Positions 1 through 64,000 of a stretch of 64,000 nucleotides of DNA are shown here, piece after piece (within the stretch, counting starts at the first letter, position 1; each line of letters begins with the position of its first letter). This DNA comes from an uncultured virus (IMG/VR IMGVR_UViG_3300035520_001855) (taxonomy: Duplodnaviria; Heunggongvirae; Uroviricota; Caudoviricetes). The position numbers and the translations under genes were made by a program. The notes under the pieces are model-generated. The model saw only the letters and a program-made list of their open reading frames with translations. It was not told where the DNA came from and did no database searches. The stretch is from IMG/VR virus record IMGVR_UViG_3300035520_001855. One strand, 5' to 3'.

Positions 1-361
1 CTATTTTAAACTTACTATTGCTATAGACAGTTTCAACCTTTTGCTCACTTGATACATCAATATCTGTTGAAGTGTTTAACAATTGTTCAATAGAGATGTC
101 AATATTTGCCTTATTGATTATAGTTAGTAAAGTATGATCAACATTAGGTTGACTTAAATAGTCTATGAGCATCTCAAGAACATGCTTACAATAAATACCG
201 TCCACATCTTGTGGTAAATTGTCAATTAACACATTTATAGATGCGAATTTCGTATCCGGTGCGTAATTTATCACACTCTTTAAATACTCATTCGTTCTTA
301 TGTCTATAGGCTCAGCAAGTATACCCTCTAAAGACTTTCTAATCTTCTTTGTGTCTATCAT
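1..361 (-). CDS. Hypothetical protein, partial (runs off window start)
   Basis: Not in ORF track. ATG at 361-359 overlaps the TGA of the NERD gene, AGGGAGG lies upstream, and the frame (MIDTKKIRKSLEGILAEP...) stays open to the window edge. Confidence 0.7.
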   Translation of the reverse strand, partial: MIDTKKIRKSLEGILAEPIDIRTNEYLKSVINYAPDTKFASINVLIDNLPQDVDGIYCKHVLEMLIDYLSQPNVDHTLLTIINKANIDISIEQLLNTSTDIDVSSEQKVETVYSNSKFKI

Positions 362-1104
362 TTTTTCTTCGCCTCCCTCTTTACATGTTCTATAAATAAA
401 GCATCTGATTCTTTATCCATTTCACTAATTATTGTTGCTAGCTTTTTTACATCCCAGACAACAGTTTTCATATTAGCAATTTTATTCAGATAATTTAGAA
501 TATTTTCAGAGCCAACTAATGGTATCATTTTCTTGAACTTCTCCTCTCTCAAATCGATCACACGTTTTATCTCATCCATGTAAAGCACAATTGAGAAAGG
601 TTTACCCTTTTTCAAGTCAACAATCGCTGGTCCTAAATAATATCTTAAATTGTCCATATGCATTAGATTTTGTTTATAAACATCTGTCACATGTCCAAAA
701 TCAGGCACTATTTTACATTCATCAATTAATTTGACTTTTCCTTTTCTATATTTACTTTCAAATAAAATAACTCTTGAAGGTGTAAACAGAGTTAAGTCTA
801 ACTCTGTTGTCTTTTCTTTTTTATGATCACGTCTTCTAAAAGTTAAGCCTTTTGACAGCACCCAAGGCAAATTTCTCTGCCGAGCGAATTCTCTAATTTG
901 TAATTCCAATAAAATTTCACAACACTCACCTCTTAAATTCATAGCCAATGAGTTAATATCAAACTCTTTAGTTTTTTTATTTGAGTCTTTTATTAAGTGA
1001 TTTATTGTATTTACAGCATAACTATATCCACTCTTATAATAAATTTGTAAGATGCGATTACGTAGATTTATCTTAAAATCAATAATTTGTTGATTTTCAT
1101 CCAA
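358..1104 (-). CDS. NERD-domain (PD-(D/E)xK) nuclease
   Basis: Motifs LRGECCE, TTELDLTLFTPSRVILFESKYRKG and YKQNLMH match the NERD pattern (GE...ID...E-x-K...QN..H). Confidence 0.75.
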   Translation of the reverse strand: MDENQQIIDFKINLRNRILQIYYKSGYSYAVNTINHLIKDSNKKTKEFDINSLAMNLRGECCEILLELQIREFARQRNLPWVLSKGLTFRRRDHKKEKTTELDLTLFTPSRVILFESKYRKGKVKLIDECKIVPDFGHVTDVYKQNLMHMDNLRYYLGPAIVDLKKGKPFSIVLYMDEIKRVIDLREEKFKKMIPLVGSENILNYLNKIANMKTVVWDVKKLATIISEMDKESDALFIEHVKREAKKK

Positions 1105-2863
1105 TCCTAATCACCTCTTCCTGCAACTTATTTATTTCAGTACTATCACCATTCTGTCTTTTAATTATTGCATCTAGTCTATTTGATGCAATGTTTAACT
1201 GTACCGAATCACTCACATATGTGCAAACAAATTCAACATTCTTGTGATTAAGAACAAATTGATTATATTTCACATTTGTGTCCAGAATAACTCTGAATAA
1301 CCCTGACTTTTCAAAATTCCAACCATTGTCGAGGGCTTGTCTAAATTTTAATAAAAAATTTTCTTTTGTGTTTTCACTTCGTAATAGATGAATCTCATAT
1401 ATACGATTCATACCATAAATTGATATGCAATATATGAATTCCTCCTGGTCCTCATATTCCAATAGAGCACCACGTATTAATGGGCGTATAGGCACATACT
1501 CTACATGTTCATTTTCATTTAGAATAATATTATTTAATACTGGTTTATATGTTGACTTATCCAACTCTCTTAGTAAATCAGCATTATCTTCTCCATAGTT
1601 ATAGCCTGCACTCCAATGCAGTTCAAGCGGTGCCCAATCATCAACTTGAATTTTTGAATATTCCTTGAACACATTAATATAAGGTATTAAAGTGTTGCGT
1701 ATACAAAAAACTGCTTCATCATGTCTGTTAAGCATTATAGTTATATGCTTGCTTGCAGGCTCATTAAAAACAGTTCTGCAGATGTGTTCAAATTCCCTAA
1801 AAAGATTCACTGCGAATAACTGCATAACATCAGCTGATGTTGCTTGTATTGGAGCATTTAAACAAGCTCTCACCTCATCTTTTTCTTCAGACAATTTGAT
1901 TATTTCTCTGCCAAAGTATGTGCGGACACTAAAACCTAATCGTGAATTTACATTTTGTTTTATAATATCTTTGTACTTTATATATTGTTCGTTAGTTGTT
2001 ATATAACTATATAAGTTCTTTGCTAAGTCTTGATTCAGCTCCTTTAAAGTCATATAAGATGCCCCATAAAATACAGATAATATCTTTTGTTTGTATTTAG
2101 GTCTTTCCTCTAAGAAAAGTTTCTCATTGAAGTCCTGTCCGGCATGATCTGCTGCTGTCATTGCCACAGCTTGATAATAATCACCACATTCATCTACATA
2201 TTTTCTAAGTTCAGTATCATTACTGTAGAACATATTGTACATTACACGTAAATCTATCTGACTAAAATCTGCCCACAATAAAAAATGATCTTTTGGTGCT
2301 GCTATTATTTCCTTATACTTATTTGGTAGATTTTGAAAACTATAGTCAGATGTGTAAATTCTTGATGTTGCTGCTTTGCTATAACGAAATGGCACTACAC
2401 CTAGAGGTGTGTCATAATTTGTTTTTACTCCAGTATCGTGTGTGAAATATCTACACGGTGATGCTTTAGAATAGATTGATTTTGTTTCCATGTAATGTTC
2501 TAGCATTTCCATGAACATTACACAGTAATTATTATCAACAACTCTTTTTCTTACATCTGCATCAAATGAATAAATAAGACCATTTTTTCCTTCTTTTAGA
2601 AAAACGTCTTCTGGTACACCTTCTGAATGTATTAAAAATGGGATAAGTTCACTTTTTGTGATTTCTGTAATTGGTGAATTTTGTGTCATTAGAATATATC
2701 GCCTAATCATTTTAGCCATACCACTTACAATCGCCTCGTCTGAATGAATTAAATAATCTAACCTATTTATATCAATAAATACATGTGGTTCGTTTGTCAT
2801 CATTGTCATATATTCCAAGTCAATTGCATTTATATCCACACTCTTACTATTTATCTTCAACAT
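1097..2863 (-). CDS. Family A DNA polymerase lacking a 3'-5' exonuclease domain
   Basis: Motifs SRIYTSDYSFQNLP, motif A WADFSQIDLR, motif B RPKYK...FYG, NAPIQATSAD and motif C NRHDEAVF. Start moved to ATG 2863, which has AAGGAGGTG upstream. Confidence 0.9.
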   Translation of the reverse strand: MLKINSKSVDINAIDLEYMTMMTNEPHVFIDINRLDYLIHSDEAIVSGMAKMIRRYILMTQNSPITEITKSELIPFLIHSEGVPEDVFLKEGKNGLIYSFDADVRKRVVDNNYCVMFMEMLEHYMETKSIYSKASPCRYFTHDTGVKTNYDTPLGVVPFRYSKAATSRIYTSDYSFQNLPNKYKEIIAAPKDHFLLWADFSQIDLRVMYNMFYSNDTELRKYVDECGDYYQAVAMTAADHAGQDFNEKLFLEERPKYKQKILSVFYGASYMTLKELNQDLAKNLYSYITTNEQYIKYKDIIKQNVNSRLGFSVRTYFGREIIKLSEEKDEVRACLNAPIQATSADVMQLFAVNLFREFEHICRTVFNEPASKHITIMLNRHDEAVFCIRNTLIPYINVFKEYSKIQVDDWAPLELHWSAGYNYGEDNADLLRELDKSTYKPVLNNIILNENEHVEYVPIRPLIRGALLEYEDQEEFIYCISIYGMNRIYEIHLLRSENTKENFLLKFRQALDNGWNFEKSGLFRVILDTNVKYNQFVLNHKNVEFVCTYVSDSVQLNIASNRLDAIIKRQNGDSTEINKLQEEVIRIG

Positions 2864-3527
2864 CCTTATCCACCTCCTTAATCTTAAAAGCAAATGAGGA
2901 TTCTCTCGCCAATTTTCTCATTTGATTTAAGTATCCTTGTACATTTGGAGTTTCATAATTTGGTGCTACTTCAAGAATAATAAAATCACGCTCTCTACGA
3001 ATTTTTCGTTGCAAAGTGGTTTTTATTATTATCATTTTTTCAATGATCCTATTACTTATTGAATTAAAAAGTTCAATATAGATATAATCATCATTAGTAA
3101 ACTTGTTAAATTTAAATATTCCTTTATTGTCTTTATATAAAACAGTTAATGATGTAGTATCAAAGTACTTACTAAATTCTGACAATAAGAAACTGTAGAA
3201 TTCTGCTCTATCATCAATGGTTGAATAGCACTTACCTACATCATTACAAGAAATACTTGATCGATTAAAATGGATAAAATCAGCCCAACTAAAATTTGTT
3301 ATTTCCTCTGATGTATACCCAAGTTTTTCCTTCAAGTGTTCAATAAAAGGTACCGAACTTTTACTGAATCTTATCTTTTTATCATCTAAAAATATATTTA
3401 CAGCTTCGGTGCTGTAAAATATTGAATTTTCAACTTTAATATCACCATGCAATGTTACAGTGAATGATGATTCTGTTAATCTTGCTAATTTTTTCAAAAG
3501 AAGAAGTTCTTGCTTATACAGTTTCAT
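2847..3527 (-). CDS. Hypothetical protein (possible highly decayed PolA-like remnant)
   Basis: Overlaps both neighbours. Weak resemblance of ELLLLKKLARL and RERDFIILEV to PolA pre-thumb and motif C regions. Confidence 0.6.
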   Translation of the reverse strand: MKLYKQELLLLKKLARLTESSFTVTLHGDIKVENSIFYSTEAVNIFLDDKKIRFSKSSVPFIEHLKEKLGYTSEEITNFSWADFIHFNRSSISCNDVGKCYSTIDDRAEFYSFLLSEFSKYFDTTSLTVLYKDNKGIFKFNKFTNDDYIYIELFNSISNRIIEKMIIIKTTLQRKIRRERDFIILEVAPNYETPNVQGYLNQMRKLARESSFAFKIKEVDKDVEDK

Positions 3528-3975
3528 TTTGAACTCCCCTCTCCAAGTAAAAACTTATAGTATTTGAGCGTTCTAAAACTGCTTGCTTGGTTTCTTTGTA
3601 GTAACCTTTGCTATTTGTATATGTTACAGCTATTGCTAAATTATTATAAGTTCTTAGTATATTTCCTGTGTGTAAATATCTATTGTTTTGTCGATATGAC
3701 AAATCAACAACACCACAAACTACTATTGAGTTATCTCGTATAATTAAATATTTCTGTGTGTCTGAAAAAATATTGTAACCATTATAAACTGCTTTATTAA
3801 AAGCTCTCGCATCACTAAAATACTTCAGACTATACTGTTTATTAATGTCTATAAAATCCAGTAAATCGTTGAAAATTTTTTCATCTAAAATAATTCCGAG
3901 ATTCTCGTTAATAGCTGAATACAAGTGATGCATCTTATCCATACTCTTGATGTCTCTAAACTTACTGTCCAACAT
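3514..3975 (-). CDS. Hypothetical protein
   Basis: 153-aa ORF with AAGGAGG RBS; no recognisable motif. Confidence 0.7.
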   Translation of the reverse strand: MLDSKFRDIKSMDKMHHLYSAINENLGIILDEKIFNDLLDFIDINKQYSLKYFSDARAFNKAVYNGYNIFSDTQKYLIIRDNSIVVCGVVDLSYRQNNRYLHTGNILRTYNNLAIAVTYTNSKGYYKETKQAVLERSNTISFYLERGVQNETV

Positions 3976-3990
3976 ATTCTGAACCTCCTT

Positions 3991-4020
3991 AAAAAAATGG
4001 AGGGTGACAAGTCACCCTCC
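3991..4020 (-). terminator. Intrinsic terminator after the 231-aa gene
   Basis: Inverted repeat ggagggtgac/gtcaccctcc (3999-4020) followed on the minus strand by A then T7. Confidence 0.85.
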
Positions 4021-4042
4021 TAATAATTATGCACAACTAAAA

Positions 4043-4738
4043 TTATGCAAGATCAGCATCAAGGTTAGCAATCTTCGCCTTTGTTGCTGCACCAGCCTCA
4101 GAGAAAGCACCAGCCTGAGAAGTAAGCTTTGCAGCTGCCTCATCAATGTCGATACCCATCTTCTTAAGCTCGGTAAGTTCACTCTGTACAAGCTCTGCAA
4201 GAGCGTTTGTGAGGGACTCAAGACCTCTACCGAGATTCTGATATACGGAAGCACAATCCTCAGTAGCGAACTCTGTAGCTGCCTTCTTGATATCCATAAT
4301 AAGATTATATCTGTTGTCAGAAACCTCATTAAGAGACTTATTAAGACCTGCTACTGTTTCATCTGTAATTGTCTGATGAAGACCATCTGGGTTCTCATTC
4401 TCAAGAGCTGGAACTGCGGTAGTCTCTGCAGATACGGTGCGAACCTTTGCCTTACACTCCTCAAAAGCTGCCTTTGCCTGTGGACCTGAACCATACTGGT
4501 CACCCCAAGTATCACAGAAATTAGACATTGTTGTAGCCATCTCATCAAAAAGACCATCAGCCTTCTTTGAACCCTCAAATACTGCCTTAGCAATATTTGT
4601 TGTAAGAGGGTAATTAATAACATCTACAGCTGTGCCAAGCTTTCTGTTTGATTCAGATGACTCTGACTTGTACTTGAGAACTGAATCGACAATAGCGCTA
4701 AAGCCCTCAATCTTGTTAATTGAACTAATTGAACTCAT
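4043..4738 (-). CDS. Alanine-rich helical protein, WXG100/ESAT-6-like tandem hairpin candidate
   Basis: Amphipathic helical composition, TWGDQYGSGPQAKAAFEE turn, strong RBS, own terminator, visibly higher GC and codon bias; directly downstream of the FtsK/EssC-like ATPase. Confidence 0.5.
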   Translation of the reverse strand: MSSISSINKIEGFSAIVDSVLKYKSESSESNRKLGTAVDVINYPLTTNIAKAVFEGSKKADGLFDEMATTMSNFCDTWGDQYGSGPQAKAAFEECKAKVRTVSAETTAVPALENENPDGLHQTITDETVAGLNKSLNEVSDNRYNLIMDIKKAATEFATEDCASVYQNLGRGLESLTNALAELVQSELTELKKMGIDIDEAAAKLTSQAGAFSEAGAATKAKIANLDADLA

Positions 4739-4849
4739 TTCAATTTCCTCCCTTAATTTTAAATTTTATTAGTATTTACTTGTACCATTAGTACACTACT
4801 GTATGTGTAATATCTAATGATTTATATAAGAACACTCACCTCGGTAAAT

Positions 4850-7129
4850 TTACACTTTCAAGTACTTTTTAAAGTAAAAAGTACTATCTAGACTACCTTG
4901 GTATTCTGTGTACTTACAACATATACCTGAAGTATCGGAGAATTCTACTGCACCTTGCATTTCCAGATACTGTGATGGTCTGACAGTTAGTATGTGTTTA
5001 CATGCTGTCAATGTTTGCCTGCAATCTTTTGGTGCATCAAAAACTAAAATGAATGCTACTCCTACTAATGGACCATTTGCTAGAAGTTCATTAAATTCAG
5101 GAATTATTGAATCTCGTTTTGTTATACCATCATTCAGGTTTGGTGCAAACATCCAAAAGACTGTGAGAGCAAAGTCATTACTCTTTAAGTATTTTCCTGA
5201 TGCTTTGCTTTGTGTTTTTTCAAAAAATTTAGCTTTGTTTACTAAGTCAACTGCAAGGTTAACTTTGTTTATCAACAGATTATAACTATCTTCAACTCCA
5301 AGATTCTTAACTTCATCAACAGTTGTGAAATCACATATTTTTTCTAAAATATCCATATTTGGCTCTGGTATTTGATATAAAAATTCTTGAATGATAGCAT
5401 CTCCTGTTGTTGAAGCTAAAAATGCCATAAAGTCCCACACACTTGGTTCAAGATTGTCACCTTCACATTTTAAATTATATTTAAGAACTTGTACTCTTAA
5501 TCTCACAGCTGTTAAATACTTTCCAACTTCAAAATTACCTGTTAAATCCTTTGCATAATTATCTATGTAATCCGGCTCGAATAGCTCTGTATTATCTATG
5601 ATCATTCTGTGAACCGCTCTCACATTTGGATGTGCTCTGAAATTATCACCAACTAGATGGCATAAATACTTTATATCATCTATTTCAGTAGCATTTACAA
5701 ATAAGTTTGAGTTACGACCAGCATCCCAAATGAAGTATTCTTTAGTTGAACCACTATCAGAATAACGTGTACCATCACCAAGTAAGAATGGCATTATGGC
5801 ATTGATATTCTTCTTTTTTATAACTTTATCGGCTTTCTTTGTTATAACTGCCAGATCCTTGCTAAATTCTTTTACATTTGTTTGTGTGGTCTCATTGAAA
5901 GATGTGGGTGCCTCTGATATTTCTAAATCGTCTGCAGTATTTCTTACACGTTTTAAAATGTTCTGAAAATCTTGTTTCTGCTGGTCTGTCTTGTCATCGA
6001 TGAAAGCAACCTTGTATTCAATGTTGTTTGCTTTATCACCTGTTGCTCTATTTTGATTGACAATACAGTAGCCTATTTTCTTTGTGAGCTGGACTGCTGC
6101 ATCATTACCTATAATTGATTCGCTATTGTCAGTATTTGCACCAACACAAATACCAACCTTAAACTGTCCTAAAGTTGAACCAGGTAAAGCTCCACTAAAG
6201 TTCTGTGTTGTGAGAATTAAATGGTACCCGATAGCACGTCCGAGTTTTGCAATAGACTGAACATAACCTTCAGCTTGTGTACGTTCTCGTGCAGTTGCAT
6301 TCTCCGGTAACTGTGAATACTCATCAGTCACACAAAGAACTCTAGGTATGTACAAATCTAAATAGTTACGAAGACCCTCTAATGTATTTGCACCTGTTGT
6401 TGCTGCTATTGTATACAACTTTTTCATTTCTTCATCCATGAATTTTAATACAGAAATAAGATACGTTGAAGATCCTGTTATTGCTATGTTTCTTATTTGA
6501 GGGCACTTAAAATTCATATTATATCTTGCATATTCAAGCATCTTCATATCATTCATAAATAACTGTAATTCCCAAGGTGGGTACTCTGTCAATAATGCTG
6601 TTAACATAGCATTCATTACAACTGATTTACCTTCACCTGTATTACCACCTGCTAATGCATGAACTTGATTACCACCTAATTTAAATGGATAATTTTTGGA
6701 CCTGTCATTATTAACAAAACCAATTCGCAAATTTATACCCTTTAAAGTATCTCCCCACCAAATTGGTAATGGCTCATTAATAGTTAAAATCTGTTTTGGT
6801 TTTACAGCGTCCCTAATCATATCTCTCGTTGTTGCATCTTTTTCATCATCTGGTAAATCCGATGCTCTGACTTTCTTTATTTCTGAGTCAATTTTATTTA
6901 ATGCTTTTAAGATATCTTTAACTGGTGGTGCAACTCGTATTGTTCTAGGATAAGGCTTCTTATACAGTTTATTTGTACCCTGAAAATCCGAATTATCCAA
7001 CTGTCCGTTACGCATTAATTCTGATATAAAGTAAGTCAAATCCAGAGTTTTATCCAGATTTGACTTATATTGTTTAGACGCTAATATTGCAAGATTACGT
7101 ATAGCACTTCTATCGTATTCTATAAGCAA
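4850..7129 (-). CDS. FtsK/SpoIIIE-family ATPase, EssC/EccC-like
   Basis: HALAGGNTGEGKS (Walker A), PWELQLFMNDMK, VLCVTDEYSQL (Walker B), KLGRAIGYHLILTTQ. The C-terminal half looks like a second, degenerate ATPase domain (ELLANGPLVGVAFIL). Confidence 0.85.
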   Translation of the reverse strand: MLIEYDRSAIRNLAILASKQYKSNLDKTLDLTYFISELMRNGQLDNSDFQGTNKLYKKPYPRTIRVAPPVKDILKALNKIDSEIKKVRASDLPDDEKDATTRDMIRDAVKPKQILTINEPLPIWWGDTLKGINLRIGFVNNDRSKNYPFKLGGNQVHALAGGNTGEGKSVVMNAMLTALLTEYPPWELQLFMNDMKMLEYARYNMNFKCPQIRNIAITGSSTYLISVLKFMDEEMKKLYTIAATTGANTLEGLRNYLDLYIPRVLCVTDEYSQLPENATARERTQAEGYVQSIAKLGRAIGYHLILTTQNFSGALPGSTLGQFKVGICVGANTDNSESIIGNDAAVQLTKKIGYCIVNQNRATGDKANNIEYKVAFIDDKTDQQKQDFQNILKRVRNTADDLEISEAPTSFNETTQTNVKEFSKDLAVITKKADKVIKKKNINAIMPFLLGDGTRYSDSGSTKEYFIWDAGRNSNLFVNATEIDDIKYLCHLVGDNFRAHPNVRAVHRMIIDNTELFEPDYIDNYAKDLTGNFEVGKYLTAVRLRVQVLKYNLKCEGDNLEPSVWDFMAFLASTTGDAIIQEFLYQIPEPNMDILEKICDFTTVDEVKNLGVEDSYNLLINKVNLAVDLVNKAKFFEKTQSKASGKYLKSNDFALTVFWMFAPNLNDGITKRDSIIPEFNELLANGPLVGVAFILVFDAPKDCRQTLTACKHILTVRPSQYLEMQGAVEFSDTSGICCKYTEYQGSLDSTFYFKKYLKV

Positions 7130-7131
7130 TA

Positions 7132-9720
7132 TTATTTACCTCCTTGTGTTTGTTGTGCAGTGAATTTATATATAAGTCTAATATCATCAGATTTATAGAT
7201 ATTTTTAAATTCACTTAAAATATGCTGTCTTGTCTCATCTGATATCTTTATACCAAGATCAGGTTTTAACAAGAATATGCACACATTTTTAGTAGCGAGG
7301 TGCTGTGATGCCTTTTTAGGTATTGAATTTACATCTATACCTTCAGGATTTCTCACCACAAGTTCATTATCATTAGTCACAAATAACCATAAATGATTTA
7401 TCCTCAAAACCATCTTATAGGTTTCTTTATTCTCAAATAAACTTGTAGTAGTTGTACTATCTGCAGTTGCAGGTTTTTCTTCTTTTATCTTGAACACACC
7501 AAGAGAATCAGCAAATAGGTTTAAAGAGTCCTCTAAAGAAATTGATTCACCTGTATCCACCGACATATCAAAACACTTCTTAAAATAATTGAATAATGTC
7601 TTAGCTACAAATATATGAACCATAGCTGTTTCAGTATCTCTCAGTAGACCACCTAAATTTACTTCGTTGTATACAACCATTTCATTAAGAACCTCACAAA
7701 TATTACAACTATTCAGTTGCTCCTTTGTAGGTAACTCTGGTATACCTTTTACACCCTTTTCATTCAGGAGTTTAAATAGATTTAGATAATCATTGTTGTA
7801 ATAATATCGTGTTACTTTCCTTGTATCATAATTACCAGCAATATCAACTACATCTTTCACAACTTTTTCGACTTTCATTGTGACCGTGTCAGTAATTAAA
7901 TTACCTTCATCATCATATGTTTTATTTTCAACATTTACATCAATAAGATAATCTTCATCTACTTTAAACTTATTGTCCTCTAAAGTTATGCCATTTACTT
8001 TCAGATTACCTTTAACAAATCTTTTTATTAAAGTGTAGCTATCAACAAAGATGTATCTATTCTGTACCTCTTCTACATCGTTTGTCTTCACTTTCATTGT
8101 CTGTGAGAGAATTACACCAAATGGCACTCTAATTAAATCATCAATAAGTTGAATACCATTTTTACCTGCCAAATTTTCTATTTCAGGACTTCTGTTTACT
8201 GTCAGATCTTCTCTAGATGAGTATATAACGCCAACCAAATTTGGTGTGTCTGTTACTTCAACCTTGTTTAAAGTTTCATCATAGTTGACACGTAAGGTTG
8301 CTAAATCTAGGCTTTCTGTTGCAATACTAAATCCCTTGGATTTTTCAAAATTAAGTATGAGCTTGTTTGGTTTTCTATCTCCCCATCTTAAAAGTTTTAC
8401 TATAATTTCTGAATAAGCATACACAGAGCATTTGTTAGTTGTAACAAACTTATCAATCGTTTCAATAACATCCATAGCAGTTAAAGTTTGACTCTCCGCT
8501 TCATTATTTGGATCTATACTGAAAGTATGTATACCTGTAACTGTCTCTGCTGCACCCTCTGAAGCAAAATCAGAATTCGAATCTGCATCTGAATCAAAAT
8601 CATTGTCTATTGCGTTAAACATTTCAAGTGGAACATATGACTTAAATCTCCAGTTAATGTTTAATGCAAGATAGATGAATGCATCAAGAATAACTTTTAA
8701 CTGCATCTTAGAATCAATCAAACAAGCTTTCTTAAATGTTTCAATTGACACCTGACTATCTGTGTTCACACCTTTATTATAGGTACTAACACATTCTGGC
8801 ATAAGCTCATCTATAATTTCATTCAGCCTGTTATAGAATTTTTCTTCATTATCCTGCAGACCCAAATAATTATTATCCTCTGTACCAAAAATGTACTTCT
8901 TAGGAAAATCATCTAAAATACCATTAACTATCTCCCCACTATCCTTGTCATAATGTCTAAGATAATTTTCAGCATCTATGTTATTTGCTGGCATGTTAAA
9001 TGGGCGTATATAAGTCTCCAACATAAATACATCATTGAAAAACTTCTGGTGAAGGTAATCGTACATCTCTGAGTTACTTGTATTTAAGTAATCATACTCC
9101 GGTATTGCTAAATTCAATTCTGAATCACAACTTTTCATTATTAATGATACATTTGCTGATTCTCTTTCTACAGTATAATTAACAAATTCACCATTTGTGT
9201 TTGCATTGTAATCATTGAGTTCCTCTAAAGCATAAGTATGTTCTGCAACAATATTGTAATAAAAGGTATTTGCTGCTATTGATACAAGAACTGTTTGGGA
9301 TTCTTTAAGAAAGATTTTAAATTCCTCAATACTTGATTTTATATCGGCAAACTCCTCAATATTATCTGCAAGTAACTGTAAAAGAACTAACATTCTTTCT
9401 TCATCATCATTTAGACAAAGATTTTGCAGTGAAAATTCATCTTCCAAAGCGATAAGGTAATCATCATAGTCATTGGAACTTAAGTTCTTTGCAACACTTG
9501 GGACCACAAAGTTTGTTCCGTTTGTCTCACTAAATAAATCATACTTCACAGCTACATGCTTGTTAAAATCCAATTTACTTTGCAGTTTGGTATCTGTTAA
9601 AATTTGTCCTAAACTATAGAACACAATTTTTCCCTTTTCATTTGCCTCAACAGCTCCACAGATAAATGATTCCTCCGTGTAACCCAAAGGTGTAGAACCC
9701 TTTGTAATAAAATAATACAT
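7132..9720 (-). CDS. Large acidic hypothetical protein (862 aa)
   Basis: Long ORF with AGGAG RBS, located between two FtsK-like genes; no recognisable motif. Confidence 0.8.
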   Translation of the reverse strand: MYYFITKGSTPLGYTEESFICGAVEANEKGKIVFYSLGQILTDTKLQSKLDFNKHVAVKYDLFSETNGTNFVVPSVAKNLSSNDYDDYLIALEDEFSLQNLCLNDDEERMLVLLQLLADNIEEFADIKSSIEEFKIFLKESQTVLVSIAANTFYYNIVAEHTYALEELNDYNANTNGEFVNYTVERESANVSLIMKSCDSELNLAIPEYDYLNTSNSEMYDYLHQKFFNDVFMLETYIRPFNMPANNIDAENYLRHYDKDSGEIVNGILDDFPKKYIFGTEDNNYLGLQDNEEKFYNRLNEIIDELMPECVSTYNKGVNTDSQVSIETFKKACLIDSKMQLKVILDAFIYLALNINWRFKSYVPLEMFNAIDNDFDSDADSNSDFASEGAAETVTGIHTFSIDPNNEAESQTLTAMDVIETIDKFVTTNKCSVYAYSEIIVKLLRWGDRKPNKLILNFEKSKGFSIATESLDLATLRVNYDETLNKVEVTDTPNLVGVIYSSREDLTVNRSPEIENLAGKNGIQLIDDLIRVPFGVILSQTMKVKTNDVEEVQNRYIFVDSYTLIKRFVKGNLKVNGITLEDNKFKVDEDYLIDVNVENKTYDDEGNLITDTVTMKVEKVVKDVVDIAGNYDTRKVTRYYYNNDYLNLFKLLNEKGVKGIPELPTKEQLNSCNICEVLNEMVVYNEVNLGGLLRDTETAMVHIFVAKTLFNYFKKCFDMSVDTGESISLEDSLNLFADSLGVFKIKEEKPATADSTTTTSLFENKETYKMVLRINHLWLFVTNDNELVVRNPEGIDVNSIPKKASQHLATKNVCIFLLKPDLGIKISDETRQHILSEFKNIYKSDDIRLIYKFTAQQTQGGK

Positions 9721-9734
9721 CTGTAATCTCCTTT

Positions 9735-11561
9735 CTACTTGGCAAACATCTTTTTGATTTCATATAATGGTTTTTTCACTATTTCAACTGAATTTTCTGA
9801 TATATTGAAACCAAATAAGTTTGTTTGTCTAAATAACTCTAAAAATTTTAGTAAGTCAGCACCTTTTATAGATTTGTCATCTTTTCCTACTTGTTCTGTA
9901 TCAATTACGAAAATTAATGCTATTCCTATAAGTTTTGCTATTCTGCATAGGATTTTTAACTCTTCTGTTTGATTCAACAACTTATAATCAAAGTGCAAAA
10001 AGAAGTTTATACTGAATGATTCCGGTTTAGCCTCTTTAGCCACTTTTTGTTTGTTGTAGTCTTCGATATCTCTATAGTTTCCTAAAATTTTTATTCGTCT
10101 AGCCTCAAACAAATCGTATAGTGCTTTGACATGTTTTGAAGCTTCCTGCGATGTTGTTATTACTTTAAACAATTGTGATTCAGCCGAATCCTCTTTTGTT
10201 GAAGTTACTTGGAATGCTGATAACTGTGAACCAGCTGTTCTAGTATCCACAACATTAATTTTATAAGAAGTTGGTGACATAATACACATAATCTGTGAAC
10301 ACATCATCGTAATTGTTTTTATCACAGCTTCATAAGATGTGTTATCTGTCCCTTGAAAAAATATAACAGATGGATAACCACCATATTCAAAAGTTACTGG
10401 CTCTCCAGTTGTCTTGTCGAATCCTAAAAAGAACTCTGACAACAAATTAGTTTCTTCAAATGTTGGATCGAGATCTTCATAAGATTTAACTATTTTATTA
10501 CGTAATTCTGTCAACTGTTCTTTGACTTCTGCTCTTTCATCTGCAATGGCACTCAAAGACTGTTCCATGGTTTCCAATAATTTTTCACCATCTGCAAGTC
10601 GTGTTGCTATTGCGGCATCATCACGTGCTAAATTATGTTTAGCCACCTCTCTAGCTTCATCATAGTTAAATCTCTTTTTCACATCATTTTTTTCTTTATC
10701 TTCTAGAAATGCTAATGCTTCTTTTATTTCTCCAAACTGCATATCATATTCTGCCTGAATAGCTGATAGCTTTATAACTTCACCACTAGCAAACTGACTT
10801 ACAGCTGTGTTGAACTGTTCTGTTATATTTTCTTTCTTGGTATTTATTAAATTGAATACTGACAATAACTTGATCAAATAAAAATACTCTTTACATCTGA
10901 TATACAGGGTTGCTAAAATAAATCCAAAATAAATAGGTAAAATCACAACCTTTATTGCCATTAATCCAACAATTAATGCCAAGATGGCAACAACCATAAA
11001 TTGACTATCTTCCTTTAAGTTGATTTTAGCTTCTATGGATTCTGCTTTGGATATAAGTGAATCATATTCATCATAGTTGTCAAAATATTTCAACCACTCT
11101 GTTATCTTTTGAAGCTCATTGTTCTTAAATGAAATCGTGTATGAAAGTTTTGTATATAGGTTAATTGTTTCTTCTGGTACATATTGCTCAAAAGATTCTT
11201 TTATTACTATACACATCTTTTCCAGCTCACTAAATTGAGTGTTGAAACTATTCTGTGATATAAATTCATTTGTATCCAACCCATGCTTTATTCTTCCAGC
11301 TTCTTTGGAAACTTCTTCTTCATAACTCGCTAAAGACATTTTATAACGCTGAAATTCAGATTCAACTTCCCTCAATTCCTGCTGTAACATTTTGTCTACT
11401 TCGAGCTGTAAAGATTTTTCATATTCATGATTTTTCAAGTCAATAGATCTTTTAAAATTAGCACATTCATTCTTTTGTGCTTGTACTTTATCCAAAAGTT
11501 CTTTATACTTGGCATCTTTTTCTGAGGCAATTTTAAGCAGTTTGTTATACTCTTTTAACAA
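9735..11561 (-). CDS. Coiled-coil membrane protein with degenerate FtsK-like C-terminal domain
   Basis: Coiled coils flank a hydrophobic hairpin (FMVVAILALIVGLMAIKVVILPIYFGFILATLYI). C-terminal FLGFDKTTGEPV, EARRIKILGNYRDIEDYN and RIAKLIGIALIF resemble EccC domains, but no Walker A Lys is present. Confidence 0.65.
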   Translation of the reverse strand: MLKEYNKLLKIASEKDAKYKELLDKVQAQKNECANFKRSIDLKNHEYEKSLQLEVDKMLQQELREVESEFQRYKMSLASYEEEVSKEAGRIKHGLDTNEFISQNSFNTQFSELEKMCIVIKESFEQYVPEETINLYTKLSYTISFKNNELQKITEWLKYFDNYDEYDSLISKAESIEAKINLKEDSQFMVVAILALIVGLMAIKVVILPIYFGFILATLYIRCKEYFYLIKLLSVFNLINTKKENITEQFNTAVSQFASGEVIKLSAIQAEYDMQFGEIKEALAFLEDKEKNDVKKRFNYDEAREVAKHNLARDDAAIATRLADGEKLLETMEQSLSAIADERAEVKEQLTELRNKIVKSYEDLDPTFEETNLLSEFFLGFDKTTGEPVTFEYGGYPSVIFFQGTDNTSYEAVIKTITMMCSQIMCIMSPTSYKINVVDTRTAGSQLSAFQVTSTKEDSAESQLFKVITTSQEASKHVKALYDLFEARRIKILGNYRDIEDYNKQKVAKEAKPESFSINFFLHFDYKLLNQTEELKILCRIAKLIGIALIFVIDTEQVGKDDKSIKGADLLKFLELFRQTNLFGFNISENSVEIVKKPLYEIKKMFAK

Positions 11562-12193
11562 GACAAATCACCTCTTAAATCTAAGTAAATAAGGTAATTT
11601 ATGTATACATCAAAAGCTGCATTGTGAAACCAGTCAAGACTGTCTTCTAAATTAAAAGTTGACTTAATTGACCTCATCACCGTATCATGTTTTAACCCGT
11701 TACGTAGTAATCTATAATAGCAGTACTCAAGTGATATCCATTCTTTCTTCCAACTATAAGACTTTTTATCACAAGTAATTTTATATAACTTGTCAGTAAA
11801 ATCAGTCATCGTATCAATAATCTCAATGTCATTTAGAATGTTGTTCAACTGTTCATCTTTGTATGTTCGAAGAAACTCAACATCAAACATCCTGATATTA
11901 TGTCCAATAATGGTATTAACACCGCTAAGAAGTTTTCTTAATTCGGGTATAAAATCCTCAAATGTTTTTGTGGTGTATGTATACAGTAATTCTTCAGTAA
12001 TTCCATGAGTTTCATATGCTCCCTTTGATATCTTATTGAGACTTGGGACAAAATAGAAATTGCCTGCTTTTTCTATTTGATCATTATAACTATTGAAAAT
12101 AAGGAATGCAAATTGGATTATGTCAGCATTTCTAGTCTTCATGGATTTGTTAAAGAAACCTGTAGACTCAATATCAAACACCATTTTGTACAT
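11555..12193 (-). CDS. DEDDh 3'-5' exonuclease (DnaQ/epsilon-like)
   Basis: ExoI VFDIESTG, THGIT, ExoII IGHNIRMFD, IDTM, ExoIII HNAAFD. Start set at ATG 12193. Confidence 0.9.
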   Translation of the reverse strand: MYKMVFDIESTGFFNKSMKTRNADIIQFAFLIFNSYNDQIEKAGNFYFVPSLNKISKGAYETHGITEELLYTYTTKTFEDFIPELRKLLSGVNTIIGHNIRMFDVEFLRTYKDEQLNNILNDIEIIDTMTDFTDKLYKITCDKKSYSWKKEWISLEYCYYRLLRNGLKHDTVMRSIKSTFNLEDSLDWFHNAAFDVYINYLIYLDLRGDLSC

Positions 12194-12205
12194 ACTTATC
12201 ACCCA

Positions 12206-13066
12206 CTATTCAAATGAAATTTTACCACCTTTTATAGAGATATGTTCAAATTTGCCGTTAAGCAAATTGTCCTCTACTTCAAAGATTGGCATTACCTTTT
12301 CATAAACCTCATTATTTTCCTCATCCCAGTAATACAAATTACAACTATACTCATCAACTTCAACAATAACACAATTGTACCCTATAACATCTTCTGGGTA
12401 TATTTTAAACTTTAAGCAACTTCTCATTATGTATTCAAGGTTCATAATTCTTATGATTGTAATTATCAATGAGTAAACATCTTCTGATTCATAAATCCAC
12501 TTCTTTGGATCCAACATATCTAAATTGCCCGTTAAATTCATTAAAAGTGAAATTTTGTAATCACCTTTAGTGAATAAATCATATAATGCTCTTATTGCAA
12601 TTATTTTAAAATCACCATCAAAAATATCCTTGCTTACTAAAACAGTACCGTCCTTAAGTGTAATCGTTTTTTCGACACTTGTAGGTATTAACAACTTTTT
12701 TGTCAACATGTCTTGTATGAACTCACTAAATAAGTCTTCGGACTGTTCCTCTCCATAATATTTTTCCTTAAAAAAGTTTATTTTATCATAGCGTTCTGTC
12801 TGTATTTCATATTCCATTAAAGCACCCAATGTCGTTGCTTCACGTAATTTAGCAATTAGTGTATCATTGTCTTTGTTACGTATTGCATTAAGAAATTCAC
12901 CCTTATCTTTGTATTTGAGTACTGTATAAGGTAACTCCTCAATTGAGCAGTTGTATTCCTGTGCTAAAGACTGTAAAATATTTAAACCTTTAGCTCTTTT
13001 TAGTACATCTTCAGGTCCATAAAGAGCTAAAGCTTGTCTCAAATATATTTCTCTGAATTTTGACAA
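12206..13066 (-). CDS. Hypothetical protein
   Basis: 286-aa ORF, TTG start with AAGGAGG RBS. Confidence 0.7.
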   Translation of the reverse strand: MSKFREIYLRQALALYGPEDVLKRAKGLNILQSLAQEYNCSIEELPYTVLKYKDKGEFLNAIRNKDNDTLIAKLREATTLGALMEYEIQTERYDKINFFKEKYYGEEQSEDLFSEFIQDMLTKKLLIPTSVEKTITLKDGTVLVSKDIFDGDFKIIAIRALYDLFTKGDYKISLLMNLTGNLDMLDPKKWIYESEDVYSLIITIIRIMNLEYIMRSCLKFKIYPEDVIGYNCVIVEVDEYSCNLYYWDEENNEVYEKVMPIFEVEDNLLNGKFEHISIKGGKISFE

Positions 13067-13083
13067 TTTAATGCCTCCTTCTA

Positions 13084-14262
13084 TTAGTTATCTAAAACAC
13101 CTATAGCTGTTTTTGCTATCAACATTAAATAACTTGATTCATGAATATCTATCTCCAAATTATTGTAAGTATTGGTGTTAAAGTTTGGTAGTATCCCACT
13201 GTCAGCTATGGATTTAACATTATCCAGTATTATCTCTTTAGACTTTGTGTATCCTTTATAGTAAGGAACATATCTGCCAGATGATTTGGATTGTATTACA
13301 ACCACAGAAACATTTGTTATATAATTTGGATTGCTTTTCAACAAAATATAATCAGCTAACCAATTAAGCTGTACAGAAATTTCACTAAATTTATCATGGA
13401 ATAAAGCTGTGTAAATCTGATGTCGCTTTCTGAATTTAGGTTTTTGCTCAATCTTATCCTTACTAATACTCATAAGGAATGTGTCGATTATTTCCGGTGT
13501 TGTATGTAACTCTACAATATTTTGTTTACTATGTTCCGGGACAGTAAACAAATTTGTCAAATCCCTTCGAATATATCCAGTCATGTGTTTGCTGAATGCA
13601 TCTGTTGTGTTATAACCTAGTGGTATGAATGGTGATTCAAAAATTTTTGATGATTCAAACCCAGTCATATTAAAACTGCAGTAAGATTCTGTTTTTGTTT
13701 GATTTTGAATTGTATTCAAAGTTATGCATGTGAAGCCTGGTGTAAAAATATATGTATTAGTGAAAGTCGTTGACAACTGATTAAGCATAGGCCTATTGTA
13801 AAGACTGTCTAAGTCTGTCGGTCTCTTTCTCGCTAAATAATTGTAATACACATTTAAGAATTTATTATTCATCCAGTTCAATACCTTCACATATTGAGAA
13901 TTTTCATCATAAAACTCTCTAAATATTGTATCCATCACTATGATGCCAACTTCTGGAATATACCTGAATGTTCTACTGAAGTTCAAATCCTCACCAAATT
14001 TTTGCTTTAAATCTTCAACTGATATTTCTAAACCAAACTCAAGAAATTCCCTATTTGTGATTGTATTTATAAATGCTTCACATTTTTTATCTGCATTAGT
14101 ATTTGATTTATACATATGATAATTGTTGTGCTCACCTTTAATTACATAAGATGTGTTCATGTGCTCACAATACAAAGGTATACCATTTGTTGTAATTAAA
14201 CCACTTTCCTGTAAGTAATTCAGCAACTCGAATAAATCATGTAAACAGGTTTGTTTCTCCAT
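13084..14262 (-). CDS. Hypothetical protein
   Basis: 392-aa ORF with AAGGAGG RBS. Confidence 0.75.
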   Translation of the reverse strand: MEKQTCLHDLFELLNYLQESGLITTNGIPLYCEHMNTSYVIKGEHNNYHMYKSNTNADKKCEAFINTITNREFLEFGLEISVEDLKQKFGEDLNFSRTFRYIPEVGIIVMDTIFREFYDENSQYVKVLNWMNNKFLNVYYNYLARKRPTDLDSLYNRPMLNQLSTTFTNTYIFTPGFTCITLNTIQNQTKTESYCSFNMTGFESSKIFESPFIPLGYNTTDAFSKHMTGYIRRDLTNLFTVPEHSKQNIVELHTTPEIIDTFLMSISKDKIEQKPKFRKRHQIYTALFHDKFSEISVQLNWLADYILLKSNPNYITNVSVVVIQSKSSGRYVPYYKGYTKSKEIILDNVKSIADSGILPNFNTNTYNNLEIDIHESSYLMLIAKTAIGVLDN

Positions 14263-15529
14263 AGTCTACCTCCTTATAAATTGTTATACATATTGAATAT
14301 TTAAATATAGGTGAGTTTAGATATGTTGTTGCATTCTCTGTGTGATAATTAAAAAGCCTTCTCATGTTTGTATCCGCTAACATAGTTGTTTTAATAATTG
14401 CTGCTCGAACTGTTCGTATTGCAAGTTTATATTTAATTTCTTGATCCAATACTTTTATATTTATATATCTTGCATACAAGCTTTTCTTTGATTTTAAGAT
14501 AAAATTTCTTAAATACTCATAAACAATATCACCATATAGTGATTGTATGGTACTTAGGAAATCCTGAATCTTGTTCTCATCTTTTATTACATCTGATTCA
14601 GCTAGCAATCGTTTGAAATCAACTATTCTTGGTATTCTGTATGGCACCTTTATCTCTATCGTTTTTTCAGCAACAGCTCTCGTTGACTTCTGATATTCCT
14701 GTTTCTGTTTTGGCATCTCTAAATCATTACTTGAAAAGAACGATATCCAAGCAGATAGGAAATTAGAAATCAATGTCATATAATAATATCTTCCAAATTC
14801 CTTTAGATAGAAATCGAGAGCAATAATGTCATACAGTTGTATGTCTTTTACAAGTTGACCATTCACACTTATCTGATAATTATCAAGAGTTGGTGCAACT
14901 ACCACCATTTTATTATACCAATAGCCATCATCTTGTTGTTTCCATTCATCAAGTGTGTGCAAAGAACCAATAGGTTCAAGAGCTCTTACCAGCAAAATTT
15001 CTTTACTAAAAATATCTTGTATAAATCTTGTACGGAAACCGTCCTCTTGTGTAAATATTCTGACACTTAAATTTGTATTTGTACGATTTAATACAAGGTT
15101 TGTCATACTAAAATATCTGTTTAAACCTTCATCAAAAAACTCTACACCATTATTAATAAATGTAACAATCAAATTGTATATAGAATCTTCTCTTGGTTTA
15201 AATTCTATATGCTTTATAATATTTTGGGTTATATTTGTATTCACAAATACATTAGTACTGGACTTTGCAAGACCAACCAAAAAGGTCCTATCACGCAACT
15301 GTCCCAAGTAATAATTGCAAGGTATACCTCTTTTCTGTATCTTTTCCAAAATTTCAATAGCATCATCAAGTTTCATTATGCATCTATATGTTGATACATT
15401 TATTGTGTCATCCAGTTCCTCCCAAATGTTAAAAGTTAAATATTCTTCACCGCTATCATTTGTATGTAAAGTGCTGATTTGCACAAAACTAATTGGTGCT
15501 TTTTCAAAATTTAGATCCAAATATATCAC
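14237..15529 (-). CDS. Hypothetical protein
   Basis: 430-aa ORF, GTG start overlapping the upstream TGA. Confidence 0.75.
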   Translation of the reverse strand: MIYLDLNFEKAPISFVQISTLHTNDSGEEYLTFNIWEELDDTINVSTYRCIMKLDDAIEILEKIQKRGIPCNYYLGQLRDRTFLVGLAKSSTNVFVNTNITQNIIKHIEFKPREDSIYNLIVTFINNGVEFFDEGLNRYFSMTNLVLNRTNTNLSVRIFTQEDGFRTRFIQDIFSKEILLVRALEPIGSLHTLDEWKQQDDGYWYNKMVVVAPTLDNYQISVNGQLVKDIQLYDIIALDFYLKEFGRYYYMTLISNFLSAWISFFSSNDLEMPKQKQEYQKSTRAVAEKTIEIKVPYRIPRIVDFKRLLAESDVIKDENKIQDFLSTIQSLYGDIVYEYLRNFILKSKKSLYARYINIKVLDQEIKYKLAIRTVRAAIIKTTMLADTNMRRLFNYHTENATTYLNSPIFKYSICITIYKEVDYGETNLFT

Positions 15530-16455
15530 CTCAGTCTTATATGTTCTTTATGATGTACAATATTTGGTGTGTCTTCCAAATGCTGGTCAACTAAATAATT
15601 TCTATAGTATTTTGTTCCTTCTGTATACACTTTTGCTAAAAATGTCATTGGTTTCACACCTAAATAAATTACATCAAGTAAATGCAATACTTCCTCACGT
15701 TCACGATCAGTTTCCAATAATCTTTGCATCTCAACAGAATTATAAACATTCAATATCTCTCTTGTTTTCGGTTCTAATAAAGACTTTTCTTTTGCTAGTG
15801 AATTTCTATTATCAGACCTATATTTAATAATTTCTGTTGTTACTAAAATTGCTAAAAATGCTGCATGATACTGTGAGCTGTTTGCTTTTAGTAGATCCTT
15901 TACTACCTCTGTTAAAACAACTAACTCATCTCCAACATATGCACCTTCAGTATCTGGGACATATTTAGATAATGTGTCAATAATTCTTGATGAATATAAC
16001 AAATTCTCTGATTTTGATCTGTAGGACGTATTTATTGAAGTTATGAACTTTTCAAGAACCTTTGTATATTCGCTAAGTTGTTTGTTCTTCATAAAAAAAT
16101 CGCTTGGAGTTAAGTCTGATACAAACTCTTGAATACTTTCTAGACTAAGTATAGTATGATTGTTGTCATAGATTTCTGTTATTCCCTTTACATAAACAAT
16201 CTTTTTATTTAATCTTAAAGCGTCCTCATTTTTAAAATAATCCCTATTAATTAAATAGAAATTAGCCTGAGTTACCAAATTAAATTTACCACGTAAGAAG
16301 AACCTAGCAACTGCACGCTCAGAATTTGTTTTACCATTTTCAACTCTCTGCACATATGCTAATCCCTCAAAGGTATCACCGTCTGTTAAGCTCGACACAT
16401 CAATTACTGAGCTAAATGTATCTTCCTCTGTACCTGTAATTTTTGTCATATTCAT
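15526..16455 (-). CDS. YhaM/Cbf1-like OB-fold protein with degenerate HD domain
   Basis: N-terminal SSLTDGDTFEGLAYVQRVENGKTN...KIVYVKGITEIYDN...PSDFF resembles the YhaM OB fold; no HD or HH residues in the expected region. Start set at ATG 16455 with AGGAGTGA RBS. Confidence 0.55.
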   Translation of the reverse strand: MNMTKITGTEEDTFSSVIDVSSLTDGDTFEGLAYVQRVENGKTNSERAVARFFLRGKFNLVTQANFYLINRDYFKNEDALRLNKKIVYVKGITEIYDNNHTILSLESIQEFVSDLTPSDFFMKNKQLSEYTKVLEKFITSINTSYRSKSENLLYSSRIIDTLSKYVPDTEGAYVGDELVVLTEVVKDLLKANSSQYHAAFLAILVTTEIIKYRSDNRNSLAKEKSLLEPKTREILNVYNSVEMQRLLETDREREEVLHLLDVIYLGVKPMTFLAKVYTEGTKYYRNYLVDQHLEDTPNIVHHKEHIRLR

Positions 16456-16525
16456 AATAATCACTCCTAATTTATCTAAATCTCCTGTAATGAATTGCAC
16501 TATGTGCATAATTGTCATGTGGTTA

Positions 16526-16807
16526 TCATAGCATGTCCTTTAAATCAATATCTTCATATTCGCCATTTGATTTGTCTGTCTTTTGTGTATCTAGATCACC
16601 TAGTACCTCCATTGTATTAAATGTTCCGTCTTCATTTTCTGGACTATCGCTTGCAAGTAACTCTTTGCTATCGCTGCTATCAATAGTTAATTTGAAATGT
16701 TCATATGATGTTAAAATATTTAGCTCATTTTCGCTGAGCTTTACAAAGCCTTTAAATGGTATAACGTAGTTAAAAAGTAGAATGCAAAGAATTAAAATCT
16801 CAACCAT
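16526..16807 (-). CDS. Small hypothetical protein with hydrophobic N-terminus and acidic tail
   Basis: 93-aa ORF overlapping the upstream stop; N-terminal ILILCILLF. Confidence 0.55.
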   Translation of the reverse strand: MVEILILCILLFNYVIPFKGFVKLSENELNILTSYEHFKLTIDSSDSKELLASDSPENEDGTFNTMEVLGDLDTQKTDKSNGEYEDIDLKDML

Positions 16808-17309
16808 ATACCTGTCTTCCTAACTTATCAAAAGTCTCTATCATATCACATTTCAAATAGTAAAAATCTTTAACTACTAACCGTTCTGCATATCTTAGCT
16901 GAGTATATCGCTTTTCTAGTACATCTATATACGTTTCCAAAACCTTTCTAATATTGTAGCCAACTGTTTCAATTAAAGACATGGAAGATAAAGTTGTACC
17001 TGTATAATCCGGCATAATATCAGTAAGTTCAGTATTTTCAAAATCCTCTAGACTTTGTGACAAATCAATAAAAAGATCTGTTAAAAGAACATCACTAAAT
17101 TCTGTTGTAACTGGATTTACTTTTAGAATGTTCATTATCTGAACAATCGCCTCTTTGATACCATCATAAGTTGTTAAATTTGAGTACCTTAAAACTGACT
17201 CAGCCTTGTTGACACTCCTATACTGGTCCATGAATTTTGACAGATTTTCTGTTGTAATTTCTGCCTTCTGTGGATCTACTTTCATCAATAAATCTAGTGC
17301 TTCACGCAT
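16800..17309 (-). CDS. Hypothetical protein
   Basis: 169-aa ORF with AAGGAG RBS. Confidence 0.7.
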   Translation of the reverse strand: MREALDLLMKVDPQKAEITTENLSKFMDQYRSVNKAESVLRYSNLTTYDGIKEAIVQIMNILKVNPVTTEFSDVLLTDLFIDLSQSLEDFENTELTDIMPDYTGTTLSSMSLIETVGYNIRKVLETYIDVLEKRYTQLRYAERLVVKDFYYLKCDMIETFDKLGRQVYG

Positions 17310-17325
17310 ATTAATCTCTCCTTTC

Positions 17326-17685
17326 TTAACACAGACAAATCTCTTGTTCTGGTGTTAATATTTCAAAATGTTTGTTTTGAAGTATTCCTATTTTTATTTT
17401 GTTGTTGTATTCGTGAATTTTTTGTATGTTATCAAATGTTAAATCAAAGTACCCAATAGGTTTTATAACATCTTCGAATTTAACACATAATTCAATGCAC
17501 ATATCATTTTCTTTTTCTCTTGTGCAGAGACTTGCTAAAAATTTAGCCTCAAAATTGTTTGTGATTTTGACAATTAGTAATGAATTTGTTACTTCCTTCT
17601 TTTTTGTTTCATTCTGTAAACCATCATTCATCTCATAGTCAAACCCGGTTAAAGATTCAGCTATTTCTTTTGCTCTTGTACTCAT
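17326..17685 (-). CDS. Hypothetical protein
   Basis: 119-aa ORF with AGGTGA RBS. Confidence 0.7.
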   Translation of the reverse strand: MSTRAKEIAESLTGFDYEMNDGLQNETKKKEVTNSLLIVKITNNFEAKFLASLCTREKENDMCIELCVKFEDVIKPIGYFDLTFDNIQKIHEYNNKIKIGILQNKHFEILTPEQEICLC

Positions 17686-17689
17686 GTTA

Positions 17690-18586
17690 TCACCTACCTG
17701 TATCCAGTATCATTTGCATGAAACCATCTTTCTTTTTTCTATATTTATATATACATGATTTCCATTGATAAAGGTAAGATAAAGAAACTTGTGTCAATAA
17801 GTCTTCTAAATAAGTTTTCAAAATATAGCTCGGTATTTCATGTTGTTTTGCATACTCTTCAAGATTTCTGTATGATAATACTCCCTTAATATAGTCGAGT
17901 TTATACTCAACACAATCATCTATTCTTTTAGCCAATTCACTCATAATGAATTTGTAAGCATACTTAAATTCATACAAAGTTGTAAAGTCTTTTTTGCTTA
18001 AAGTGTTTAAAATTAGATGTATTAAGATAGTATCTAAATTCATACGGTTATATTTTGGTATTACTTCTGAAATTACTTGTGCTGTTATTAAACTTTCATT
18101 TCTTAAATCAATTTCTCGGATATAGTAATCTATATATTTCCATTGACCACGCATTCTATACATAAACATACTCATACTGTCAACAGAAAATTTTTTAATT
18201 GAGTTTCTTTGAAGATATGCTTCTATAAGCCAAATAGGTGGCTTATAGAAGCTGATTTCTTTTGTTTTACTTGTGTCCAGTTTACCACTTAAATAATTGT
18301 ATGTTTTAAAATTTGTATTAAGGTAGACAACTAAACACTCTGTATTATTTTGTAACTCTCTGATAACCCTCTTTAATTGATCAAATTGCATACTTTCTGT
18401 GTAAACAAACACTAAAATACCTTTATTAAAAAATGGTTTCTCGTTTGCAATACTGCTGAGTGAATCCAAAGTAGCAGTTGTTATACTAAACACACTACTC
18501 CTTTGCATTTTACTTGACAGCATATCAATGAATGTATCTGTAAGTAGTGTGTCATTCATAATAATATTAATATTAGATTTCGACAC
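17690..18586 (-). CDS. DNA polymerase III delta (HolA)-like clamp-loader subunit, diverged
   Basis: About 300 aa with SIANEKPFFNKGILVFV, matching the HolA N-terminal 'PFF...LV' signature, and helical C-terminal domains; lies in a replication cluster. Confidence 0.5.
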   Translation of the reverse strand: MSKSNINIIMNDTLLTDTFIDMLSSKMQRSSVFSITTATLDSLSSIANEKPFFNKGILVFVYTESMQFDQLKRVIRELQNNTECLVVYLNTNFKTYNYLSGKLDTSKTKEISFYKPPIWLIEAYLQRNSIKKFSVDSMSMFMYRMRGQWKYIDYYIREIDLRNESLITAQVISEVIPKYNRMNLDTILIHLILNTLSKKDFTTLYEFKYAYKFIMSELAKRIDDCVEYKLDYIKGVLSYRNLEEYAKQHEIPSYILKTYLEDLLTQVSLSYLYQWKSCIYKYRKKKDGFMQMILDTGR

Positions 18587-21500
18587 CTGTAACCTCCATT
18601 AAATATTTTTTTGCAACATCTTTACCAATCTTTAACTTATCTAATATGCTATTGCAAAACTCTACAAACTCTGACCTGTAACTCACAAAACTAAAATCAG
18701 CAATTGAGTTATATCTGTTGTAAACATTTGAACGTTTCTTTGTGTCTTCATTAAACATAGTTAAATAATACTCTAGCTTTGTCTTTGAGACACTATCCAG
18801 AGCTTCTAAAGACTTGTCCAATGAAGTCATATCAGCGGCTTCATCCAAATAAAGATACTCTAAAAATGCTGGTGACTGTACTTTACTAAAATCATACAAA
18901 TTAAATAAAGTTGTATAATCCATTCTGTTACCATTGTACTCCACAACTTGTTCAGAATGACTTAGAACTTCTGCCAGCTCACTTCTTATCTTATCCATAA
19001 TGCTCATATTTTTTAAGAGTTTATCCAGTTTTGTTTCCGTCACATCGCCAATAATTACTGGCATAAATTCGAATTTAATATTGTACATGTTAGAAAATTG
19101 TTCAAGTATTTTACTTTTCCCTTTAACATCAATAAAACTCTTTAAAATTGCATCTGTGACATATCTTGGATGTGCCTGTTGCGTGCCTCTGTTATTTGTA
19201 ATATTGAGTGTGCATATGTCCGACCATTGTACATACTTGAATAGTGCTATCATCATATTCGCATACTCTTCACTTACATATGAATGGGCATAGAAACTTA
19301 TTGTATTGCCAGGCTCATTAAAAGTTTTCACATACTCCTCCAAACTTTGACCTTGCACACGTTTCTTTATATGAAAATCTGTTGTACTTATTGGTAGATT
19401 ACATATATCCAACTCATCTCTCTGAAATCCAGCTTTAAGCAACAGGACATAAGTATTGTATTGTTTAATTGTGACCTTTTCCACAAACTCCTCAGGTATA
19501 GTCAAGTTATCATTCTTTGCAAAGAATCTATCAATACTGCTCAAAACATAGTCTTTGAATGCATTGTTTGTTGATACAACAGTATTTAAAATCCTTCTTA
19601 AATCCTGAGCATGATAAAAAATATCAAAAGGTCTTTTTCTGTTCTGTAATGCACGTTTTAACTGATTTGTAAAAGCTCCTGCATTTTGTGCACCAAAAAC
19701 TTCCTTAAAGTCATTTATACTAAATCCTGTTTTCATGATGAAGTCCTTACTGACTGATGTGGCACTTTCCGGTGTCAACCTACTATTCAATTCCTCAGTT
19801 ATTTGTATCTTTGGTAGTGCACTTTCTGACGTGAATATGTCAAAATTCTTCTTAACGGTTCTTAAAGATGTCTGAGTCCTATCCAACTCTATTTTTAAAA
19901 ATACACCTATAAGAAAGCTTGTTTCGGCATCTTTAATGAAATTATCAATATCAATCCCTCTATTCACAAGTTCTGAGAATAGTCTTGATTTCCTAAAGTC
20001 ACTTTCAGATCCTTCAACATTATTATTCATTCCTTTATTTGAGAATCCTGTTTTGTTAACAGTTGTAAAATAAGTGACTGTGTCATTTACAAGACTATTG
20101 ACACAATCCGTTATTGTATTCTCCAGAGCTTTGATTCTATCATTAGACTCTCTAATAAGCTTGCTCACAGTACTTAATGATGCGTCTACATTGGTTAAAG
20201 TTATGCCCTCTAAAGTGTAAGAAATACATATTTGTGTTATTTCAGATGTTATGGATACATCCTTATCACCTGATTTATATCTTTCTAAAAGTGCATACAG
20301 AGAATTGTAAATAAAATTCATAACGATATATGAATTCTTCAACTCAGAAAATGCATCTATATACCTGACAATTAAAAGTCTATCAATAACACCAAAAATA
20401 GTTTTATGAATGTCTTTAAAAGCAGATACTTTATGAATGTTTGCTTTCAGAAAGTTTAAACGTTGCTCATCAGATAACAAGTCATAAGAGTGTGACAAAA
20501 GAACTCCTAAAGCATCATCAGCCACCAACTTGTATGTATCTTCTAAAACTTTTGTATTGGTTATTTCCAACTCCGTACTTAAATTCTGAATGCTCGTATT
20601 TGTTGAATCCGTCAACTCAAATTCTGAATTTGCCTTTAATGTGTTAATAGGCATTAAAATCTGTTGTTCTGAGAAGTTAAACCTATCAGAATTATTGAAC
20701 ATATATGCAACTTCACCATTCAGGGCATCCATAACATTTTCATTCAAATAAATTATTGTTGAGCAATCTTCACATATTAATGGAATCTGACAAACAAAAC
20801 CACCCCTTGAATTCTCCTTAAATTTTTGGAAAGTTTTGAACTGCAGCATATTATGCTTGTGTTCTTTTTTACAATAAGGGCATTTGACCTTTTGGGATAA
20901 TGTTGACATATCAATTACAATTCCATTATCCTTAACTTCCATCATTGATATGTTCACTTTTCTTGTCGTCTCAGTAGCTGAATTTGCTGCATCAGAAATT
21001 ACTTTTCTAATCTTTGCTGTCCCCGAATATGTTGTATTGTTAAATATATATTTTATATTGCTTATTGTATCGGTAACTATTGATGTAAACCCATTTAAAA
21101 ATACATCTTTATTTGGCAGATTAAGTATATTAATATACTTCAATTTTAAAATATCACTGATGAGATAATCAATGTAACTTTCTAAATTGAATTTACTATC
21201 AGACCATTTGTCTACTTCAAGTTGCTTTATGTTTTGCACATAATCAATGTAGTATTGCTCTGCATTAACTAATAAGTGCATAAGTTCAAGCGTCTTTGTG
21301 CTAACGTTACTATCAATATTTTTATCATTGTAAATATCAACAGTTTTTATGTCTGTGTACATAGCTGCATTCTTTGAGTCTGCATACTTAAATGATTTAT
21401 CTAGAATAGATTCGAATGCCGGTTTAACATTCTTCTTTATATAGCTCTTGATAGCTCCTGCACGTGTTCCTTTGTACTGACTCATAAAAGTATCAGTTCT

Positions 21501-21737
21501 GTTTATTATTTGTTCTAATTTTTTCAGTTTTCCAGAGTCATCTGAATCTTCTACAGTTTCCGTTGATTTCAAATTCAAGTCTTGCTCCAGTAAATCCATA
21601 TCATCAATATCAATTTCTATATCATCTACTGAATCAAGATTATTAATATTGATATCTGTACTTGTTAAATCAATTGACTCAAATTGTAAATTATCATCCA
21701 GCTCACTAAAGTTTTTAGTTCTGACTTCATGCTCCAT
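18573..21737 (-). CDS. Large hypothetical protein with Zn-ribbon and acidic N-terminus (1054 aa)
   Basis: CPYC...CEDC cysteine pairs; acidic low-complexity N-terminus. Confidence 0.8.
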   Translation of the reverse strand: MEHEVRTKNFSELDDNLQFESIDLTSTDININNLDSVDDIEIDIDDMDLLEQDLNLKSTETVEDSDDSGKLKKLEQIINRTDTFMSQYKGTRAGAIKSYIKKNVKPAFESILDKSFKYADSKNAAMYTDIKTVDIYNDKNIDSNVSTKTLELMHLLVNAEQYYIDYVQNIKQLEVDKWSDSKFNLESYIDYLISDILKLKYINILNLPNKDVFLNGFTSIVTDTISNIKYIFNNTTYSGTAKIRKVISDAANSATETTRKVNISMMEVKDNGIVIDMSTLSQKVKCPYCKKEHKHNMLQFKTFQKFKENSRGGFVCQIPLICEDCSTIIYLNENVMDALNGEVAYMFNNSDRFNFSEQQILMPINTLKANSEFELTDSTNTSIQNLSTELEITNTKVLEDTYKLVADDALGVLLSHSYDLLSDEQRLNFLKANIHKVSAFKDIHKTIFGVIDRLLIVRYIDAFSELKNSYIVMNFIYNSLYALLERYKSGDKDVSITSEITQICISYTLEGITLTNVDASLSTVSKLIRESNDRIKALENTITDCVNSLVNDTVTYFTTVNKTGFSNKGMNNNVEGSESDFRKSRLFSELVNRGIDIDNFIKDAETSFLIGVFLKIELDRTQTSLRTVKKNFDIFTSESALPKIQITEELNSRLTPESATSVSKDFIMKTGFSINDFKEVFGAQNAGAFTNQLKRALQNRKRPFDIFYHAQDLRRILNTVVSTNNAFKDYVLSSIDRFFAKNDNLTIPEEFVEKVTIKQYNTYVLLLKAGFQRDELDICNLPISTTDFHIKKRVQGQSLEEYVKTFNEPGNTISFYAHSYVSEEYANMMIALFKYVQWSDICTLNITNNRGTQQAHPRYVTDAILKSFIDVKGKSKILEQFSNMYNIKFEFMPVIIGDVTETKLDKLLKNMSIMDKIRSELAEVLSHSEQVVEYNGNRMDYTTLFNLYDFSKVQSPAFLEYLYLDEAADMTSLDKSLEALDSVSKTKLEYYLTMFNEDTKKRSNVYNRYNSIADFSFVSYRSEFVEFCNSILDKLKIGKDVAKKYLMEVTGVEI

Positions 21738-22752
21738 TATTAAGCACCCCCTTCTTTAATTCAATAACAAAATGTATGACATAATTGTACATTTCTTCTG
21801 GGTCTAATAAAACCTTACGCCCCTCTGTGATATTTCTCTCTTTTCCAATATTATGTTTTGCTGTATAGTCAACGATTTGAGGTTTACCATTATAGTCCAA
21901 TATCGGCTCACCATCAGCATCACGCATAATCACATTTGCATTTTTAGATACAATATAATCAGCTCGCATTTTAGCCTCTGTTTGTACAAACTCAACATAA
22001 CCTTCACCTACCATATTAAGATACATGATATATTCTTTTTTAGTCATTGATTTAAAATTCATATCGCCAGTTAAGCATAATTCATAATGCAATTGTGCAC
22101 TTGGCTTCATCTTAAAGTAGTTAATTATATCAATTAAATCATCTTTAAATAGATTTATGTTTCTTTCCAGTTTACTAGCTAGAATATTATCAATGCCTTC
22201 GAAACTTAATAAGAAATCTCGCACTGTTAAATTATTTGTTAATAGAAAGTTTTCAAAATCTGCATAAGAATTAAACTTCTTAAAGATAAGATTTGCTCTA
22301 CTACACAAATCTGGAATTGCCATACGACTTACTAAATTACTGTAGGTGAAACCTTTAGTCCTTATTTGATACAAGTTCTCCATTAACTTATCAGAGTCTG
22401 CAATTCTACCTGTCCTGTAATAATTGTCACGTTTACCATATAAAATTGCTAAATGTGATTTAAACTCAGGATTTTGTTTGAAATACTCAGTACAATAAGC
22501 CCTGCCAATTCCCTTGATACCAAAATTAGATAGAGTCTTCATTGCTCTGCCTACTATCTTCAATGTACAATTTGGATCAACACAAAATTGTTTTGTAAGA
22601 TTTTTTGTTGTCACAATGTCTGACCCACACTCACACGTATTTTTAAGATAAGAATGATAAGAGTCTGGTATCAACCCAGACTCTTTTGCCTCCGCAATAG
22701 AAACAATATCAGTATCAACTAAATTCAAATTTCTTGCTGTTAATATATCCAT
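21727..22752 (-). CDS. NAD-dependent DNA ligase C-terminal part (Zn finger, HhH, BRCT)
   Basis: CECGS...FCVDPNC Zn finger, FGIKGIG and FEGIDNILA HhH motifs, MAIPDL, BRCT-like LCLTGD...ADYIV; no adenylation domain. Confidence 0.75.
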   Translation of the reverse strand: MDILTARNLNLVDTDIVSIAEAKESGLIPDSYHSYLKNTCECGSDIVTTKNLTKQFCVDPNCTLKIVGRAMKTLSNFGIKGIGRAYCTEYFKQNPEFKSHLAILYGKRDNYYRTGRIADSDKLMENLYQIRTKGFTYSNLVSRMAIPDLCSRANLIFKKFNSYADFENFLLTNNLTVRDFLLSFEGIDNILASKLERNINLFKDDLIDIINYFKMKPSAQLHYELCLTGDMNFKSMTKKEYIMYLNMVGEGYVEFVQTEAKMRADYIVSKNANVIMRDADGEPILDYNGKPQIVDYTAKHNIGKERNITEGRKVLLDPEEMYNYVIHFVIELKKGVLNNGA

Positions 22753-22755
22753 TTT

Positions 22756-22799
22756 CTATCATCTCCTTTACCATTGTATAAAGGAGATGATAGTTTTTT
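22756..22799. promoter_or_regulatory. 15-bp perfect hairpin occluding the RBS of the ligase C-terminal gene; also a + strand terminator shape
   Basis: ctatcatctccttta (22756-22770) / taaaggagatgatag (22779-22793), 8-nt loop, followed by T6 on the + strand. Confidence 0.7.
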
Positions 22800-25700
22800 A
22801 GCAAGGTACACTAATCTTATTTTCTATTATGTCTTGCAGAGTTTTTACATCATAATCCTTTATATAGAAATGCTTGTTCTCTAAATTATTACCTATCTTA
22901 ATAACAACTGATATAGCACCAAGTGTGCCTTCAGGTACATGACATGTGTCTAGGTAATCTTTAACCCTTTCTCTTACATTTGTCGAAACCCCTGTGTAAT
23001 TCAAAATTATTTTATCCGATGCTACACGCACTTTATTTGAGAAGGAGTCATACAACTTTATATACTTATCTGGATTTACTAAAATATCCTCATCTTCAAA
23101 TTTCTCTTTATCATCTGTTTGTGCAGGTGTTTCAAAGTAATAGTACATAGATGTATCTCCGAACAATTCAAAATTTTCTTCAGCTTCTAGCATAGCTAAC
23201 GCATCAATAGATGACATATCATGAGTTTCTTCATTAAAATTACTGAAGTCTTGTGTGTCGGACATAAAATCCATATCATCTATATTTAAATCAAAATCAA
23301 TAACATCTACATTATTTATATCTGTAATTGTTTGATTATCACTATCAAATAAATCTGTGACTGCTAATATAGAATCTCCTGTAATTGCTTGTTCAGATGC
23401 GACTGATCCCAATGTGTATGAATCCTTAGTTATAGTAGCTTCCTTGACATCACCATAATCATCAGGGTAGAGTATTGTATATTGATCAAGAGGTCCTGAC
23501 TCCACAATGAACCTTTCTAAAGAAGCAAGAAACTTATCATCAGCATAATTTTTGTTTACCTTTCTACCTGGAAGTGGACTAAAATAAACGGATATTTTTT
23601 CTCTTAAAAAGTAATCTTGTAAATTATCTAATAAGATTCTTGTGTCTTGCACAGGGTTGTTAATATCAAATCCAACTTTCGTAAAGTCTTTTATGAAGAC
23701 AGTTTTCATGAACTCAATAATATCATGAGTAACAGTATCCTTGTGATGTTCCATTGTCATGAATTTTTGATTTGATATATCAGGTCTTTCTTTTATCATG
23801 TACTCAACAAACTCAATAGGAGCTTCATACAAATCGTCTTTACCCTCATACCAATTATCACAAATTGAAATACCTGCATAATATCTAGGGTGTCCCTTAA
23901 TAGCAAGCATACACTCCTCATATATAATCTTGTACAAGAAGTATGGATTAACTGACTTATGGACAGAATTAACTAATTCATCGTGAATGGTTGCTGTGGT
24001 AAAAACAAGATGATCTAACCCTTCTTTCTTTAAACGTGCTCTAAATCTATTTAAAGCTATCTTAAATAAATCTGCTGCACCTTCCTGAATTGGGAAGTTG
24101 CCTGAAGCACGTCTTACAGACGCTTTCACAGCCCCGTTGAGTTTTGTTCTCCATTCATCAAATCCCTCTTCTCCATAAAAATACCTACGTCTTCCTAAAA
24201 GTGATTCTACATAGCCATTAGATACTGCAAAATCTCTTTTTGTTTCAAGCAGATCCCAAATCTTATGAAACGACTTTTGCCATTGAGCTAATTGCACATT
24301 TGCCTCAGCTTCTGTGTGTTTGTTATAGACACCAAACAGAGATACAGCAATTGATCTTACACCCATACCATAAGGGATTGCAAAGTTTAAAGACTTGCCA
24401 GCTTTTCTCATTTTTGATGTTACAAGCCATGGTTTTATATTATGAAGTAAAGCACAACACTCTCTGTGGAAGTCTGCTCTAGGACTGTTAAGATTTTGTA
24501 CTAAATCCTTTACATCTGCCATACCTGCCATATATCTGTATTCAATCTGACTGAAGTCAAACACAAGCATATAATGGTCATCACTATAAGGTACAATCAT
24601 TTGCTTCATAAAACCTTGCAATGTTTGCACCACATTGATAATTCTAAATGTCTCAGCATTTGCCATTTTTGATGATGTATAATAGAAACTATCTATTGAC
24701 TCATCAAGCAGCTGTTTAAAGAATGTTGAGTTACGTTTATACCTTAGCCTGTACTCCACAATCAAATGTGCTAAAGGATATTTTAATTTATTATATTCCT
24801 TTGCACTTATCAAAGGTGGTACTGTTTCTCCGGCAAGCTGTGGTATATCCGCAACAGCTGATGGAATATCTTTTTTCAGATAACCGTCTGTATTATCATC
24901 TAAAGTTTCTCTGAGAAGTGCCTTAAATGTTGATGCATTTACAGCAGGTTCCCCTGTCTTCTTTGAAATACTTTGTACTGGATACTTCAGAATATTAAAT
25001 AGGACATTTCCTAAAACTTTATTTGAATCTAAGTTAAATTCAAATTTAGCATTCTTATATTCAGAAGAATCGAAGAATTCTTTTACTTTAGTTTCAATTT
25101 CATCATTGTTTAAATTATTAGTATCAGCTGATTTAGCCATCTTATTGATAAAATCATTAGATAACATGGATTGTCCTACGACTTTAAAAATTAATTCTTT
25201 AAGCAGTTCCATGTCCCTATTATTTGCTTTACGATATTCAGTTGCAAATGCTAAATCGACTCTGTTACCAACACAATCCATCTTTGTGATATTCTTCATC
25301 GTGTCCATGTCCAACTTGAAAGTTTTTCTACAGGATACAGGTAACTTGTCCCACAGCAAGTAAAATAATTGTAAGTTCATATCAACATCAGGACAGGCAT
25401 AAATAAGAGCAAGTTGTTGTGGTAAATACCTAAAAAGACCTGCTAATTTCTTTGTTCCAAATATATCAGATAATTCAAGTGTATCTACACCAAAATATCT
25501 GTGTTCCAAATACTTCAATGAGTTATGAAATTTTGCATCATGACAATTTATATTAAAGTTTAATTGTTGTGTGTCATAAGCTATATTTAAATCTATATTG
25601 AATTCTGTGTATAATGCTCGAGCATCAAAGGAAATATTGTGACCAACTGCATTTATACTCTCTAAATATGGTTTTAAAACATCAACCCAATCTTTGCTAA

Positions 25701-26607
25701 TATTTTTCATATATGCCATATCAATTGGTAGAAATATTGCTTGATCCTTTCTCCATGACATCATTAATGAAACAATATTATCAAAATGTTTTCTGTTTTT
25801 TCCACCATAACATTTAAGACCTGTTGTCTCAACATCGACTGACCATAAATCAACATTACTAACTTCCATTGTTAAAACTGTCTTTAGTTTTTCAATTGTG
25901 TCGATAACTTTATATTCTTTTTTAGATTCGCCATTTATATCAAAATACCAAGACAAATCATGAGTCAATCTCAACTGCTGTAATGTTTTAGCTTTAGTTG
26001 CTAAAATTGTATCAGTATTTTCTCTGTCTGAAACACTAAATATGTCATAATCTTCCCAATTTACTGCCTTAAATACACTTCTATAAATACTTGCTAAAAC
26101 TGTTTCAGTACTAGATATTTCTGCATTAATAAATTCTTGCTTATATCTATAATCAATTTTAGCAATCTGTCTGGCATTTAGCTTAGCTATTGCCTCACTC
26201 GTATCTTTATATTCAAGGAAGTTAATATAGTCAATTTCAGAATTACTTTTAGATGTAGCTATCTGCGACTCTGTTTCTTCAGTTGATGTGTTCTTATAAC
26301 TTTTACTCAAAGCTCTTGTGTATGACTGAGCTAAGTTATTTACAACATTCACATTGCCAAAAATCTTAGTTTCCGTAATAGTTACATGCAAACCACCAAC
26401 TAAAAAATTCATGTAGAAATCTGAATTTTTCTTTAAACTGAAGTCCCTTTTTAATAATTCTACTTCTGTGTTACTGATGAGTGCTGTTTTTCTAAACAGT
26501 AACCATGTAATTGATTTTGCGACTTCCTGTCTAATGAATAAATAGCTGTCACGTCCTGTCTGATACTCTCCAAGTAATAGCATTAAATCACCAAACCCTT
26601 CTTCCAA
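22798..26607 (-). CDS. polA: Family A DNA polymerase with 3'-5' exonuclease and N-/C-terminal extensions (probable replicative polymerase)
   Basis: Exo motifs VDVETTG, GHNISFD, YACPD; motif A FDFSQIEYR, motif B RKAGKSLNFAIPYG, GRRR, NFPIQEGAAD, motif C TIHDELV. Confidence 0.95.
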   Translation of the reverse strand: MEEGFGDLMLLLGEYQTGRDSYLFIRQEVAKSITWLLFRKTALISNTEVELLKRDFSLKKNSDFYMNFLVGGLHVTITETKIFGNVNVVNNLAQSYTRALSKSYKNTSTEETESQIATSKSNSEIDYINFLEYKDTSEAIAKLNARQIAKIDYRYKQEFINAEISSTETVLASIYRSVFKAVNWEDYDIFSVSDRENTDTILATKAKTLQQLRLTHDLSWYFDINGESKKEYKVIDTIEKLKTVLTMEVSNVDLWSVDVETTGLKCYGGKNRKHFDNIVSLMMSWRKDQAIFLPIDMAYMKNISKDWVDVLKPYLESINAVGHNISFDARALYTEFNIDLNIAYDTQQLNFNINCHDAKFHNSLKYLEHRYFGVDTLELSDIFGTKKLAGLFRYLPQQLALIYACPDVDMNLQLFYLLWDKLPVSCRKTFKLDMDTMKNITKMDCVGNRVDLAFATEYRKANNRDMELLKELIFKVVGQSMLSNDFINKMAKSADTNNLNNDEIETKVKEFFDSSEYKNAKFEFNLDSNKVLGNVLFNILKYPVQSISKKTGEPAVNASTFKALLRETLDDNTDGYLKKDIPSAVADIPQLAGETVPPLISAKEYNKLKYPLAHLIVEYRLRYKRNSTFFKQLLDESIDSFYYTSSKMANAETFRIINVVQTLQGFMKQMIVPYSDDHYMLVFDFSQIEYRYMAGMADVKDLVQNLNSPRADFHRECCALLHNIKPWLVTSKMRKAGKSLNFAIPYGMGVRSIAVSLFGVYNKHTEAEANVQLAQWQKSFHKIWDLLETKRDFAVSNGYVESLLGRRRYFYGEEGFDEWRTKLNGAVKASVRRASGNFPIQEGAADLFKIALNRFRARLKKEGLDHLVFTTATIHDELVNSVHKSVNPYFLYKIIYEECMLAIKGHPRYYAGISICDNWYEGKDDLYEAPIEFVEYMIKERPDISNQKFMTMEHHKDTVTHDIIEFMKTVFIKDFTKVGFDINNPVQDTRILLDNLQDYFLREKISVYFSPLPGRKVNKNYADDKFLASLERFIVESGPLDQYTILYPDDYGDVKEATITKDSYTLGSVASEQAITGDSILAVTDLFDSDNQTITDINNVDVIDFDLNIDDMDFMSDTQDFSNFNEETHDMSSIDALAMLEAEENFELFGDTSMYYYFETPAQTDDKEKFEDEDILVNPDKYIKLYDSFSNKVRVASDKIILNYTGVSTNVRERVKDYLDTCHVPEGTLGAISVVIKIGNNLENKHFYIKDYDVKTLQDIIENKISVPC

Positions 26608-27494
26608 TCTATAACCTTGTAAGGTATTGGAATCTTCTCACCACGGATTGTTATATATAGTTTTGTGTTTGGTACACTACTCGAATTTATAGTAAAACCA
26701 AACAAATGTTTAGAAAATATTAAAGCATCTGCTCCCATTGTGTTTTGATATTTCATCATTGTTGAGATTACAGGTGTTAACATTTTATAGGCTATTTGTA
26801 ATCTGATAGCCAATAACAATTCCTGAAATTTATCTTTACCATAAACTGTTGGAAAAAACTTCTTTAAATTAGACTTCACATCAATTAAATCCAACATTGG
26901 TATATTTTTCTCATAATTTTCCTTTATTAAACTTTGCACATACTGTGTGATGTTATTTGCTAAATCAAAAATATCACCTATCTCAAAGTCTATGTCATCT
27001 GATATATCAGCTGAACAAACTAAGAAGATACGTGATAATGTTTTCATTGTAATATTATATTTGCTACAAATGCAAAGCAATCTTTGATATACTGTATAAT
27101 AGTCAATATCAAAAACAGTTGCTAAACAAATGTCTAAATGCTCACTAAAATCATAAATGTTTAAGTATGGTTTATTAAAATCATAATTTACTGTTCCAAG
27201 ATCTACTAAATTATGAAATGTATCGGTAAAAAGACATGTCATTGAATTTATGCTTTCTTGTTCTGTAAAGACCATACGTCGTATAGTCTTACTAGAATTA
27301 TTGGCTTTATAAAATTCATAATTATTCAACTCTGTCTCTAGTTCTTTTAAAAGAATCTTTGCGTTTATTCTATCATCTAAATTATCTGCATTAGTCATAT
27401 TTCTCAACTTTTCAGTTTGTATGTTTAACCTATCTTTGTCAATATTTATACTTCTGCTAAGCAGATTTAATCCAACAGACCTATACTCTGCCAA
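26583..27494 (-). CDS. Degenerate PolA-like protein (probably inactive)
   Basis: SINIDKDRL resembles PolA GI.ID...L, IYDFSEHLD resembles motif A, and FSKHLFGF lies at the motif C position without DE. TTG start with AAGGAGG; overlaps the polA start. Confidence 0.45.
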   Translation of the reverse strand: MAEYRSVGLNLLSRSINIDKDRLNIQTEKLRNMTNADNLDDRINAKILLKELETELNNYEFYKANNSSKTIRRMVFTEQESINSMTCLFTDTFHNLVDLGTVNYDFNKPYLNIYDFSEHLDICLATVFDIDYYTVYQRLLCICSKYNITMKTLSRIFLVCSADISDDIDFEIGDIFDLANNITQYVQSLIKENYEKNIPMLDLIDVKSNLKKFFPTVYGKDKFQELLLAIRLQIAYKMLTPVISTMMKYQNTMGADALIFSKHLFGFTINSSSVPNTKLYITIRGEKIPIPYKVIDWKKGLVI

Positions 27495-27509
27495 CTCTAT
27501 TACCTCCTT

Positions 27510-27537
27510 TGAGTGAGAAGTGAATACTTCTCACTCA
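27510..27537. repeat. 12-bp perfect inverted repeat overlapping a stop codon
   Basis: tgagtgagaagt-gaat-acttctcactca; no U-tract on the minus strand, where the next gene's RBS follows immediately. Confidence 0.75.
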
Positions 27538-30494
27538 TTTATATCCGTGCCAGTAATAATTAAACTGGCACGGTCTTCTTCCCCATTTGCAATTAAAGTT
27601 TCTTTTAACAAAGGTGTCATTTCATTTGTATACCAAGAAACTCTTTTAGTTCCAACATGATATAACAATCCTTTGAAAGTTGAGATATAATAATCCCCTG
27701 CAATTAGATTTGATGACGCTACATATGGTGAGACTGATATTACAACAGCCTTTCCATTTTTATATCTTACTAAATTGTCACCATCTTTGGCAGCTCTAAC
27801 ATCAAGTAAAATGTATTTAATGTTATCCTCTGCATTCATTTCAAGTTGATAAGAACTATTATACAAAATAAACTGATTAAAACTTCTGTTGATCTCATCT
27901 TCCTTGATACTGAATGTTAATTCTTTTGAATCATGAATAGTCTGTGCTAATGATTCAAAGCAGTAATTTCTTGTTGTCAATTCTAGATCCTTTAGCTGCC
28001 CTTTAATGTGATTGTATAGCAACTGTGTAAAATTCCAAATAGTACAATCACTATTAGCAATTAAAGGTCCAAAAAGAGACTCTTTGAACAAAGTCTCCAT
28101 CCTTTGCTGTAAGAGTAAATCTCTTAAATCTTTTTCAAAAAAGCAAAGAACTTTAGTATCAATGAATGGATATTCATATAAACTGTTATTGTTTGTTGTT
28201 AAAATCTCTGTGGCTGATTGATATTTATCGCTTGCTAAATCATGTTGTAAATGATTCAACCAATCTTGAACGCCATTGTCTAAAAGAATGACAGTTGACA
28301 AAAATCTGATATTTACAACTATATTAAATAAATTGAATACTTCAGATCTTGAGTTGTGACTGATTCTTCTCAGAAAAGATGAATCTTCCAAATCGTCTTC
28401 TCCACCAGTTTCTCTGAAAGAACTGCATGTGTTCCAACTCAGAATTATGTATGCAAGTTTATCACATACCTGTTTATACAGCTCCTTAAAGTCTCCGACC
28501 ATCTTTACTGTCACATTATTCGTGTCGAGATGCAGAGCTTTTTCAAACTCATGCAGCAACATTTCTAATGATTCAAAAGTATCTGGTCCGGTGTGTCTTA
28601 GTTCAGAGTAAATCCTTTTAGCTTGTATACTATATTCACTGCCGTCATCTCCATAAATACCCATCTTCAACTCACTAAAAGTTTTGCGTAAAATTTCATA
28701 TGATTTTACATCATAAAGTTCAAGCAGTGTATCCACATCAATAGTGTATCTTATAACATCACCACGCTCAATAAATGAGTCAAGAAACCAAGACAGTAAC
28801 ATTGTAGCGAACACTATTATCTGCTTTTGTGTCATTGAGATTCCAACATCTAAGCTTAAGTCTTTATACTCTTTGTACGTACTAAAAATATCTTCTCCAA
28901 ATTCAGCCACCATATCATCATATTGAGTCGAATTACCACCGTCTATCAAATTATTTAAAGCACTTTTAAATTTCAAATATAAGTAGTTTCTGCCCGATTC
29001 AGTTCCTAGAGGTTTTAAATCTTGTTCTACATCCTGTTCATTTTGATATATCCTAGATAAACTTACACTTGAACTTGTTGAGAATTTCTTTAAATTCTTA
29101 TACAATTCAAGTGTCTTCTTCTTAATATCTTGCATAGAACTGTTATCAGTTGTGTAAATATTATCAACAGTTAAAGGATTATAAATAGCAGCAAAGCCAC
29201 CACTATATCTGCTACCTAAAATATTTTCATCTATATTTCTATAAACGATTAACTCCTGCAACTTTGATTTCTTTGTCCACCTAACTGATTGGCTTGCATC
29301 GGTAATAACATAATTAGGGAACACTAAAACAGAGTATCCATTTTGTTTTAAGATGTTGATGATCTGTTTTGCAGCAAGTACACCTGACAGAACCTTGTTA
29401 AATACTTCGCTGTTGTTATATACATAACTGAATGTTGAATTTTTTACAGCTCTGTTACTTAACATGAAACTGCTTTGGCAATTCTTTATAAATTCATTTC
29501 TAACTTTATTCTGGAAAACCATAAAGTTATTTGAAGTATCAACAACATTCACATTAGAATCAATACAAGAATCCAAATTACTAATAATACTATAACCATC
29601 TAAAATGATGTCCGCTTCAGTAGTAGACTGCACATTTGGATTTTTATGTTTCATGTTTTTATATATCGCTGAAAACTTGTAGTCCAAATCATCATCTATA
29701 AATGCGTCTAATTGCTCTGCTTCTAAATTGCAATAGTATGTCATTATATTTCTACAGCGACCATTAAACGCATCAGAACGTGATGCTTTAAATAAAACAT
29801 CACTTCCATCTACCACAGCATTCATCAAATCTTTATAAAGTTTAGTATTTGTGAATTCCGGTGTATTTACTGGCACATTTTCAACAGTTTCTACTATGTT
29901 CAGAATAAATTCACCATTTTCTGTATACTTTACATCTGAATTTAAAACTGCTTTACCATATTTATCAATAACCCCTTTAGAGATGTTCCAATGTTCAAAA
30001 CACCCTAAAATATTTGTATATAGGGTGTTCTTCCTATCTTCTGCTTCTCTTGTCTCCGAAAATGTTTTTGTATTAAAAGTATCATAGAAAGAAAAGCTGT
30101 CTAAAAATAAACCTATTCCTTGCTCAACAGCTTGCTCTAAGTTTGGTCCTGTCAATCGGTGTCCTTCAAAATACTCATAAGCTGCATCGTGTAGAATTTG
30201 TTTATTCTTTAACATTCTGTCACCCATCAAGAAATATTCATTTTCTAAATTAGCAACAGTACTGTCAAACTCATTTTTTATTCTTTGAGAGAGTGCAAAA
30301 TCACTTTGCACTCTCTCAAGAACTGACTCCTTGAATTTAGACACATCCCTTAAATTCAACCCATAAAATAAATTACTGTACACACTTTTTCTGGCACTTC
30401 TCCTTGTCTGTTGTTTAGAAATAATCTCATACACTGCAATACAGCATATAACAGATGTACTATATTGCTCCATACTGTAATTACTCAATAACAA
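27531..30494 (-). CDS. Large hypothetical protein (987 aa) immediately downstream of the RNA polymerase
   Basis: Long ORF, TTG start after AAGGGGGG; no motif recognised. Confidence 0.8.
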   Translation of the reverse strand: MLLSNYSMEQYSTSVICCIAVYEIISKQQTRRSARKSVYSNLFYGLNLRDVSKFKESVLERVQSDFALSQRIKNEFDSTVANLENEYFLMGDRMLKNKQILHDAAYEYFEGHRLTGPNLEQAVEQGIGLFLDSFSFYDTFNTKTFSETREAEDRKNTLYTNILGCFEHWNISKGVIDKYGKAVLNSDVKYTENGEFILNIVETVENVPVNTPEFTNTKLYKDLMNAVVDGSDVLFKASRSDAFNGRCRNIMTYYCNLEAEQLDAFIDDDLDYKFSAIYKNMKHKNPNVQSTTEADIILDGYSIISNLDSCIDSNVNVVDTSNNFMVFQNKVRNEFIKNCQSSFMLSNRAVKNSTFSYVYNNSEVFNKVLSGVLAAKQIINILKQNGYSVLVFPNYVITDASQSVRWTKKSKLQELIVYRNIDENILGSRYSGGFAAIYNPLTVDNIYTTDNSSMQDIKKKTLELYKNLKKFSTSSSVSLSRIYQNEQDVEQDLKPLGTESGRNYLYLKFKSALNNLIDGGNSTQYDDMVAEFGEDIFSTYKEYKDLSLDVGISMTQKQIIVFATMLLSWFLDSFIERGDVIRYTIDVDTLLELYDVKSYEILRKTFSELKMGIYGDDGSEYSIQAKRIYSELRHTGPDTFESLEMLLHEFEKALHLDTNNVTVKMVGDFKELYKQVCDKLAYIILSWNTCSSFRETGGEDDLEDSSFLRRISHNSRSEVFNLFNIVVNIRFLSTVILLDNGVQDWLNHLQHDLASDKYQSATEILTTNNNSLYEYPFIDTKVLCFFEKDLRDLLLQQRMETLFKESLFGPLIANSDCTIWNFTQLLYNHIKGQLKDLELTTRNYCFESLAQTIHDSKELTFSIKEDEINRSFNQFILYNSSYQLEMNAEDNIKYILLDVRAAKDGDNLVRYKNGKAVVISVSPYVASSNLIAGDYYISTFKGLLYHVGTKRVSWYTNEMTPLLKETLIANGEEDRASLIITGTDINE

Positions 30495-30508
30495 CTGGAT
30501 CCCCCCTT

Positions 30509-33500
30509 TTAGGTTTCAAAAAACAATGTTGTTGTCACATCATCTTCATTGTTGACCTTATTAATAGATTTTATAGTTTCATCCTTGGTAATGTCTACAT
30601 CATCACTATCGTTTAGCACTTGATTAAATAACCCTTTCGCACCAAACTCTGACGTTTCCACACTTGTAAAGATATCATCATCATTAGTTACAACATTCTG
30701 TTGAATAAGTTCTTCTTCATTGGAGTACATTCTCGAAGCTTTTACAATATGCTTTGTATAATTTTTCTTGTCTGTTAAACCAATTTCAAAATCACTACAT
30801 TCTTTGCCAAACTGTATTCCAAGTATTGACCTTGAATAGAATGCTGAACCATCATCTTTAATTCCCCTCTTGATATTAATACTTATAGCTTTCTGTGGAT
30901 TTTGTCCACATAAAGATTTTATGATACCTCTACCTGCATTTGATTCTGCATAATTTGTTACAATTGGTTGATGCTTTATTTCAACACCTCCTAACTGTTC
31001 TAGCTGGTTAATCTTATTAGTATCCATTATTTGTCCGACAGTTAAATCTGGTATTGAACTGTCTGTGATGACTGAATTTCTTGACATAGAGTGTGTAAGT
31101 AACTCTATATATCTTGAGTCAATATCTGCATTAAGATTTCTAATGATGGATGCAATTTCATTGTAAATCATCTCCACTAAATCCTTATAAGGCAAAAGTT
31201 TTAACAACTTACTAAAATTATCTTCACCAGCAATAATTCTGATGGGCTTGTCATCTCTAAAAACCTTTAGAGTCCCACCAAAAAGTATCCTACTCTTAGG
31301 AGCAAAATACTCTTTAATCTTTTTCCCTTTGATTATCACTACCTTTCCTGTTTCTGAGAAAGTAGCAATTTCTCCTGGTTGTAAATATAGTGATGTGTTA
31401 ATGTATCGTGTGTTCTTCCTTTCGTTGTCAGACATGTTAATAATTTGTGTAACACGCTTTACAACGTTTGTTGTGGTGTCCTGCTCTGATGATGCATTCT
31501 TAACATCCATCGCCATCTGTGATAAAATCTCACCAATAACTTCGGCTGTTATTGTACCAACTGCATTATTTGCTGGCAAGAGTCTAGCAGGTTGAACTCC
31601 AACATGCTCTACAATAGGTCTATCCTTATGGATATCCTCTCCATAGCAACATGCACAAATACCTTCAGAACATTTACAATCATGCAAAGTTCTAGCAAAT
31701 ATTGTTGTTGAACCTGCGTTTATATATTCATCAATGTGTTCTTTAGTTAAGATAATTTGCTTACTATTATCGCCGTACTTATATCCATAGCGATTTGTGA
31801 ATCTTTTGTATGTTTCATCAGCAACCTTATAATTGAATACAAAACTACATATATCACCACTTGAGTCAACACAATAAATCTTTTTTATTTTGTTACTTAC
31901 TAAAAAATTATAACAACCTTTGTCTAGAACTCTATCCTGTAGAATATCTAGAACTTTTTGTTGTTCTGCTGCTTCTTCATCTGACAATCTCGAAGTGTCT
32001 GCTAAAAGTTTTTTATGTGCACATACTTCAAAAAATCTTTCTTCACAACTTGAATCCGGTTCAAAATACATCTCATACTCTCGTGGTTTTGCACCACAAT
32101 CTGTTTTTGATATGTACTCATCGTTTGCCATGAAGTTTAAAGTACGTGTCATAACACCTGCATCTTTTGTGGCAAGTGTTGTACTGAGCTGTGCACGACG
32201 AACCTCAAAACCTGATAAAAACAGCTCTAATGAATTTAAACCGTCATACAAATCGTGTCTAATTGATGTTGGTACAAGTTCATCATTAATATCCTTCAAA
32301 TATCCTTCATAAATCAAAGGTGCTGTTAAGCTGTTGAAGCTTCCTCTTGAACCTGAATCAAAAATTCTATAAAGATTTGAATTTTTATTCTTCTCCATTA
32401 CTTTTTGAATTTTCTTGATTGCAGATTTACTTGTTTTATCATCTTCAAGTCTCTGTACATCAATTGAATTGCTGTAGAAACCACACATTGATTTAAACTC
32501 AACTATTTTCCTTGTGTCTGTACTCAAAGCATTATGTGCAATAGTATTCAATGCACTAAAATCTTCAAAAGCTAATGTTGTGTTGTTTAAATCCTGAAGT
32601 AAGAATCCTTCCAGTTTCATATCATTAAGAAAATCAATGAAATCAGAAGCATCCCACTCAGAACCTGTTAAAAGCTGATAGTCCTGTTCAAATTTTGGAT
32701 TTGAATTCGGTAAATAATACATTACCATTTTATCCACATTCTTTGACTTTAGTGGGTATAAACCTTCACCCTCGATATCTCTTGTCAAATCTATATTTCC
32801 AGGAAGTGAAGCCTCCACAAACAACCTTCCAGCTGTTGATATTCGCTCAGGATTTACTAAATGTACTGTATCGTTTAATCCTACTTGCATTAACTTCACA
32901 GCTTTAATCAGCTCATTGATTGAATTGAATTTAGCAATAATATTGCTAGGATTTGGATCAATACATGTTGCTGAGTAAAAACCTAAAACACAGTCCTGTT
33001 TAAGTGCATAATTATTACCACCTTTTCTATCCTCTGTTAAAAGATTTGTTGGTGATAACTTTTCATCGCATTCCTTTTTACATGATTCTGGCATTACAGC
33101 ATAGACTGCCATTTGGTCACCATCAAAGTCTGCGTTGAATGAAGCACAGATAAGTGTGTTGATTCCTATTGTCTTATTCTCCCACATCAAAGGTGTGTAT
33201 GCCTGAACATTTTGTCTATGGAGTGCAGGTTCACGAGTTAATAACACTCTCTCGTCTGCTAAATGCTCATTGATGATTTCGTCTATTAACTCACCTATTT
33301 CAACAAGTGTATCATAATCCATTAACATGGTTTTTATTTCATCAACGGTTTTTCCAGACTCAATCAAAGTCTTTCCAGACTCTAATTGATATGGTGTACA
33401 GCTTGTTGAGTCGGTTGTGAATTTTATTGCCCCCGACTTTAATAATGCATACAATTTAGCTGGTGAACGCTGAGCATAACACTTAACAATTTTATCAATA

Positions 33501-36500
33501 TCCTCAGAACCATTTAAGTGTTCAACAAGACTGCCAAGTTCATATGAGTTCTTTAACCAACCTCTTATATTGTATTTATACATTTCAAAGATTGCTTCTC
33601 TTGGTAAGTACACTTCATCAATCTTCAAATCTGGTGCACCAACAATTGTTGATCTACCAGAAAAGTTAATCGTCTTCTTTAAGATACTGGCTCTGATTAC
33701 ACCATTATCTTTCTCTTTTATCATTGCCCAAGGCGATTTGATACCTCTTGAGTTCTTGAATAAACTTGAGATGTCAGTATTTATACAAACAGTAAACCAA
33801 ACTTTATAAAAATCATTGTATCTATTTATAGCTGATATATCATCTCTACATACTGCCATGATGTCATAGATGTCACCATTCCACATATCTAAATTACTAC
33901 CCATAACTAAGTTTAAAAGATTCAAAACTTTAATATAAATAATATTTAAAGGATCTGTTAAACCTCTGTCTTTCTGGGGTTTTCTAAATTTTAGTGGTAT
34001 TAGCAAAAATTTATTTGTTATATATTCTGAAGGCTCACTAAAATTCTTCCATGAAGATTTTATAGAGTCCTTCCATGACACACTAAATGAAGCCTTTGGA
34101 TCATCTTCTTCAAAATCGTCATCTGTAGATGATTCCAGTATATCGTCAACTATGTCATTATCCGAATCATCTTCCATTCTGTCCTGATTATCTGTTGATA
34201 TTGATGACTCATTAATATAACTGACAAAATTAAAAATATCCTCTTTAGTTATCAATGAAAACATTAAAAAGAAGGCAAAACCACCTGTATAATAAACCTC
34301 ATTGAGATTCATTGTTAAATTAGGATCACCATTCATATTAATTATAACATGTTTAAATTGTGTTCCATTGTAACGTTTTTCATTTTTAATTGCAAGGTAC
34401 GCTGAACCATTGATTACTGCCTTAACCATTTTTATAGTCATTGGCTTATAGTTGACTTCACCTTTTTTATTTACATACATTACTGGAAATAACTTACACA
34501 TTTCTGCATTAAGTATTGCAGGATTTACCCAAGCAATGTTATTATACTCAACATGTGAATATTCTTTTGAACCAAAAGAATTTCTTCTTTTGTTTTCATT
34601 TGTTTGTAAATTTGATGAGCCAACTTCTAACATCTCTCTTACATTTGAATTGTAAGGCACTTTGAAATCAGATATGGCATATATATCAGAATCTGTTGTT
34701 ACTTTTAGTGATATACCATCTCTGATTACACCTGACATATCATAACCAACTGTTCTTAAATATGCTAACAATAATTCATTTGTTTTGTTATCACCTATAA
34801 TGTCAGTTCTTCCGGTATCTGATAACTCAGCTTTTAGTTTGTTCCTTGCGTGTTGATCATCACTTCCTGCACCGAACAGATAAGAGTGTGTTAAATAAGC
34901 TCCATTTGCTAAAATAGCATTTGATGCATATTCTGAAGCTGATTGTCCACCAGGTGTCAAGTCTGACTTACGAGGTTGTCCTGTTTTCATATCCTTATGC
35001 TTAGATTCATTAATGAAATTCATCTTTTTCGAAACAGAGTGATCAAGCTTCATTATATACATAGTTCCAACATTTACCTTATTAGGATAAGGCATTAATG
35101 TTTCATTGTTATACAAAGTTATCAAATTAGACTCCTTAAAGAAAGCCTCATTAACATTCTTTGAACTTTGTAAAGAGCTTACTAAATCATCATAAGCAGT
35201 ATTTGTTGGTACAACTATGACACTGTCATCTACTGACAGTCCTAAAGCCAATTCAATAAGCTGTCCCAAATTCATTCTTGAGGGTACACCTAAAGGATTG
35301 ACACAAATATCAACTGGATTACCATTTTCATCACATGGCATTTCAGAATCTTTTAATATTCTTGTTATTACACCTTTATTACCATGATGTCCTGTAAATT
35401 TATCACCAACCTCAAGATTCTTGATATTACCAAGTGTAATTGATATTACTCTTGTTGTTGGGTCATTTGACTTTTTGCTGTAACGTATTGATTGCACATA
35501 ACCGCCCTGACCAGGCTTTACAGTAATTTCCTTAACAGGTCTTTTACCGCTGTTATTATATGTTGTGATTGTGTCCGAAACATCTTCGTCAAGTCGTTGT
35601 AATGCTAATATTGTTGATCCATCAGCATAATATTCATTTACCTTAGGCTCACCATTTACAAGATTTGATTTTCTGTTTATGATTTCATCAGAGGACAGTT
35701 CGCTGTCTGATGGAATCTCACAACTCATTACATGAGTAAATACGTTACTAAGTTTCATAGACTCAACTAAACCTCTACGAACTAGAATACCGTCCTCATA
35801 TGAGTATCCATGAAATGACATGAAAGCAACTCTTAAGTTAACTCCCATTGCTAAATCTTTCTCAGCAATTGCTTCTTTAATATCATTTCTGTCAAGATAC
35901 CCAAAACCATCAAATTTTCTTACACCTGTAATATCTTCTGGTAAGTACACATTATTTGGTCTGTGTGTATCAATATCCATTGGATGTAATACAATTTCAC
36001 CTGGAAGCCAAATAGGTTCTTCTCTTCCTGTATTAGTATTTAATTCATATCCGATAACCATCTGAGCTATAGTCTTTAAATATGCAACTGTGACATCTAT
36101 AGTTTTGTTAACTGACTCATCAACAGCTGCAAAACTGCAAATCATTGTCTCACCTTGCATAATTACATTTACTAACCTAATACCTAATGACTTATTAAAT
36201 GTTCCACTAAGATTTTCTAAATCATCAAGTATTTCATCTGCCCTGATAATTTTTGAATCCCAAAATGAGGATACACCAGTTGTCACATGGTGACGTTCGC
36301 CTCCTAAAACAGGTGTGTACTGTTCCGCATGATTACCTGCCATTTGCGCTCTACGTCCTTTGTTAGAATTTACACCAACACCAATTGAAATGGTTGGTGA
36401 GCTTACTGACATCGGTACAATAGGCACATATTCAACTTCTGTGGCTACAACACGCATTACTGTTCCCTTAGTTACAACATCTACCACTTCAGTCGGATTC

Positions 36501-38212
36501 TCCCAATGATTAGGGCAAATAATTTTACTGTAAGCATCCTGAACGGTTAGCACAACTTCATCATCAGTAACAACACCATTTTCAACCCTTCTAAAATAAT
36601 TTGCTAAATGTCCTTCTTCATTTACAAAAGCTGTACAAGAAAGATGTTGTGTTATACCAGCTTTATCAGACTCAGGCGATGCTTGTGAGTCAAGAAAGAA
36701 TATATTTTCAAGTCTCACAGCTCTAGCTGCTTTTGTTGGATTCTTTAAACCAGAAGTTGTTTTGTAATCACCCGATGAGTCGGAGACTGTATTTCTACCA
36801 ACAAGAGGTTGAATACAAGCAACATTTCCTCGCTCTCTCAGACTTTTATAGTAACTGCTAAAATTACACAATTTGTCCAAATCTTTCATCTCTTTATCTT
36901 TAGGGTTAGGTATTCCCAAAGTGTCATGCAGATTTAAATAATTGGTTATTTTATTTACTACTGAATCAAGTGCATTTTCAACAAACTCTTTTAAAAAGAT
37001 AAAACTGTTAAAGTAAGTCTTATTTTGCAGAGAGTCAATATTGATTATATCATTCTCCGAGTAAGACTCAACGGCTATAATGTTACATACATTTACAAAG
37101 AAATTATAATCAGCTATGTTTGATATTGGCCTTTTTACAATCCTTGTATCAATGCCATTTTGAAGTATATACATTTCTGATATAGATGTGTCATTATCAA
37201 TTTGACCTAAAATATCTACTGTAAGTTTATCACCTTGGTGTAGATAATGCTTTACTTTACTACCACTTTCATTTATGGTTGTATACTCCATATCTGCTGC
37301 GAGTATCTGATTAAAGCACCTATTTGTGAACGAGAATACTCTTTCAGCATTTGCCTTAGCTGTTGGTGTCAATTTAAATAAATTACCTGCTAAAATTCTT
37401 TTATTAAATATATCATCAACAACATAATCATTAGGTAAATTTACAAAGGGTATTAAAGCTTTTAGCATTCGTCTTCGGCATATAGTATTGTTAAATACTC
37501 TAGAGGTTTCTTTTGGAAATAAAAGATCTGTTCCACCATGAACTCTACCACTTGATACATCATTCAAAATTACGTTAATGTCTGCACCGGAGTAAGCAAT
37601 CATTAAATCAAGGAGTGTTAACTCTACAGACTTATCAATGCCTTCTTTTTTAGAAGTAACTCGATAATACTTTTCATTCCTTGATATTTCTACCTCAGTT
37701 CCCCTTTCAGGTCTAAATGCAACTGTAAGCTTCTTAAAATCTACTGTTGATTTGACAACATCAATAGTTTTCTTTATTTGAAAACCTTTTTCTGCCTCAA
37801 CTGATGTTGCAAACTTATATTGTTGCCCATTTATCAACATACCCTCTGTAGTATAGAGTGGTATAGATATTAAATTCTCCATAACACTAATGAAAGATTT
37901 AGAAGCATCTGCTAAATTACCAGATTTATCTAATTCATTTATATATACATTAAAACTTAATTTAATGTGTTTATCAGGATTGTCACCTGTACTGCCATCT
38001 GCCTCAGTGCTATATGACTTCTTTAATTGAAGTATTTGATTGTTAATATCATCTCTATCATTCTTTAAAGAAAGCTTTATAATTTTTCTTCCCCTGTCTT
38101 TATCCTTTAAAGTCACAATGCGTTCAACTTTACAAATGGATTCAAGCTCTGAAATAAATTTCATATATTGCTTATACTGTGAATTACTTAAAAATAATTC
38201 TTTTACTTTCAT
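30509..38212 (-). CDS. rpoBC: Fused beta-beta' (two-barrel, multisubunit-type) DNA-directed RNA polymerase, highly diverged
   Basis: Beta motifs: IPLYTTEGMLING, SPESDKAGI, RAQMAGNHAEQ, GYSYEDGI, GDKFTGHHGNKGVI, NPLGVPSRMNLGQ, YIMKLDH, GGQ. Beta' motifs: NFSGRSTI, LLTREPALHR, NADFDGDQMAV (33116-33136), SGSRG, TKDAGVMTR, C..CYG, AVGTITAEVIGE, IDSRYIELL. All in one uninterrupted frame. Confidence 0.95.
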   Translation of the reverse strand: MKVKELFLSNSQYKQYMKFISELESICKVERIVTLKDKDRGRKIIKLSLKNDRDDINNQILQLKKSYSTEADGSTGDNPDKHIKLSFNVYINELDKSGNLADASKSFISVMENLISIPLYTTEGMLINGQQYKFATSVEAEKGFQIKKTIDVVKSTVDFKKLTVAFRPERGTEVEISRNEKYYRVTSKKEGIDKSVELTLLDLMIAYSGADINVILNDVSSGRVHGGTDLLFPKETSRVFNNTICRRRMLKALIPFVNLPNDYVVDDIFNKRILAGNLFKLTPTAKANAERVFSFTNRCFNQILAADMEYTTINESGSKVKHYLHQGDKLTVDILGQIDNDTSISEMYILQNGIDTRIVKRPISNIADYNFFVNVCNIIAVESYSENDIINIDSLQNKTYFNSFIFLKEFVENALDSVVNKITNYLNLHDTLGIPNPKDKEMKDLDKLCNFSSYYKSLRERGNVACIQPLVGRNTVSDSSGDYKTTSGLKNPTKAARAVRLENIFFLDSQASPESDKAGITQHLSCTAFVNEEGHLANYFRRVENGVVTDDEVVLTVQDAYSKIICPNHWENPTEVVDVVTKGTVMRVVATEVEYVPIVPMSVSSPTISIGVGVNSNKGRRAQMAGNHAEQYTPVLGGERHHVTTGVSSFWDSKIIRADEILDDLENLSGTFNKSLGIRLVNVIMQGETMICSFAAVDESVNKTIDVTVAYLKTIAQMVIGYELNTNTGREEPIWLPGEIVLHPMDIDTHRPNNVYLPEDITGVRKFDGFGYLDRNDIKEAIAEKDLAMGVNLRVAFMSFHGYSYEDGILVRRGLVESMKLSNVFTHVMSCEIPSDSELSSDEIINRKSNLVNGEPKVNEYYADGSTILALQRLDEDVSDTITTYNNSGKRPVKEITVKPGQGGYVQSIRYSKKSNDPTTRVISITLGNIKNLEVGDKFTGHHGNKGVITRILKDSEMPCDENGNPVDICVNPLGVPSRMNLGQLIELALGLSVDDSVIVVPTNTAYDDLVSSLQSSKNVNEAFFKESNLITLYNNETLMPYPNKVNVGTMYIMKLDHSVSKKMNFINESKHKDMKTGQPRKSDLTPGGQSASEYASNAILANGAYLTHSYLFGAGSDDQHARNKLKAELSDTGRTDIIGDNKTNELLLAYLRTVGYDMSGVIRDGISLKVTTDSDIYAISDFKVPYNSNVREMLEVGSSNLQTNENKRRNSFGSKEYSHVEYNNIAWVNPAILNAEMCKLFPVMYVNKKGEVNYKPMTIKMVKAVINGSAYLAIKNEKRYNGTQFKHVIINMNGDPNLTMNLNEVYYTGGFAFFLMFSLITKEDIFNFVSYINESSISTDNQDRMEDDSDNDIVDDILESSTDDDFEEDDPKASFSVSWKDSIKSSWKNFSEPSEYITNKFLLIPLKFRKPQKDRGLTDPLNIIYIKVLNLLNLVMGSNLDMWNGDIYDIMAVCRDDISAINRYNDFYKVWFTVCINTDISSLFKNSRGIKSPWAMIKEKDNGVIRASILKKTINFSGRSTIVGAPDLKIDEVYLPREAIFEMYKYNIRGWLKNSYELGSLVEHLNGSEDIDKIVKCYAQRSPAKLYALLKSGAIKFTTDSTSCTPYQLESGKTLIESGKTVDEIKTMLMDYDTLVEIGELIDEIINEHLADERVLLTREPALHRQNVQAYTPLMWENKTIGINTLICASFNADFDGDQMAVYAVMPESCKKECDEKLSPTNLLTEDRKGGNNYALKQDCVLGFYSATCIDPNPSNIIAKFNSINELIKAVKLMQVGLNDTVHLVNPERISTAGRLFVEASLPGNIDLTRDIEGEGLYPLKSKNVDKMVMYYLPNSNPKFEQDYQLLTGSEWDASDFIDFLNDMKLEGFLLQDLNNTTLAFEDFSALNTIAHNALSTDTRKIVEFKSMCGFYSNSIDVQRLEDDKTSKSAIKKIQKVMEKNKNSNLYRIFDSGSRGSFNSLTAPLIYEGYLKDINDELVPTSIRHDLYDGLNSLELFLSGFEVRRAQLSTTLATKDAGVMTRTLNFMANDEYISKTDCGAKPREYEMYFEPDSSCEERFFEVCAHKKLLADTSRLSDEEAAEQQKVLDILQDRVLDKGCYNFLVSNKIKKIYCVDSSGDICSFVFNYKVADETYKRFTNRYGYKYGDNSKQIILTKEHIDEYINAGSTTIFARTLHDCKCSEGICACCYGEDIHKDRPIVEHVGVQPARLLPANNAVGTITAEVIGEILSQMAMDVKNASSEQDTTTNVVKRVTQIINMSDNERKNTRYINTSLYLQPGEIATFSETGKVVIIKGKKIKEYFAPKSRILFGGTLKVFRDDKPIRIIAGEDNFSKLLKLLPYKDLVEMIYNEIASIIRNLNADIDSRYIELLTHSMSRNSVITDSSIPDLTVGQIMDTNKINQLEQLGGVEIKHQPIVTNYAESNAGRGIIKSLCGQNPQKAISINIKRGIKDDGSAFYSRSILGIQFGKECSDFEIGLTDKKNYTKHIVKASRMYSNEEELIQQNVVTNDDDIFTSVETSEFGAKGLFNQVLNDSDDVDITKDETIKSINKVNNEDDVTTTLFFET

Positions 38213-38565
38213 TTGTACACCCCACTTTGAACATCTTCAAATAAATTTGTTTTTAACATATTTACTGCAATTCTTATTTCATTCAAATCTGCTAAATAAA
38301 CTTTTAGATACTGTGCAACTACTCTGGAATCTGTATTATCAAGTTCATGAACTTTATTATTATAATAGACTAAAATAGTTTTTAGCTCTGCTTTAATATC
38401 ATTTATCATGTTCTCTTTTATGGATTCACTTAAATTTGGATTATGCATAAGTTTTTGATAGCCTTCGCACTTTCCTAAAAATTCATCTTTATTCATAATG
38501 AAGTTTTTCAATTTGACTGCCTCCATCAACATAACATCACCTTCTTGTATATAAAATAGGTTCAT
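38209..38565 (-). CDS. Hypothetical protein
   Basis: Helical ORF whose TGA overlaps the RNAP ATG; true start may be about 38532. Confidence 0.7.
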   Translation of the reverse strand: MNLFYIQEGDVMLMEAVKLKNFIMNKDEFLGKCEGYQKLMHNPNLSESIKENMINDIKAELKTILVYYNNKVHELDNTDSRVVAQYLKVYLADLNEIRIAVNMLKTNLFEDVQSGVYK

Positions 38566-38860
38566 ATTTCTCAGTTACATCAATAACAGCTGCCTTATCA
38601 ATATCTTCAACAACTGTTGAAATATTCTCGGTTTCGATATACAGAGTTTTTGTCTCTTTATCAATACTGTCTGCACACAAGAAATAAACAACATCATTCA
38701 CACTAAATTTCTTGTGTAATTCAAAACGTAACTTGATATCATCAATTATAGTGTTGATACCACTACCAACTAATAATAGATTTTCATCTGTTGGTAGGTT
38801 TTTTATATCGTCTGCAGAGACCTCTAAAACATTTCCCGACTTAGTCATTTTAATTAACAT
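38537..38860 (-). CDS. Hypothetical protein
   Basis: Start moved to ATG 38860 (MLIKMTK) with GGAGGTG RBS. Confidence 0.7.
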   Translation of the reverse strand: MLIKMTKSGNVLEVSADDIKNLPTDENLLLVGSGINTIIDDIKLRFELHKKFSVNDVVYFLCADSIDKETKTLYIETENISTVVEDIDKAAVIDVTEKYEPILYTRR

Positions 38861-39011
38861 TATCAACACCTCCATCAAAAAACGTTGTGGCAGCTGTTGT
38901 ATCTTTATTTTCATTTTTTGCAACTTTGAATATTGTTATATCCTTACGTATATTTAACTTACCTGTTATCCTAAAATCACAATCTTTAGTTGTTCCAATT
39001 TTAATAGTCAT
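38850..39011 (-). CDS. Small hypothetical protein (53 aa)
   Basis: ATG 39011 with GGAGGT RBS; fills the gap between neighbours. Confidence 0.6.
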   Translation of the reverse strand: MTIKIGTTKDCDFRITGKLNIRKDITIFKVAKNENKDTTAATTFFDGGVDNVN

Positions 39012-39019
39012 AATACCTC

Positions 39020-40225
39020 CTAACCTAACATTGGATAACAACCAGATTGATAAAGTACATTTACATTTGATCCAACAGTTATACCTTTACTTATTAGATA
39101 TGACAAGTTATAACCTGTGATTTTTGTTATTGTTTTATTATCATCTGTCTTTAGTGGTTCCAATGTTATTTTTGTTGTATAGTTTTCACTTGAATTTCCT
39201 TCAAATTCAAAACTTATGTCTTTGACAGTTCCAACATATACTTTAGCTTGAAACTCATTAAATTTTAAAGCTATACTACCATCTGAATATAAGTCACTTA
39301 TTCCAGCTTTATTATAACTAGCTAAATTATCTAATCTAGCTACAACACCATCAGCCTGTATACCAAGTTTAATGGCTTTCGTGTGCAGTTGTGCTGTTAT
39401 ATTATCAATCCAATCTGAAAAGGACTCAAACCCATTATCAACAAAAGTATCTACAACACTAGGCACTATCTCGAATCCCAGTTTTTCTAAAGCAGATATT
39501 TGCTCAATATAAGAAGATTTTACTTGACTTGTATCAAAAGCAAATAATCTTAAATGTGGTAGAACATCTTCATGTATATCTGTAGACAATATTCCGAGTG
39601 CTGCTGATCTGCCATTTTTGTAAGGTGTTAAACTATTACTTAAAAATTTTACACCCTCATCATCAATAATGCCCTCAGCGGCTACTAAAATAATATTACC
39701 TTCTGACCCTCTAATTCTTCCAAGCATGCCTTTATTTAATTTCTTTTTTATTGTTTTTGTGAAATCTGTTACAACATCTGTCCTGCCCTTTGAGTAAGCT
39801 TCTTGAACTAGTGTCGTGTTCTTTGACATGAGTATACGAGTTGATATACCGTCAACCTTTAATGTATGACATATTAACTCGTTGTTATGTTGTTTATACC
39901 ATTGGTAGGCATCTTCTTTTGTTCTGACTGGTCTTTGTGATATTGGGAGAACATCTAAAGCACTTGAAGCTTCGCCTACATAATAATTTTTTTTGTTTAT
40001 TGTACCTTGTAAAGTTATATTATATTTTTCAAGTAAATCTGTTGGTTCATTATCATCTTCATATGAAGTATTAAATATTCTTTCATCTGGGTACATATTT
40101 TTTAAAACAGTTTCCATTCTGTCATAAATACTATCACTAAAGATAGGTGCACCAATTTTGTAAGCATACCTGGCTATTTTATAAATGTCCATATAATTAT
40201 TAGACTCCAGCAAATCATTTAACAA
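39020..40225 (-). CDS. ligA: NAD-dependent DNA ligase N-terminal part (domain Ia, adenylation, OB)
   Basis: AYKIGAPIFSDSIYD (Ia), LKVDG (KxDG), ADGVVARLD, IALKF, and OB-fold end ITVGSNVNV...SGCYP, followed by a stop. Confidence 0.85.
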   Translation of the reverse strand: MLNDLLESNNYMDIYKIARYAYKIGAPIFSDSIYDRMETVLKNMYPDERIFNTSYEDDNEPTDLLEKYNITLQGTINKKNYYVGEASSALDVLPISQRPVRTKEDAYQWYKQHNNELICHTLKVDGISTRILMSKNTTLVQEAYSKGRTDVVTDFTKTIKKKLNKGMLGRIRGSEGNIILVAAEGIIDDEGVKFLSNSLTPYKNGRSAALGILSTDIHEDVLPHLRLFAFDTSQVKSSYIEQISALEKLGFEIVPSVVDTFVDNGFESFSDWIDNITAQLHTKAIKLGIQADGVVARLDNLASYNKAGISDLYSDGSIALKFNEFQAKVYVGTVKDISFEFEGNSSENYTTKITLEPLKTDDNKTITKITGYNLSYLISKGITVGSNVNVLYQSGCYPMLG

Positions 40226-40228
40226 AAC

Positions 40229-41149
40229 TTAATTCCTCCTTCCATAAGCAATATACATGTCACCTAAATGATATTCCTGTCCCAAATTGATTACATAAGA
40301 AGGAAACTCACTATGATAGAATATTGCTAAAATTACACTATCATACTCACCCATCAGTCGATTCATTGAGTTATCGAGTAACAATTCCTCATTTGCATAA
40401 ACCAATGGTGTATCTTCGTCTGCTATATTGCTACGTACATAATTAATTGTATTTTTTATATTACTTTTGTTACATTGAAATAGCTGATATTTATATTTCC
40501 TACCTTCTCTGTATTCCATTGATGTATTCACTATTCTAGTACCATCATCTGCATAATTTAAACGCATATAACCGTTTATGATACCATAAGCTTCATATGC
40601 ATCAAAATCTTTATGAGAAAAAGCTTTAAATTTTTCTAAAGCAGGATTCTCAACTATTGCTTGATTAACACAAGCATCTTTTATAAATTCTCGTGTATAC
40701 TTAATATCAGCCATCTCTGACTCTTTAAAAAATCCTTTTCTCCAAACAGGAGGTGCTATGCCTGCTATCTTCACTTCATGCTTATCATAAACCTTTGTGT
40801 AAGATTTGATTACTGATGTGATTTCATTAATAACATTTTCAAGTGGCGTTATATGCCTGTGCTTTTCAAATACAAAATGTCTGACTGATAATGTTTTTAA
40901 TAGCACATGCAATTCCTTCTTTAAAGCACGCTTATATTCATTAACACTCATATCATCTCTAGGTAATTCAGTTAAAAACATTAAATCCTTGCTTTGAATA
41001 CAGATTCCTGTTGATGAAGATGATTGATCAATACCTATATCAACTGAATAATCTGACTTTAAATTAGGTGAATGTAACCACTCCAATTTATAAACTTTAC
41101 CATTATAGTAGCATGCAAATGGTTTATTTGAAAATTCATTTGTATACAT
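40229..41149 (-). CDS. RuvC-like Holliday junction resolvase with C-terminal extension
   Basis: IGIDQSSSSTG, FVFEK, APPVWRK and DFDAYEAYGI match phage-type RuvC. Confidence 0.75.
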   Translation of the reverse strand: MYTNEFSNKPFACYYNGKVYKLEWLHSPNLKSDYSVDIGIDQSSSSTGICIQSKDLMFLTELPRDDMSVNEYKRALKKELHVLLKTLSVRHFVFEKHRHITPLENVINEITSVIKSYTKVYDKHEVKIAGIAPPVWRKGFFKESEMADIKYTREFIKDACVNQAIVENPALEKFKAFSHKDFDAYEAYGIINGYMRLNYADDGTRIVNTSMEYREGRKYKYQLFQCNKSNIKNTINYVRSNIADEDTPLVYANEELLLDNSMNRLMGEYDSVILAIFYHSEFPSYVINLGQEYHLGDMYIAYGRRN

Positions 41150-41162
41150 ACTCCACCTCCAA

Positions 41163-41231
41163 TCTTAAATTCACATCTATGTATACTAATGATTTATTAA
41201 AATCACTAATATACATAATCTAAATTTAAGA
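41163..41231. promoter_or_regulatory. Long imperfect hairpin filling the intergenic leader of the RuvC-like gene
   Basis: Nested arms tcttaaatt/aatttaaga, tatgtata/tatacata, tgattt/aaatca. Confidence 0.55.
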
Positions 41232-41239
41232 AATACTTT

Positions 41240-41758
41240 TTATTTATTTTTCATAATTTCCTCATATTTCTTCAGCCATTTGTTAAAGTTATATTCAAAG
41301 GCACCTATGAATTCATCATCTTTATAAGCTTCAATCATCAATACATAATGGTCTTTATACTTGTTTAAGATAATAACTGAGTCATATCTAAATCCCTGGT
41401 TAAACTTTATTGATATTCTTGCAATTGGTGCAGTATTACTGTTTACAATGCTATCCTTAAACTCTTTTAGATAATTTAACTGAGTTGTTACCGGAATATC
41501 CTTTATAGTCCTAAAAACCTTGTCGGAGATGTTATCTATAACATTTGGAAGTTTCTTTCCCCAAACATCTTTCAGAGTTTTTACTGACTTATCAATATCA
41601 TCATCTGTTTGCTCAGCTTGTAATGTATCCTGTGTAACTGTGAAATCATCAATAGTGTAAAAAACTCTATCAGGTTTAATTGCAAATTCAGGTGCAATAT
41701 CAACAGATTTACTAGCTGTTTTACCTACACTAAATTCCGATGTTTTTGTTTTTAACAT
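41240..41758 (-). CDS. Hypothetical protein
   Basis: 172-aa ORF, AAGGGAGG RBS, start abuts the upstream stop. Confidence 0.7.
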   Translation of the reverse strand: MLKTKTSEFSVGKTASKSVDIAPEFAIKPDRVFYTIDDFTVTQDTLQAEQTDDDIDKSVKTLKDVWGKKLPNVIDNISDKVFRTIKDIPVTTQLNYLKEFKDSIVNSNTAPIARISIKFNQGFRYDSVIILNKYKDHYVLMIEAYKDDEFIGAFEYNFNKWLKKYEEIMKNK

Positions 41759-42268
41759 TTATTTTCCCTCCCTTTGAAGTCTTGTGACATACTCTAAAAT
41801 TTCAATGTGACTTGCATTTAACTTTGGTTTCTCTAAAATTTTAATTCTAGTTAAAGGCTTACTAAACTCTAGTCGTGCACAAGCATCCTTTACACCTTTT
41901 AATGTATTAATTGATGGTCTTCCACTTTTATCTGTCAAATCTACAAAACCCAGTTCTTCCCTTATTTCTGGGTGCTTGTCTAAATATTTTGATAGAGCAT
42001 CAAAATAATTCTTAGTTCCATAATTGACTTGGTAAAAATCTTCAATCAATTTAGAAGGTCCACCACCGTGCTGACATGAGAAGCAGTGCCATTTATTTTT
42101 TGCAAAATCAACAAACATTGATGGTCTTGTTTCTTCATGCATAAGACAGGAACATCTTCCTTTAACGTCTAGAGTAATATCAAATTCATCAACAATATCC
42201 ATTATTGGCGAATTGTTTAGTAAGTCCTCCAAAGCTTTAACCTTTTGTAAATCATACACAAATATCAC
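41759..42268 (-). CDS. Stand-alone CHC2 Zn-finger (DnaG primase zinc-binding domain)
   Basis: CLMHEETRPSM...WHCFSCQHGG; only 169 aa, with no TOPRIM domain. Confidence 0.85.
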   Translation of the reverse strand: MIFVYDLQKVKALEDLLNNSPIMDIVDEFDITLDVKGRCSCLMHEETRPSMFVDFAKNKWHCFSCQHGGGPSKLIEDFYQVNYGTKNYFDALSKYLDKHPEIREELGFVDLTDKSGRPSINTLKGVKDACARLEFSKPLTRIKILEKPKLNASHIEILEYVTRLQREGK

Positions 42269-44034
42269 TCACTATCATCTTTAAATTTCTTTACTTCCTC
42301 AGCTATTTGGTTAAATACAGTTTTTGTGTTTTCACCTTTATTGAGGAATCTACTAAATAAGTCATTTAGATTACTGCTTGCATCTGATTCTGATATCTTA
42401 GCTCGCCAACGCTTAACCATTTTGTTTTCAACAAGTGTTGTCTTTTCTGACATATACTTGTCTGTATCGACAGACTTAAGCGTGCCATCTAAATCAATAG
42501 TCATTTCATCAGTACCAGTTTTTAATCTCAAAGTTAAAATTCCCCTTGTGTCAATAGTTGCAACTAAGTCAAAATCTGTAGATGTATCTTTCTTCTTCAG
42601 ATTGTATTCTGCTATCTTCAGACATAAATCAGCCTTTGTTGCCTCTCCTGTGTAGAAACGTAACGGTATATCACCTGTTTCAGATTTTAAAGTATAAGAC
42701 TTAGCTACCATAGCAGGGAGTGGTGTATTCTTACGAATAATTTGATCAACTCTACCTGCTATCAATTCACCTGTATCTGGATCTCTGTTTGATACTCCAA
42801 GTGAGATTGTGTAAGGTGCTACATCAGATATTTTTAAATTAGAGCTTCCTAAAGTTACAGCAGTCTTTATTGATGCTCCGAGAGAAACCGATAAATCTGG
42901 TTCCATTGTGCTGATAATATCATACTTTACACTATAGTCATCATTTAATAACTGTTGAAGATATAGATTCTTGGTCGATCCACCAATAAGAATAATTTCA
43001 GATATATCTTCTGATGTATTTCTTGCAAGAAGTTTTCTTATACAAGTTTTAGTCTTCTTATAAATATCTTCTGTGCTCTTTTTTATATGATCAAAACTAA
43101 TTGTAAAAACTTCTGTACATTCAGGAATATATTGCTCCATACTGATTTTTACAACTCCACCCATATGTCCTGCAAGACTAATTTTAGCTTCAGAAGCTGC
43201 AAATCTCAACTTTTCAAATACATCCTTTTGAAGATTTATAATCTTATCTTTAATCTTTATATCTGTATACAGCTCAGCATAATCAGCTAAAGCATAATTT
43301 AATGTAGCTGTATCAATGTCATCACCACCTAATTTTCTGTTACCTCCTGAAGCAATTACTTCAAATTTTGGTTCACTTGTTGATTCTGTTATTGTTGTTG
43401 ATAAATCAATACCAAGCTCGCTAAAATTTAAATTTAGATTTTCCAAGTTTACTGGTGCAGTTATTTTTATGTGTGTTAAATCAAATGTGCCGCCACCAAG
43501 ATCATATACAAGCACTTCCTTAGATTTTTTGATTTCGGCTATGTTGTACTGTAATGCTGCTGCTGTTGGTTCATTGATTATATCGACAACTTCCATCCCA
43601 GCTAACTCTCCAGCTCTACGAGTATCTTCACGCTCTCTACTTGAAAACTCTGCAGGCACAGTTATTGTAACTTTCTTTATATCCTTATACCCAGATGAGG
43701 CTGCTTTATCACAAATAGCTTTTAATATCATTGCTGATATTTCAATTGGTGTTTTCGTGATTTTTTCACCCTTGTACTCAAAAGTATGTACATAATCTGT
43801 GCCTATATGTGACTTTATTGAATAGCAAGCATTCGGCATATATCTGTTCTGATACGCTTCTCTACCAACCACCCATTTATCATCGCCAAGCCACATAACG
43901 CATGATGGCATTGTTGTATACAGTCTTCCTGCATCTTCAATTCTTACAATTGTAGACTTACCATCTCCAATATAAACAGACAATGCAGAATTTGTTGTAC
44001 CTAAATCAATTCCAAATAATTTCTCATTTTTCAT
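42265..44034 (-). CDS. Hsp70/DnaK-family chaperone, diverged
   Basis: GIDLGTTNS, TVPAEF, IINEPTAAAL, VYDLGGGTFD, LGGDDID, LIGGSTK, IIRKNTPLP. Confidence 0.95.
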   Translation of the reverse strand: MKNEKLFGIDLGTTNSALSVYIGDGKSTIVRIEDAGRLYTTMPSCVMWLGDDKWVVGREAYQNRYMPNACYSIKSHIGTDYVHTFEYKGEKITKTPIEISAMILKAICDKAASSGYKDIKKVTITVPAEFSSREREDTRRAGELAGMEVVDIINEPTAAALQYNIAEIKKSKEVLVYDLGGGTFDLTHIKITAPVNLENLNLNFSELGIDLSTTITESTSEPKFEVIASGGNRKLGGDDIDTATLNYALADYAELYTDIKIKDKIINLQKDVFEKLRFAASEAKISLAGHMGGVVKISMEQYIPECTEVFTISFDHIKKSTEDIYKKTKTCIRKLLARNTSEDISEIILIGGSTKNLYLQQLLNDDYSVKYDIISTMEPDLSVSLGASIKTAVTLGSSNLKISDVAPYTISLGVSNRDPDTGELIAGRVDQIIRKNTPLPAMVAKSYTLKSETGDIPLRFYTGEATKADLCLKIAEYNLKKKDTSTDFDLVATIDTRGILTLRLKTGTDEMTIDLDGTLKSVDTDKYMSEKTTLVENKMVKRWRAKISESDASSNLNDLFSRFLNKGENTKTVFNQIAEEVKKFKDDSE

Positions 44035-44861
44035 ACCTGCTGATCATCTCCTCTAAATTCACTTGTACCTTGACTATCAGGGTTTATTCCAAGTTCAAGT
44101 AATAATTTATCATCTTGTCCCAAAGGTTTTTTATTGTTTTTTACTTCGGTTGTATAATCTATTTCTGTTGATTCACTCGATGTACTTACCTTCTGTGTGT
44201 GTTGTGAGAATGATATTGTCCCTGTACCAATATTAACTTTTATTACGCAATATTTACCATTATTGCAAACTAAAAATTTATTATCCTCATTTTGAAATTG
44301 TTTGAACACTTGTTTATTTGTCAATAGAAATCCCTTTAGTTTCGAAATATTCTTTACTGCATTTATACCCTCCATTTTGACACGCAATTCTGAAATAGAT
44401 TCACTAAACAAAAACCTTGTTACTGCTGGTGCTCTAAAATTCAAAACATCATCAAATCCATATTTCCCAAATATATTTAAAAATGTTTTTTCCTCTGTAA
44501 AACCTAATGACTTATAAACTTTTAGACATAAATTGTCCAAGTAATCATTTACTTTCTCATAGTTTATAGTCAAACGTATTTTATCTTTAGATATATCAAT
44601 TTTATAAATGTATTCAAGAAAATTTTCTTTAACGTATGCGGAGACTGCATCATTTACAGTCCCCATCTCCCCCTTAATACAAAAATCAGACTTAGCTAAA
44701 AATTCTAAATAAAATATACCAACAACCATTGAAGTCTGATAAACTTCAAACATTTTAAACTTTGGTTGCTTGTTAAATGAGAGCATATTATTCCCATTCA
44801 TAAATTCGAGTATATTTACAAAAATCTCATTTTTTATTTTGTTAATTACATCAACCGACAT
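44031..44861 (-). CDS. Hypothetical protein
   Basis: 276-aa ORF whose stop overlaps the Hsp70 start. Confidence 0.7.
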   Translation of the reverse strand: MSVDVINKIKNEIFVNILEFMNGNNMLSFNKQPKFKMFEVYQTSMVVGIFYLEFLAKSDFCIKGEMGTVNDAVSAYVKENFLEYIYKIDISKDKIRLTINYEKVNDYLDNLCLKVYKSLGFTEEKTFLNIFGKYGFDDVLNFRAPAVTRFLFSESISELRVKMEGINAVKNISKLKGFLLTNKQVFKQFQNEDNKFLVCNNGKYCVIKVNIGTGTISFSQHTQKVSTSSESTEIDYTTEVKNNKKPLGQDDKLLLELGINPDSQGTSEFRGDDQQV

Positions 44862-44895
44862 TCATATCACTGCCCCCTAAATATTACTAATACTA

Positions 44896-46503
44896 TTAAT
44901 CAATTTCCCCTATTAAATTTAAAGCATCTTCTTGTGTCAATTCTTGTGAGTCATCTGTATCTTGAAGCTCTGGTGAATAGATAAAATCACAACAAACAAA
45001 GTGCTTCTTTACAATAAATGGAGAGAATACTGAATCATCTGTACTTCTTATCTTTTTAATCCAAACTTTTATTTTTGAAGATTTTTTCATATATTCATCT
45101 GCATACATCAATATCAATGTGTCAACATCCTTTGATGAACCTGATGACAATGCACCAACTCTTGTACCAGGATCATTGCCACGTTTTAATGCATCTTCTG
45201 CTGAAGTCGATGTATGTGATGTAAACAATGTACCAACACCTGTTTCAATTTTCAATGCAACCATCTGTGAAGTTAAATAAGCTGCTGCTGAATAAATATC
45301 CTTTAAAAATACTCCAGAACCATCATTATTAATAGTCAAAGAGCCATAGTGGTCAATAATAACATGACCAAACTTAAGATTAGGATATTTGTTCATTTTA
45401 CGTTTAACCTCATCTTTATAAGTGTTGTATGTAAATCTATCAACTGGCAACAATTTACCGTAGTTTGGATTATTAAAGAATTCATGTCTAGCCTGTCTGA
45501 TAACAGCCTGCCATTCTTCTGGTAATTGTGTTATATCTCCTGAAATTTCTCTTTGTGATATCTCAAATCCTGTTGTTATGAAAATATAGTACGATAAAAT
45601 CATATCTGTTATTTTAGTAGCACCGGATTCACCACACATAAAAATCACAGAATATCCATTCATGATTTCTCTGCATGCAAAACCTGCACAATAATTTGTT
45701 TTACCTGTACCTTCTGTTGCACAGATATTTATTATGTCTGAACGACATGCATCTGCGTATCTATCTATCGGTTCTAAACCAAATGTACCTATTGGTGTCA
45801 TGTCAATTTTGTCATTTGCACGCATTCTATTGTAATTTTCAATAGAATCTAATGCATCTATGGCATCATCAATTGATTCCCAGACTGCACGTTTACGTTC
45901 AAGTTTTGATTTAATATTACTTATTAAATCAAAATATCCTTCAGGTCCACTAAATACTTTTTTATTTATCTGTACACTATCCTCAATACAATTTGCAGAC
46001 AGTTTTATAGATTGTATACTATAGTCTTTCATCAGAGACTGATATAAATTGTTTAACCTAAATAAACCCTCCTCCAACGGAATGTTCAATGTGACAAGTT
46101 CATCAAATTTATTCATTAGATAAGAGTACAAGATATTCTTTGTGCGTATCTCTCCATCATATGTATCCATCTCTGGTGTTTCCTGTAGCATTGCAAAAAT
46201 CTCTCTAAGATTAAGTTCAGGATCTTTTATGAAGTTGTCAATATTTATTAAGACATAATGTTTAAACATTTCCTGTGAAATTGTTATACTATGTAAGGAT
46301 GCTGATGATATTTTCATCCTTTCTAAACGCCTTAAAAGACCGTACATGATATATTGAAACCCTGAGCATTCATCTCTCTCCAAGATAGTTAAAAATTTAT
46401 TTACAAGTTCTGTATTAGAACTTGAGTTACACAAAATTGCAGATAAAATAATGTCTGCTTCATTTTGGCTGTCTTCTGATAATTTAATATTTATATTATC
46501 CAA
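44896..46503 (-). CDS. DnaB-like (SF4) replicative helicase
   Basis: Walker A ATEGTGKT, H1a IFMCGE, Walker B VIIDH, FTSH, SKDVDTLILM, KKIR. Confidence 0.8.
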   Translation of the reverse strand: MDNINIKLSEDSQNEADIILSAILCNSSSNTELVNKFLTILERDECSGFQYIMYGLLRRLERMKISSASLHSITISQEMFKHYVLINIDNFIKDPELNLREIFAMLQETPEMDTYDGEIRTKNILYSYLMNKFDELVTLNIPLEEGLFRLNNLYQSLMKDYSIQSIKLSANCIEDSVQINKKVFSGPEGYFDLISNIKSKLERKRAVWESIDDAIDALDSIENYNRMRANDKIDMTPIGTFGLEPIDRYADACRSDIINICATEGTGKTNYCAGFACREIMNGYSVIFMCGESGATKITDMILSYYIFITTGFEISQREISGDITQLPEEWQAVIRQARHEFFNNPNYGKLLPVDRFTYNTYKDEVKRKMNKYPNLKFGHVIIDHYGSLTINNDGSGVFLKDIYSAAAYLTSQMVALKIETGVGTLFTSHTSTSAEDALKRGNDPGTRVGALSSGSSKDVDTLILMYADEYMKKSSKIKVWIKKIRSTDDSVFSPFIVKKHFVCCDFIYSPELQDTDDSQELTQEDALNLIGEID

Positions 46504-46506
46504 AAC

Positions 46507-47889
46507 TTAGCCTCCTTCTATCGCTCTGCTGATTTCCCTGAATGTCTCCACGTCTTTGCCGAGAGACTCTTCAAGCCATTTACATCTTTTATAAACATTC
46601 TCTTGATATTGTTCTACCTCCACTGTGTCCTTGGTTAAAATGATATAAATTTCTAAATCTTTTATCATGAAACCTCGTACACATCTTCCAAGCATTTGTA
46701 CAGATCTATTTGTGAACTGCCAGAATATTAAGTAGTCACAGGCTAAATTCAATGACATTGTTAGATTGGTAATTATTATGTCAATTTCACCATGGTGAAA
46801 CAATTCAATAACTTGTTGTCTAATCTTTTTGTTTTCTGTATCACCGTTCACTACGAAAGCTCTTATACCCATAGACCTGAGTCTTGAACAAAGTGCTTCA
46901 CTAATGTCTCTGTTATATGCATAACATAACCCCACCTTATGCTGATCAGCTAAATATTTAACTAATCTATAGAAAACCTCTGCTTGTTTACTATCTGGAT
47001 TACCTTTGATAATCTGAAAAGCGTCCTTCAAGCTACAGGCTTTTTGTTCTGGTGTAGGTTCAACTTCCAATACATAAGAATGATAATTGCCCTTTAAACC
47101 TAATTCAGATCTTGTCCAAGACACATATCTTGGATAAATCTCATTAGAGAAATTATCTAAATGTTTATAATCAATTAATTCAAAATCAGCATTCCTCACT
47201 TCATAATCTCGTAAAAATGCTTGACCACCTGGAATCATATTTGAATCAAACAGTTCGATCAAGCTAATTATCTGCTTTGGGGATGTTGTTATTGGTGTAG
47301 CAGTTAAAGCCATTCTAAATTCAACTTTACCACTAATTGCTTTAACATAAGAATTTACTAAAGATTTGTTTGATAACTCATGTGCTTCATCAAATACAGC
47401 TACCTTAATTTTATGATTGTTTTTGACAAACCAATTAGCAAATTCTATAGAATATAAGGCTTTATAAGAACACACTAAAATTGTTGTATCTTGGATATTT
47501 TTGTATGTTAATTTTCCTATTGAGTCCGACTCACCTGTTACAGGTATTACTTTGTAAGAGCAGCCCTCTTTAAAATCATTCGTACACTGTTCTATTGACT
47601 CAGGTAAACAGAAAAATATACCAATGTGGTTATCAAAATTATTTAAAACCTTTACCATATATGCCATAGCAGTCATTGTTTTTCCCAGACCTGTATCAAG
47701 TGAGATGATAGATCCCTTTGAGATAAAACAATGTTCGACGCAGAACGACTGAAACCATGCTAATGTCATATTATTCAATAAGTCAGAATTCCCTAAATAA
47801 TCTGGATTTTCATCTTCTAATGACAGAGTTAATTTCATCATTGCGTCTATTTGTTTTTTATTCATTGACCCCCAAAACATATTACTCAA
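46507..47889 (-). CDS. SNF2-like SF2 helicase
   Basis: LDTGLGKT, VFDEAH, ALTATP, SLNL, QMLGRCVR. Confidence 0.85.
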   Translation of the reverse strand: MSNMFWGSMNKKQIDAMMKLTLSLEDENPDYLGNSDLLNNMTLAWFQSFCVEHCFISKGSIISLDTGLGKTMTAMAYMVKVLNNFDNHIGIFFCLPESIEQCTNDFKEGCSYKVIPVTGESDSIGKLTYKNIQDTTILVCSYKALYSIEFANWFVKNNHKIKVAVFDEAHELSNKSLVNSYVKAISGKVEFRMALTATPITTSPKQIISLIELFDSNMIPGGQAFLRDYEVRNADFELIDYKHLDNFSNEIYPRYVSWTRSELGLKGNYHSYVLEVEPTPEQKACSLKDAFQIIKGNPDSKQAEVFYRLVKYLADQHKVGLCYAYNRDISEALCSRLRSMGIRAFVVNGDTENKKIRQQVIELFHHGEIDIIITNLTMSLNLACDYLIFWQFTNRSVQMLGRCVRGFMIKDLEIYIILTKDTVEVEQYQENVYKRCKWLEESLGKDVETFREISRAIEGG

Positions 47890-48208
47890 ACCTTTCAGGT
47901 AATAGTATTCCTAAAATCTTATAGGAAGACATCTTTATTGTTTTAACTAGTGCCAAATCATCTTGACCCATTCCATCACAAGAAATTTTAGTTTTCATAA
48001 AAATCTGTAAAACATTTTGTAACACCTCTGTATCAGGTGTTTTCTTGTCTGTTGTATTCAGCTCTGTAACGCATTTAAGTATGTCTTCCGTTGATGTGTC
48101 ACTTGCTAAATCCAAATACTCTAAAGTGATTGGTTTTAACGCATCACAAGTATTTACTAATCCTGTGATGTACATATACTCTACAGGTGTAAAACTTATA
48201 TTGCTCAT
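47882..48208 (-). CDS. Hypothetical protein
   Basis: 108-aa ORF overlapping both neighbours. Confidence 0.65.
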   Translation of the reverse strand: MSNISFTPVEYMYITGLVNTCDALKPITLEYLDLASDTSTEDILKCVTELNTTDKKTPDTEVLQNVLQIFMKTKISCDGMGQDDLALVKTIKMSSYKILGILLPERFE

Positions 48209-49047
48209 AACTCAACACCAACTCTCTCAAGCATTTTCTGTTCATTTCTCACATAAAGCTCATCTATGAAATCTTGGTCAAGATATCTCTTTACCTTTCC
48301 ATCTTTGTCAGGTAATAAATCTGCCCATTCTTCATTCTCCACACAATCAGATACACCAAACAAGTCATACAATAATGCTTTAGGTGTATACTGTAAAAGC
48401 TTGTCAAATATTTCTGGATATTTATTTAAGAACTCTAAATCTGGTCTATGCTTCTCTGAGATATCTGACATCTTATCTGCAAGCTTTTTAATGTCAGTAT
48501 TTGTCATTGCCGAGTAATACTTAACACATGACAGAATTTCGCCATTTTCATAATACATTAATTTAAAATTCACTATAATGCAATAATTCAGGTCATAATA
48601 AAATTGCTCAACTGCTTCTTTATAAACTCTATCAAAATCTACTGGGTCACCATTTGATATTGTATTAAGTATTATTTTGCATGCCTCACACAAGTTTTTA
48701 ATCGAATCTACAAAACAGTCCGTTGAATAATTAACTGGACAATAGTATCCCGAGTAAAGTGAATCGGCTGCAAAGATTAAACTCTCATAATCAATAGCTG
48801 CTATTTCATCCTGATAACAAGCGACTGCTATATCCTCAGGTTCAAGCAGGTCCGGGTCAATACCCAAGCTATCTAAATCAGGTTGAACCTCTCCTGCATG
48901 AGCCTTTAAAATCAGTTCAACTAAATTATATAATTTCATGATACCAGACAGAAATGGGTAAATATCCTGATCTGATAAATCATTATTATTGTTCAACTCC
49001 CTTAACACTAATTCTGGTTGTGTTGAAAATAAATTTGTTGTCTCCAT
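48205..49047 (-). CDS. Acidic hypothetical protein
   Basis: 280-aa ORF with TAATG overlap to the upstream gene. Confidence 0.75.
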   Translation of the reverse strand: METTNLFSTQPELVLRELNNNNDLSDQDIYPFLSGIMKLYNLVELILKAHAGEVQPDLDSLGIDPDLLEPEDIAVACYQDEIAAIDYESLIFAADSLYSGYYCPVNYSTDCFVDSIKNLCEACKIILNTISNGDPVDFDRVYKEAVEQFYYDLNYCIIVNFKLMYYENGEILSCVKYYSAMTNTDIKKLADKMSDISEKHRPDLEFLNKYPEIFDKLLQYTPKALLYDLFGVSDCVENEEWADLLPDKDGKVKRYLDQDFIDELYVRNEQKMLERVGVEL

Positions 49048-49454
49048 TATTTCTTCTCTCCTTCTTCTTTATATCTGTTTAAAAGTACCTCAATATTTTC
49101 TGGCATTTTTATTCTCTTAAATTTCACTTCATCAAACTTTATCTCATTATCTTTTGCTAGCTTAATTACCTTCTTTTGTATACTTATGCGATATAAAATA
49201 AAACTAATTAAAACAACTGTTGAAATTAATGCAGATAAAACTATAGATTTGAGTGATATTAAATAAGGTTCAATAAAAAGCGACAATATTATACAAATCA
49301 CATGTAAACCTATATCTATCTGAAATAATTTTAATAAGTTTTTCGGCTTTATTATAAATAACATTTTTATTGCATATTCAGTATAAGCTACTGGTGTAAG
49401 CAATGAAGCCACCTTTATATTTAATTTACTTAGCCATTCTTTCATGTTAGACAT
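49047..49454 (-). CDS. Membrane protein (two TM segments)
   Basis: Hydrophobic segments IGLHVICIILSLFI and IVLSALISTVVLISFILY; start moved to ATG 49454 after GGTGGTGA. Confidence 0.7.
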   Translation of the reverse strand: MSNMKEWLSKLNIKVASLLTPVAYTEYAIKMLFIIKPKNLLKLFQIDIGLHVICIILSLFIEPYLISLKSIVLSALISTVVLISFILYRISIQKKVIKLAKDNEIKFDEVKFKRIKMPENIEVLLNRYKEEGEKK

Positions 49455-49585
49455 ATAATCACCACCAAGCATACTGTACTAAATATAAAAGATTTTGTCT
49501 CATCTGGGTCTTTCTTTGAAAAAGCAAATTTGAATGAAGTTAAAAACATCAGTAACATAAATGAGATAATCTCAAATATTTTCAT
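49442..49585 (-). CDS. Small 47-aa two-TM membrane protein (not in ORF track)
   Basis: GGAGG RBS; MKIFEIISFMLLMFLTSFKFAFSKKDPDETKSFIFSTVCLVVIICLT; overlaps both neighbours and fills the apparent gap. Confidence 0.65.
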   Translation of the reverse strand: MKIFEIISFMLLMFLTSFKFAFSKKDPDETKSFIFSTVCLVVIICLT

Positions 49586-50144
49586 TATCCTCCACCCTCT
49601 TAAATTGTATTATTGTACCATTCTCATTGTCTATGAGTTCTGCCCAGGAACTGCTTAAAGATTTTCCTAAAAGTTGTTTTGCTAATGTAGAATCACTAGC
49701 TAATATGTTTTTGTAAGCACATATGTCTGTTGGTCCACCGAATTTGTACTTTCCCGACACATAAGTGTACACACCATCATACCAAATTCTTTCCTCTGGA
49801 GTATCTTTAAAATTTACTTCAGCCTCATTCTGTGGTACTGTTAAATTAAAGAAATTTCCTTGTTTTTTGATAATCATTTCAAATGCTGTTCCAAGTTCTA
49901 TCTCCTCGCTGTCGTCATTATCTGTGAAAACAATTTCGGCAGACTTTAGCAAGTATTCAACTCGGTCAAGCTCCTGTTGAAGATTCTCTAAATTTAAGCT
50001 TTCCTGTTCAAAAGCATCATTTTCTGATAAGTCACCATCTGCACTATGCATAATACGTTTAGCTTGTGAGTCTGCAATTGCATCTTTAAGTTCTGACTGT
50101 CGTTGTGTTAATTGTTCAAATACCTCATTAATAATCTCCATCAC
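49572..50144 (-). CDS. GreA/GreB-like transcription elongation factor
   Basis: Coiled-coil with tip motif GDLSEN (both acidic residues retained), IELG, and C-terminal SDSTLAKQLLGK (cf. SP.A.AL.GK). Confidence 0.8.
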   Translation of the reverse strand: MMEIINEVFEQLTQRQSELKDAIADSQAKRIMHSADGDLSENDAFEQESLNLENLQQELDRVEYLLKSAEIVFTDNDDSEEIELGTAFEMIIKKQGNFFNLTVPQNEAEVNFKDTPEERIWYDGVYTYVSGKYKFGGPTDICAYKNILASDSTLAKQLLGKSLSSSWAELIDNENGTIIQFKRVEDNENI

Positions 50145-50860
50145 TTCACCTCATATTCTACAAATTCCATTTTCTTTAAAAACTTTAATGGGTCTACATT
50201 TGTACCACCATTCAAAAGTTTTATCAACATCATTTTCTTATCCTGTCCAATCAATTCTCTTATAGAGTAATTTGACAAGAATAAGGTTGCTTTACCAATT
50301 CTGCTACGCATATTAACTAAATTAACAATTGTTTCATATGCATAAACATATTCTGGTCCTGTTGATATACAAACTATCATAAGGTCAGCATTGACAAAAT
50401 CATTATAATTACAACCATTTATCATATTATGCCATTCTGGTCTTTCAGTTGCTATCAGTAACAACCTACGAACCTGTGCTGTATCTACCAAAGGTGCTAT
50501 AGTAAAACCATTTGCTTTTGCTTGCAACAAACAATTATATGCCCAAGTAGTTTTTCCATACCCAAATGGTGATGCTATCAATGCTGATATTTTAGGCAAT
50601 CTCCCTTCGCATAATCCTTTATAACAAGCATCTAAATTATTCACATATGCATTAAAATCCACGTCATCACAATACTGTTCATGGTCCTTTTTAAGGATTG
50701 TAGAATCCCATGTATTTGTCAAATAATGTTTTGGTATGCCAGACATCTCCGCAGTCTTTGCACTAATATGTATTTTGTCTGTACTTTTTAAATTCAAAAC
50801 TCTACCACACCTAGGACATCCACCAACTTTTCCTACATCTCTACACATTAAACATTCCAC
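50141..50860 (-). CDS. DnaC/IstB-like AAA+ ATPase (helicase loader-like) with N-terminal Zn finger
   Basis: CLMC...CPRC, SGIPKHY, Walker A SPFGYGKTT, R...KATLFLSN. The Walker B region reads DLMIVCI, with no acidic pair. Confidence 0.7.
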   Translation of the reverse strand: MECLMCRDVGKVGGCPRCGRVLNLKSTDKIHISAKTAEMSGIPKHYLTNTWDSTILKKDHEQYCDDVDFNAYVNNLDACYKGLCEGRLPKISALIASPFGYGKTTWAYNCLLQAKANGFTIAPLVDTAQVRRLLLIATERPEWHNMINGCNYNDFVNADLMIVCISTGPEYVYAYETIVNLVNMRSRIGKATLFLSNYSIRELIGQDKKMMLIKLLNGGTNVDPLKFLKKMEFVEYEVK

Positions 50861-51009
50861 TTATTTCACTCCTTTTCTTAACTATTTTCTATTAATATAT
50901 AGATTCAATTCTTTTATAAATCAAAGATAAATTTAATTAAATTCAACTAAAAATAACTAAGAAAAATAGTAAATAAATTCACAAAATTTAATATTATATC
51001 TTAAACGCA

Positions 51010-51039
51010 ATTTGAGAGGTGAATATTCACCTCTCAAAT
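51010..51039. repeat. 30-bp perfect palindrome overlapping the uvsE stop
   Basis: atttgagaggtgaat|attcacctctcaaat. Confidence 0.85.
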
Positions 51040-51909
51040 ATAAAAACTCATATCATTATTCCAATCTAGACTGTTAAGTGTTCTTTCTCTGAAATTAAAG
51101 ATCTCCTCACGAGCGTTCTTTAATTCTACAATGACAATTATCTTGTCAGTATACTGACTAAAGCAATTAAGCATATCTAGCAATTGTTGTGTGTCAATAA
51201 AGTATCCATGTTTACCATTTCTTTCTCCTCTAGAATAATGAACAATTGGAACTGATTTTGATTCTTCCCAAGTACTCACTATTGCTTTAGCATAATTCTC
51301 TAAATTATAATTACCGTTTAAAGAATTATGGAAATTATCATATATCAAAGGTTGATTTGTTCTTTCACAAACCTTTAAACAATCAATTAGGTCTGCAAAT
51401 CTATCACAATTCTCTATGCAAAATGATTCATCCAAACCTCCAATCTGCTCAGTTATTCCCTGGATTATTGCTATACACTCATTTACATTATTGTACTTTA
51501 AGTGATTACAAATATAGAATTTTTTCAAAGCATAACTTTGTTTAAACAGCATACACAGTTTAAAGTAATTTTTTAATTTTCTTAAATCTTTCATTCTAAA
51601 ATAATTAAAAGAAAAGTGAGCATGCATGCTCAATGAACAAGCATGTACGTTAAAAACATCACCTAAATTATTTTGTGTATCCATATATTGTGAGAAATCC
51701 ATATAATCAAATTTAGGTATCTTTGGATTTATCCTAAAATGATTAAACATCTGAAAATCTTTTGAGTATCTTAAACTCTTCAAATATTTACTCATATTTC
51801 GACATCTTGTTTTATATCTTGATATATTCTCAAAACTTTTATCATCGGGTACAATATGTTCATAAGTGTGAAATGGATTTACTACTGTATAACTTAGATT
51901 AACTAACAT
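51034..51909 (-). CDS. uvsE: UV-damage endonuclease (UvsE/UVDE family)
   Basis: FRINPKIP, LSMH, IENCDR, PLIYDNFH, PIVHYS, KHGYFI, VELK. Confidence 0.8.
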   Translation of the reverse strand: MLVNLSYTVVNPFHTYEHIVPDDKSFENISRYKTRCRNMSKYLKSLRYSKDFQMFNHFRINPKIPKFDYMDFSQYMDTQNNLGDVFNVHACSLSMHAHFSFNYFRMKDLRKLKNYFKLCMLFKQSYALKKFYICNHLKYNNVNECIAIIQGITEQIGGLDESFCIENCDRFADLIDCLKVCERTNQPLIYDNFHNSLNGNYNLENYAKAIVSTWEESKSVPIVHYSRGERNGKHGYFIDTQQLLDMLNCFSQYTDKIIVIVELKNAREEIFNFRERTLNSLDWNNDMSFYI

Positions 51910-52039
51910 TGCGTGATCTCAATATTTTCTTTATATCATTATCATCATAGCCATCATTCTTTAAATCATCATACAACATGATTGTGTCTACTTCAAAATC
52001 ACTAATTTTTATGACTTCTCCTTTTTTAGATTTAGCCAT
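51899..52039 (-). CDS. Small 46-aa hypothetical protein (not in ORF track)
   Basis: GGTGGTGA RBS; MAKSKKGEVIKISDFEVDTIMLYDDLKNDGYDDNDIKKILRSRNVS; stop overlaps the uvsE start. Confidence 0.6.
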   Translation of the reverse strand: MAKSKKGEVIKISDFEVDTIMLYDDLKNDGYDDNDIKKILRSRNVS

Positions 52040-52043
52040 AGTA

Positions 52044-52457
52044 TCACCACCCTATTACTAACTCTGAGTTGATTGCTCTATCAACTATCTCCTTACCGTC
52101 CTTACTATAATAATTAATTACATCAATAATCTCTACCACAGCCTGATAACTGTAGATTCCTTTGCTTTCTAAAAGCTCCGTATTTACTCTGTAAGTGTCT
52201 TTTGTTTCGTCTGCTGATCTAATCATGAATGGTGTATGATACTCAACAGTCTTTATTGCAATGATTGAGTCTCCATTTTCGTTATAATCTTCTGTGTACA
52301 CTTTCTTTCCAGGTATTATCTCCCCAGATATTACCTTTATTTTCCTTTCATGTGTCACATATTTTTTTCTTCTTCTTGTCTGTGTGTAATCTATTGTGTA
52401 TGCTAACTTTAATAAATCCGTCATAGACATTAAACGTTCTGTGTTAACAACTTCCAA
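52044..52457 (-). CDS. Hypothetical protein
   Basis: 137-aa ORF, TTG start with AAGGAGGTG RBS. Confidence 0.7.
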   Translation of the reverse strand: MEVVNTERLMSMTDLLKLAYTIDYTQTRRRKKYVTHERKIKVISGEIIPGKKVYTEDYNENGDSIIAIKTVEYHTPFMIRSADETKDTYRVNTELLESKGIYSYQAVVEIIDVINYYSKDGKEIVDRAINSELVIGW

Positions 52458-52471
52458 TTATTTACACCTCC

Positions 52472-53017
52472 TTAGCTTAAATCGTAATAATTCATATCTC
52501 CTTGCTCAGTATCTATATGCTTGATACTCTCTAAATTTCTGCCTTTTAGTTGTGTAATTGCAACCTGCAAAGTTGAACATTTTATAACACCAGTTTCAAG
52601 TTTTACAGGTACTTGTGTGTTTGTGTTACATTCTGGGTTAAATGTCAAACAAATGGTTTTACCCTCTGATTCTGGTTTAAAGATAAAATAATATCTGAAA
52701 CGTTTCTGCATTTGAAATTTATCAAGAACATCAATATCCAGATTCATATCCCTAATTAATCCTAAATTGTATGTATTTGGAACAATCTCTTTAGCCTTTA
52801 TAGCTTCATAACTATTTGCTAAAAGAAATCGAATACTATCATCAAGTTCTTTTAATGAGTAGCAATTTACCAAAAGGTCTGGTCTACTTTCAATTATGTC
52901 CCTAACTAAAATATCCCTACAAGGTGTGTTTACGCTTTCTGGATTTTCGTTTAGAATGATTGCCCTTAGTATGTGGTTTAGATTTGACACCTTTGTTGTT
53001 AATTCTGCTATTAACAT
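52472..53017 (-). CDS. Hypothetical protein
   Basis: 181-aa ORF with GGAGG RBS. Confidence 0.7.
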   Translation of the reverse strand: MLIAELTTKVSNLNHILRAIILNENPESVNTPCRDILVRDIIESRPDLLVNCYSLKELDDSIRFLLANSYEAIKAKEIVPNTYNLGLIRDMNLDIDVLDKFQMQKRFRYYFIFKPESEGKTICLTFNPECNTNTQVPVKLETGVIKCSTLQVAITQLKGRNLESIKHIDTEQGDMNYYDLS

Positions 53018-53660
53018 CTAACATTACCTCCAATTGTTGAATTCTGTATTCAAGAAAGGTATTGAATTTTAATCCCATATCATTATCTTTCTTTATACGC
53101 TTTAACTCCCTAATGTTATGTTTAATTGCTGTATTAGAGCTTACGTCATCATAGATGTCAACAATGTTATATTTATTATCTGTTGTATTAATGTAAATTT
53201 CCGTACATTCACGTATTATCTTTTTACATTCTTCAAAATACTCTAGTGAATCCCCCACTTCAGGTATTGTATACAACATTTGTGTCGCTGCTACAAGGTC
53301 CTTATATTTAGAGTCCCTGAATTCTTGTAAATCTTTTTGGTACTCTTGTACTTTATCCAATGTGGATTTCTGCTGGCTTGTCAACAAAATTAAGTCTGAT
53401 ATTTTTGACTGTAGTTCTTCCCGTTCTTTACTTTCCAGACGCTTTCTTAGCATAGTTTCAAGGAAAGTATACCCCCAAATTAGAACTATTAAAATCAATA
53501 TAAACTGATTAAAGTTTGCAAACTCCTTTATTATGCAACCAGCTAAAATCACTGCCAACATGGAAAAGTCCCGAATCTTTTCCATGTTGCTGGCAACTAG
53601 TGTCCTAGTTAGAAGTACTTCACATAGGACAATTACAACGATCTTATAATAATTTAACAT
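52917..53660 (-). CDS. Membrane protein with coiled coil
   Basis: Three N-terminal hydrophobic segments followed by a coiled coil. Confidence 0.7.
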   Translation of the reverse strand: MLNYYKIVVIVLCEVLLTRTLVASNMEKIRDFSMLAVILAGCIIKEFANFNQFILILIVLIWGYTFLETMLRKRLESKEREELQSKISDLILLTSQQKSTLDKVQEYQKDLQEFRDSKYKDLVAATQMLYTIPEVGDSLEYFEECKKIIRECTEIYINTTDNKYNIVDIYDDVSSNTAIKHNIRELKRIKKDNDMGLKFNTFLEYRIQQLEVMLDVNSRINNKGVKSKPHTKGNHSKRKSRKRKHTL

Positions 53661-54178
53661 TCAAGTATTTCAACCTCACAAGATATTGGTGGCCTATAGT
53701 TTGGATTAGAAGTAATTATACATTTAGTTTCAATATCTTTACTTAAGAAATGATTGATGACGCCATTATGTGTAACCTCATCTGTGATGTTATCTACAAT
53801 GATTAAATATTCACATTCGCTTTCATCGAAATCTATATATTTTCTACTCACATTATAATAAATAGAAATATCTAAATTTTCACAGTCAGGATCACAAAAA
53901 CCAATTGTATCTTCAGAACTATATAAACCAAGAAGATCATCATCAGATTTTTTTCTCAACTGTTGCGACATATAAACATCTATAGGTTTCTTGAGTTTAA
54001 TTGTTGCACCCTCAACATCGATTTCTGAATCATCTTTACCATATGTTATGTGTAAATTAGGTAAATCAAATGTTGAATTCACGTTATCAATATTGAACTG
54101 TTTTTCAAATTCAAAGTCAATGTTTACGATAGGAGATAACTTTAAAACATTACCTAAAACTACTATCGCTAATTTCAT
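53654..54178 (-). CDS. Hypothetical protein
   Basis: GAGGAGG RBS upstream of MKLAIVV. Confidence 0.7.
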   Translation of the reverse strand: MKLAIVVLGNVLKLSPIVNIDFEFEKQFNIDNVNSTFDLPNLHITYGKDDSEIDVEGATIKLKKPIDVYMSQQLRKKSDDDLLGLYSSEDTIGFCDPDCENLDISIYYNVSRKYIDFDESECEYLIIVDNITDEVTHNGVINHFLSKDIETKCIITSNPNYRPPISCEVEILEC

Positions 54179-56069
54179 TAGCATACGCCTCCTCAAATAA
54201 ATCTGTTTCATACGTTTTTATTTTATTTTTTTCTGCATCAATCACTTCAAGTAATTTATGTTCCACTACCTCCTCATCTAGTGTATGATATAATGTAGAA
54301 TATTTCTTATAACTGAAAAACTTATCAGCAATTTTTATAGTATCATCTTCTGCTAAAGCAATGTCATATGGCATACAACAAACTGAACTTTCTAAACAGT
54401 TTTTTGATACAAAAGAATAAACACAAAATCTGTCTATATCTACTATAAGCTTTTCAAAGTTAAATGTTTGACCACATTCAAGGTCTGACTGCTCAGTAAT
54501 TGAATCAACATATATAACTTTACCGTTAAACATCAGATTCAGTTTTTCATCACTAATTGTGCTATTCTTTAAATTCACATAGTATTCTACATCAAATAAA
54601 ATTTTATTTGATGTTATTCTGAAACACACATCAAAATTATCTCCTTCTTCTGTGTTGAACTCTACAAGAATAGTTCCTGAATTTGAAATACCTTTAATAA
54701 AGTAATCCATGTAGCCTGTCAATGGGCTTGTTAATTCCCACCAATAACTTTTATTAAAAACTAAGCATTTATATACGCCATTTAAAAGTGTAAAATAATT
54801 GACTAAATTTTCATCTTTATTGTATTTAAAATATAATAGGATATCTACAAGATTGTCTAATGTTGGTATTGTTATGAATTTTTCTGTAATATCATCAAAC
54901 ACCTTAATACAATTTTTACTGGACTCTTCCATCAACTGTGCATATGATTTTCCAGATTTATATATCTTATAGACTTCTGCTAAATGTCCTAAATACTTTA
55001 CAAGGCTCTTTAAATAACTCTCTAAAGTATTTGTACGTTCTCCTGTTGACATTTCTAGTTTTATTGCTAGTGTTGCCCCATTGCCTACTACATATGTCAT
55101 GTAGTTAACCAGCAAATTTGATGCCTTTTCAGCATAGAAGTAATTGTCAGCTAGAGCAGGAAGAAATCTACTAAAGTTTTTATCTGTTGGTATATATGAT
55201 ACAAACTTTGATTCGTCAACTCTATATTGTGCTAAATCTTTACTTAGATTATACAAATAGGCATCCGGTCTTGTTGTCCATGCTTGTGTTGTCATAATCC
55301 ATGCTAATGCGTCATCGGTATCTTCCTTGTGTGCACGCACACATAACACTTTCTCGATAGTTTTTATAAAATCTTCTGAGCTAGGTGTGCTTTTTATGAA
55401 TGACATATGAAAGATATTGACATCACTATCCACAGGTAAGAACAAGAAATCATTTCTCAATTCAGTTGAGAATACTGGATAAATGTAAATTTGTTCTGTA
55501 CTTATGTTCAGATAATTGTATAACTTCAAATGCACAACGGCATCTTCATATTCAACCTCATCTGCTAAAAAATATGGTGTTATCAGCAACTTACCAAATG
55601 TACTTACTAAATCATGTGCTGATATTGTCTGATATCTTGCTAAATAAACGAATACTGAAAATCCATTAAATTTTAAGTATTCTTCACCATGTCTAGCTAT
55701 TGCATAATGATGACATGATGGATTTAACTCTGGTGTTATGTATGGATTATGAATCTTTTGCTCAAAGACTAAAGCTCTTAAGTCGATTGTATTATACTTT
55801 TTAACAACATCAAATAAGTCATCAAATTTAGTGAAATCTTTAGCAAATAAATAAATCCTATTTTCTAGATCGGTTTTTGATAAACTCGAAATGTTCCCTA
55901 AATCTGTTATATTGATATTTGTATCTTCGGCAAGTGATTTAAGTAATTTCTTTACTTTAAATGCTGCATCATCTTTGTCAATTAAAACATAGTATGAATA
56001 CATAAGACGCAAAAATGTATAAGAAGCAAGTATACCATGTTCCTTAATTTGTCTTTCAAAACTATTCAC
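54150..56069 (-). CDS. Hypothetical protein (639 aa)
   Basis: GTG start with AGGAGGTG RBS; no motif recognised. Confidence 0.8.
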   Translation of the reverse strand: MNSFERQIKEHGILASYTFLRLMYSYYVLIDKDDAAFKVKKLLKSLAEDTNINITDLGNISSLSKTDLENRIYLFAKDFTKFDDLFDVVKKYNTIDLRALVFEQKIHNPYITPELNPSCHHYAIARHGEEYLKFNGFSVFVYLARYQTISAHDLVSTFGKLLITPYFLADEVEYEDAVVHLKLYNYLNISTEQIYIYPVFSTELRNDFLFLPVDSDVNIFHMSFIKSTPSSEDFIKTIEKVLCVRAHKEDTDDALAWIMTTQAWTTRPDAYLYNLSKDLAQYRVDESKFVSYIPTDKNFSRFLPALADNYFYAEKASNLLVNYMTYVVGNGATLAIKLEMSTGERTNTLESYLKSLVKYLGHLAEVYKIYKSGKSYAQLMEESSKNCIKVFDDITEKFITIPTLDNLVDILLYFKYNKDENLVNYFTLLNGVYKCLVFNKSYWWELTSPLTGYMDYFIKGISNSGTILVEFNTEEGDNFDVCFRITSNKILFDVEYYVNLKNSTISDEKLNLMFNGKVIYVDSITEQSDLECGQTFNFEKLIVDIDRFCVYSFVSKNCLESSVCCMPYDIALAEDDTIKIADKFFSYKKYSTLYHTLDEEVVEHKLLEVIDAEKNKIKTYETDLFEEAYANEISDSSFR

Positions 56070-56080
56070 ATTAACACCTC

Positions 56081-56974
56081 CTAGCTTAAGTTAAAGTCAG
56101 ATTCTTTATCAAAAAATTTATATGCATATTGTAACTGCAATTTATCAGTCATCTTGTTAACTACTAATCTCTGTGCAATTATACACTTTAAAGATGATCT
56201 TAACAATTCTTGTATGAATGTTCTCTCACCTAAATCAAAGGTTAAAACAATACGATTAATTGTTGATTCTATGCTTGAGGTGTGTAAGGTAGCTAACACT
56301 AAGTGTCCTGTTTCAGCACAAAGTAACGCTGCTTTTATTGTTTCTGGGTCACGCATTTCACCAACCATTATTATGTCAGGGTCTTGTCTGAGAGCTGCCT
56401 TTATTGCTATTGGAAAAGTCTCAAAGTCTGCACCTAACTCTCTTTGAGTAACAAGAGATGAACCTGATGATTGTATGAAATACTCTATAGGATCTTCTAA
56501 AGTGATTATGTTAGTTTCTTTCTGCCCTAACATGCTCATTATTGAAGCCAGTGTTGTTGACTTTCCGGAGTTTGTTGGTCCAGTAATTAAGACAAGTCCA
56601 TGATTTAAAGTATTTATTTTTTCAAATATTCCTTGTTCAAATCCCAGTTCTTTATAGTTGCCAACCTTATCTTTTAAATGTCTAAAAGTTATCTTTCTAC
56701 CACCATCACACTTAGCAATGTTTACTCTAAATCTACCTATTGGACATTCATATCTGAAATCAGCCATGTTATTATCAATAAAATTACCCATAACTTCAGC
56801 AGAAGGATGCATGTCACTAAATAATGTTTGAACGATTGCATCATCTAAAGGCAGTACATTTAAATTATGCATTCTGCCCTGCAATCTTATTTTAGGAATT
56901 TGATTTGACTGTATGTGTAAATCAGAACCTCCTGATTGTACAAGTTGTGATAAGTAGTCACCTATTTGTAACAC
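56081..56974 (-). CDS. pilT: PilT/PilU-family secretion ATPase, C-terminally short
   Basis: GSDLHI, GRFRVN, GPTNSGKSTTL, TLEDPIEY, QRELG, ALRQDPDIIMVGEMRD, AETGHLVLATLH. Confidence 0.9.
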   Translation of the reverse strand: MLQIGDYLSQLVQSGGSDLHIQSNQIPKIRLQGRMHNLNVLPLDDAIVQTLFSDMHPSAEVMGNFIDNNMADFRYECPIGRFRVNIAKCDGGRKITFRHLKDKVGNYKELGFEQGIFEKINTLNHGLVLITGPTNSGKSTTLASIMSMLGQKETNIITLEDPIEYFIQSSGSSLVTQRELGADFETFPIAIKAALRQDPDIIMVGEMRDPETIKAALLCAETGHLVLATLHTSSIESTINRIVLTFDLGERTFIQELLRSSLKCIIAQRLVVNKMTDKLQLQYAYKFFDKESDFNLS

Positions 56975-57555
56975 TAAATCACCTCCATACCCAATCCTGC
57001 TAGAATGAAAATTCTCTCAAGTTCAAGTTGTTTGTAGCTAGATACATATAATTTATTGTCACATATGATACATAGAATATATAAGTCATTAGATTGCTTA
57101 CCAACTATATACAGATTATTTTTAATAATTATGTAGTAACTTGTTAAATTCTCTATACCATTATGATTTATTTCGTTTCTATTTATATACTTCAAATAAG
57201 CTGTGTCTTTTGTTTTTATATCTTCCAAATCTAATTTATATCTGTCGGAATCAAATCTCAGCCAATACAGTTTATTATCTTCTGTGAGATTCAATAATGA
57301 ATCAACTATTGTAGCAAAAGTTACCAATGTGTTAGAATCAAATTTTGTATCACTAGTTTTTATTGATTCTGACAAATTGTATAAATCATCTTTCGCTAAA
57401 TCAAAAAAATTACAAACTTTGTTAACTTCGTCTTCTGTCACATTGTCAACTTTTGCACGTTCAATGAAATCAACATCAAATCCAATATCAAATAAAAAAT
57501 CGGTCAAGGTTAATGACCGATTTTTTATTTGCTTAATAATAGCTAAATATAACAT
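56974..57555 (-). CDS. Putative XRE/Cro-like HTH protein
   Basis: N-terminal IKQIKNRSLTLTDF...EVNKVCNFFDLAKDDL fits the XRE HTH pattern. Confidence 0.5.
   Translation of the reverse strand: MLYLAIIKQIKNRSLTLTDFLFDIGFDVDFIERAKVDNVTEDEVNKVCNFFDLAKDDLYNLSESIKTSDTKFDSNTLVTFATIVDSLLNLTEDNKLYWLRFDSDRYKLDLEDIKTKDTAYLKYINRNEINHNGIENLTSYYIIIKNNLYIVGKQSNDLYILCIICDNKLYVSSYKQLELERIFILAGLGMEVI
57489..57531. repeat. 18-bp perfect inverted repeat inside the HTH gene
   Basis: caaataaaaaatcggtca-aggttaa-tgaccgattttttatttg. Confidence 0.85.
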
Positions 57556-57569
57556 ATAAGCTCACCATT

Positions 57570-57845
57570 TTAATTAAACATTTCTTCGAAGGATAACTCC
57601 TCAATATCATCCTCTGTAATCTCTATTAACTGACCACCGCAATATGGACATGTATTATTCAAGGTTTCGGAATCATTCTCTTTATCGCTATTGTCTTTCT
57701 CACACTCGTCAAGACAGCCATCACAAATAATAGCTTCACAATCATTGCAAACATAAATAGATGTGCCCTCCTCAAGAAACTCTCCAATGCTTCCACCGCA
57801 TTCTTCACAATAAACATTATTCAATTCTTTTCTTACTAACTTCAT
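57570..57845 (-). CDS. Cys-rich Zn-finger protein
   Basis: Four CxxC pairs: CEEC, CNDC, CDGC, CPYC. Confidence 0.75.
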   Translation of the reverse strand: MKLVRKELNNVYCEECGGSIGEFLEEGTSIYVCNDCEAIICDGCLDECEKDNSDKENDSETLNNTCPYCGGQLIEITEDDIEELSFEEMFN

Positions 57846-58149
57846 TATTTTTCATTCCTTTCTGTATAAAACACATGATTTGAAATCTCGTATCGTTTTT
57901 ATTTAATATTAAATTATTTAAAAAATTAACACATTCATCTAATGTGAACATATCGGAGTTCGGTACTAACAGTAGTACCGAACTCTCCTTTGGTAGATTC
58001 TCTAAGAAATTCAAGAGCTTATCTTTCTCACCCAATTTCATTAATTTCCAATTGTTTGCATCTATTATAAATGCTGGTTCTTTGATAATCCCGTTTGTAT
58101 CAGAATCTATAATTTTTCCATCTCTGTGATAAAATTGCATTAGTATCAA
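57817..58149 (-). CDS. Hypothetical protein
   Basis: 110-aa ORF overlapping neighbours. Confidence 0.6.
   Translation of the reverse strand: MILMQFYHRDGKIIDSDTNGIIKEPAFIIDANNWKLMKLGEKDKLLNFLENLPKESSVLLLVPNSDMFTLDECVNFLNNLILNKNDTRFQIMCFIQKGMKNNEVSKKRIE
57956..57985. repeat. 13-bp perfect inverted repeat inside a CDS
   Basis: gagttcggtacta-acag-tagtaccgaactc. Confidence 0.8.
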
Positions 58150-58454
58150 CCAACTTTTCTTTTTGTGTTTAAACCTACAGCTGTGTACTCACTCATGCTT
58201 ATTGCTTTTAACTCTTTTTCCTCCTTTTCAGCATTTTTCAATGCTGCACGCTCTGTCAAATAATCATCTAAAATGCAAGCGTCTTTAAATGCAATGAGTG
58301 CTGATATCACTGTGCCTATGTTAAGTACAACCATAACCTTTAAATTTTGATCAAGTGATGTGAAACAATTACTAGCACCACACCAACCCATACCAGCTAT
58401 GAATAAAGCAGTGACACCAAACTTAACTATAAATCTTACTAAAACCTTTCTCAT
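58146..58454 (-). CDS. Small membrane protein
   Basis: Two hydrophobic segments; AGGAGGT RBS. Confidence 0.7.
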   Translation of the reverse strand: MRKVLVRFIVKFGVTALFIAGMGWCGASNCFTSLDQNLKVMVVLNIGTVISALIAFKDACILDDYLTERAALKNAEKEEKELKAISMSEYTAVGLNTKRKVG

Positions 58455-58633
58455 AATAATCTTACCTCCTGAATAAAAATAATTAATTGTACAATGGAGA
58501 TGTTTCTTTTCATCTTCACTACAATTGTATAAGTAAGATTATGTTAATTAATAAGATAATTTATGTTAAATATTTGGTATATACACTGCTTTTTTGGTTA
58601 TTAAATTGTGAATTTATTTTTGTTTTTGTGTTA

Positions 58634-59434
58634 TTATGTAAATAAATTTTTAAAGAAACCTGAACCATAACCCCAAATAACTCCACCAATTTCAGAGATT
58701 TTTAGAAGTATAATGTCAAATCCACCAGCTGCAAATCCAAGTCCATAGAGAACTAATGCAGCTATTGCTATCTTTCCTGCAAGTTTATAAATTTTATGTG
58801 GATGTGTTGCATAGTAGGTTATTGTTTTTCTAAGCTTTTTAATTGACCACCTAAAAAGTTTCTTTCCGGTTTTCCAAAGGAATGCACCAACTCTTGTAAG
58901 AACAAATAGTGCAGCCTGAATTATCCAAGCAGCTAATAGAATAAAAGGCTTAAGAATTGTTAAAGCATACACCAAGACCATAACAAAAGGAATGATTTTT
59001 TGTAGATTCTCACTATCACCTGAAGTAGTTTCTTCTTCGATGTCAATATCTTTCCCGTTAAAGTCAGCAAGTTTACGTGTTAAACCATACTTATTCAAAA
59101 GCTTATTTTGGAATCCCTTTATAACTCTAGAATCAATATAATTTGACTTAGAGATATTACATTTAGGACAAGATGGTCCTAAATTCCAAGATTTATTTGG
59201 GTTCCATAAAATACCTGCATACAACCTTGTTTTAGGTATTATATGGTCGACCTGCATTTCAGTATGTGGTACAAGTTTTCCACAGTACATACATCTATAC
59301 ATACGTACAGGTATTACTTGACCATTCACTATCTTTTTTTCGATTCTTGCAGGCTTATTATGCTTGTGAAATTCTGCTCTATAATCATCTGGCAGAATTT
59401 TATAATCCTTTCCTTCAACAACTTTAATTGCCAA
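58634..59434 (-). CDS. HNH endonuclease with C-terminal transmembrane segments
   Basis: CMYCG...VDHIIP...NLGPSCPKCNISK, then hydrophobic IIPFVMVLVYALTILKPFILLAAWII and IAIAALVLYGLGFAAGG. Confidence 0.85.
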   Translation of the reverse strand: MAIKVVEGKDYKILPDDYRAEFHKHNKPARIEKKIVNGQVIPVRMYRCMYCGKLVPHTEMQVDHIIPKTRLYAGILWNPNKSWNLGPSCPKCNISKSNYIDSRVIKGFQNKLLNKYGLTRKLADFNGKDIDIEEETTSGDSENLQKIIPFVMVLVYALTILKPFILLAAWIIQAALFVLTRVGAFLWKTGKKLFRWSIKKLRKTITYYATHPHKIYKLAGKIAIAALVLYGLGFAAGGFDIILLKISEIGGVIWGYGSGFFKNLFT

Positions 59435-59449
59435 CTAAATCCCTTCTTT

Positions 59450-60127
59450 CTATATGTGGAACATTTTAACTAATGACCAGTATTTATTTTTTATACCTTT
59501 TTCAATAGAAATGTCAGGGTACTTTTTTGTTGCGATATCATTTAAATCGTTGTCAGTTAAATGTATGTTGAATAATTCATATACAGCATCCTGAAATCCT
59601 CTTAAAAGATTTCCATTGATTCTTAATATACAAATTTCTTCCCCTAAAATCCTATTGGTTGCTCCTATATTTATTTCATAGTCTTGTGGATCAGCATTGA
59701 TAAGTTGATCCGATATGACTGTTATTTTCGTATTTACGTTCTTTAATAATGTTCTAAATAAAATCTGTGGCTGTTGCCACTGTGCTATCATATTGACAGA
59801 AATAAATCTTTTATCAATCACTTCAATTTTATGTCTTGAATTAAAATGAAAGTACTGTCCCCATTCCGAAAATTTTACAACTGTCTGCATCATATTTGTG
59901 CTGTCTGTTAAATAGATGACTGAATTTCTCAATGTGTTGTATGATGTTACAACTGAGTTACGTCTTCCGGCATCTAAAATCATAACATCTTTTTCTGTTA
60001 GTACCGCATCCTCTATACTGAAATCAATGATGTGTACTAACATATCGTCGAGTGTGATAAAGCAAACTGCTTCAATGTAATCCCCAAATTCTTTCTTGAA
60101 ATCACTTGACTTAATAATTGTTGGCAT
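59450..60127 (-). CDS. Hypothetical protein
   Basis: 225-aa ORF with GAGGTGA RBS. Confidence 0.7.
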   Translation of the reverse strand: MPTIIKSSDFKKEFGDYIEAVCFITLDDMLVHIIDFSIEDAVLTEKDVMILDAGRRNSVVTSYNTLRNSVIYLTDSTNMMQTVVKFSEWGQYFHFNSRHKIEVIDKRFISVNMIAQWQQPQILFRTLLKNVNTKITVISDQLINADPQDYEINIGATNRILGEEICILRINGNLLRGFQDAVYELFNIHLTDNDLNDIATKKYPDISIEKGIKNKYWSLVKMFHI

Positions 60128-60147
60128 TGTCTCACCTCTTCAAATAA

Positions 60148-60182
60148 TATAAAATAAGGGCTGCACTTTATTGGTGCAGCCC
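60148..60182 (-). terminator. Intrinsic terminator at the end of the T4SS operon
   Basis: gggctgcac/gtgcagccc stem (60158-60182) followed on the minus strand by TTATTTTAT. Confidence 0.75.
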
Positions 60183-60188
60183 AAACTG

Positions 60189-60659
60189 TTAATAACTCTC
60201 GTATACGTGTTTCTCGTACTTAGTTATTATGTTGTTTTCATCCATCTCAATATAAACTGAGAATGGATATGTTAATGGCTTGAATGTCTCCGAGCCTGTT
60301 ATCAGAATTTGATAACCTGTTGGTGTTGCATTACATATTACATGATCAACATTAAATACATAACCCTCAAGCTTTTCTGGAGGATCAAAACTTGGATACC
60401 TGTCACTAATTAAATTATTATAGATTTCATCTGTAACCATTAATTTTAGTTTATCTTTATCCATATGGTCTTGATCTTGATAAAGCATACATTCCTCTTT
60501 TAAAAAATTAACTGCTGTATCTCTTGCGACATTTTCCAGATTGTTTGTAGTCTGTATCGCTTCTAATGCCGATGGTTCACCTTTTAAGTGCTGAATTGCA
60601 GTAATTATGCAAACTGTTAAAATACAAGTTAAAATAGCTGTTAAGATTATTTTCTTCAT
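60189..60659 (-). CDS. Membrane-anchored/exported conjugation protein (possible VirB8/TcpC-like NTF2 fold)
   Basis: N-terminal MKK plus hydrophobic helix; ARDTAVNFL...LKLMVTDEIY pattern; follows the cell-wall hydrolase. Confidence 0.5.
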   Translation of the reverse strand: MKKIILTAILTCILTVCIITAIQHLKGEPSALEAIQTTNNLENVARDTAVNFLKEECMLYQDQDHMDKDKLKLMVTDEIYNNLISDRYPSFDPPEKLEGYVFNVDHVICNATPTGYQILITGSETFKPLTYPFSVYIEMDENNIITKYEKHVYESY

Positions 60660-60679
60660 TATTCACTCCTCAATCCATA

Positions 60680-62557
60680 TTAATTTTTTGGTAATGTATC
60701 ATATAATGCTTTTGGCATAGCCCAGCCATAATAGCCAGTTTGTCTCTTAAATCCAATACCATTTTCAGCTGCCGAATAATTGACTGTCTCTCCACCAGCC
60801 TCTACAATTTTACCATCACCAACGTAGAAAGATACATGATTTGGATCTCGATTATCTACAGTACCATTTCTATAGTATACAGGTGAACCTGATGATATTA
60901 ATCCTGCTCCAACTGGAACTTTTGACCAATCTATATCTAGTGTTGGTTTATCTGCAAATCGTACAATAACCATATCACCACAACTATTTGCTAAAAGTTC
61001 ATCGCAATAATTCTGACTGTTTAAATCCCATTTTCCAGACATCCTCCATAATCGTCTCACAAATGCATAACATGATATATTAGAGTTTTGACTCTCACCA
61101 TTAACAATCCACTTTTCGTTATTTTTATTACTAATTGCTACTTGAACTGCCTTCTGTTGCCATTCTGTTAGATTTGATGTATCGATATCAATGTTGATGT
61201 TGGATGATGAGGATTCTGGGTTAGAGCCTGTTTCGGTTGCACCGAGCTGCTTTGCCATATCTATTAAACCATCGTAAACATATTTACCACCATTATAGGC
61301 AACAAATACAAATTGAGTTGATTGCCAGATTCCATTTGCTACTGATGTGGCGTAATCTGCTGTGCCACCACCCTGAAAATTTGATGTTACTCTAGTTGTT
61401 GATGATGCTAGACTCCTTAATTTTGTGTTTAAATTCTCTCTACTTACTGCTAAATTTGACCATTGGTCCAATTTACCATATTGCTTATAAATGTCAACAT
61501 ACATAGACGGTATAAACGTTTTTACGGAGTCTGTGTATCCATTATAATACCCACAAGATGCAACATTTCTTAATATAGTTTTTTGATAATCATCCATACC
61601 ATTTGTATCTGCCCATTCCAACATATCTTTGGTCCAGTGCGAATCATTACCAAGCTTATCTGAGTATGTATTACTATACCTTCTAGCTGCAGAATATGCT
61701 GCATCAGAAAAACAAAACATAGATGGTCTTTGTAATCCATTAATTGTCTTTGTGCAATTATCAGATGTTTTTACACGATCATCATCAGATAAATTTGGAT
61801 CCTCTAAAGATGATATAAAAGCGTATCCCCTATACTCACCATCTGCTTCCCAAGCGCTTCTTTTATGTTGGAAAGGACCACCACAATCATATGCGTTGTA
61901 TGTTACTGGCCAGGTTGTTGTGAGCACACTGCCGGAGCAACCTATGTTGGCTGTAGTTTCTGAATACCATATACCTAAAAGTTCTTGTGGTGAAATTGTT
62001 ATTTCTGGTCTAGCGCAGATTTCCTGAACAATCATCAATATCTCTGCACGTTGTTGAACTGTACCATTTTGCCATGTTCCTGATGGTAATGATACTGTTG
62101 TACTTGAATTTATTTTTGATAAATCAATTGTGTATTGTGTTCCATCATATGATACAGCTCCACCACTTGATGTAGATGAACTACCACCACTTGAAGTTGT
62201 GTAACGTAATTCATCTGGGTTAATGTCGCCTTCCTCAATTAAAGTTGCAGTTGTACCTCCTAAAAAAGCCAACTCAATTGCATTTGCATATGTCGAAATA
62301 CCTAAAGCTACACCAATCCAGATAAAAAGAAAAATGGTCAAAAATAAACTAGCTAAAAATTTTGCTATTGCAGACTGCTTGGACCTAAAAGTAGCAACCA
62401 TCTCTATACAATAAAATATAGGATAAAATATCACTTTCAAAAAGATTGATCCAGCAAGTATTACATTACTTTTAAAACCTCTCTGTTTCAATTTTGATTC
62501 TGGTTTGGATTTAGACCTAGATTTATAATCTTTCGATCTTTTCGCCATGAGCATCAC
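60680..62557 (-). CDS. Bifunctional peptidoglycan hydrolase (lysozyme-like plus NlpC/P60), VirB1/CwlT-like
   Basis: N-terminal TM segments, LLGIWYSET...GGPFQ glycosidase-like motifs, C-terminal SCYAFV...HVSFYVGDGKIVEA; directly after VirB4. Confidence 0.8.
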   Translation of the reverse strand: MMLMAKRSKDYKSRSKSKPESKLKQRGFKSNVILAGSIFLKVIFYPIFYCIEMVATFRSKQSAIAKFLASLFLTIFLFIWIGVALGISTYANAIELAFLGGTTATLIEEGDINPDELRYTTSSGGSSSTSSGGAVSYDGTQYTIDLSKINSSTTVSLPSGTWQNGTVQQRAEILMIVQEICARPEITISPQELLGIWYSETTANIGCSGSVLTTTWPVTYNAYDCGGPFQHKRSAWEADGEYRGYAFISSLEDPNLSDDDRVKTSDNCTKTINGLQRPSMFCFSDAAYSAARRYSNTYSDKLGNDSHWTKDMLEWADTNGMDDYQKTILRNVASCGYYNGYTDSVKTFIPSMYVDIYKQYGKLDQWSNLAVSRENLNTKLRSLASSTTRVTSNFQGGGTADYATSVANGIWQSTQFVFVAYNGGKYVYDGLIDMAKQLGATETGSNPESSSSNINIDIDTSNLTEWQQKAVQVAISNKNNEKWIVNGESQNSNISCYAFVRRLWRMSGKWDLNSQNYCDELLANSCGDMVIVRFADKPTLDIDWSKVPVGAGLISSGSPVYYRNGTVDNRDPNHVSFYVGDGKIVEAGGETVNYSAAENGIGFKRQTGYYGWAMPKALYDTLPKN

Positions 62558-64000
62558 GCTCCATCAGCTTTAGCATCAGAACGTGTGCTAAATATAGGAC
62601 TTTCTAAATATGCCTTAGGAAGCTCACAATGGAATACAGATGTTGTTCTCTTATGTTTCATCAAGAAGCATCTGTTAAGATTGATGAGTGATTCAATAAG
62701 TGGGCGACACTTTGCCAAGTCTGGATTTTCAAACATGTACTCAAGAGCCCTAAGGTCTTTTGTCTTACCAATGATGAAATATTCTGAGTTATTGATAAGT
62801 GCTGATATATTCTGATTAAGCTTACCGGGGTCATTAATAATACCAATACAAGTACCATTACATTTACGTATACCTGTCCAAATGGTATTTGTCCAATCAG
62901 ATGCACCATCATGTGTCAGGTATCTTTGTAATTCCTCATAAAGCATTATAAAAGATTGATTTTTTGACCTTCGATAACGTGCTAACTCAGAGTCAAGTAA
63001 CATCTTGGTTAACTGTTTTACACGTGTATCAATTGATTCTGAACCAGTTACAGATGATGTTGAGTCTGCACCAAATCGTGTGATGATTATCTTTGCATCC
63101 TTCAACTCGTTAAACGAGATCGGCTGCTTAAACATGTACGAGTACACACCATTAAAGTAAAGTTTTAATGTGCTATATAATTCTGTAATGTCATCACCAT
63201 AAGTTGATATATACTTCTTTGATGCAACCCTGTTCTCAAGTTTTGGTAATAAATCTTTGATTGTCAGATTCTCAGAGTTCTTCCAAGTTGCTTGATTTGC
63301 TAAATCAACTCCTCGACCTTGTGCTGCTTCAACAATTATTTCTGAAAGTACATTCTTTTGCTCTGCGGATAATGGTCTACCCATCAAAACTGAAGCTAAT
63401 TGATAGACACCATTGATAGCATTTTGTACAATACCTTTGTCAAGTTCCGGGTCACCAGTTATGTTTGTTAAACGTAATGGTTCATAATACTTACCATCAT
63501 CACCTTTGAAGTCAAGATATACTGCACCATAGGTATCACCAAATGGTGTATATTCATTACCTTCGTAGTCAGTAATGTAAATATAATCTCCATTAGCTAA
63601 AAACTGCTCAAGGCAGGTTTTTATCAAACAAGACTTACCAGAACCAGTCTCACCAAGCACAAGTATGTTTGTTCCCGACTGGTCCTTTGGGTGATTATCG
63701 ATTTTTACTAACTGTCTATTTTTAATGTCATTACCAAGGACAATATTACCATCATCAAGTCTACCTTGTGTTAGCGGACTAAATGATGCTGTAATAGATG
63801 TAGTTAAGACACGATTGCCTACTAAAGTTCTAGCAAGCTTTGTTACTTCGTGTCTAAATGGTGAAATCAGCTGGATGAAATCATACAGGTATAACTTGAC
63901 TGGTGCTAAAGTTATACCTGTTCTTTCAAATACCTCACCAACAGATTCAAATAAAATATTTGAATACTTTAAATCCTCTTTAGGTATTCTGACACGAAAA
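62554..64000 (-). CDS. VirB4/TraE-like T4SS ATPase, partial (runs off window end)
   Basis: Frame is open from 63660 to the window end (…GNIVLGND…TNILVLGETGSGKS); ITDYEGNEY, YEELQRY, GIRK motifs. Confidence 0.85.
   Translation of the reverse strand, partial: FRVRIPKEDLKYSNILFESVGEVFERTGITLAPVKLYLYDFIQLISPFRHEVTKLARTLVGNRVLTTSITASFSPLTQGRLDDGNIVLGNDIKNRQLVKIDNHPKDQSGTNILVLGETGSGKSCLIKTCLEQFLANGDYIYITDYEGNEYTPFGDTYGAVYLDFKGDDGKYYEPLRLTNITGDPELDKGIVQNAINGVYQLASVLMGRPLSAEQKNVLSEIIVEAAQGRGVDLANQATWKNSENLTIKDLLPKLENRVASKKYISTYGDDITELYSTLKLYFNGVYSYMFKQPISFNELKDAKIIITRFGADSTSSVTGSESIDTRVKQLTKMLLDSELARYRRSKNQSFIMLYEELQRYLTHDGASDWTNTIWTGIRKCNGTCIGIINDPGKLNQNISALINNSEYFIIGKTKDLRALEYMFENPDLAKCRPLIESLINLNRCFLMKHKRTTSVFHCELPKAYLESPIFSTRSDAKADGA

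What the first reader, a model, noticed from the sequence alone, without database searches (positions are those of the whole stretch)
1..64000. Giant mobile element combining its own RNA polymerase and replisome with conjugation (T4SS) and T7SS-like machinery, but no visible virion genes
Seen: 64 kb of single-strand, tightly packed genes, roughly half of them unrecognisable. They include a complete RNAP, Gre factor, PolA, DnaB, DnaC-like loader, ligase and resolvase, next to VirB4, a CwlT-like hydrolase, PilT and EssC-like ATPases. Known: self-encoded multisubunit-type RNAPs with autonomous replisomes are typical of jumbo phages, whereas VirB4 plus CwlT marks Gram-positive conjugative elements, which normally use host RNAP. 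Inference: this is a transcriptionally autonomous conjugative megaplasmid (or a phage-derived element that spreads by conjugation) of a Firmicutes host. I do not know of a characterised element with this combination.
Basis: partly seen in the sequence, partly recalled or inferred. Interest (0 to 1): 0.9.

Follow-up and report, generated by a model that had tools for sequence, protein, structure and literature searches.

The report
Megaplasmid-like element encoding its own RNAP
This is one third of a roughly 184-kb DNA element from a gut bacterium that looks like a distant cousin of a known self-transferring Bacillus plasmid but also carries its own cell-type RNA polymerase, which I could not find described for any bacterial plasmid.

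Summary
All 57 ORFs lie on the minus strand, coding density is 98.6%, and GC is 31%. A fused beta-beta' RNAP with an intact NADFDGD site is present, together with two family-A polymerases, DnaB-like, a primase zinc ribbon, NAD-ligase, DnaK-like, a weak Gre-like factor, a PilT-family ATPase, an FtsK-family ATPase, a VirB4-like ATPase and, next to it, a CwlT-like wall hydrolase. No capsid, portal or terminase is detectable in the window.

Not confirmed: a "complete" RNAP (no alpha, omega or sigma found), T7SS, and a DnaC-like loader or resolvase (weak hints only).

New findings:
- The exact proteins sit on a 184,105-bp contig that I could not fetch.
- RNAP and the VirB4-like gene co-occur on six further contigs of 110-181 kb, so this is not a misassembly.
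- VirB4-like and PolA have their best public relatives on Bacillus megaplasmids, not phages.
- Nine gene families are shared with pXO16, a proven conjugative 350-kb plasmid; eight of them are collinear.
- pXO16 and three relatives lack RNAP.

Best reading (0.58): a pXO16-lineage conjugative megaplasmid that gained its own transcription module. A jumbo phage with virion genes outside the window (0.25) is not excluded.

The parts
62554..64000 (-). VirB4-like T4SS ATPase; C-terminal 481 of 655 aa (full length = P0135; the N-terminus lies beyond the window end)
   Evidence: NCBIfam conju_CD1110 4.9e-19 and VirB4_plasma 3.1e-17. Profile A2 best PDB hit is 4AG5 VirB4, 2.2e-12. 25.6% identity over 85% of its length to the pXO16 ORF; pair-HMM 3.9e-40. 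71% identical in relatives whose RNAP is only 42% identical.
60680..62557 (-). CwlT-like cell-wall hydrolase: N-terminal transmembrane helices, a lysozyme/lytic-transglycosylase-like middle domain, and a C-terminal NlpC/P60 endopeptidase
   Evidence: TM segments. 3 of 4 homologues carry PF00877, and the fourth has an M23 peptidase instead. Profile A3 against PDB: 9UBF 1.5e-21, 4HPE 1e-20, 4FDY 1.8e-16. AF2 middle domain pLDDT 60-88. VIA: MltF Z 8.0, rmsd 3.6, 155 aligned; MltC 7.0; MltE 6.3; Slt70 6.3. Sits on the same contigs as VirB4-like (22600, 6776, 4447).
57570..60659 (-). Small proteins downstream of the hydrolase: 156 aa with an N-terminal hydrophobic anchor, 225 aa, an HNH nuclease with C-terminal TM segments (58634-59434), a 102-aa two-TM protein, a 110-aa protein and a 91-aa zinc ribbon
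   Evidence: Hydropathy; HNH 2.1e-7; no other family hit.
56081..56974 (-). PilT-family hexameric ATPase, 297 aa
   Evidence: T2SSE 1.4e-48. TIGR01420 9.1e-80, 268 bits against a cut-off of 319. 40-42% identity over 91% of its length to annotated PilT. No prepilin motif seen in neighbouring ORFs by eye.
49572..50144 (-). Gre-factor-like protein, 190 aa (N-terminal coiled coil with an acidic tip)
   Evidence: GreA NF001263 4.9e-8, below cut-off. PDB 4WQT 0.029, aligning GDLSEN with GDLREN. Motif at residue 37.
50141..50860 (-). Zinc-ribbon plus P-loop protein, 239 aa, shared with pXO16 and G001
   Evidence: Pair-HMM 5.3e-5 at Z=1000; DnaC-like PHROG only E 0.21.
46507..47889 (-). SNF2/DEAD-type helicase
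   Evidence: ResIII 7.4e-14, DEAD 3.5e-13; pair-HMM with pXO16/G001 3.7e-19.
44896..46503 (-). DnaB-like replicative helicase
   Evidence: phrog_19 3.7e-11; pair-HMM with the pXO16/G001 DnaB 3.8e-11.
42265..44034 (-). Hsp70/DnaK-like chaperone, 589 aa
   Evidence: HSP70 3.7e-63; DnaK NF001413 1.6e-63 over residues 4-565.
41759..42268 (-). DnaG-type CHC2 zinc-ribbon protein (primase part)
   Evidence: PF01807 7.7e-11; pair-HMM 1.3e-3.
39020..40225 (-). NAD-dependent DNA ligase, adenylation part, 401 aa
   Evidence: phrog_3869 1.8e-31; PF01653 8.8e-8; pair-HMM 2.7e-7.
30509..38212 (-). Fused beta-beta' multisubunit-type RNA polymerase, 2567 aa
   Evidence: Pfam. NADFDGDQM, the GDK..HG.KG beta motif and a Cx6Cx2C cluster are invariant in 7 of 7. 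About 25% identity to cellular RNAPs. Forms a clade with P0001-P0006, support 99.
26583..30494 (-). Two orphan ORFs (987 and 303 aa) between RNAP and PolA; candidate RNAP or replisome accessory proteins (speculative)
   Evidence: The 987-aa ORF has only 2 representatives among 1.84 billion: itself and one at 34% identity. No family hit.
22798..26607 (-). Family-A DNA polymerase with 3'-5' exonuclease, 1269 aa
   Evidence: PF00476 2.6e-47, PF01612 9.8e-14. Best plasmid hits 176-181 bits, on pXO16-size and 215-kb Bacillus plasmids; best phage hit 111 bits. Pair-HMM 4.6e-55.
21727..22752 (-). 341-aa protein conserved in pXO16 and G001; weak likeness to the C-terminal part of LigA
   Evidence: Pair-HMM 8.2e-7; TIGR00575 residues 394-551, E 0.0035.
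7132..21737 (-). Block of 12 ORFs, 11 of them of unknown function (862, 608, 286, 392, 430, 330, 93, 169, 119, 298 and 1054 aa), interrupted by a DnaQ-like exonuclease (11555-12202)
   Evidence: No Pfam, PHROG or NCBIfam family apart from the exonuclease (5.9e-12). ESM Atlas models have pLDDT 0.30-0.34 with no usable hit.
4850..7129 (-). FtsK/SpoIIIE-family ATPase, 759 aa (candidate coupling protein or DNA translocase)
   Evidence: PF01580 1.3e-14. PDB: YukB/EssC 3.2e-10, FtsK 4.8e-9, 'DNA translocase coupling protein' 1.9e-7. Only a generic match to the pXO16 FtsK (E 0.003).
358..2893 (-). Second PolA-like polymerase (598 aa) and a NERD nuclease (248 aa)
   Evidence: PF00476 3.8e-22; NERD 2.2e-6.
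51034..51909 (-). UvdE-like endonuclease
   Evidence: PF03851 1.1e-9.

Best explanation
The window is about one third of an extrachromosomal element of at least 184 kb. Its host is probably an uncultured, low-GC Bacillota (Firmicutes) bacterium of an animal gut.

The element belongs to a small uncultured clade with contigs of 110-184 kb. Its backbone is shared, in the same order, with pXO16 of Bacillus thuringiensis. pXO16 is a 350-kb plasmid with all genes on one strand that transfers itself through an unusual 'tip' type IV secretion system. The shared backbone is: a VirB4-like ATPase with a wall hydrolase, then SNF2 helicase, DnaB, a primase zinc ribbon, NAD-ligase and a family-A polymerase, plus an FtsK-type ATPase.

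Proposed working:
1. The element replicates with its own PolA/DnaB/primase/ligase set. The genes are shown; their use is inferred.
2. It moves between cells by conjugation. The hydrolase opens the wall, and the VirB4-like and FtsK-type ATPases energise DNA export. The genes are shown; transfer is inferred from pXO16.
3. Unlike pXO16, it transcribes its one-directional gene array, at least in part, with its own fused beta-beta' RNA polymerase, helped by a Gre-like cleavage factor. The catalytic motifs are shown intact. Activity, promoter recognition and independence from the host are inferred.
4. DnaK-like and PilT-like proteins are further clade-specific additions of unknown role.
For: Real element, not a chimera:
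- Orientation, GC and skew are uniform.
- The exact RNAP, DnaK, 1054-aa, PilT-cluster and VirB4-like proteins are recorded on one 184,105-bp contig.
- RNAP relatives and VirB4-like relatives share six contig lengths: 155251, 164491, 181156, 110597, 157778 and 144599.

Conjugation genes:
- VirB4-like profile against PDB VirB4 4AG5, 2e-12.
- The adjacent hydrolase best matches Tn916-type conjugative hydrolases and has a lytic-transglycosylase-like middle domain.
- VirB4-like is the best-conserved known gene: 71% against 42% for RNAP on the same relatives.

Plasmid kinship rather than phage kinship:
- VirB4-like hits 40 plasmid records, 19 of them over at least 80% of its length and mostly Bacillus megaplasmids. 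It hits 1 phage record, over 16% of its length.
- PolA scores 176-181 bits on Bacillus megaplasmids against 111 bits for the best phage.

pXO16 link:
- 9 families are shared with pXO16/G001 pair profiles.
- 8 of them are collinear, with 2 of 28 pair inversions (35 of 40320 permutations do as well).
- pXO16 has the same trio of a 645-aa VirB4-like protein, a 710-aa protein with a C-terminal NlpC/P60 domain, and a 776-aa FtsK.
- Reviews state that pXO16 is conjugative, that all its CDS share one orientation, that its tip locus holds two ATPases and a hydrolase, and that its relaxase and oriT are unknown (passages of PMC6199540; section 16 of PMC9673590).

No virion genes in the complete relative:
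- G001 (225 kb, 55-bp end overlap, 58 proteins shared with pXO16): 0 of 195 ORFs of 110 aa or more hit a capsid, portal or terminase PHROG.

RNAP looks functional:
- Catalytic motifs are invariant in 7 of 7.

Host:
- GGAGG ribosome sites and 31% GC.
- Short contigs 100% identical to the window occur in two gut RNA libraries from two studies.
Against: - About 120 kb of the element was not seen. Capsid, portal and terminase genes could lie there.
- No relaxase, VirB6-like, VirB8-like or clear coupling protein is in the window.
- The FtsK-type gene is 55 kb from VirB4 and matches the pXO16 FtsK only generically.
- Only 9 of 57 ORFs have detectable pXO16/G001 counterparts, at 21-29% identity where measured. 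Most of these are replication genes that large phages also carry, so the kinship could be of modules rather than of the whole element.
- Several features are phage-like: a multisubunit RNAP, 98.6% coding density, HNH and NERD nucleases, and 40 of 57 orphan ORFs.
- pXO16 itself has been suspected of a 'phage-like nature' (PMC6199540 passage).
- IMG/VR files G001 as a virus.
- No alpha, omega or sigma was found, so the RNAP may depend on host factors or serve another role.
- pXO16, G001 and two further Bacillus megaplasmids have no RNAP (0 of 4 with PF00623; the control rang in 14 of 14).
Confidence: 0.58

Rival explanations
1. It is a jumbo phage, or a phage-plasmid, of a Bacillota host. Its virion and packaging genes lie in the unseen ~120 kb or are too divergent to recognise. 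The RNAP serves host-independent transcription as in phiKZ/AR9-type phages. The VirB4-like, FtsK-like and PilT-like ATPases and the hydrolase would then be co-opted for DNA packaging, entry or exit.
For: - Multisubunit RNAPs with their own replisome are known from jumbo phages and mReC phages (passages of PMC7481178; listing and abstract of PMC7598289).
- Coding density is 98.6% on one strand.
- 40 of 57 ORFs are orphans, and HNH, NERD and UvdE nucleases are present.
- Contig sizes cluster tightly at 145-184 kb, and one 313-kb contig is about twice 157 kb.
- VirB4-like is conserved like a packaging ATPase.
- IMG/VR lists the distant relative G001 as viral.
Against: - No capsid, portal, terminase or tail family in 57 window ORFs, even at lax E.
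- None in 195 of 195 ORFs of the complete relative G001.
- VirB4-like and PolA are nearer to Bacillus megaplasmids than to any of 50,697 phage records.
- The clade is absent from IMG/VR: exact-word scan, RNAP scan, and a VirB4-family scan that found only G001.
- The hydrolase is of the conjugative-transposon type and has membrane anchors.
- Known RNAP-bearing phages had recognisable capsid and terminase genes (PMC7481178 passage).
Confidence: 0.25
2. It is an integrated element (an ICE or genomic island) or a non-transmissible secondary replicon. The T4SS genes would be relics, and the RNAP a divergent paralogue used by the host.
For: The ends of the element were not seen. No relaxase or partition gene is in the window.
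Against: - VirB4-like is under strong conservation: 71% against 42% for RNAP.
- Independent assemblies give similar total lengths of 145-184 kb.
- The relative G001 closes on itself with a 55-bp overlap.
- No host housekeeping genes appear in 64 kb.
Confidence: 0.1
3. It is part of the chromosome of a very reduced, fast-evolving cellular symbiont. The RNAP, DnaK, GreA, PolA, DnaB, ligase and FtsK would then be its housekeeping genes.
For: The recognisable genes are mostly of housekeeping types.
Against: - No tRNA, rRNA, ribosomal-protein or metabolic gene in 64 kb.
- 40 of 57 ORFs are orphans.
- Relatives sit on contigs of only 110-184 kb.
- The backbone is shared with plasmids.
Confidence: 0.03
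4. It is an assembly chimera that joins a phage-like replication and transcription module to a conjugative module.
For: The window comes from a metagenomic contig. The modules come from different worlds.
Against: - The same pairing occurs on six other contigs from other assemblies.
- Composition and strand are uniform.
- Proven plasmids such as pXO16 show the same module order.
Confidence: 0.01

Closest known systems
pXO16 (pBTHD789-1, NC_018516.1) of Bacillus thuringiensis sv. israelensis and its relatives (G001, a 225-kb IMG/VR record; a 215-kb B. velezensis plasmid)
   Same: - Low GC (33-34%) and nearly all genes on one strand: 423 of 446 ORFs in pXO16, 226 of 232 in G001.
- Most genes are orphans.
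- A VirB4-like ATPase of about 650 aa, a hydrolase with a C-terminal NlpC/P60 domain, and an FtsK-type ATPase.
- Own PolA, DnaB, primase zinc ribbon, NAD-ligase and SNF2 helicase, in the same order.
   Different: - Identity is only 21-29% where measured, and only 9 of 57 window ORFs are shared.
- The element is about half the size.
- The hydrolase lies downstream, not upstream, of VirB4, and FtsK is displaced by 55 kb.
- pXO16, G001 and the two other Bacillus megaplasmids have no RNAP domain (0 of 4).
- pXO16 and G001 also gave no match to the window's DnaK-like, Gre-like or PilT-like genes.
Gram-positive conjugative T4SS of the Tn916 / ICEBs1 / pCW3 type
   Same: A VirB4-family ATPase sits next to a membrane-anchored bifunctional wall hydrolase (glycosidase-like plus NlpC/P60), and an FtsK-family ATPase is a possible coupling protein.
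   Different: VirB4-like is short (655 aa) and far below the curated cut-offs. No relaxase, VirB6-like or VirB8-like gene is seen in the window. A PilT-family ATPase is present, which these systems do not have (recalled, not tested).
Multisubunit RNAPs of jumbo phages (phiKZ/AR9 type) and of mReC phages
   Same: A divergent cell-type beta/beta' enzyme on a mobile genome beside its own replisome, with no alpha subunit found (PMC7481178 passages).
   Different: Here beta and beta' are one polypeptide. The enzyme is not closer to phage RNAPs than to cellular ones (about 25-31% to either). The mReC contigs carried recognisable capsid, terminase, portal and tail genes; this window carries none.
Giant plasmid-like elements of gut and oral Bacillota: Inocles (PMC12340149) and Hodors (PMC12934698)
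   Same: Large, mostly orphan, T4SS-bearing extrachromosomal elements known from metagenomes. Inocles carry replisome parts and a sigma factor (passages).
   Different: 'RNA polymerase' occurs 0 times in either main text. These elements are larger than 300 kb. No sequence comparison was made here.
Cytoplasmic linear killer plasmids of yeasts (pGKL2 type), recalled and not tested
   Same: Plasmids that encode their own reduced beta/beta'-like RNA polymerase and DNA polymerase (recalled).
   Different: They are eukaryotic, linear, protein-primed and about 13 kb, and they do not conjugate.

Membership tests
pXO16-type (tip-type T4SS) conjugative megaplasmids | VirB4-like ATPase homologous to that of pXO16 | tested here: met
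   phmmer 5e-31; pair-HMM 3.9e-40; tblastn 25.6% identity over 85% of its length.
pXO16-type (tip-type T4SS) conjugative megaplasmids | [quoted passage not shown] | tested here: inconclusive
   Both domain types are present. The hydrolase matches the pXO16 710-aa protein only over the Cys..His motif (hhalign probability 58%). The FtsK match is generic (E 0.003) and the gene is 55 kb away. The tip-locus coordinates in pXO16 are my inference; the review gives none.
pXO16-type (tip-type T4SS) conjugative megaplasmids | All genes in one orientation, highly coding, few database homologues | tested here: met
   57 of 57 ORFs on one strand, 98.6% coding, 40 of 57 orphans. pXO16 has 423 of 446 on one strand.
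pXO16-type (tip-type T4SS) conjugative megaplasmids | Shared collinear backbone | tested here: met
   8 shared families with 2 of 28 pair inversions against both pXO16 and G001.
pXO16-type (tip-type T4SS) conjugative megaplasmids | Demonstrated self-transfer; large polytopic membrane protein upstream of VirB4 | not testable with these tools
   The region upstream of VirB4 lies beyond window position 64000, and there is no culture.
Gram-positive conjugative T4SS | Relaxase, oriT, VirB6-like and VirB8-like components | tested here: inconclusive
   No relaxase or VirB6/VirB8 family hit among 57 window ORFs. They could lie outside the window. They are also unidentified in pXO16.
CwlT-like bifunctional conjugative hydrolase | Membrane anchor, glycosidase domain and NlpC/P60 endopeptidase | tested here: met
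   TM segments. NlpC/P60 profile matches of 1e-20 to 1.8e-16 to 4HPE and 4FDY. The glycosidase fold is moderate only: MltF Z 8.0, rmsd 3.6, 155 aligned, with seven more lytic transglycosylase or g-lysozyme rows over model residues 154-432. Foldseek found nothing.
Bacterial-type multisubunit RNA polymerase core | Beta catalytic domain, beta' NADFDGD site, beta' zinc cluster | tested here: met
Bacterial-type multisubunit RNA polymerase core | Alpha dimer, omega, and a sigma factor for promoter recognition | tested here: inconclusive
   No RpoA, RpoZ or sigma family hit in the window. They may be orphans, lie outside the window, or be borrowed from the host.
Tailed jumbo phage (Caudoviricetes) | HK97-fold capsid protein, portal, large terminase, tail genes | tested here: inconclusive
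   0 hits in 57 window ORFs, but about 120 kb is unseen and 40 ORFs are orphans.
Type VII secretion system (Firmicutes type) | EssC with FHA domains and three ATPase domains, plus WXG100 substrates and EssA/EssB/EsaA | tested here: not met
   One FtsK domain only. EssC TIGR03928 scores 54.9 bits against a cut-off of 778. No WXG100 or Ess family hit.
PilT retraction ATPase of type IV pili | PilT-family ATPase together with pilins, a platform protein and an assembly ATPase | tested here: inconclusive
   The ATPase is met at the family level, though below the cut-off and about 70 aa shorter at the C-terminus. No pilin, PilC or PilB family was found in the window.

The most novel reading that the evidence does not exclude
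This is the first lineage of bacterial conjugative plasmids that carries its own multisubunit RNA polymerase core, with a Gre-like factor and a chaperone. It would be a plasmid that transcribes and replicates itself largely independently of its host. That would place pXO16-like megaplasmids on a continuum with jumbo phages: either phage-derived elements that swapped virions for a T4SS, or plasmids that are ancestors or donors of phage replication and transcription modules.
Probability: 0.5. Interest if true: 0.9.

Novelty: new variant of a known kind. Interest (0 to 1): 0.8.

Why it matters
Bacterial plasmids are generally taken to use the host's RNA polymerase. Self-encoded multisubunit RNAPs have been a hallmark of jumbo phages and giant viruses.

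A conserved clade of 145-184-kb T4SS-bearing elements with a fused beta-beta' RNAP would blur that line. It would offer a route to host-independent gene expression after transfer, and perhaps to a broad host range or escape from host control. It would also give a compact, single-polypeptide bacterial-type RNAP for biochemistry.

The finding also ties the long-enigmatic pXO16 ('350 kb of terra incognita') to a wider family that extends into gut microbiomes. And it shows that at least one IMG/VR 'virus' with terminal repeats is a pXO16-like plasmid.

Tried and rejected
Reaching the rest of the element:
- No whole genome is held.
- An exact 42-base word of the window is absent from IMG/VR and from the GTDB genome contigs.
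It returned only cellular or unrelated RNAPs. tblastn of 57 window proteins against 160 loci gave RNAP hits only.
- So the 184-kb contig and its relatives were never seen.

Earlier scan notes: nothing found.

Orphan ORFs:
- ESM Atlas gave low-confidence models (pLDDT 0.34 and 0.30) and no usable hit.
- The 987-aa ORF has one relative only, so no alignment was deep enough to fold.

Hydrolase:
- The single sequence found nothing in PDB sequences.
- Foldseek on the AF2 model found nothing at E <= 0.001.
- The NlpC/P60 part of the model is below pLDDT 50.

Hidden RNAP in pXO16: the 2402-aa pXO16 and 2389-aa G001 proteins have no DFDGD-type motif and no profile match.

Negative scans:
- Sigma-70-like promoters: 107 found against 112.7 expected. 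Terminators: 8 against 5.6.
- No repeats of note. No Rfam family. Only generic domain hits in PADLOC.

Sequencing runs:
- Only two RNA libraries hold small shares (0.15 and 0.12).
- The laid contigs are 150-400 nt at depth 2-8. They show presence, not transcription. Uncovered parts mean nothing.

Fused-RNAP group around P0052: tblastn against phages gave only host-like rpoBC stretches inside phage-labelled records.

Hodor and Inocle papers: no RNAP.

Full report
**What is in the window.**
- All 57 non-overlapping ORFs of 40 aa or more lie on the minus strand.
- Only ten gaps are 25 bp or longer (892 bp in all), so 98.6% of the sequence codes.
- GC is 0.29-0.36, and GC skew is negative in every 2-kb bin.
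- Most ORFs are preceded by GGAGG-like ribosome sites. Stop codons are TAA 27, TGA 21 and TAG 8, so the standard bacterial code applies.
- There is no tRNA, no Rfam family and no notable repeat.

**Family assignments (Pfam, PHROGs, NCBIfam).** In transcription order:
- VirB4-like ATPase, cut by the window end (62554 to beyond 64000).
- A 625-aa membrane-anchored protein.
- An HNH nuclease.
- A PilT-family ATPase (9e-80).
- A UvdE-like nuclease.
- A Gre-like protein (5e-8, below the curated cut-off).
- An SNF2/DEAD helicase.
- A DnaB-like helicase (phrog_19 3.7e-11).
- Hsp70/DnaK (3.7e-63).
- A DnaG-type zinc ribbon.
- The NAD-ligase adenylation part.
- A 2567-aa fused beta-beta' RNA polymerase.
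- A 1269-aa PolA with exonuclease.
- A DnaQ-like exonuclease.
- An FtsK/SpoIIIE ATPase.
- A second PolA-like protein.
- A NERD nuclease.

With the hydrolase (below), 17 of 57 ORFs have a family at E <= 1e-5 and 40 do not. Relaxed scans (E up to 2 in Pfam, 0.5 in PHROGs) added only hints: RuvC-like 0.18, DnaC-like 0.21, NlpC/P60 0.018. No capsid, portal, terminase, tail, relaxase, sigma, alpha or WXG100 family appeared.

**The RNA polymerase.**
- It is about 25-31% identical to cellular RNAPs and to the few phage entries it hits.
- Six clusters of close relatives exist, all unnamed, at 42, 42, 42, 31, 28 and 29% identity.
- In the alignment of the seven, NADFDGDQM, the beta GDK..HG.KG motif and a Cx6Cx2C cluster are invariant.
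- In a FastTree of 38 fused RNAPs the seven form one clade (support 99). That clade is sister to two further unnamed proteins and separate from the cellular fused enzymes of the Helicobacter and Wolbachia type.
- The enzyme therefore looks functional and old in this lineage. Only the beta-beta' core is shown.

**Not a chimera, and its size.**
- Exact look-ups place the window's RNAP, DnaK, the 1054-aa ORF, members of the PilT and 639-aa clusters, and the full-length 655-aa VirB4-like protein on a 184,105-bp contig.
- The VirB4-like relatives (71% identical) sit on contigs of 155,251, 164,491, 181,156, 110,597 and 157,778 bp. These are the same lengths recorded for the 42%-identical RNAPs.
- A 56% VirB4-like relative shares the 144,599-bp length with the 31% RNAP.
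This is an inference, but an unlikely coincidence six times over.
- The RNAP plus VirB4 pairing is therefore conserved. The T4SS ATPase is much better conserved than the RNAP.

**The conjugation-type genes.**
- A profile of 14 VirB4-like proteins best matches the solved VirB4 domain 4AG5 (2.2e-12). It scores far above HerA, VirB11 or coupling proteins.
- The neighbouring 625-aa protein has four homologues. Three carry NlpC/P60, and one carries an M23 peptidase instead.
- The profile of that protein family best matches the wall hydrolases of Tn916-like conjugative transposons: 9UBF 1.5e-21, 4HPE 1e-20, 4FDY 1.8e-16.
- An AlphaFold model (5-sequence alignment, mean pLDDT 55) is usable only for residues 130-437.
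- Foldseek found nothing with that model.
- The exhaustive VIA search put lytic transglycosylases and a g-type lysozyme on top for residues 154-432: MltF Z 8.0, rmsd 3.6, 155 aligned; MltC 7.0; MltE 6.3; Slt70 6.3. These Z values are middling, but the rows agree with each other.
- The CwlT-like reading (anchor, glycosidase, endopeptidase) is therefore supported.
- The hydrolase and VirB4-like share contigs in three assemblies.
- The FtsK-type ATPase matches EssC/YukB, FtsK and a 'DNA translocase coupling protein' about equally. It cannot be called T7SS.
- The PilT-like ATPase is 40-42% identical to genuine PilT. It has no pilin or platform partner in the window.

**Plasmid or phage kin.**
- tblastn of the VirB4-like protein found 1 of 50,697 phage records, covering 16% of the query.
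- The same search found 40 of 72,556 plasmid records, 19 of them covering at least 80% of the query and 25 of them from Bacillus.
- PolA scores 176-181 bits on Bacillus megaplasmids against 111 bits for the best phage.
- The top plasmids are ten records of about 349.6 kb from B. thuringiensis. One of them, pBTHD789-1, is stated to be the sequence of pXO16 (PMC6199540 passage).

**The pXO16 link.** What the reviews say about pXO16:
- It is a proven conjugative plasmid.
- It is highly coding, and all its CDS share one orientation.
- It has few database homologues, and a 'phage-like nature' has been suspected.
- Its 25-kb tip locus holds two ATPases and a wall hydrolase.
- Its relaxase and oriT are unknown (PMC6199540 passages; PMC9673590 passages and section 16).

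What I found:
- I fetched pXO16 whole. 423 of its 446 ORFs lie on one strand and its GC is 33%.
- I also fetched the only IMG/VR relative of the VirB4 family, G001. It is 225,290 bp, 226 of its 232 ORFs lie on one strand, its GC is 34%, and its 'terminal repeat' is an exact 55 bp.
- G001 shares 58 proteins with pXO16, in order. It is a pXO16-like plasmid filed as a virus.
- Profiles of G001-pXO16 pairs find nine window proteins at Z=1000: PolA 4.6e-55, VirB4-like 3.9e-40, SNF2 3.7e-19, DnaB 3.8e-11, ligase 2.7e-7, the 341-aa ORF 8.2e-7, the zinc-ribbon P-loop ORF 5.3e-5, the primase ribbon 1.3e-3 and FtsK 3e-3.
- Eight of the nine are collinear in all three elements, with 2 of 28 pair inversions. 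Only 35 of 40,320 orders do as well. FtsK is displaced.
- pXO16 also has a 710-aa protein with a weak C-terminal NlpC/P60 domain near its VirB4-like gene.
- None of pXO16, G001, a 215-kb B. velezensis plasmid or a 144-kb B. subtilis plasmid has an RNAP beta' domain, although all four carry the VirB4-like gene. The result is 0 of 4, and the control rang in 14 of 14 genomes.
- All 195 G001 ORFs of 110 aa or more were scanned against PHROGs. None hit a capsid, portal or terminase family. The few 'tail' or 'endolysin' labels fall on lysozyme or peptidase domains.

**Reading.**
- The best-supported picture is a pXO16-lineage, T4SS-bearing megaplasmid of a gut Bacillota bacterium. It has acquired and kept a fused RNAP core, a Gre-like factor, DnaK and PilT.
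- The genes, their motifs, their conservation and the kinship are shown.
- Replication by the element's own PolA set, conjugative transfer and self-transcription are inferred.
- The main rival is a jumbo phage or phage-plasmid whose virion genes lie in the roughly 120 kb I could not reach. In its favour are the RNAP itself, the very high coding density and the many orphans.
- I put these two readings at 0.58 and 0.25.

**Habitat.** Two gut metatranscriptome libraries from two studies hold 150-400-nt contigs identical to parts of the PolA, 987-aa, RNAP and 172-aa genes. This shows presence in animal gut samples. It does not prove transcription.

**Literature.** Five full-text searches turned up no bacterial plasmid with a multisubunit RNAP core.
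- Read as passages: Hodor (PMC12934698), Inocle (PMC12340149), the jumbo-phage review (PMC7824862), mReC (PMC7481178) and the two Bacillus reviews.
- The primary pXO16 papers (Makart 2015, 2018) were seen only as citations.
- Supplements were not opened.

Noticed in passing
P0009-P0013, P0018, P0021, P0044, P0050, P0052, P0061, P0074, P0084, P0091-P0093: A second, larger radiation of divergent fused beta-beta' RNAPs. Some clusters have 553-816 member sequences, and the longest contigs are 132-187 kb. In the tree it groups apart from both the window clade and the cellular fused RNAPs. P0052 has no real phage relative in INPHARED. These may be further unknown elements with their own RNAP.
   Followed up: partly
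L161 / G001 (IMG/VR record, 225,290 bp): This record is filed as a complete virus with direct terminal repeats. The repeat is an exact 55 bp, which is an assembly overlap. 58 of its proteins match pXO16 in order, and 0 of 195 ORFs hit a virion family. It is a pXO16-like megaplasmid, not a demonstrable virus.
   Followed up: yes
window 39020-40225 and 21727-22752: The NAD-ligase seems split. A 401-aa ORF covers LigA positions 16-371. A 341-aa ORF 16 kb downstream weakly matches LigA positions 394-551 (E 0.0035). This second ORF is conserved in pXO16 and G001.
   Followed up: partly
window 56081-56974: The PilT-like ATPase is 40-42% identical to proteobacterial PilT, whereas the element's other recognisable proteins are about 21-30% identical to anything known. 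This suggests a much more recent capture. It lacks about 70 C-terminal residues of the family model.
   Followed up: partly
window 58634-59434: An HNH nuclease domain (residues 48-98) is fused to a C-terminal half with three predicted transmembrane segments. This is an unusual architecture.
   Followed up: no
P0175: One relative's RNAP lies on a 313,485-bp contig, about twice the 157-158 kb of its sister contigs. It is possibly a dimer or concatemer assembly of a circular genome.
   Followed up: no
window 27531-30494: The 987-aa ORF directly after the RNAP has only one other representative (34% identity) among 1.84 billion cluster representatives.
   Followed up: partly
L193 (NZ_CP032858.1, B. 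subtilis 143.7-kb plasmid): Its VirB4-like gene is followed directly by an M23 peptidase and later by a 1127-aa FtsK protein and ParB. This is the same hydrolase-swap seen in one relative of the window's hydrolase (P0190).
   Followed up: no
window 3976-4042 and 60128-60188: Two of the ten intergenic gaps hold strong GC-rich hairpins followed by T runs, on the coding strand. They are likely intrinsic terminators inside the otherwise continuous gene array.
   Followed up: no

Follow-up and report, generated by a model that had tools for sequence, protein, structure and literature searches.

The window, that is, the whole stretch of DNA analysed here, covers 64,000 nt of IMGVR_UViG_3300035520_001855. 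Its features are listed in Table 1. One open reading frame (ORF), uninterrupted by internal stop codons under translation table 11, encodes P0001, a single chain that combines the two large subunits of an RNA polymerase of bacterial type. Three Pfam domains were detected in P0001, in the order Rpb2_6 (residues 780-1080, E 1.7e-49), Rpb1_2 (1613-1716, E 3.8e-22) and Rpb1_5 (1991-2384, E 1.1e-10). The profile of the P0001 family was colinear with residues 93-1338 (of 1342) of E. coli beta and then with residues 130-1357 (of 1407) of beta'. Full-length colinearity was also observed with B. subtilis beta and beta', the skipped parts being E. coli-specific insertions only. Bacterial rpoC and rpoB models scored 227 and 195 bits on P0001, compared with 68 and 95 bits for the archaeal A' and B models.

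A previous reading of the same DNA, made from the letters alone (the sequence-only reading), had described the major beta and beta' regions as lying in canonical order in one 2567-residue ORF, which the ORF, the Pfam order and the profile colinearity bear out. It had also placed the junction at about 34700-34770, through only a few residues; indeed, the seven-residue linker lies inside that range, between LLAYLRTVGYDM (residues 1148-1159, quoted there as the beta C-terminal helix) and ISLKVTTDSDIYAIS (residues 1167-1181, quoted as the beta' start). All the strings that it quoted are present in the translation, and NADFDGD is intact, as it had stated. The minus-strand orientation of the ORF does not figure in that account.

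Table 1. Positions of the polymerase gene, its parts and selected neighbouring genes in the window.
Feature	Position	Strand	Description
Whole ORF, P0001	30509..38212	minus	2567 aa, ATG start, stop codon 30509-30511; single-chain beta-beta' RNA polymerase
Beta-like half, residues 1-1159	34736..38212	minus	full beta architecture (AF2 model, profile)
E806-D807 in HGYSYEDGILV	35792..35797	minus	by-eye match to E. coli beta NGYNFEDSILV
GDKFTGHHGNKG, G936-G947	35372..35407	minus	beta double-psi barrel motif; aligned to E. coli beta 1062-1073
Linker SGVIRDG, S1160-G1166	34715..34735	minus	7 residues; joins last beta helix to first beta' residues
Beta'-like half, residues 1167-2567	30512..34714	minus	AF2 model; profile colinear with E. 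coli beta' 130-1357
NADFDGD, N1693-D1699	33116..33136	minus	catalytic Mg-binding loop of beta' double-psi barrel
Bridge helix region, about 1996-2027	32132..32227	minus	aligned to E. coli beta' 773-800
Second zinc site, C2179, C2186, C2189 and C2039	31646..31678 and 32096-32098 (C2039)	minus	aligned to E. coli beta' C888, C895, C898 and C814
Trigger-loop region GTITAEVIGEILSQMAMDVKNASSEQD, 2219-2245	31478..31558	minus	aligned to E. coli trigger loop; alignment short, could be shifted
Two small ORFs, 118 and 128 aa	38209..38923	minus	directly upstream of the P0001 gene
GreA-like factor, 190 aa	49572..50144	minus	acidic tip ADGDLSEN; NCBIfam GreA E 4.9e-8, far below curated cut-off
FtsK/EssC-like ATPase, 759 aa	4850-7129		FtsK_SpoIIIE domain E 1.3e-14; candidate coupling ATPase

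Architecture and active site of the two halves

The 780 N-terminal residues of P0001 have little sequence similarity to beta, yet they are part of a full beta architecture. The AF2 model of the beta half (pLDDT 81, pTM 0.79) superposed on the solved bacterial beta chain 9n9p_C with a Z score of 36.5 and an rmsd of 3.7 Å over 835 aligned residues (VIA; model residues 1-1088 on chain residues 17-1189), and Foldseek gave TM scores of 0.67/0.68 against 8x6f_C. An ESM Atlas search with the beta half returned only generic RNA polymerase beta clusters. The model of residues 1130-2300 (pLDDT 79.5, pTM 0.67) superposed on the solved bacterial beta' chain 8x6f_D with a Z score of 24.7 and an rmsd of 6.3 Å over 842 aligned residues (VIA; model residues 33-1145). 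From residue 1162 on, it follows beta' residues 3-16 of the solved chains. The comparison of an AlphaFold model with the bacterial core, which the sequence-only reading had proposed as a check, was thus carried out for both halves, and the models cover solved bacterial chains almost throughout (beta 1-1088; the beta' part of residues 1130-2300). Residues 1339-1374 are acidic and modelled with low confidence, and about 240 C-terminal residues extend past the last aligned beta' position.

The residues expected around the active site were then compared between homologues. E806, D807 and G808 are invariant in alignment A1 (7 sequences), the counterpart of E806-D807 in E. coli beta being E813/D814. 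Also invariant in A1 are all seven residues of NADFDGD and, in the bridge helix region, E1996, F1998, G2001, R2005, G2019 and R2023. The two conserved lysines of the beta double-psi barrel are present (K938 and K946 in GDKFTGHHGNKG) and invariant in 47 sequences, as are the four cysteines of the second zinc site. H1058 is counted among the active-site residues that P0001 keeps. The beta' N-terminal zinc-binding domain is missing: upon inspection of the translation, no cysteine cluster was seen between residue 1167 and the HVEYNNIAWVNP segment, where cellular beta' has this four-cysteine domain.

In the trigger loop, the positions matching E. coli R933 and H936 are occupied by D and N in P0001 and also in P0002-P0005, while P0006 and P0007 retain a histidine in the H936 column. 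With such a D/N pair, catalysis could be slowed or altered. As both the arginine and the histidine are gone from the trigger loop, P0001 might be read as a protein that keeps the polymerase fold but has weak catalytic activity or has taken on another role, such as that of a primase-like or silencing enzyme; the loss of the zinc-binding domain would fit the same picture. We consider this unlikely, since none of the metal-binding and substrate-contacting residues tested varies among 47 sequences, two family members retain the histidine, and the window also encodes a Gre-like factor whose tip is intact.

Conservation of the fusion and phylogenetic position

Full-length relatives of P0001 share 28-42% identity with it over 96-99% coverage. 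All 46 full-length homologues in alignment A4 (46/46) run through the same junction columns, with more than 1000 residues on each side and a near-constant linker length. The exact P0001 protein occurs on two contigs. Moreover, two gut RNA-seq libraries contain short contigs whose sequence is identical to stretches of the ORF; they cover window positions 34387-34613 and 34656-34890, and the latter stretch spans the junction. These contigs are no proof of transcription because such libraries can contain DNA. The sequence-only reading had raised the case of an assembly or sequencing error that deleted a stop codon between two genes. The chance of such an error is negligible, since the homologues, which share the junction, come from independent assemblies, the same protein was recovered on a second contig, and an identical RNA-library contig crosses the junction. 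As judged from these alignments, the beta-beta' fusion is real and old.

The beta/beta' phylogeny that had likewise been proposed was calculated with FastTree (144 rows, clustered at 75% core identity, SH-like support) and with IQ-TREE under C20 (38 rows); both trees are unrooted. Cellular enzymes formed a monophyletic clade that included the Helicobacter and Wolbachia fusions. The P0001 clade fell outside it, with a support of 100 in both trees, so that P0001 is not located inside the cellular rpoBC clade. Core identity between P0001 and named cellular enzymes was 24-27%, compared with 44-54% among those phyla. A fused clade of the IMG/VR type (17 rows in FastTree, 6 in IQ-TREE) was the sister of the cellular enzymes at 100, and not of P0001. 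Long branches and odd composition were flagged in several rows of both trees.

The trees and identities support a bacterial-type, strongly diverged enzyme that represents its own lineage. The sequence-only reading had gone further and called it a distinct, strongly diverged lineage derived from bacterial RNA polymerase: bacterial type, divergence and separateness stand, and derivation from a bacterial enzyme is not established because the trees are unrooted.

About 95 representatives in the 144-row tree lie outside both the cellular and the IMG/VR-type clades. The abundant clusters P0019 (816 members) and P0053 (553 members) occur on contigs of up to about 400 kb, and the fused radiation as a whole on contigs of 100-400 kb. 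By its position in this tree, P0001 belongs to a large, unnamed radiation of fused enzymes and is not a lone case. The searched phage, plasmid and IMG/VR collections did not yield this radiation. Relatives from the close clade were found neither in IMG/VR nor among GTDB representative genomes or JGI metagenome contigs, and the fused clades P0085 and P0019 were absent from IMG/VR. When P0001 was compared with the phage and plasmid collections, all matches were below 60% identity and none covered 80% of the query; several of the matching phage rows are annotated rpoB/rpoC. P0019 gave only rpoB/rpoC-like matches in the phage collection. An identification of P0019 and P0053 with the Jug gut phages was considered and is unsupported: the Jug enzyme is split, since a separate 382-aa beta' N-terminal-like protein is listed in supplement table S4 (PMC12880540). 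For the Inocle elements, RNA polymerase goes unmentioned in the Inocle paper.

The carrier element and its genes

The P0001 contig measures 184,105 bp, so that the window represents 64 kb of at least 184 kb. Relatives are located on contigs of 145-185 kb, except for one whose contig, at 313,485 bp, is roughly double 157 kb. The carrier is low in GC (about 31% in the window) and comes from animal-gut samples. All 55 main ORFs of the window lie on one strand, with strong GGAGG ribosome-binding sites preceding genes. Most neighbours of the polymerase gene are ORFans that match no family. The window has replication genes of its own: it encodes two copies of PolA, an NAD ligase, a zinc ribbon of primase type and helicases of the DnaB-like and SNF2 kinds, as well as an Hsp70. 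A 1054-aa ORFan gave no usable ESM Atlas match, and a word-seeded search retrieved no relative of the 987-aa downstream ORF.

The window contains no ribosomal-protein, tRNA or rRNA genes and no Rfam match. This bears on the reading in which the window is chromosomal and P0001 is simply the rpoBC product of a bacterium that is unusual, reduced or evolving fast. Fused rpoBC genes are normal in Helicobacter and Wolbachia and the fold of P0001 is complete; however, cellular rpoBC is flanked by rplL and rpsL in B. subtilis and preceded by rplL in E. coli, most neighbours here lack a family match, and contig sizes cluster at 145-185 kb. Together with the exclusion of P0001 from the cellular clade at 100 and its low core identity, these observations make a chromosomal origin very improbable.

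Transcription signals were searched for in the window. Only AT-rich words were shared across 12 intergenic gaps, with no common promoter motif. Sigma-70-like sites were not enriched (113 found, 120.4 expected), and terminator-like sites were not clearly so (7 found, 4.0 expected). No match to sigma, alpha or omega families was obtained among the 54 neighbouring ORFs at E 0.001, nor among 41 of them at E 0.1; host subunits may contribute to the P0001 enzyme. The nearer of the two small upstream ORFs overlaps the start of the polymerase ORF by four bases, and these genes and the polymerase gene therefore probably form one operon.

Among the other neighbours, the GreA-like factor has three relatives that carry PF03449, and its acidic tip is invariant in 4/4 sequences. 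It is a candidate partner of the P0001 polymerase and might instead act on the host polymerase. The window also has a conjugation-like set of genes, to which the FtsK/EssC-like ATPase of Table 1 belongs. In this set, a VirB4-like ATPase, whose ORF runs off the window, matched the CD1110 family (E 4.9e-19, with 68 bits against a cut-off of 325) and the Mbov_0397 family (E 3.1e-17), and a PilT-like ATPase scored 268 bits; the VirB4-, PilT- and GreA-like matches are all below the NCBIfam curated cut-offs. A 625-aa protein displays two transmembrane segments and a weak NlpC/P60 match. The VirB4-like protein matched 26 plasmid records (21 from Bacillus, 4 from Paenibacillus and 1 from Exiguobacterium) and none of 50,697 phage records.

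No match to capsid, portal or tail families was found among the 54 ORFs (PHROGs, E 1e-5). The sole PHROGs head-and-packaging row was a weak terminase match on the VirB4-like ATPase, and the 41 unannotated ORFs gave no structural or packaging match at E 0.05. Neither a relaxase nor a family-level integrase was seen in the 64-kb window. The remainder of the contig, which measures at least 184 kb in all, may hold a relaxase or genes for capsid and terminase. On the evidence of this 64-kb part, the mobile element of the sequence-only reading is likely.

Two kinds of carrier were weighed. The first is a tailed phage with a large genome, of about 160-185 kb, in which the fused enzyme would be a non-virion or virion RNA polymerase for host-independent transcription of phage genes, like the enzymes of phiKZ/AR9-type and mReC-type phages. 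Multisubunit-type RNA polymerases on non-cellular DNA have so far been described in phages, according to the available parts of two papers (PMC7598289, PMC7481178), and fused beta-beta' ORFs occur in 35 of 80 IMG/VR loci. Unidirectional gene blocks, a narrow range of genome sizes and the double-length contig would also suit phage genomes, the Hsp70 and PolA proteins match PHROG 22485 (E 5.8e-59) and PHROG 17, respectively, and one cultured cyanophage, with a record of 209 kb, has a PilT-like gene at 31% identity. However, structural and packaging families are without a match in 64 kb, the VirB4-like protein is found among plasmids and not in the phage collection, and the close clade, the P0085 clade and the P0019 clade are all absent from IMG/VR. 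Moreover, when the 80 IMG/VR loci were compared over the 10 kb around the polymerase gene, 1 of the 55 window proteins matched, and no window protein other than the polymerase had a relative there. A phage is possible, and a plasmid-like, conjugation-capable element of a monoderm host is the likelier carrier. With a phage as carrier, the enzyme would be unchanged and only the type of element would differ.

Proposed mechanism and comparison with known systems

Altogether, we put at roughly 80% the probability that the window encodes the complete catalytic core of a bacterial-type RNA polymerase as one polypeptide, on a large (at least 184 kb), low-GC, non-chromosomal gut element. In cells, an alpha dimer holds beta and beta' together, and cellular RNA polymerases need it. 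In P0001, the covalent link would replace this dimer and permit assembly without host subunits. The enzyme would make RNA by the ordinary two-metal mechanism and would transcribe the element's own genes, all of which lie on one strand of the window. The GreA-like factor would enter the active site through the secondary channel and supply transcript cleavage, which may offset the loss of Arg and His from the trigger loop in this sub-clade. That the N-terminal zinc-binding domain of beta' is gone points to altered contacts, both around the RNA exit and with factors for initiation or antitermination.

A wider and more tentative proposal, to which we give somewhat less than even odds, is an undescribed lineage of plasmid-like, conjugation-capable elements of about 155-185 kb in gut monoderms, with their own replication machinery, a self-sufficient, alpha-less RNA polymerase of bacterial type in one chain, and a Gre factor belonging to it. 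If this were true, a non-viral replicon would transcribe itself independently of its host, and the fused radiation would be a major unnamed branch of RNA polymerases in which the beta-beta' fusion is ancestral. With a plasmid-like carrier, a bacterial replicon that is not a virus would possess a multisubunit-type transcription enzyme of its own, a case unreported in the full-text literature searched. P0001 would also provide biochemistry with a compact, one-gene polymerase of bacterial type. Phage relatives of the phiKZ/AR9 type dispense with the alpha dimer, as described in the available part of a paper on them (PMC7598289), and a full-length single-chain beta-beta' enzyme far from the cellular ones is a simple test of whether covalent linkage substitutes for the assembly platform. 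Judging by how large the unnamed fused radiation is, much of RNA polymerase diversity probably still lacks a name.

Several known systems resemble P0001 in part. The fused RpoBC proteins of Helicobacter and Wolbachia are likewise encoded by one ORF, beta followed by beta', with full architecture in both halves. However, they belong to the cellular clade together with E. coli and share about 50% core identity with other phyla, whereas P0001 shares 25-27% with them. They also carry the Pfam domains Rpb2_1/2/3/45/7 and Rpb1_1/3/4, which are without matches in P0001. P0001 further differs from them in lacking the beta' zinc-binding domain and in having non-chromosomal neighbours.

The mReC RNA polymerases of uncultured Caudovirales (Weinheimer and Aylward 2020, PMC7481178) are, in the available part of their description, NADFDG-containing beta/beta' homologues on non-cellular DNA that standard profiles find, like P0001; fusion goes unmentioned in that part (PMC7481178). 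We assume that the fused IMG/VR ORFs correspond to this published clade. Such ORFs, of about 2000-3600 aa in the 35 fused loci, are mostly of 2050-2200 aa in the IMG/VR-type clade, shorter than P0001, and no further gene is common to their loci and the window. Since fused forms are common on IMG/VR viral contigs, the single-chain state alone is not unique. The contrast that the sequence-only reading drew with the split phage RNA polymerases of the phiKZ/AR9 type proved incomplete: the fused IMG/VR loci and two cultured phages with partial fusions of 1525 aa depart from it.

RNA polymerases of the phiKZ/AR9 type are also beta/beta'-derived and encoded on large non-cellular genomes, and they work without alpha and omega, as far as the available part of their description goes (PMC7598289). 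The window resembles them in that none of the 54 neighbouring ORFs matched alpha or omega. In contrast to the single chain of P0001, they consist of four or five polypeptides.

With regard to the carrier, a module of DUF87 (VirB4-like), peptidase and FtsK genes is found on Bacillus plasmids (NZ_CP032858.1, 143 kb; 350-kb B. thuringiensis plasmids), where the VirB4-like protein matches that of the window at 26-27% identity over 87-89% of the query. On these giant plasmids, genes for a cell-wall hydrolase and for an FtsK-like ATPase adjoin the VirB4-like gene, resembling the set in the window. P0001 itself matched 68 plasmid records, none above 60% identity or covering 80%; the best 25 of the 68 correspond to rpoB/rpoC regions, and some are on chromosome-sized records.

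Two phage proteins of 1525 aa each, gp206 of Salmonella phage Arash and VPHD69_0261 of Vibrio phage D69, derive from ORFs that cross the beta/beta' boundary as in P0001 (about residues 757-1785 matched). They contain only the beta C-terminal and the beta' N-terminal part, the rest being encoded by separate genes such as Arash gp216. Finally, the YonO, crAss-like and P23-45 polymerases share with P0001 one polypeptide with both barrels. These enzymes, as partly described, have little beyond the barrels and are missed by the COG0085/COG0086 profiles. In contrast, P0001 keeps the whole beta and beta' folds, which sets it apart from these polymerases as their published descriptions present them.

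Architecture and fold of the fused polymerase

The sequence-only reading described one 2567-aa ORF with beta and then beta' regions of RNA polymerase. This observation was confirmed as a whole and the feature is real: all three strings quoted in that reading are found in the translation (table 11), which contains no internal stop codon, and the Pfam domains of this ORF (P0001, used for all residue numbers) follow one another in the order Rpb2_6, Rpb1_2, Rpb1_5. A profile built from P0001 and its six full-length relatives P0002-P0007 (alignment A1) was fully colinear with E. coli beta 93-1338 and then beta' 130-1357, and with B. subtilis beta 115-1144 and beta' 120-1171, only E. coli-specific insertions being skipped. 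Among PDB sequences, 203 distinct chains matched P0001 (phmmer, E ≤0.001), led by bacterial 7xya_D for beta' (E 6.7e-39, query 1635-2042) and bacterial 9gdo_C for beta (E 1.1e-38). Because these best matches are bacterial and the NCBIfam models for bacterial rpoC and rpoB (227 and 195 bits) outscore those for archaeal A' and B (68 and 95 bits), the enzyme is, judged by its sequence, of bacterial type.

Features of P0001 were matched to cellular subunits by profile alignment and by-eye reading of the translation; counterpart sites are given in E. coli numbering.

Features of the fused polymerase (P0001) and of the window
Feature	P0001 residues	Window position	Strand	Basis or counterpart
P0001 beta-beta' ORF		30509-38212	minus	2567 aa, ATG start, table 11
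Rpb2_6	780-1080			Pfam, E 1.7e-49
Rpb1_2	1613-1716			Pfam
Rpb1_5	1991-2384			Pfam
HGYSYEDGILV	E806/D807			beta NGYNFEDSILV
GDKFTGHHGNKG	K938, K946			E. coli beta 1062-1073
Histidine	H1058			beta H1237
Linker SGVIRDG	1160-1166	34715-34735	minus	P0001 sequence
NADFDGD	1693-1699			beta' catalytic loop
Bridge helix	about 1996-2027			beta' 773-800
Cysteines	C2039, C2179, C2186, C2189			second zinc site of beta'
Two family-A DNA polymerases		1097-2893 and 22798-26607	minus	family matches
DnaQ-like exonuclease		window	minus	family match
NAD-dependent ligase, adenylation part		39020-40225	minus	family match
DnaG zinc ribbon, DnaB-like helicase, SNF2 helicase		window	minus	family matches
UvdE-like endonuclease, HNH endonuclease		window	minus	family matches
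Hsp70/DnaK-like chaperone		42265-44034	minus	Pfam E 3.7e-63
GreA-like factor, 190 aa		49572-50144	minus	GreA E 4.9e-8, far below curated cut-off
FtsK/EssC-like ATPase		window	minus	family match
PilT-like ATPase		56081-56974	minus	268 bits
VirB4-like ATPase		window edge, ORF runs off window	minus	CD1110 family E 4.9e-19

The residues tabulated with a cellular counterpart, including the catalytic NADFDGD that had been read as intact, are invariant in the seven sequences of A1 and, where checked, in 47. In the trigger loop (SQMAMDVKNASS), the residues that align with R933 and H936 are D and N, and a histidine is kept at the latter position in P0006 and P0007. No cysteine cluster was found in the P0001 sequence at the position of the cellular beta' N-terminal zinc-binding domain.

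The last beta helix (…LLAYLRTVGYDM) ends at residue 1159 and the linker is followed by ISLKVTTDSDIYAIS, matching the start of cellular beta', so that a few residues, seven in all, do join the two regions as had been claimed. In the AlphaFold model of residues 1130-2300, the chain from residue 1162 on overlays residues 3-16 of beta' in solved structures, so almost nothing is inserted between the subunits. In a 47-row alignment including P0001 (A4), each of the 46 full-length homologues extends for over 1000 residues to both sides of the same junction columns, and the spacing hardly varies. A stop codon lost in a single assembly is excluded because these homologues are fused alike; the fusion is genuine, not a sequencing error. 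Within the whole group sampled, the fusion is ancestral.

AlphaFold models were obtained for residues 1-1171 (47-row alignment; pLDDT 81.0, pTM 0.79) and 1130-2300 (pLDDT 79.5, pTM 0.67). The former matched S. aureus beta 8x6f_C (Foldseek TM 0.67/0.68, 1262 columns) and 9n9p_C (VIA-align Z 36.5, rmsd 3.7 A, 835 aligned, model 1-1088 onto chain 17-1189), with residues 1-780 adopting the beta fold although hardly any similarity to beta can be detected in their sequence. The latter matched 8x6f_D (VIA-align Z 24.7, rmsd 6.3 A, 842 aligned; Foldseek TM about 0.5). The superposition on the bacterial core suggested by the sequence-only reading thus matched both parts to solved bacterial beta and beta'.

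Relatives and phylogenetic position

A word-seeded protein search with P0001 returned 466 proteins at E ≤0.001 among 6529 candidates. The full-length relatives (2360-2506 aa, from ENA or Logan assemblies) share 42% identity with P0001 over 96-99% of the query (P0002-P0004), 31% (P0005) or 28-29% (P0006 and P0007). An exhaustive HMMER search with the beta half gave 7412 proteins at E ≤0.001 (176 at 1e-30 or better), the best-ranked being mostly 2300-2900-aa proteins aligned over query about 100-1160. Both halves were present in 247 of 498 candidate sequences of at least 700 aa.

Gappy rows were removed, leaving 213, and one representative per cluster at 75% core identity was kept; the resulting 144 rows (1243 columns) were analyzed with FastTree. 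The cellular clade (31 rows, support 100) includes E. coli, B. subtilis, Omnitrophica P0030, Aerophobetes P0037 and the Helicobacter (P0035) and Wolbachia (P0072) fusions; its sister is a set of 17 IMG/VR-type rows, fused ORFs on viral contigs (support 100). P0001 falls outside both, in an 11-row clade that the long row P0243 joins weakly (support 34), and three other unnamed fused clades hold 57, 25 and 2 rows. A second tree (IQ-TREE LG+C20+F+G4 PMSF, quick search, 38 chosen rows) agreed, with support of 100 for the cellular, 99 for the IMG/VR-type and 100 for the P0001 clade; treekit flagged some rows for long branches and unusual composition. Core identity between P0001 and six named cellular rows was 24.1-26.7%, versus 44.2-53.7% among those six. 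The proposal of a distinct, strongly diverged, bacterial-derived lineage is therefore largely right as to bacterial type, divergence and separate clade, but both trees are unrooted and do not show the direction of descent.

Several homologues carried further domains on record. P0028 (PF01000 and PF01193) and P0088 (PF01000) have alpha-subunit domains and would be beta-beta'-alpha fusions, and the fused P0087, P0096 and P0097 have intein or LAGLIDADG-type domains (PF14528, PF14890). The P0019 and P0053 clusters comprise 816 and 553 fused polymerases of 2850 aa, carried by contigs of up to about 400 kb; P0019 was not found in IMG/VR, and the phage collection gave nothing beyond rpoB/rpoC-like matches.

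The carrier element

Two JGI contigs encode the exact P0001 protein, and the longer one measures 184,105 bp. Relatives' contigs measure 145-185 kb, and one of 313,485 bp is about twice 157 kb. All 55 main window ORFs lie on the minus strand (GC about 31%), the intergenic gaps carry GGAGG-type ribosome-binding sites and hairpin-plus-T-run sequences, and neither tRNA genes nor Rfam matches were found in the window.

The 1269-aa family-A DNA polymerase has a 3'-5' exonuclease domain and the 598-aa one a polymerase domain only. A weak LigA C-terminal match (E 0.0035) lies 17 kb from the adenylation part, in a separate 341-aa ORF (21727-22752, minus); the two may form a split ligase. The Hsp70/DnaK-like gene also matches phage family PHROG 22485 (E 5.8e-59). 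About 13 ORFs at 7132-22752 (minus; among them 862, 608 and 1054 aa), broken only by the DnaQ-like exonuclease, had no Pfam, PHROGs or NCBIfam match, and the ORF immediately downstream of the polymerase (987 aa, 27531-30494) had no relatives in a word-seeded search.

The GreA-like protein was one of four found at E ≤0.001; the three relatives carry PF03449, and all four share the same acidic tip, ADGDLSEN. The presence of this factor speaks for the importance of a Gre-accessible secondary channel to the element, be it the element's or the host's polymerase that is served.

A conjugation-like or pilus-like block (54150-63999, minus) includes the PilT-like and VirB4-like ATPase genes, small ORFs and an HNH protein with hydrophobic segments. 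Two proteins with two TM segments each lie beside the VirB4-like gene: one of 625 aa, with its segments N-terminal and a weak match to NlpC/P60, and one of 102 aa. The VirB4-like protein matched 26 plasmid records (Bacillus 21, Paenibacillus 4, Exiguobacterium 1) and no phage record; in one B. subtilis plasmid examined, its counterpart adjoins M23 peptidase and FtsK-like genes. No window ORF matched capsid, portal or tail families, and the sole PHROGs head-and-packaging row was a weak terminase without a matched stretch (E 9.2e-8), on the VirB4-like ATPase itself. From about one third of its contig, we read the carrier as plasmid-like and capable of conjugation, with a monoderm host; a large phage is the serious alternative. 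On these 64 kb, the earlier placement on a mobile element is likely.

Contigs of 150-396 nt in two gut-metagenome RNA-seq libraries from two studies are identical to parts of 30400-36524, one (34656-34890) spanning the beta/beta' junction. The same element occurs in those samples; since RNA libraries can contain DNA, the contigs are only a weak hint of transcription. The 11-mer TAAATCATTAG has two exact copies (4814-4824 and 41186-41196, minus), each situated between genes, on the coding strand and 45-70 nt ahead of a start codon; the surrounding stretch of similarity is roughly 25 nt long. One mismatch allowed, 12 matches were found versus 5.4 expected. With two exact copies only, it is a candidate promoter or operator at most.

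Comparison with known polymerases

Some cells ordinarily have a fused rpoBC. Of the 80 IMG/VR loci fetched, 35 had fused ORFs (1991-3596 aa), and two cultured phages had partial beta-beta' fusions of 1525 aa; single-chain status alone is therefore not unique. Phages are known to have beta/beta'-type polymerases, both split ones (PMC7598289) and those of the mReC clade (PMC7481178). The earlier contrast with split phage enzymes is incomplete, given the fused loci. The P0001 enzyme does have its own clade, but it is not alone: fusion is family-wide and also found in phage contigs. Full-text searches, mostly at abstract level and bioRxiv supplements aside, returned no published account of the P0001 family, whose fused enzyme is full-length, lacks the zinc domain, belongs to neither the cellular nor the IMG/VR-type clade and is carried by elements with conjugation-like genes.
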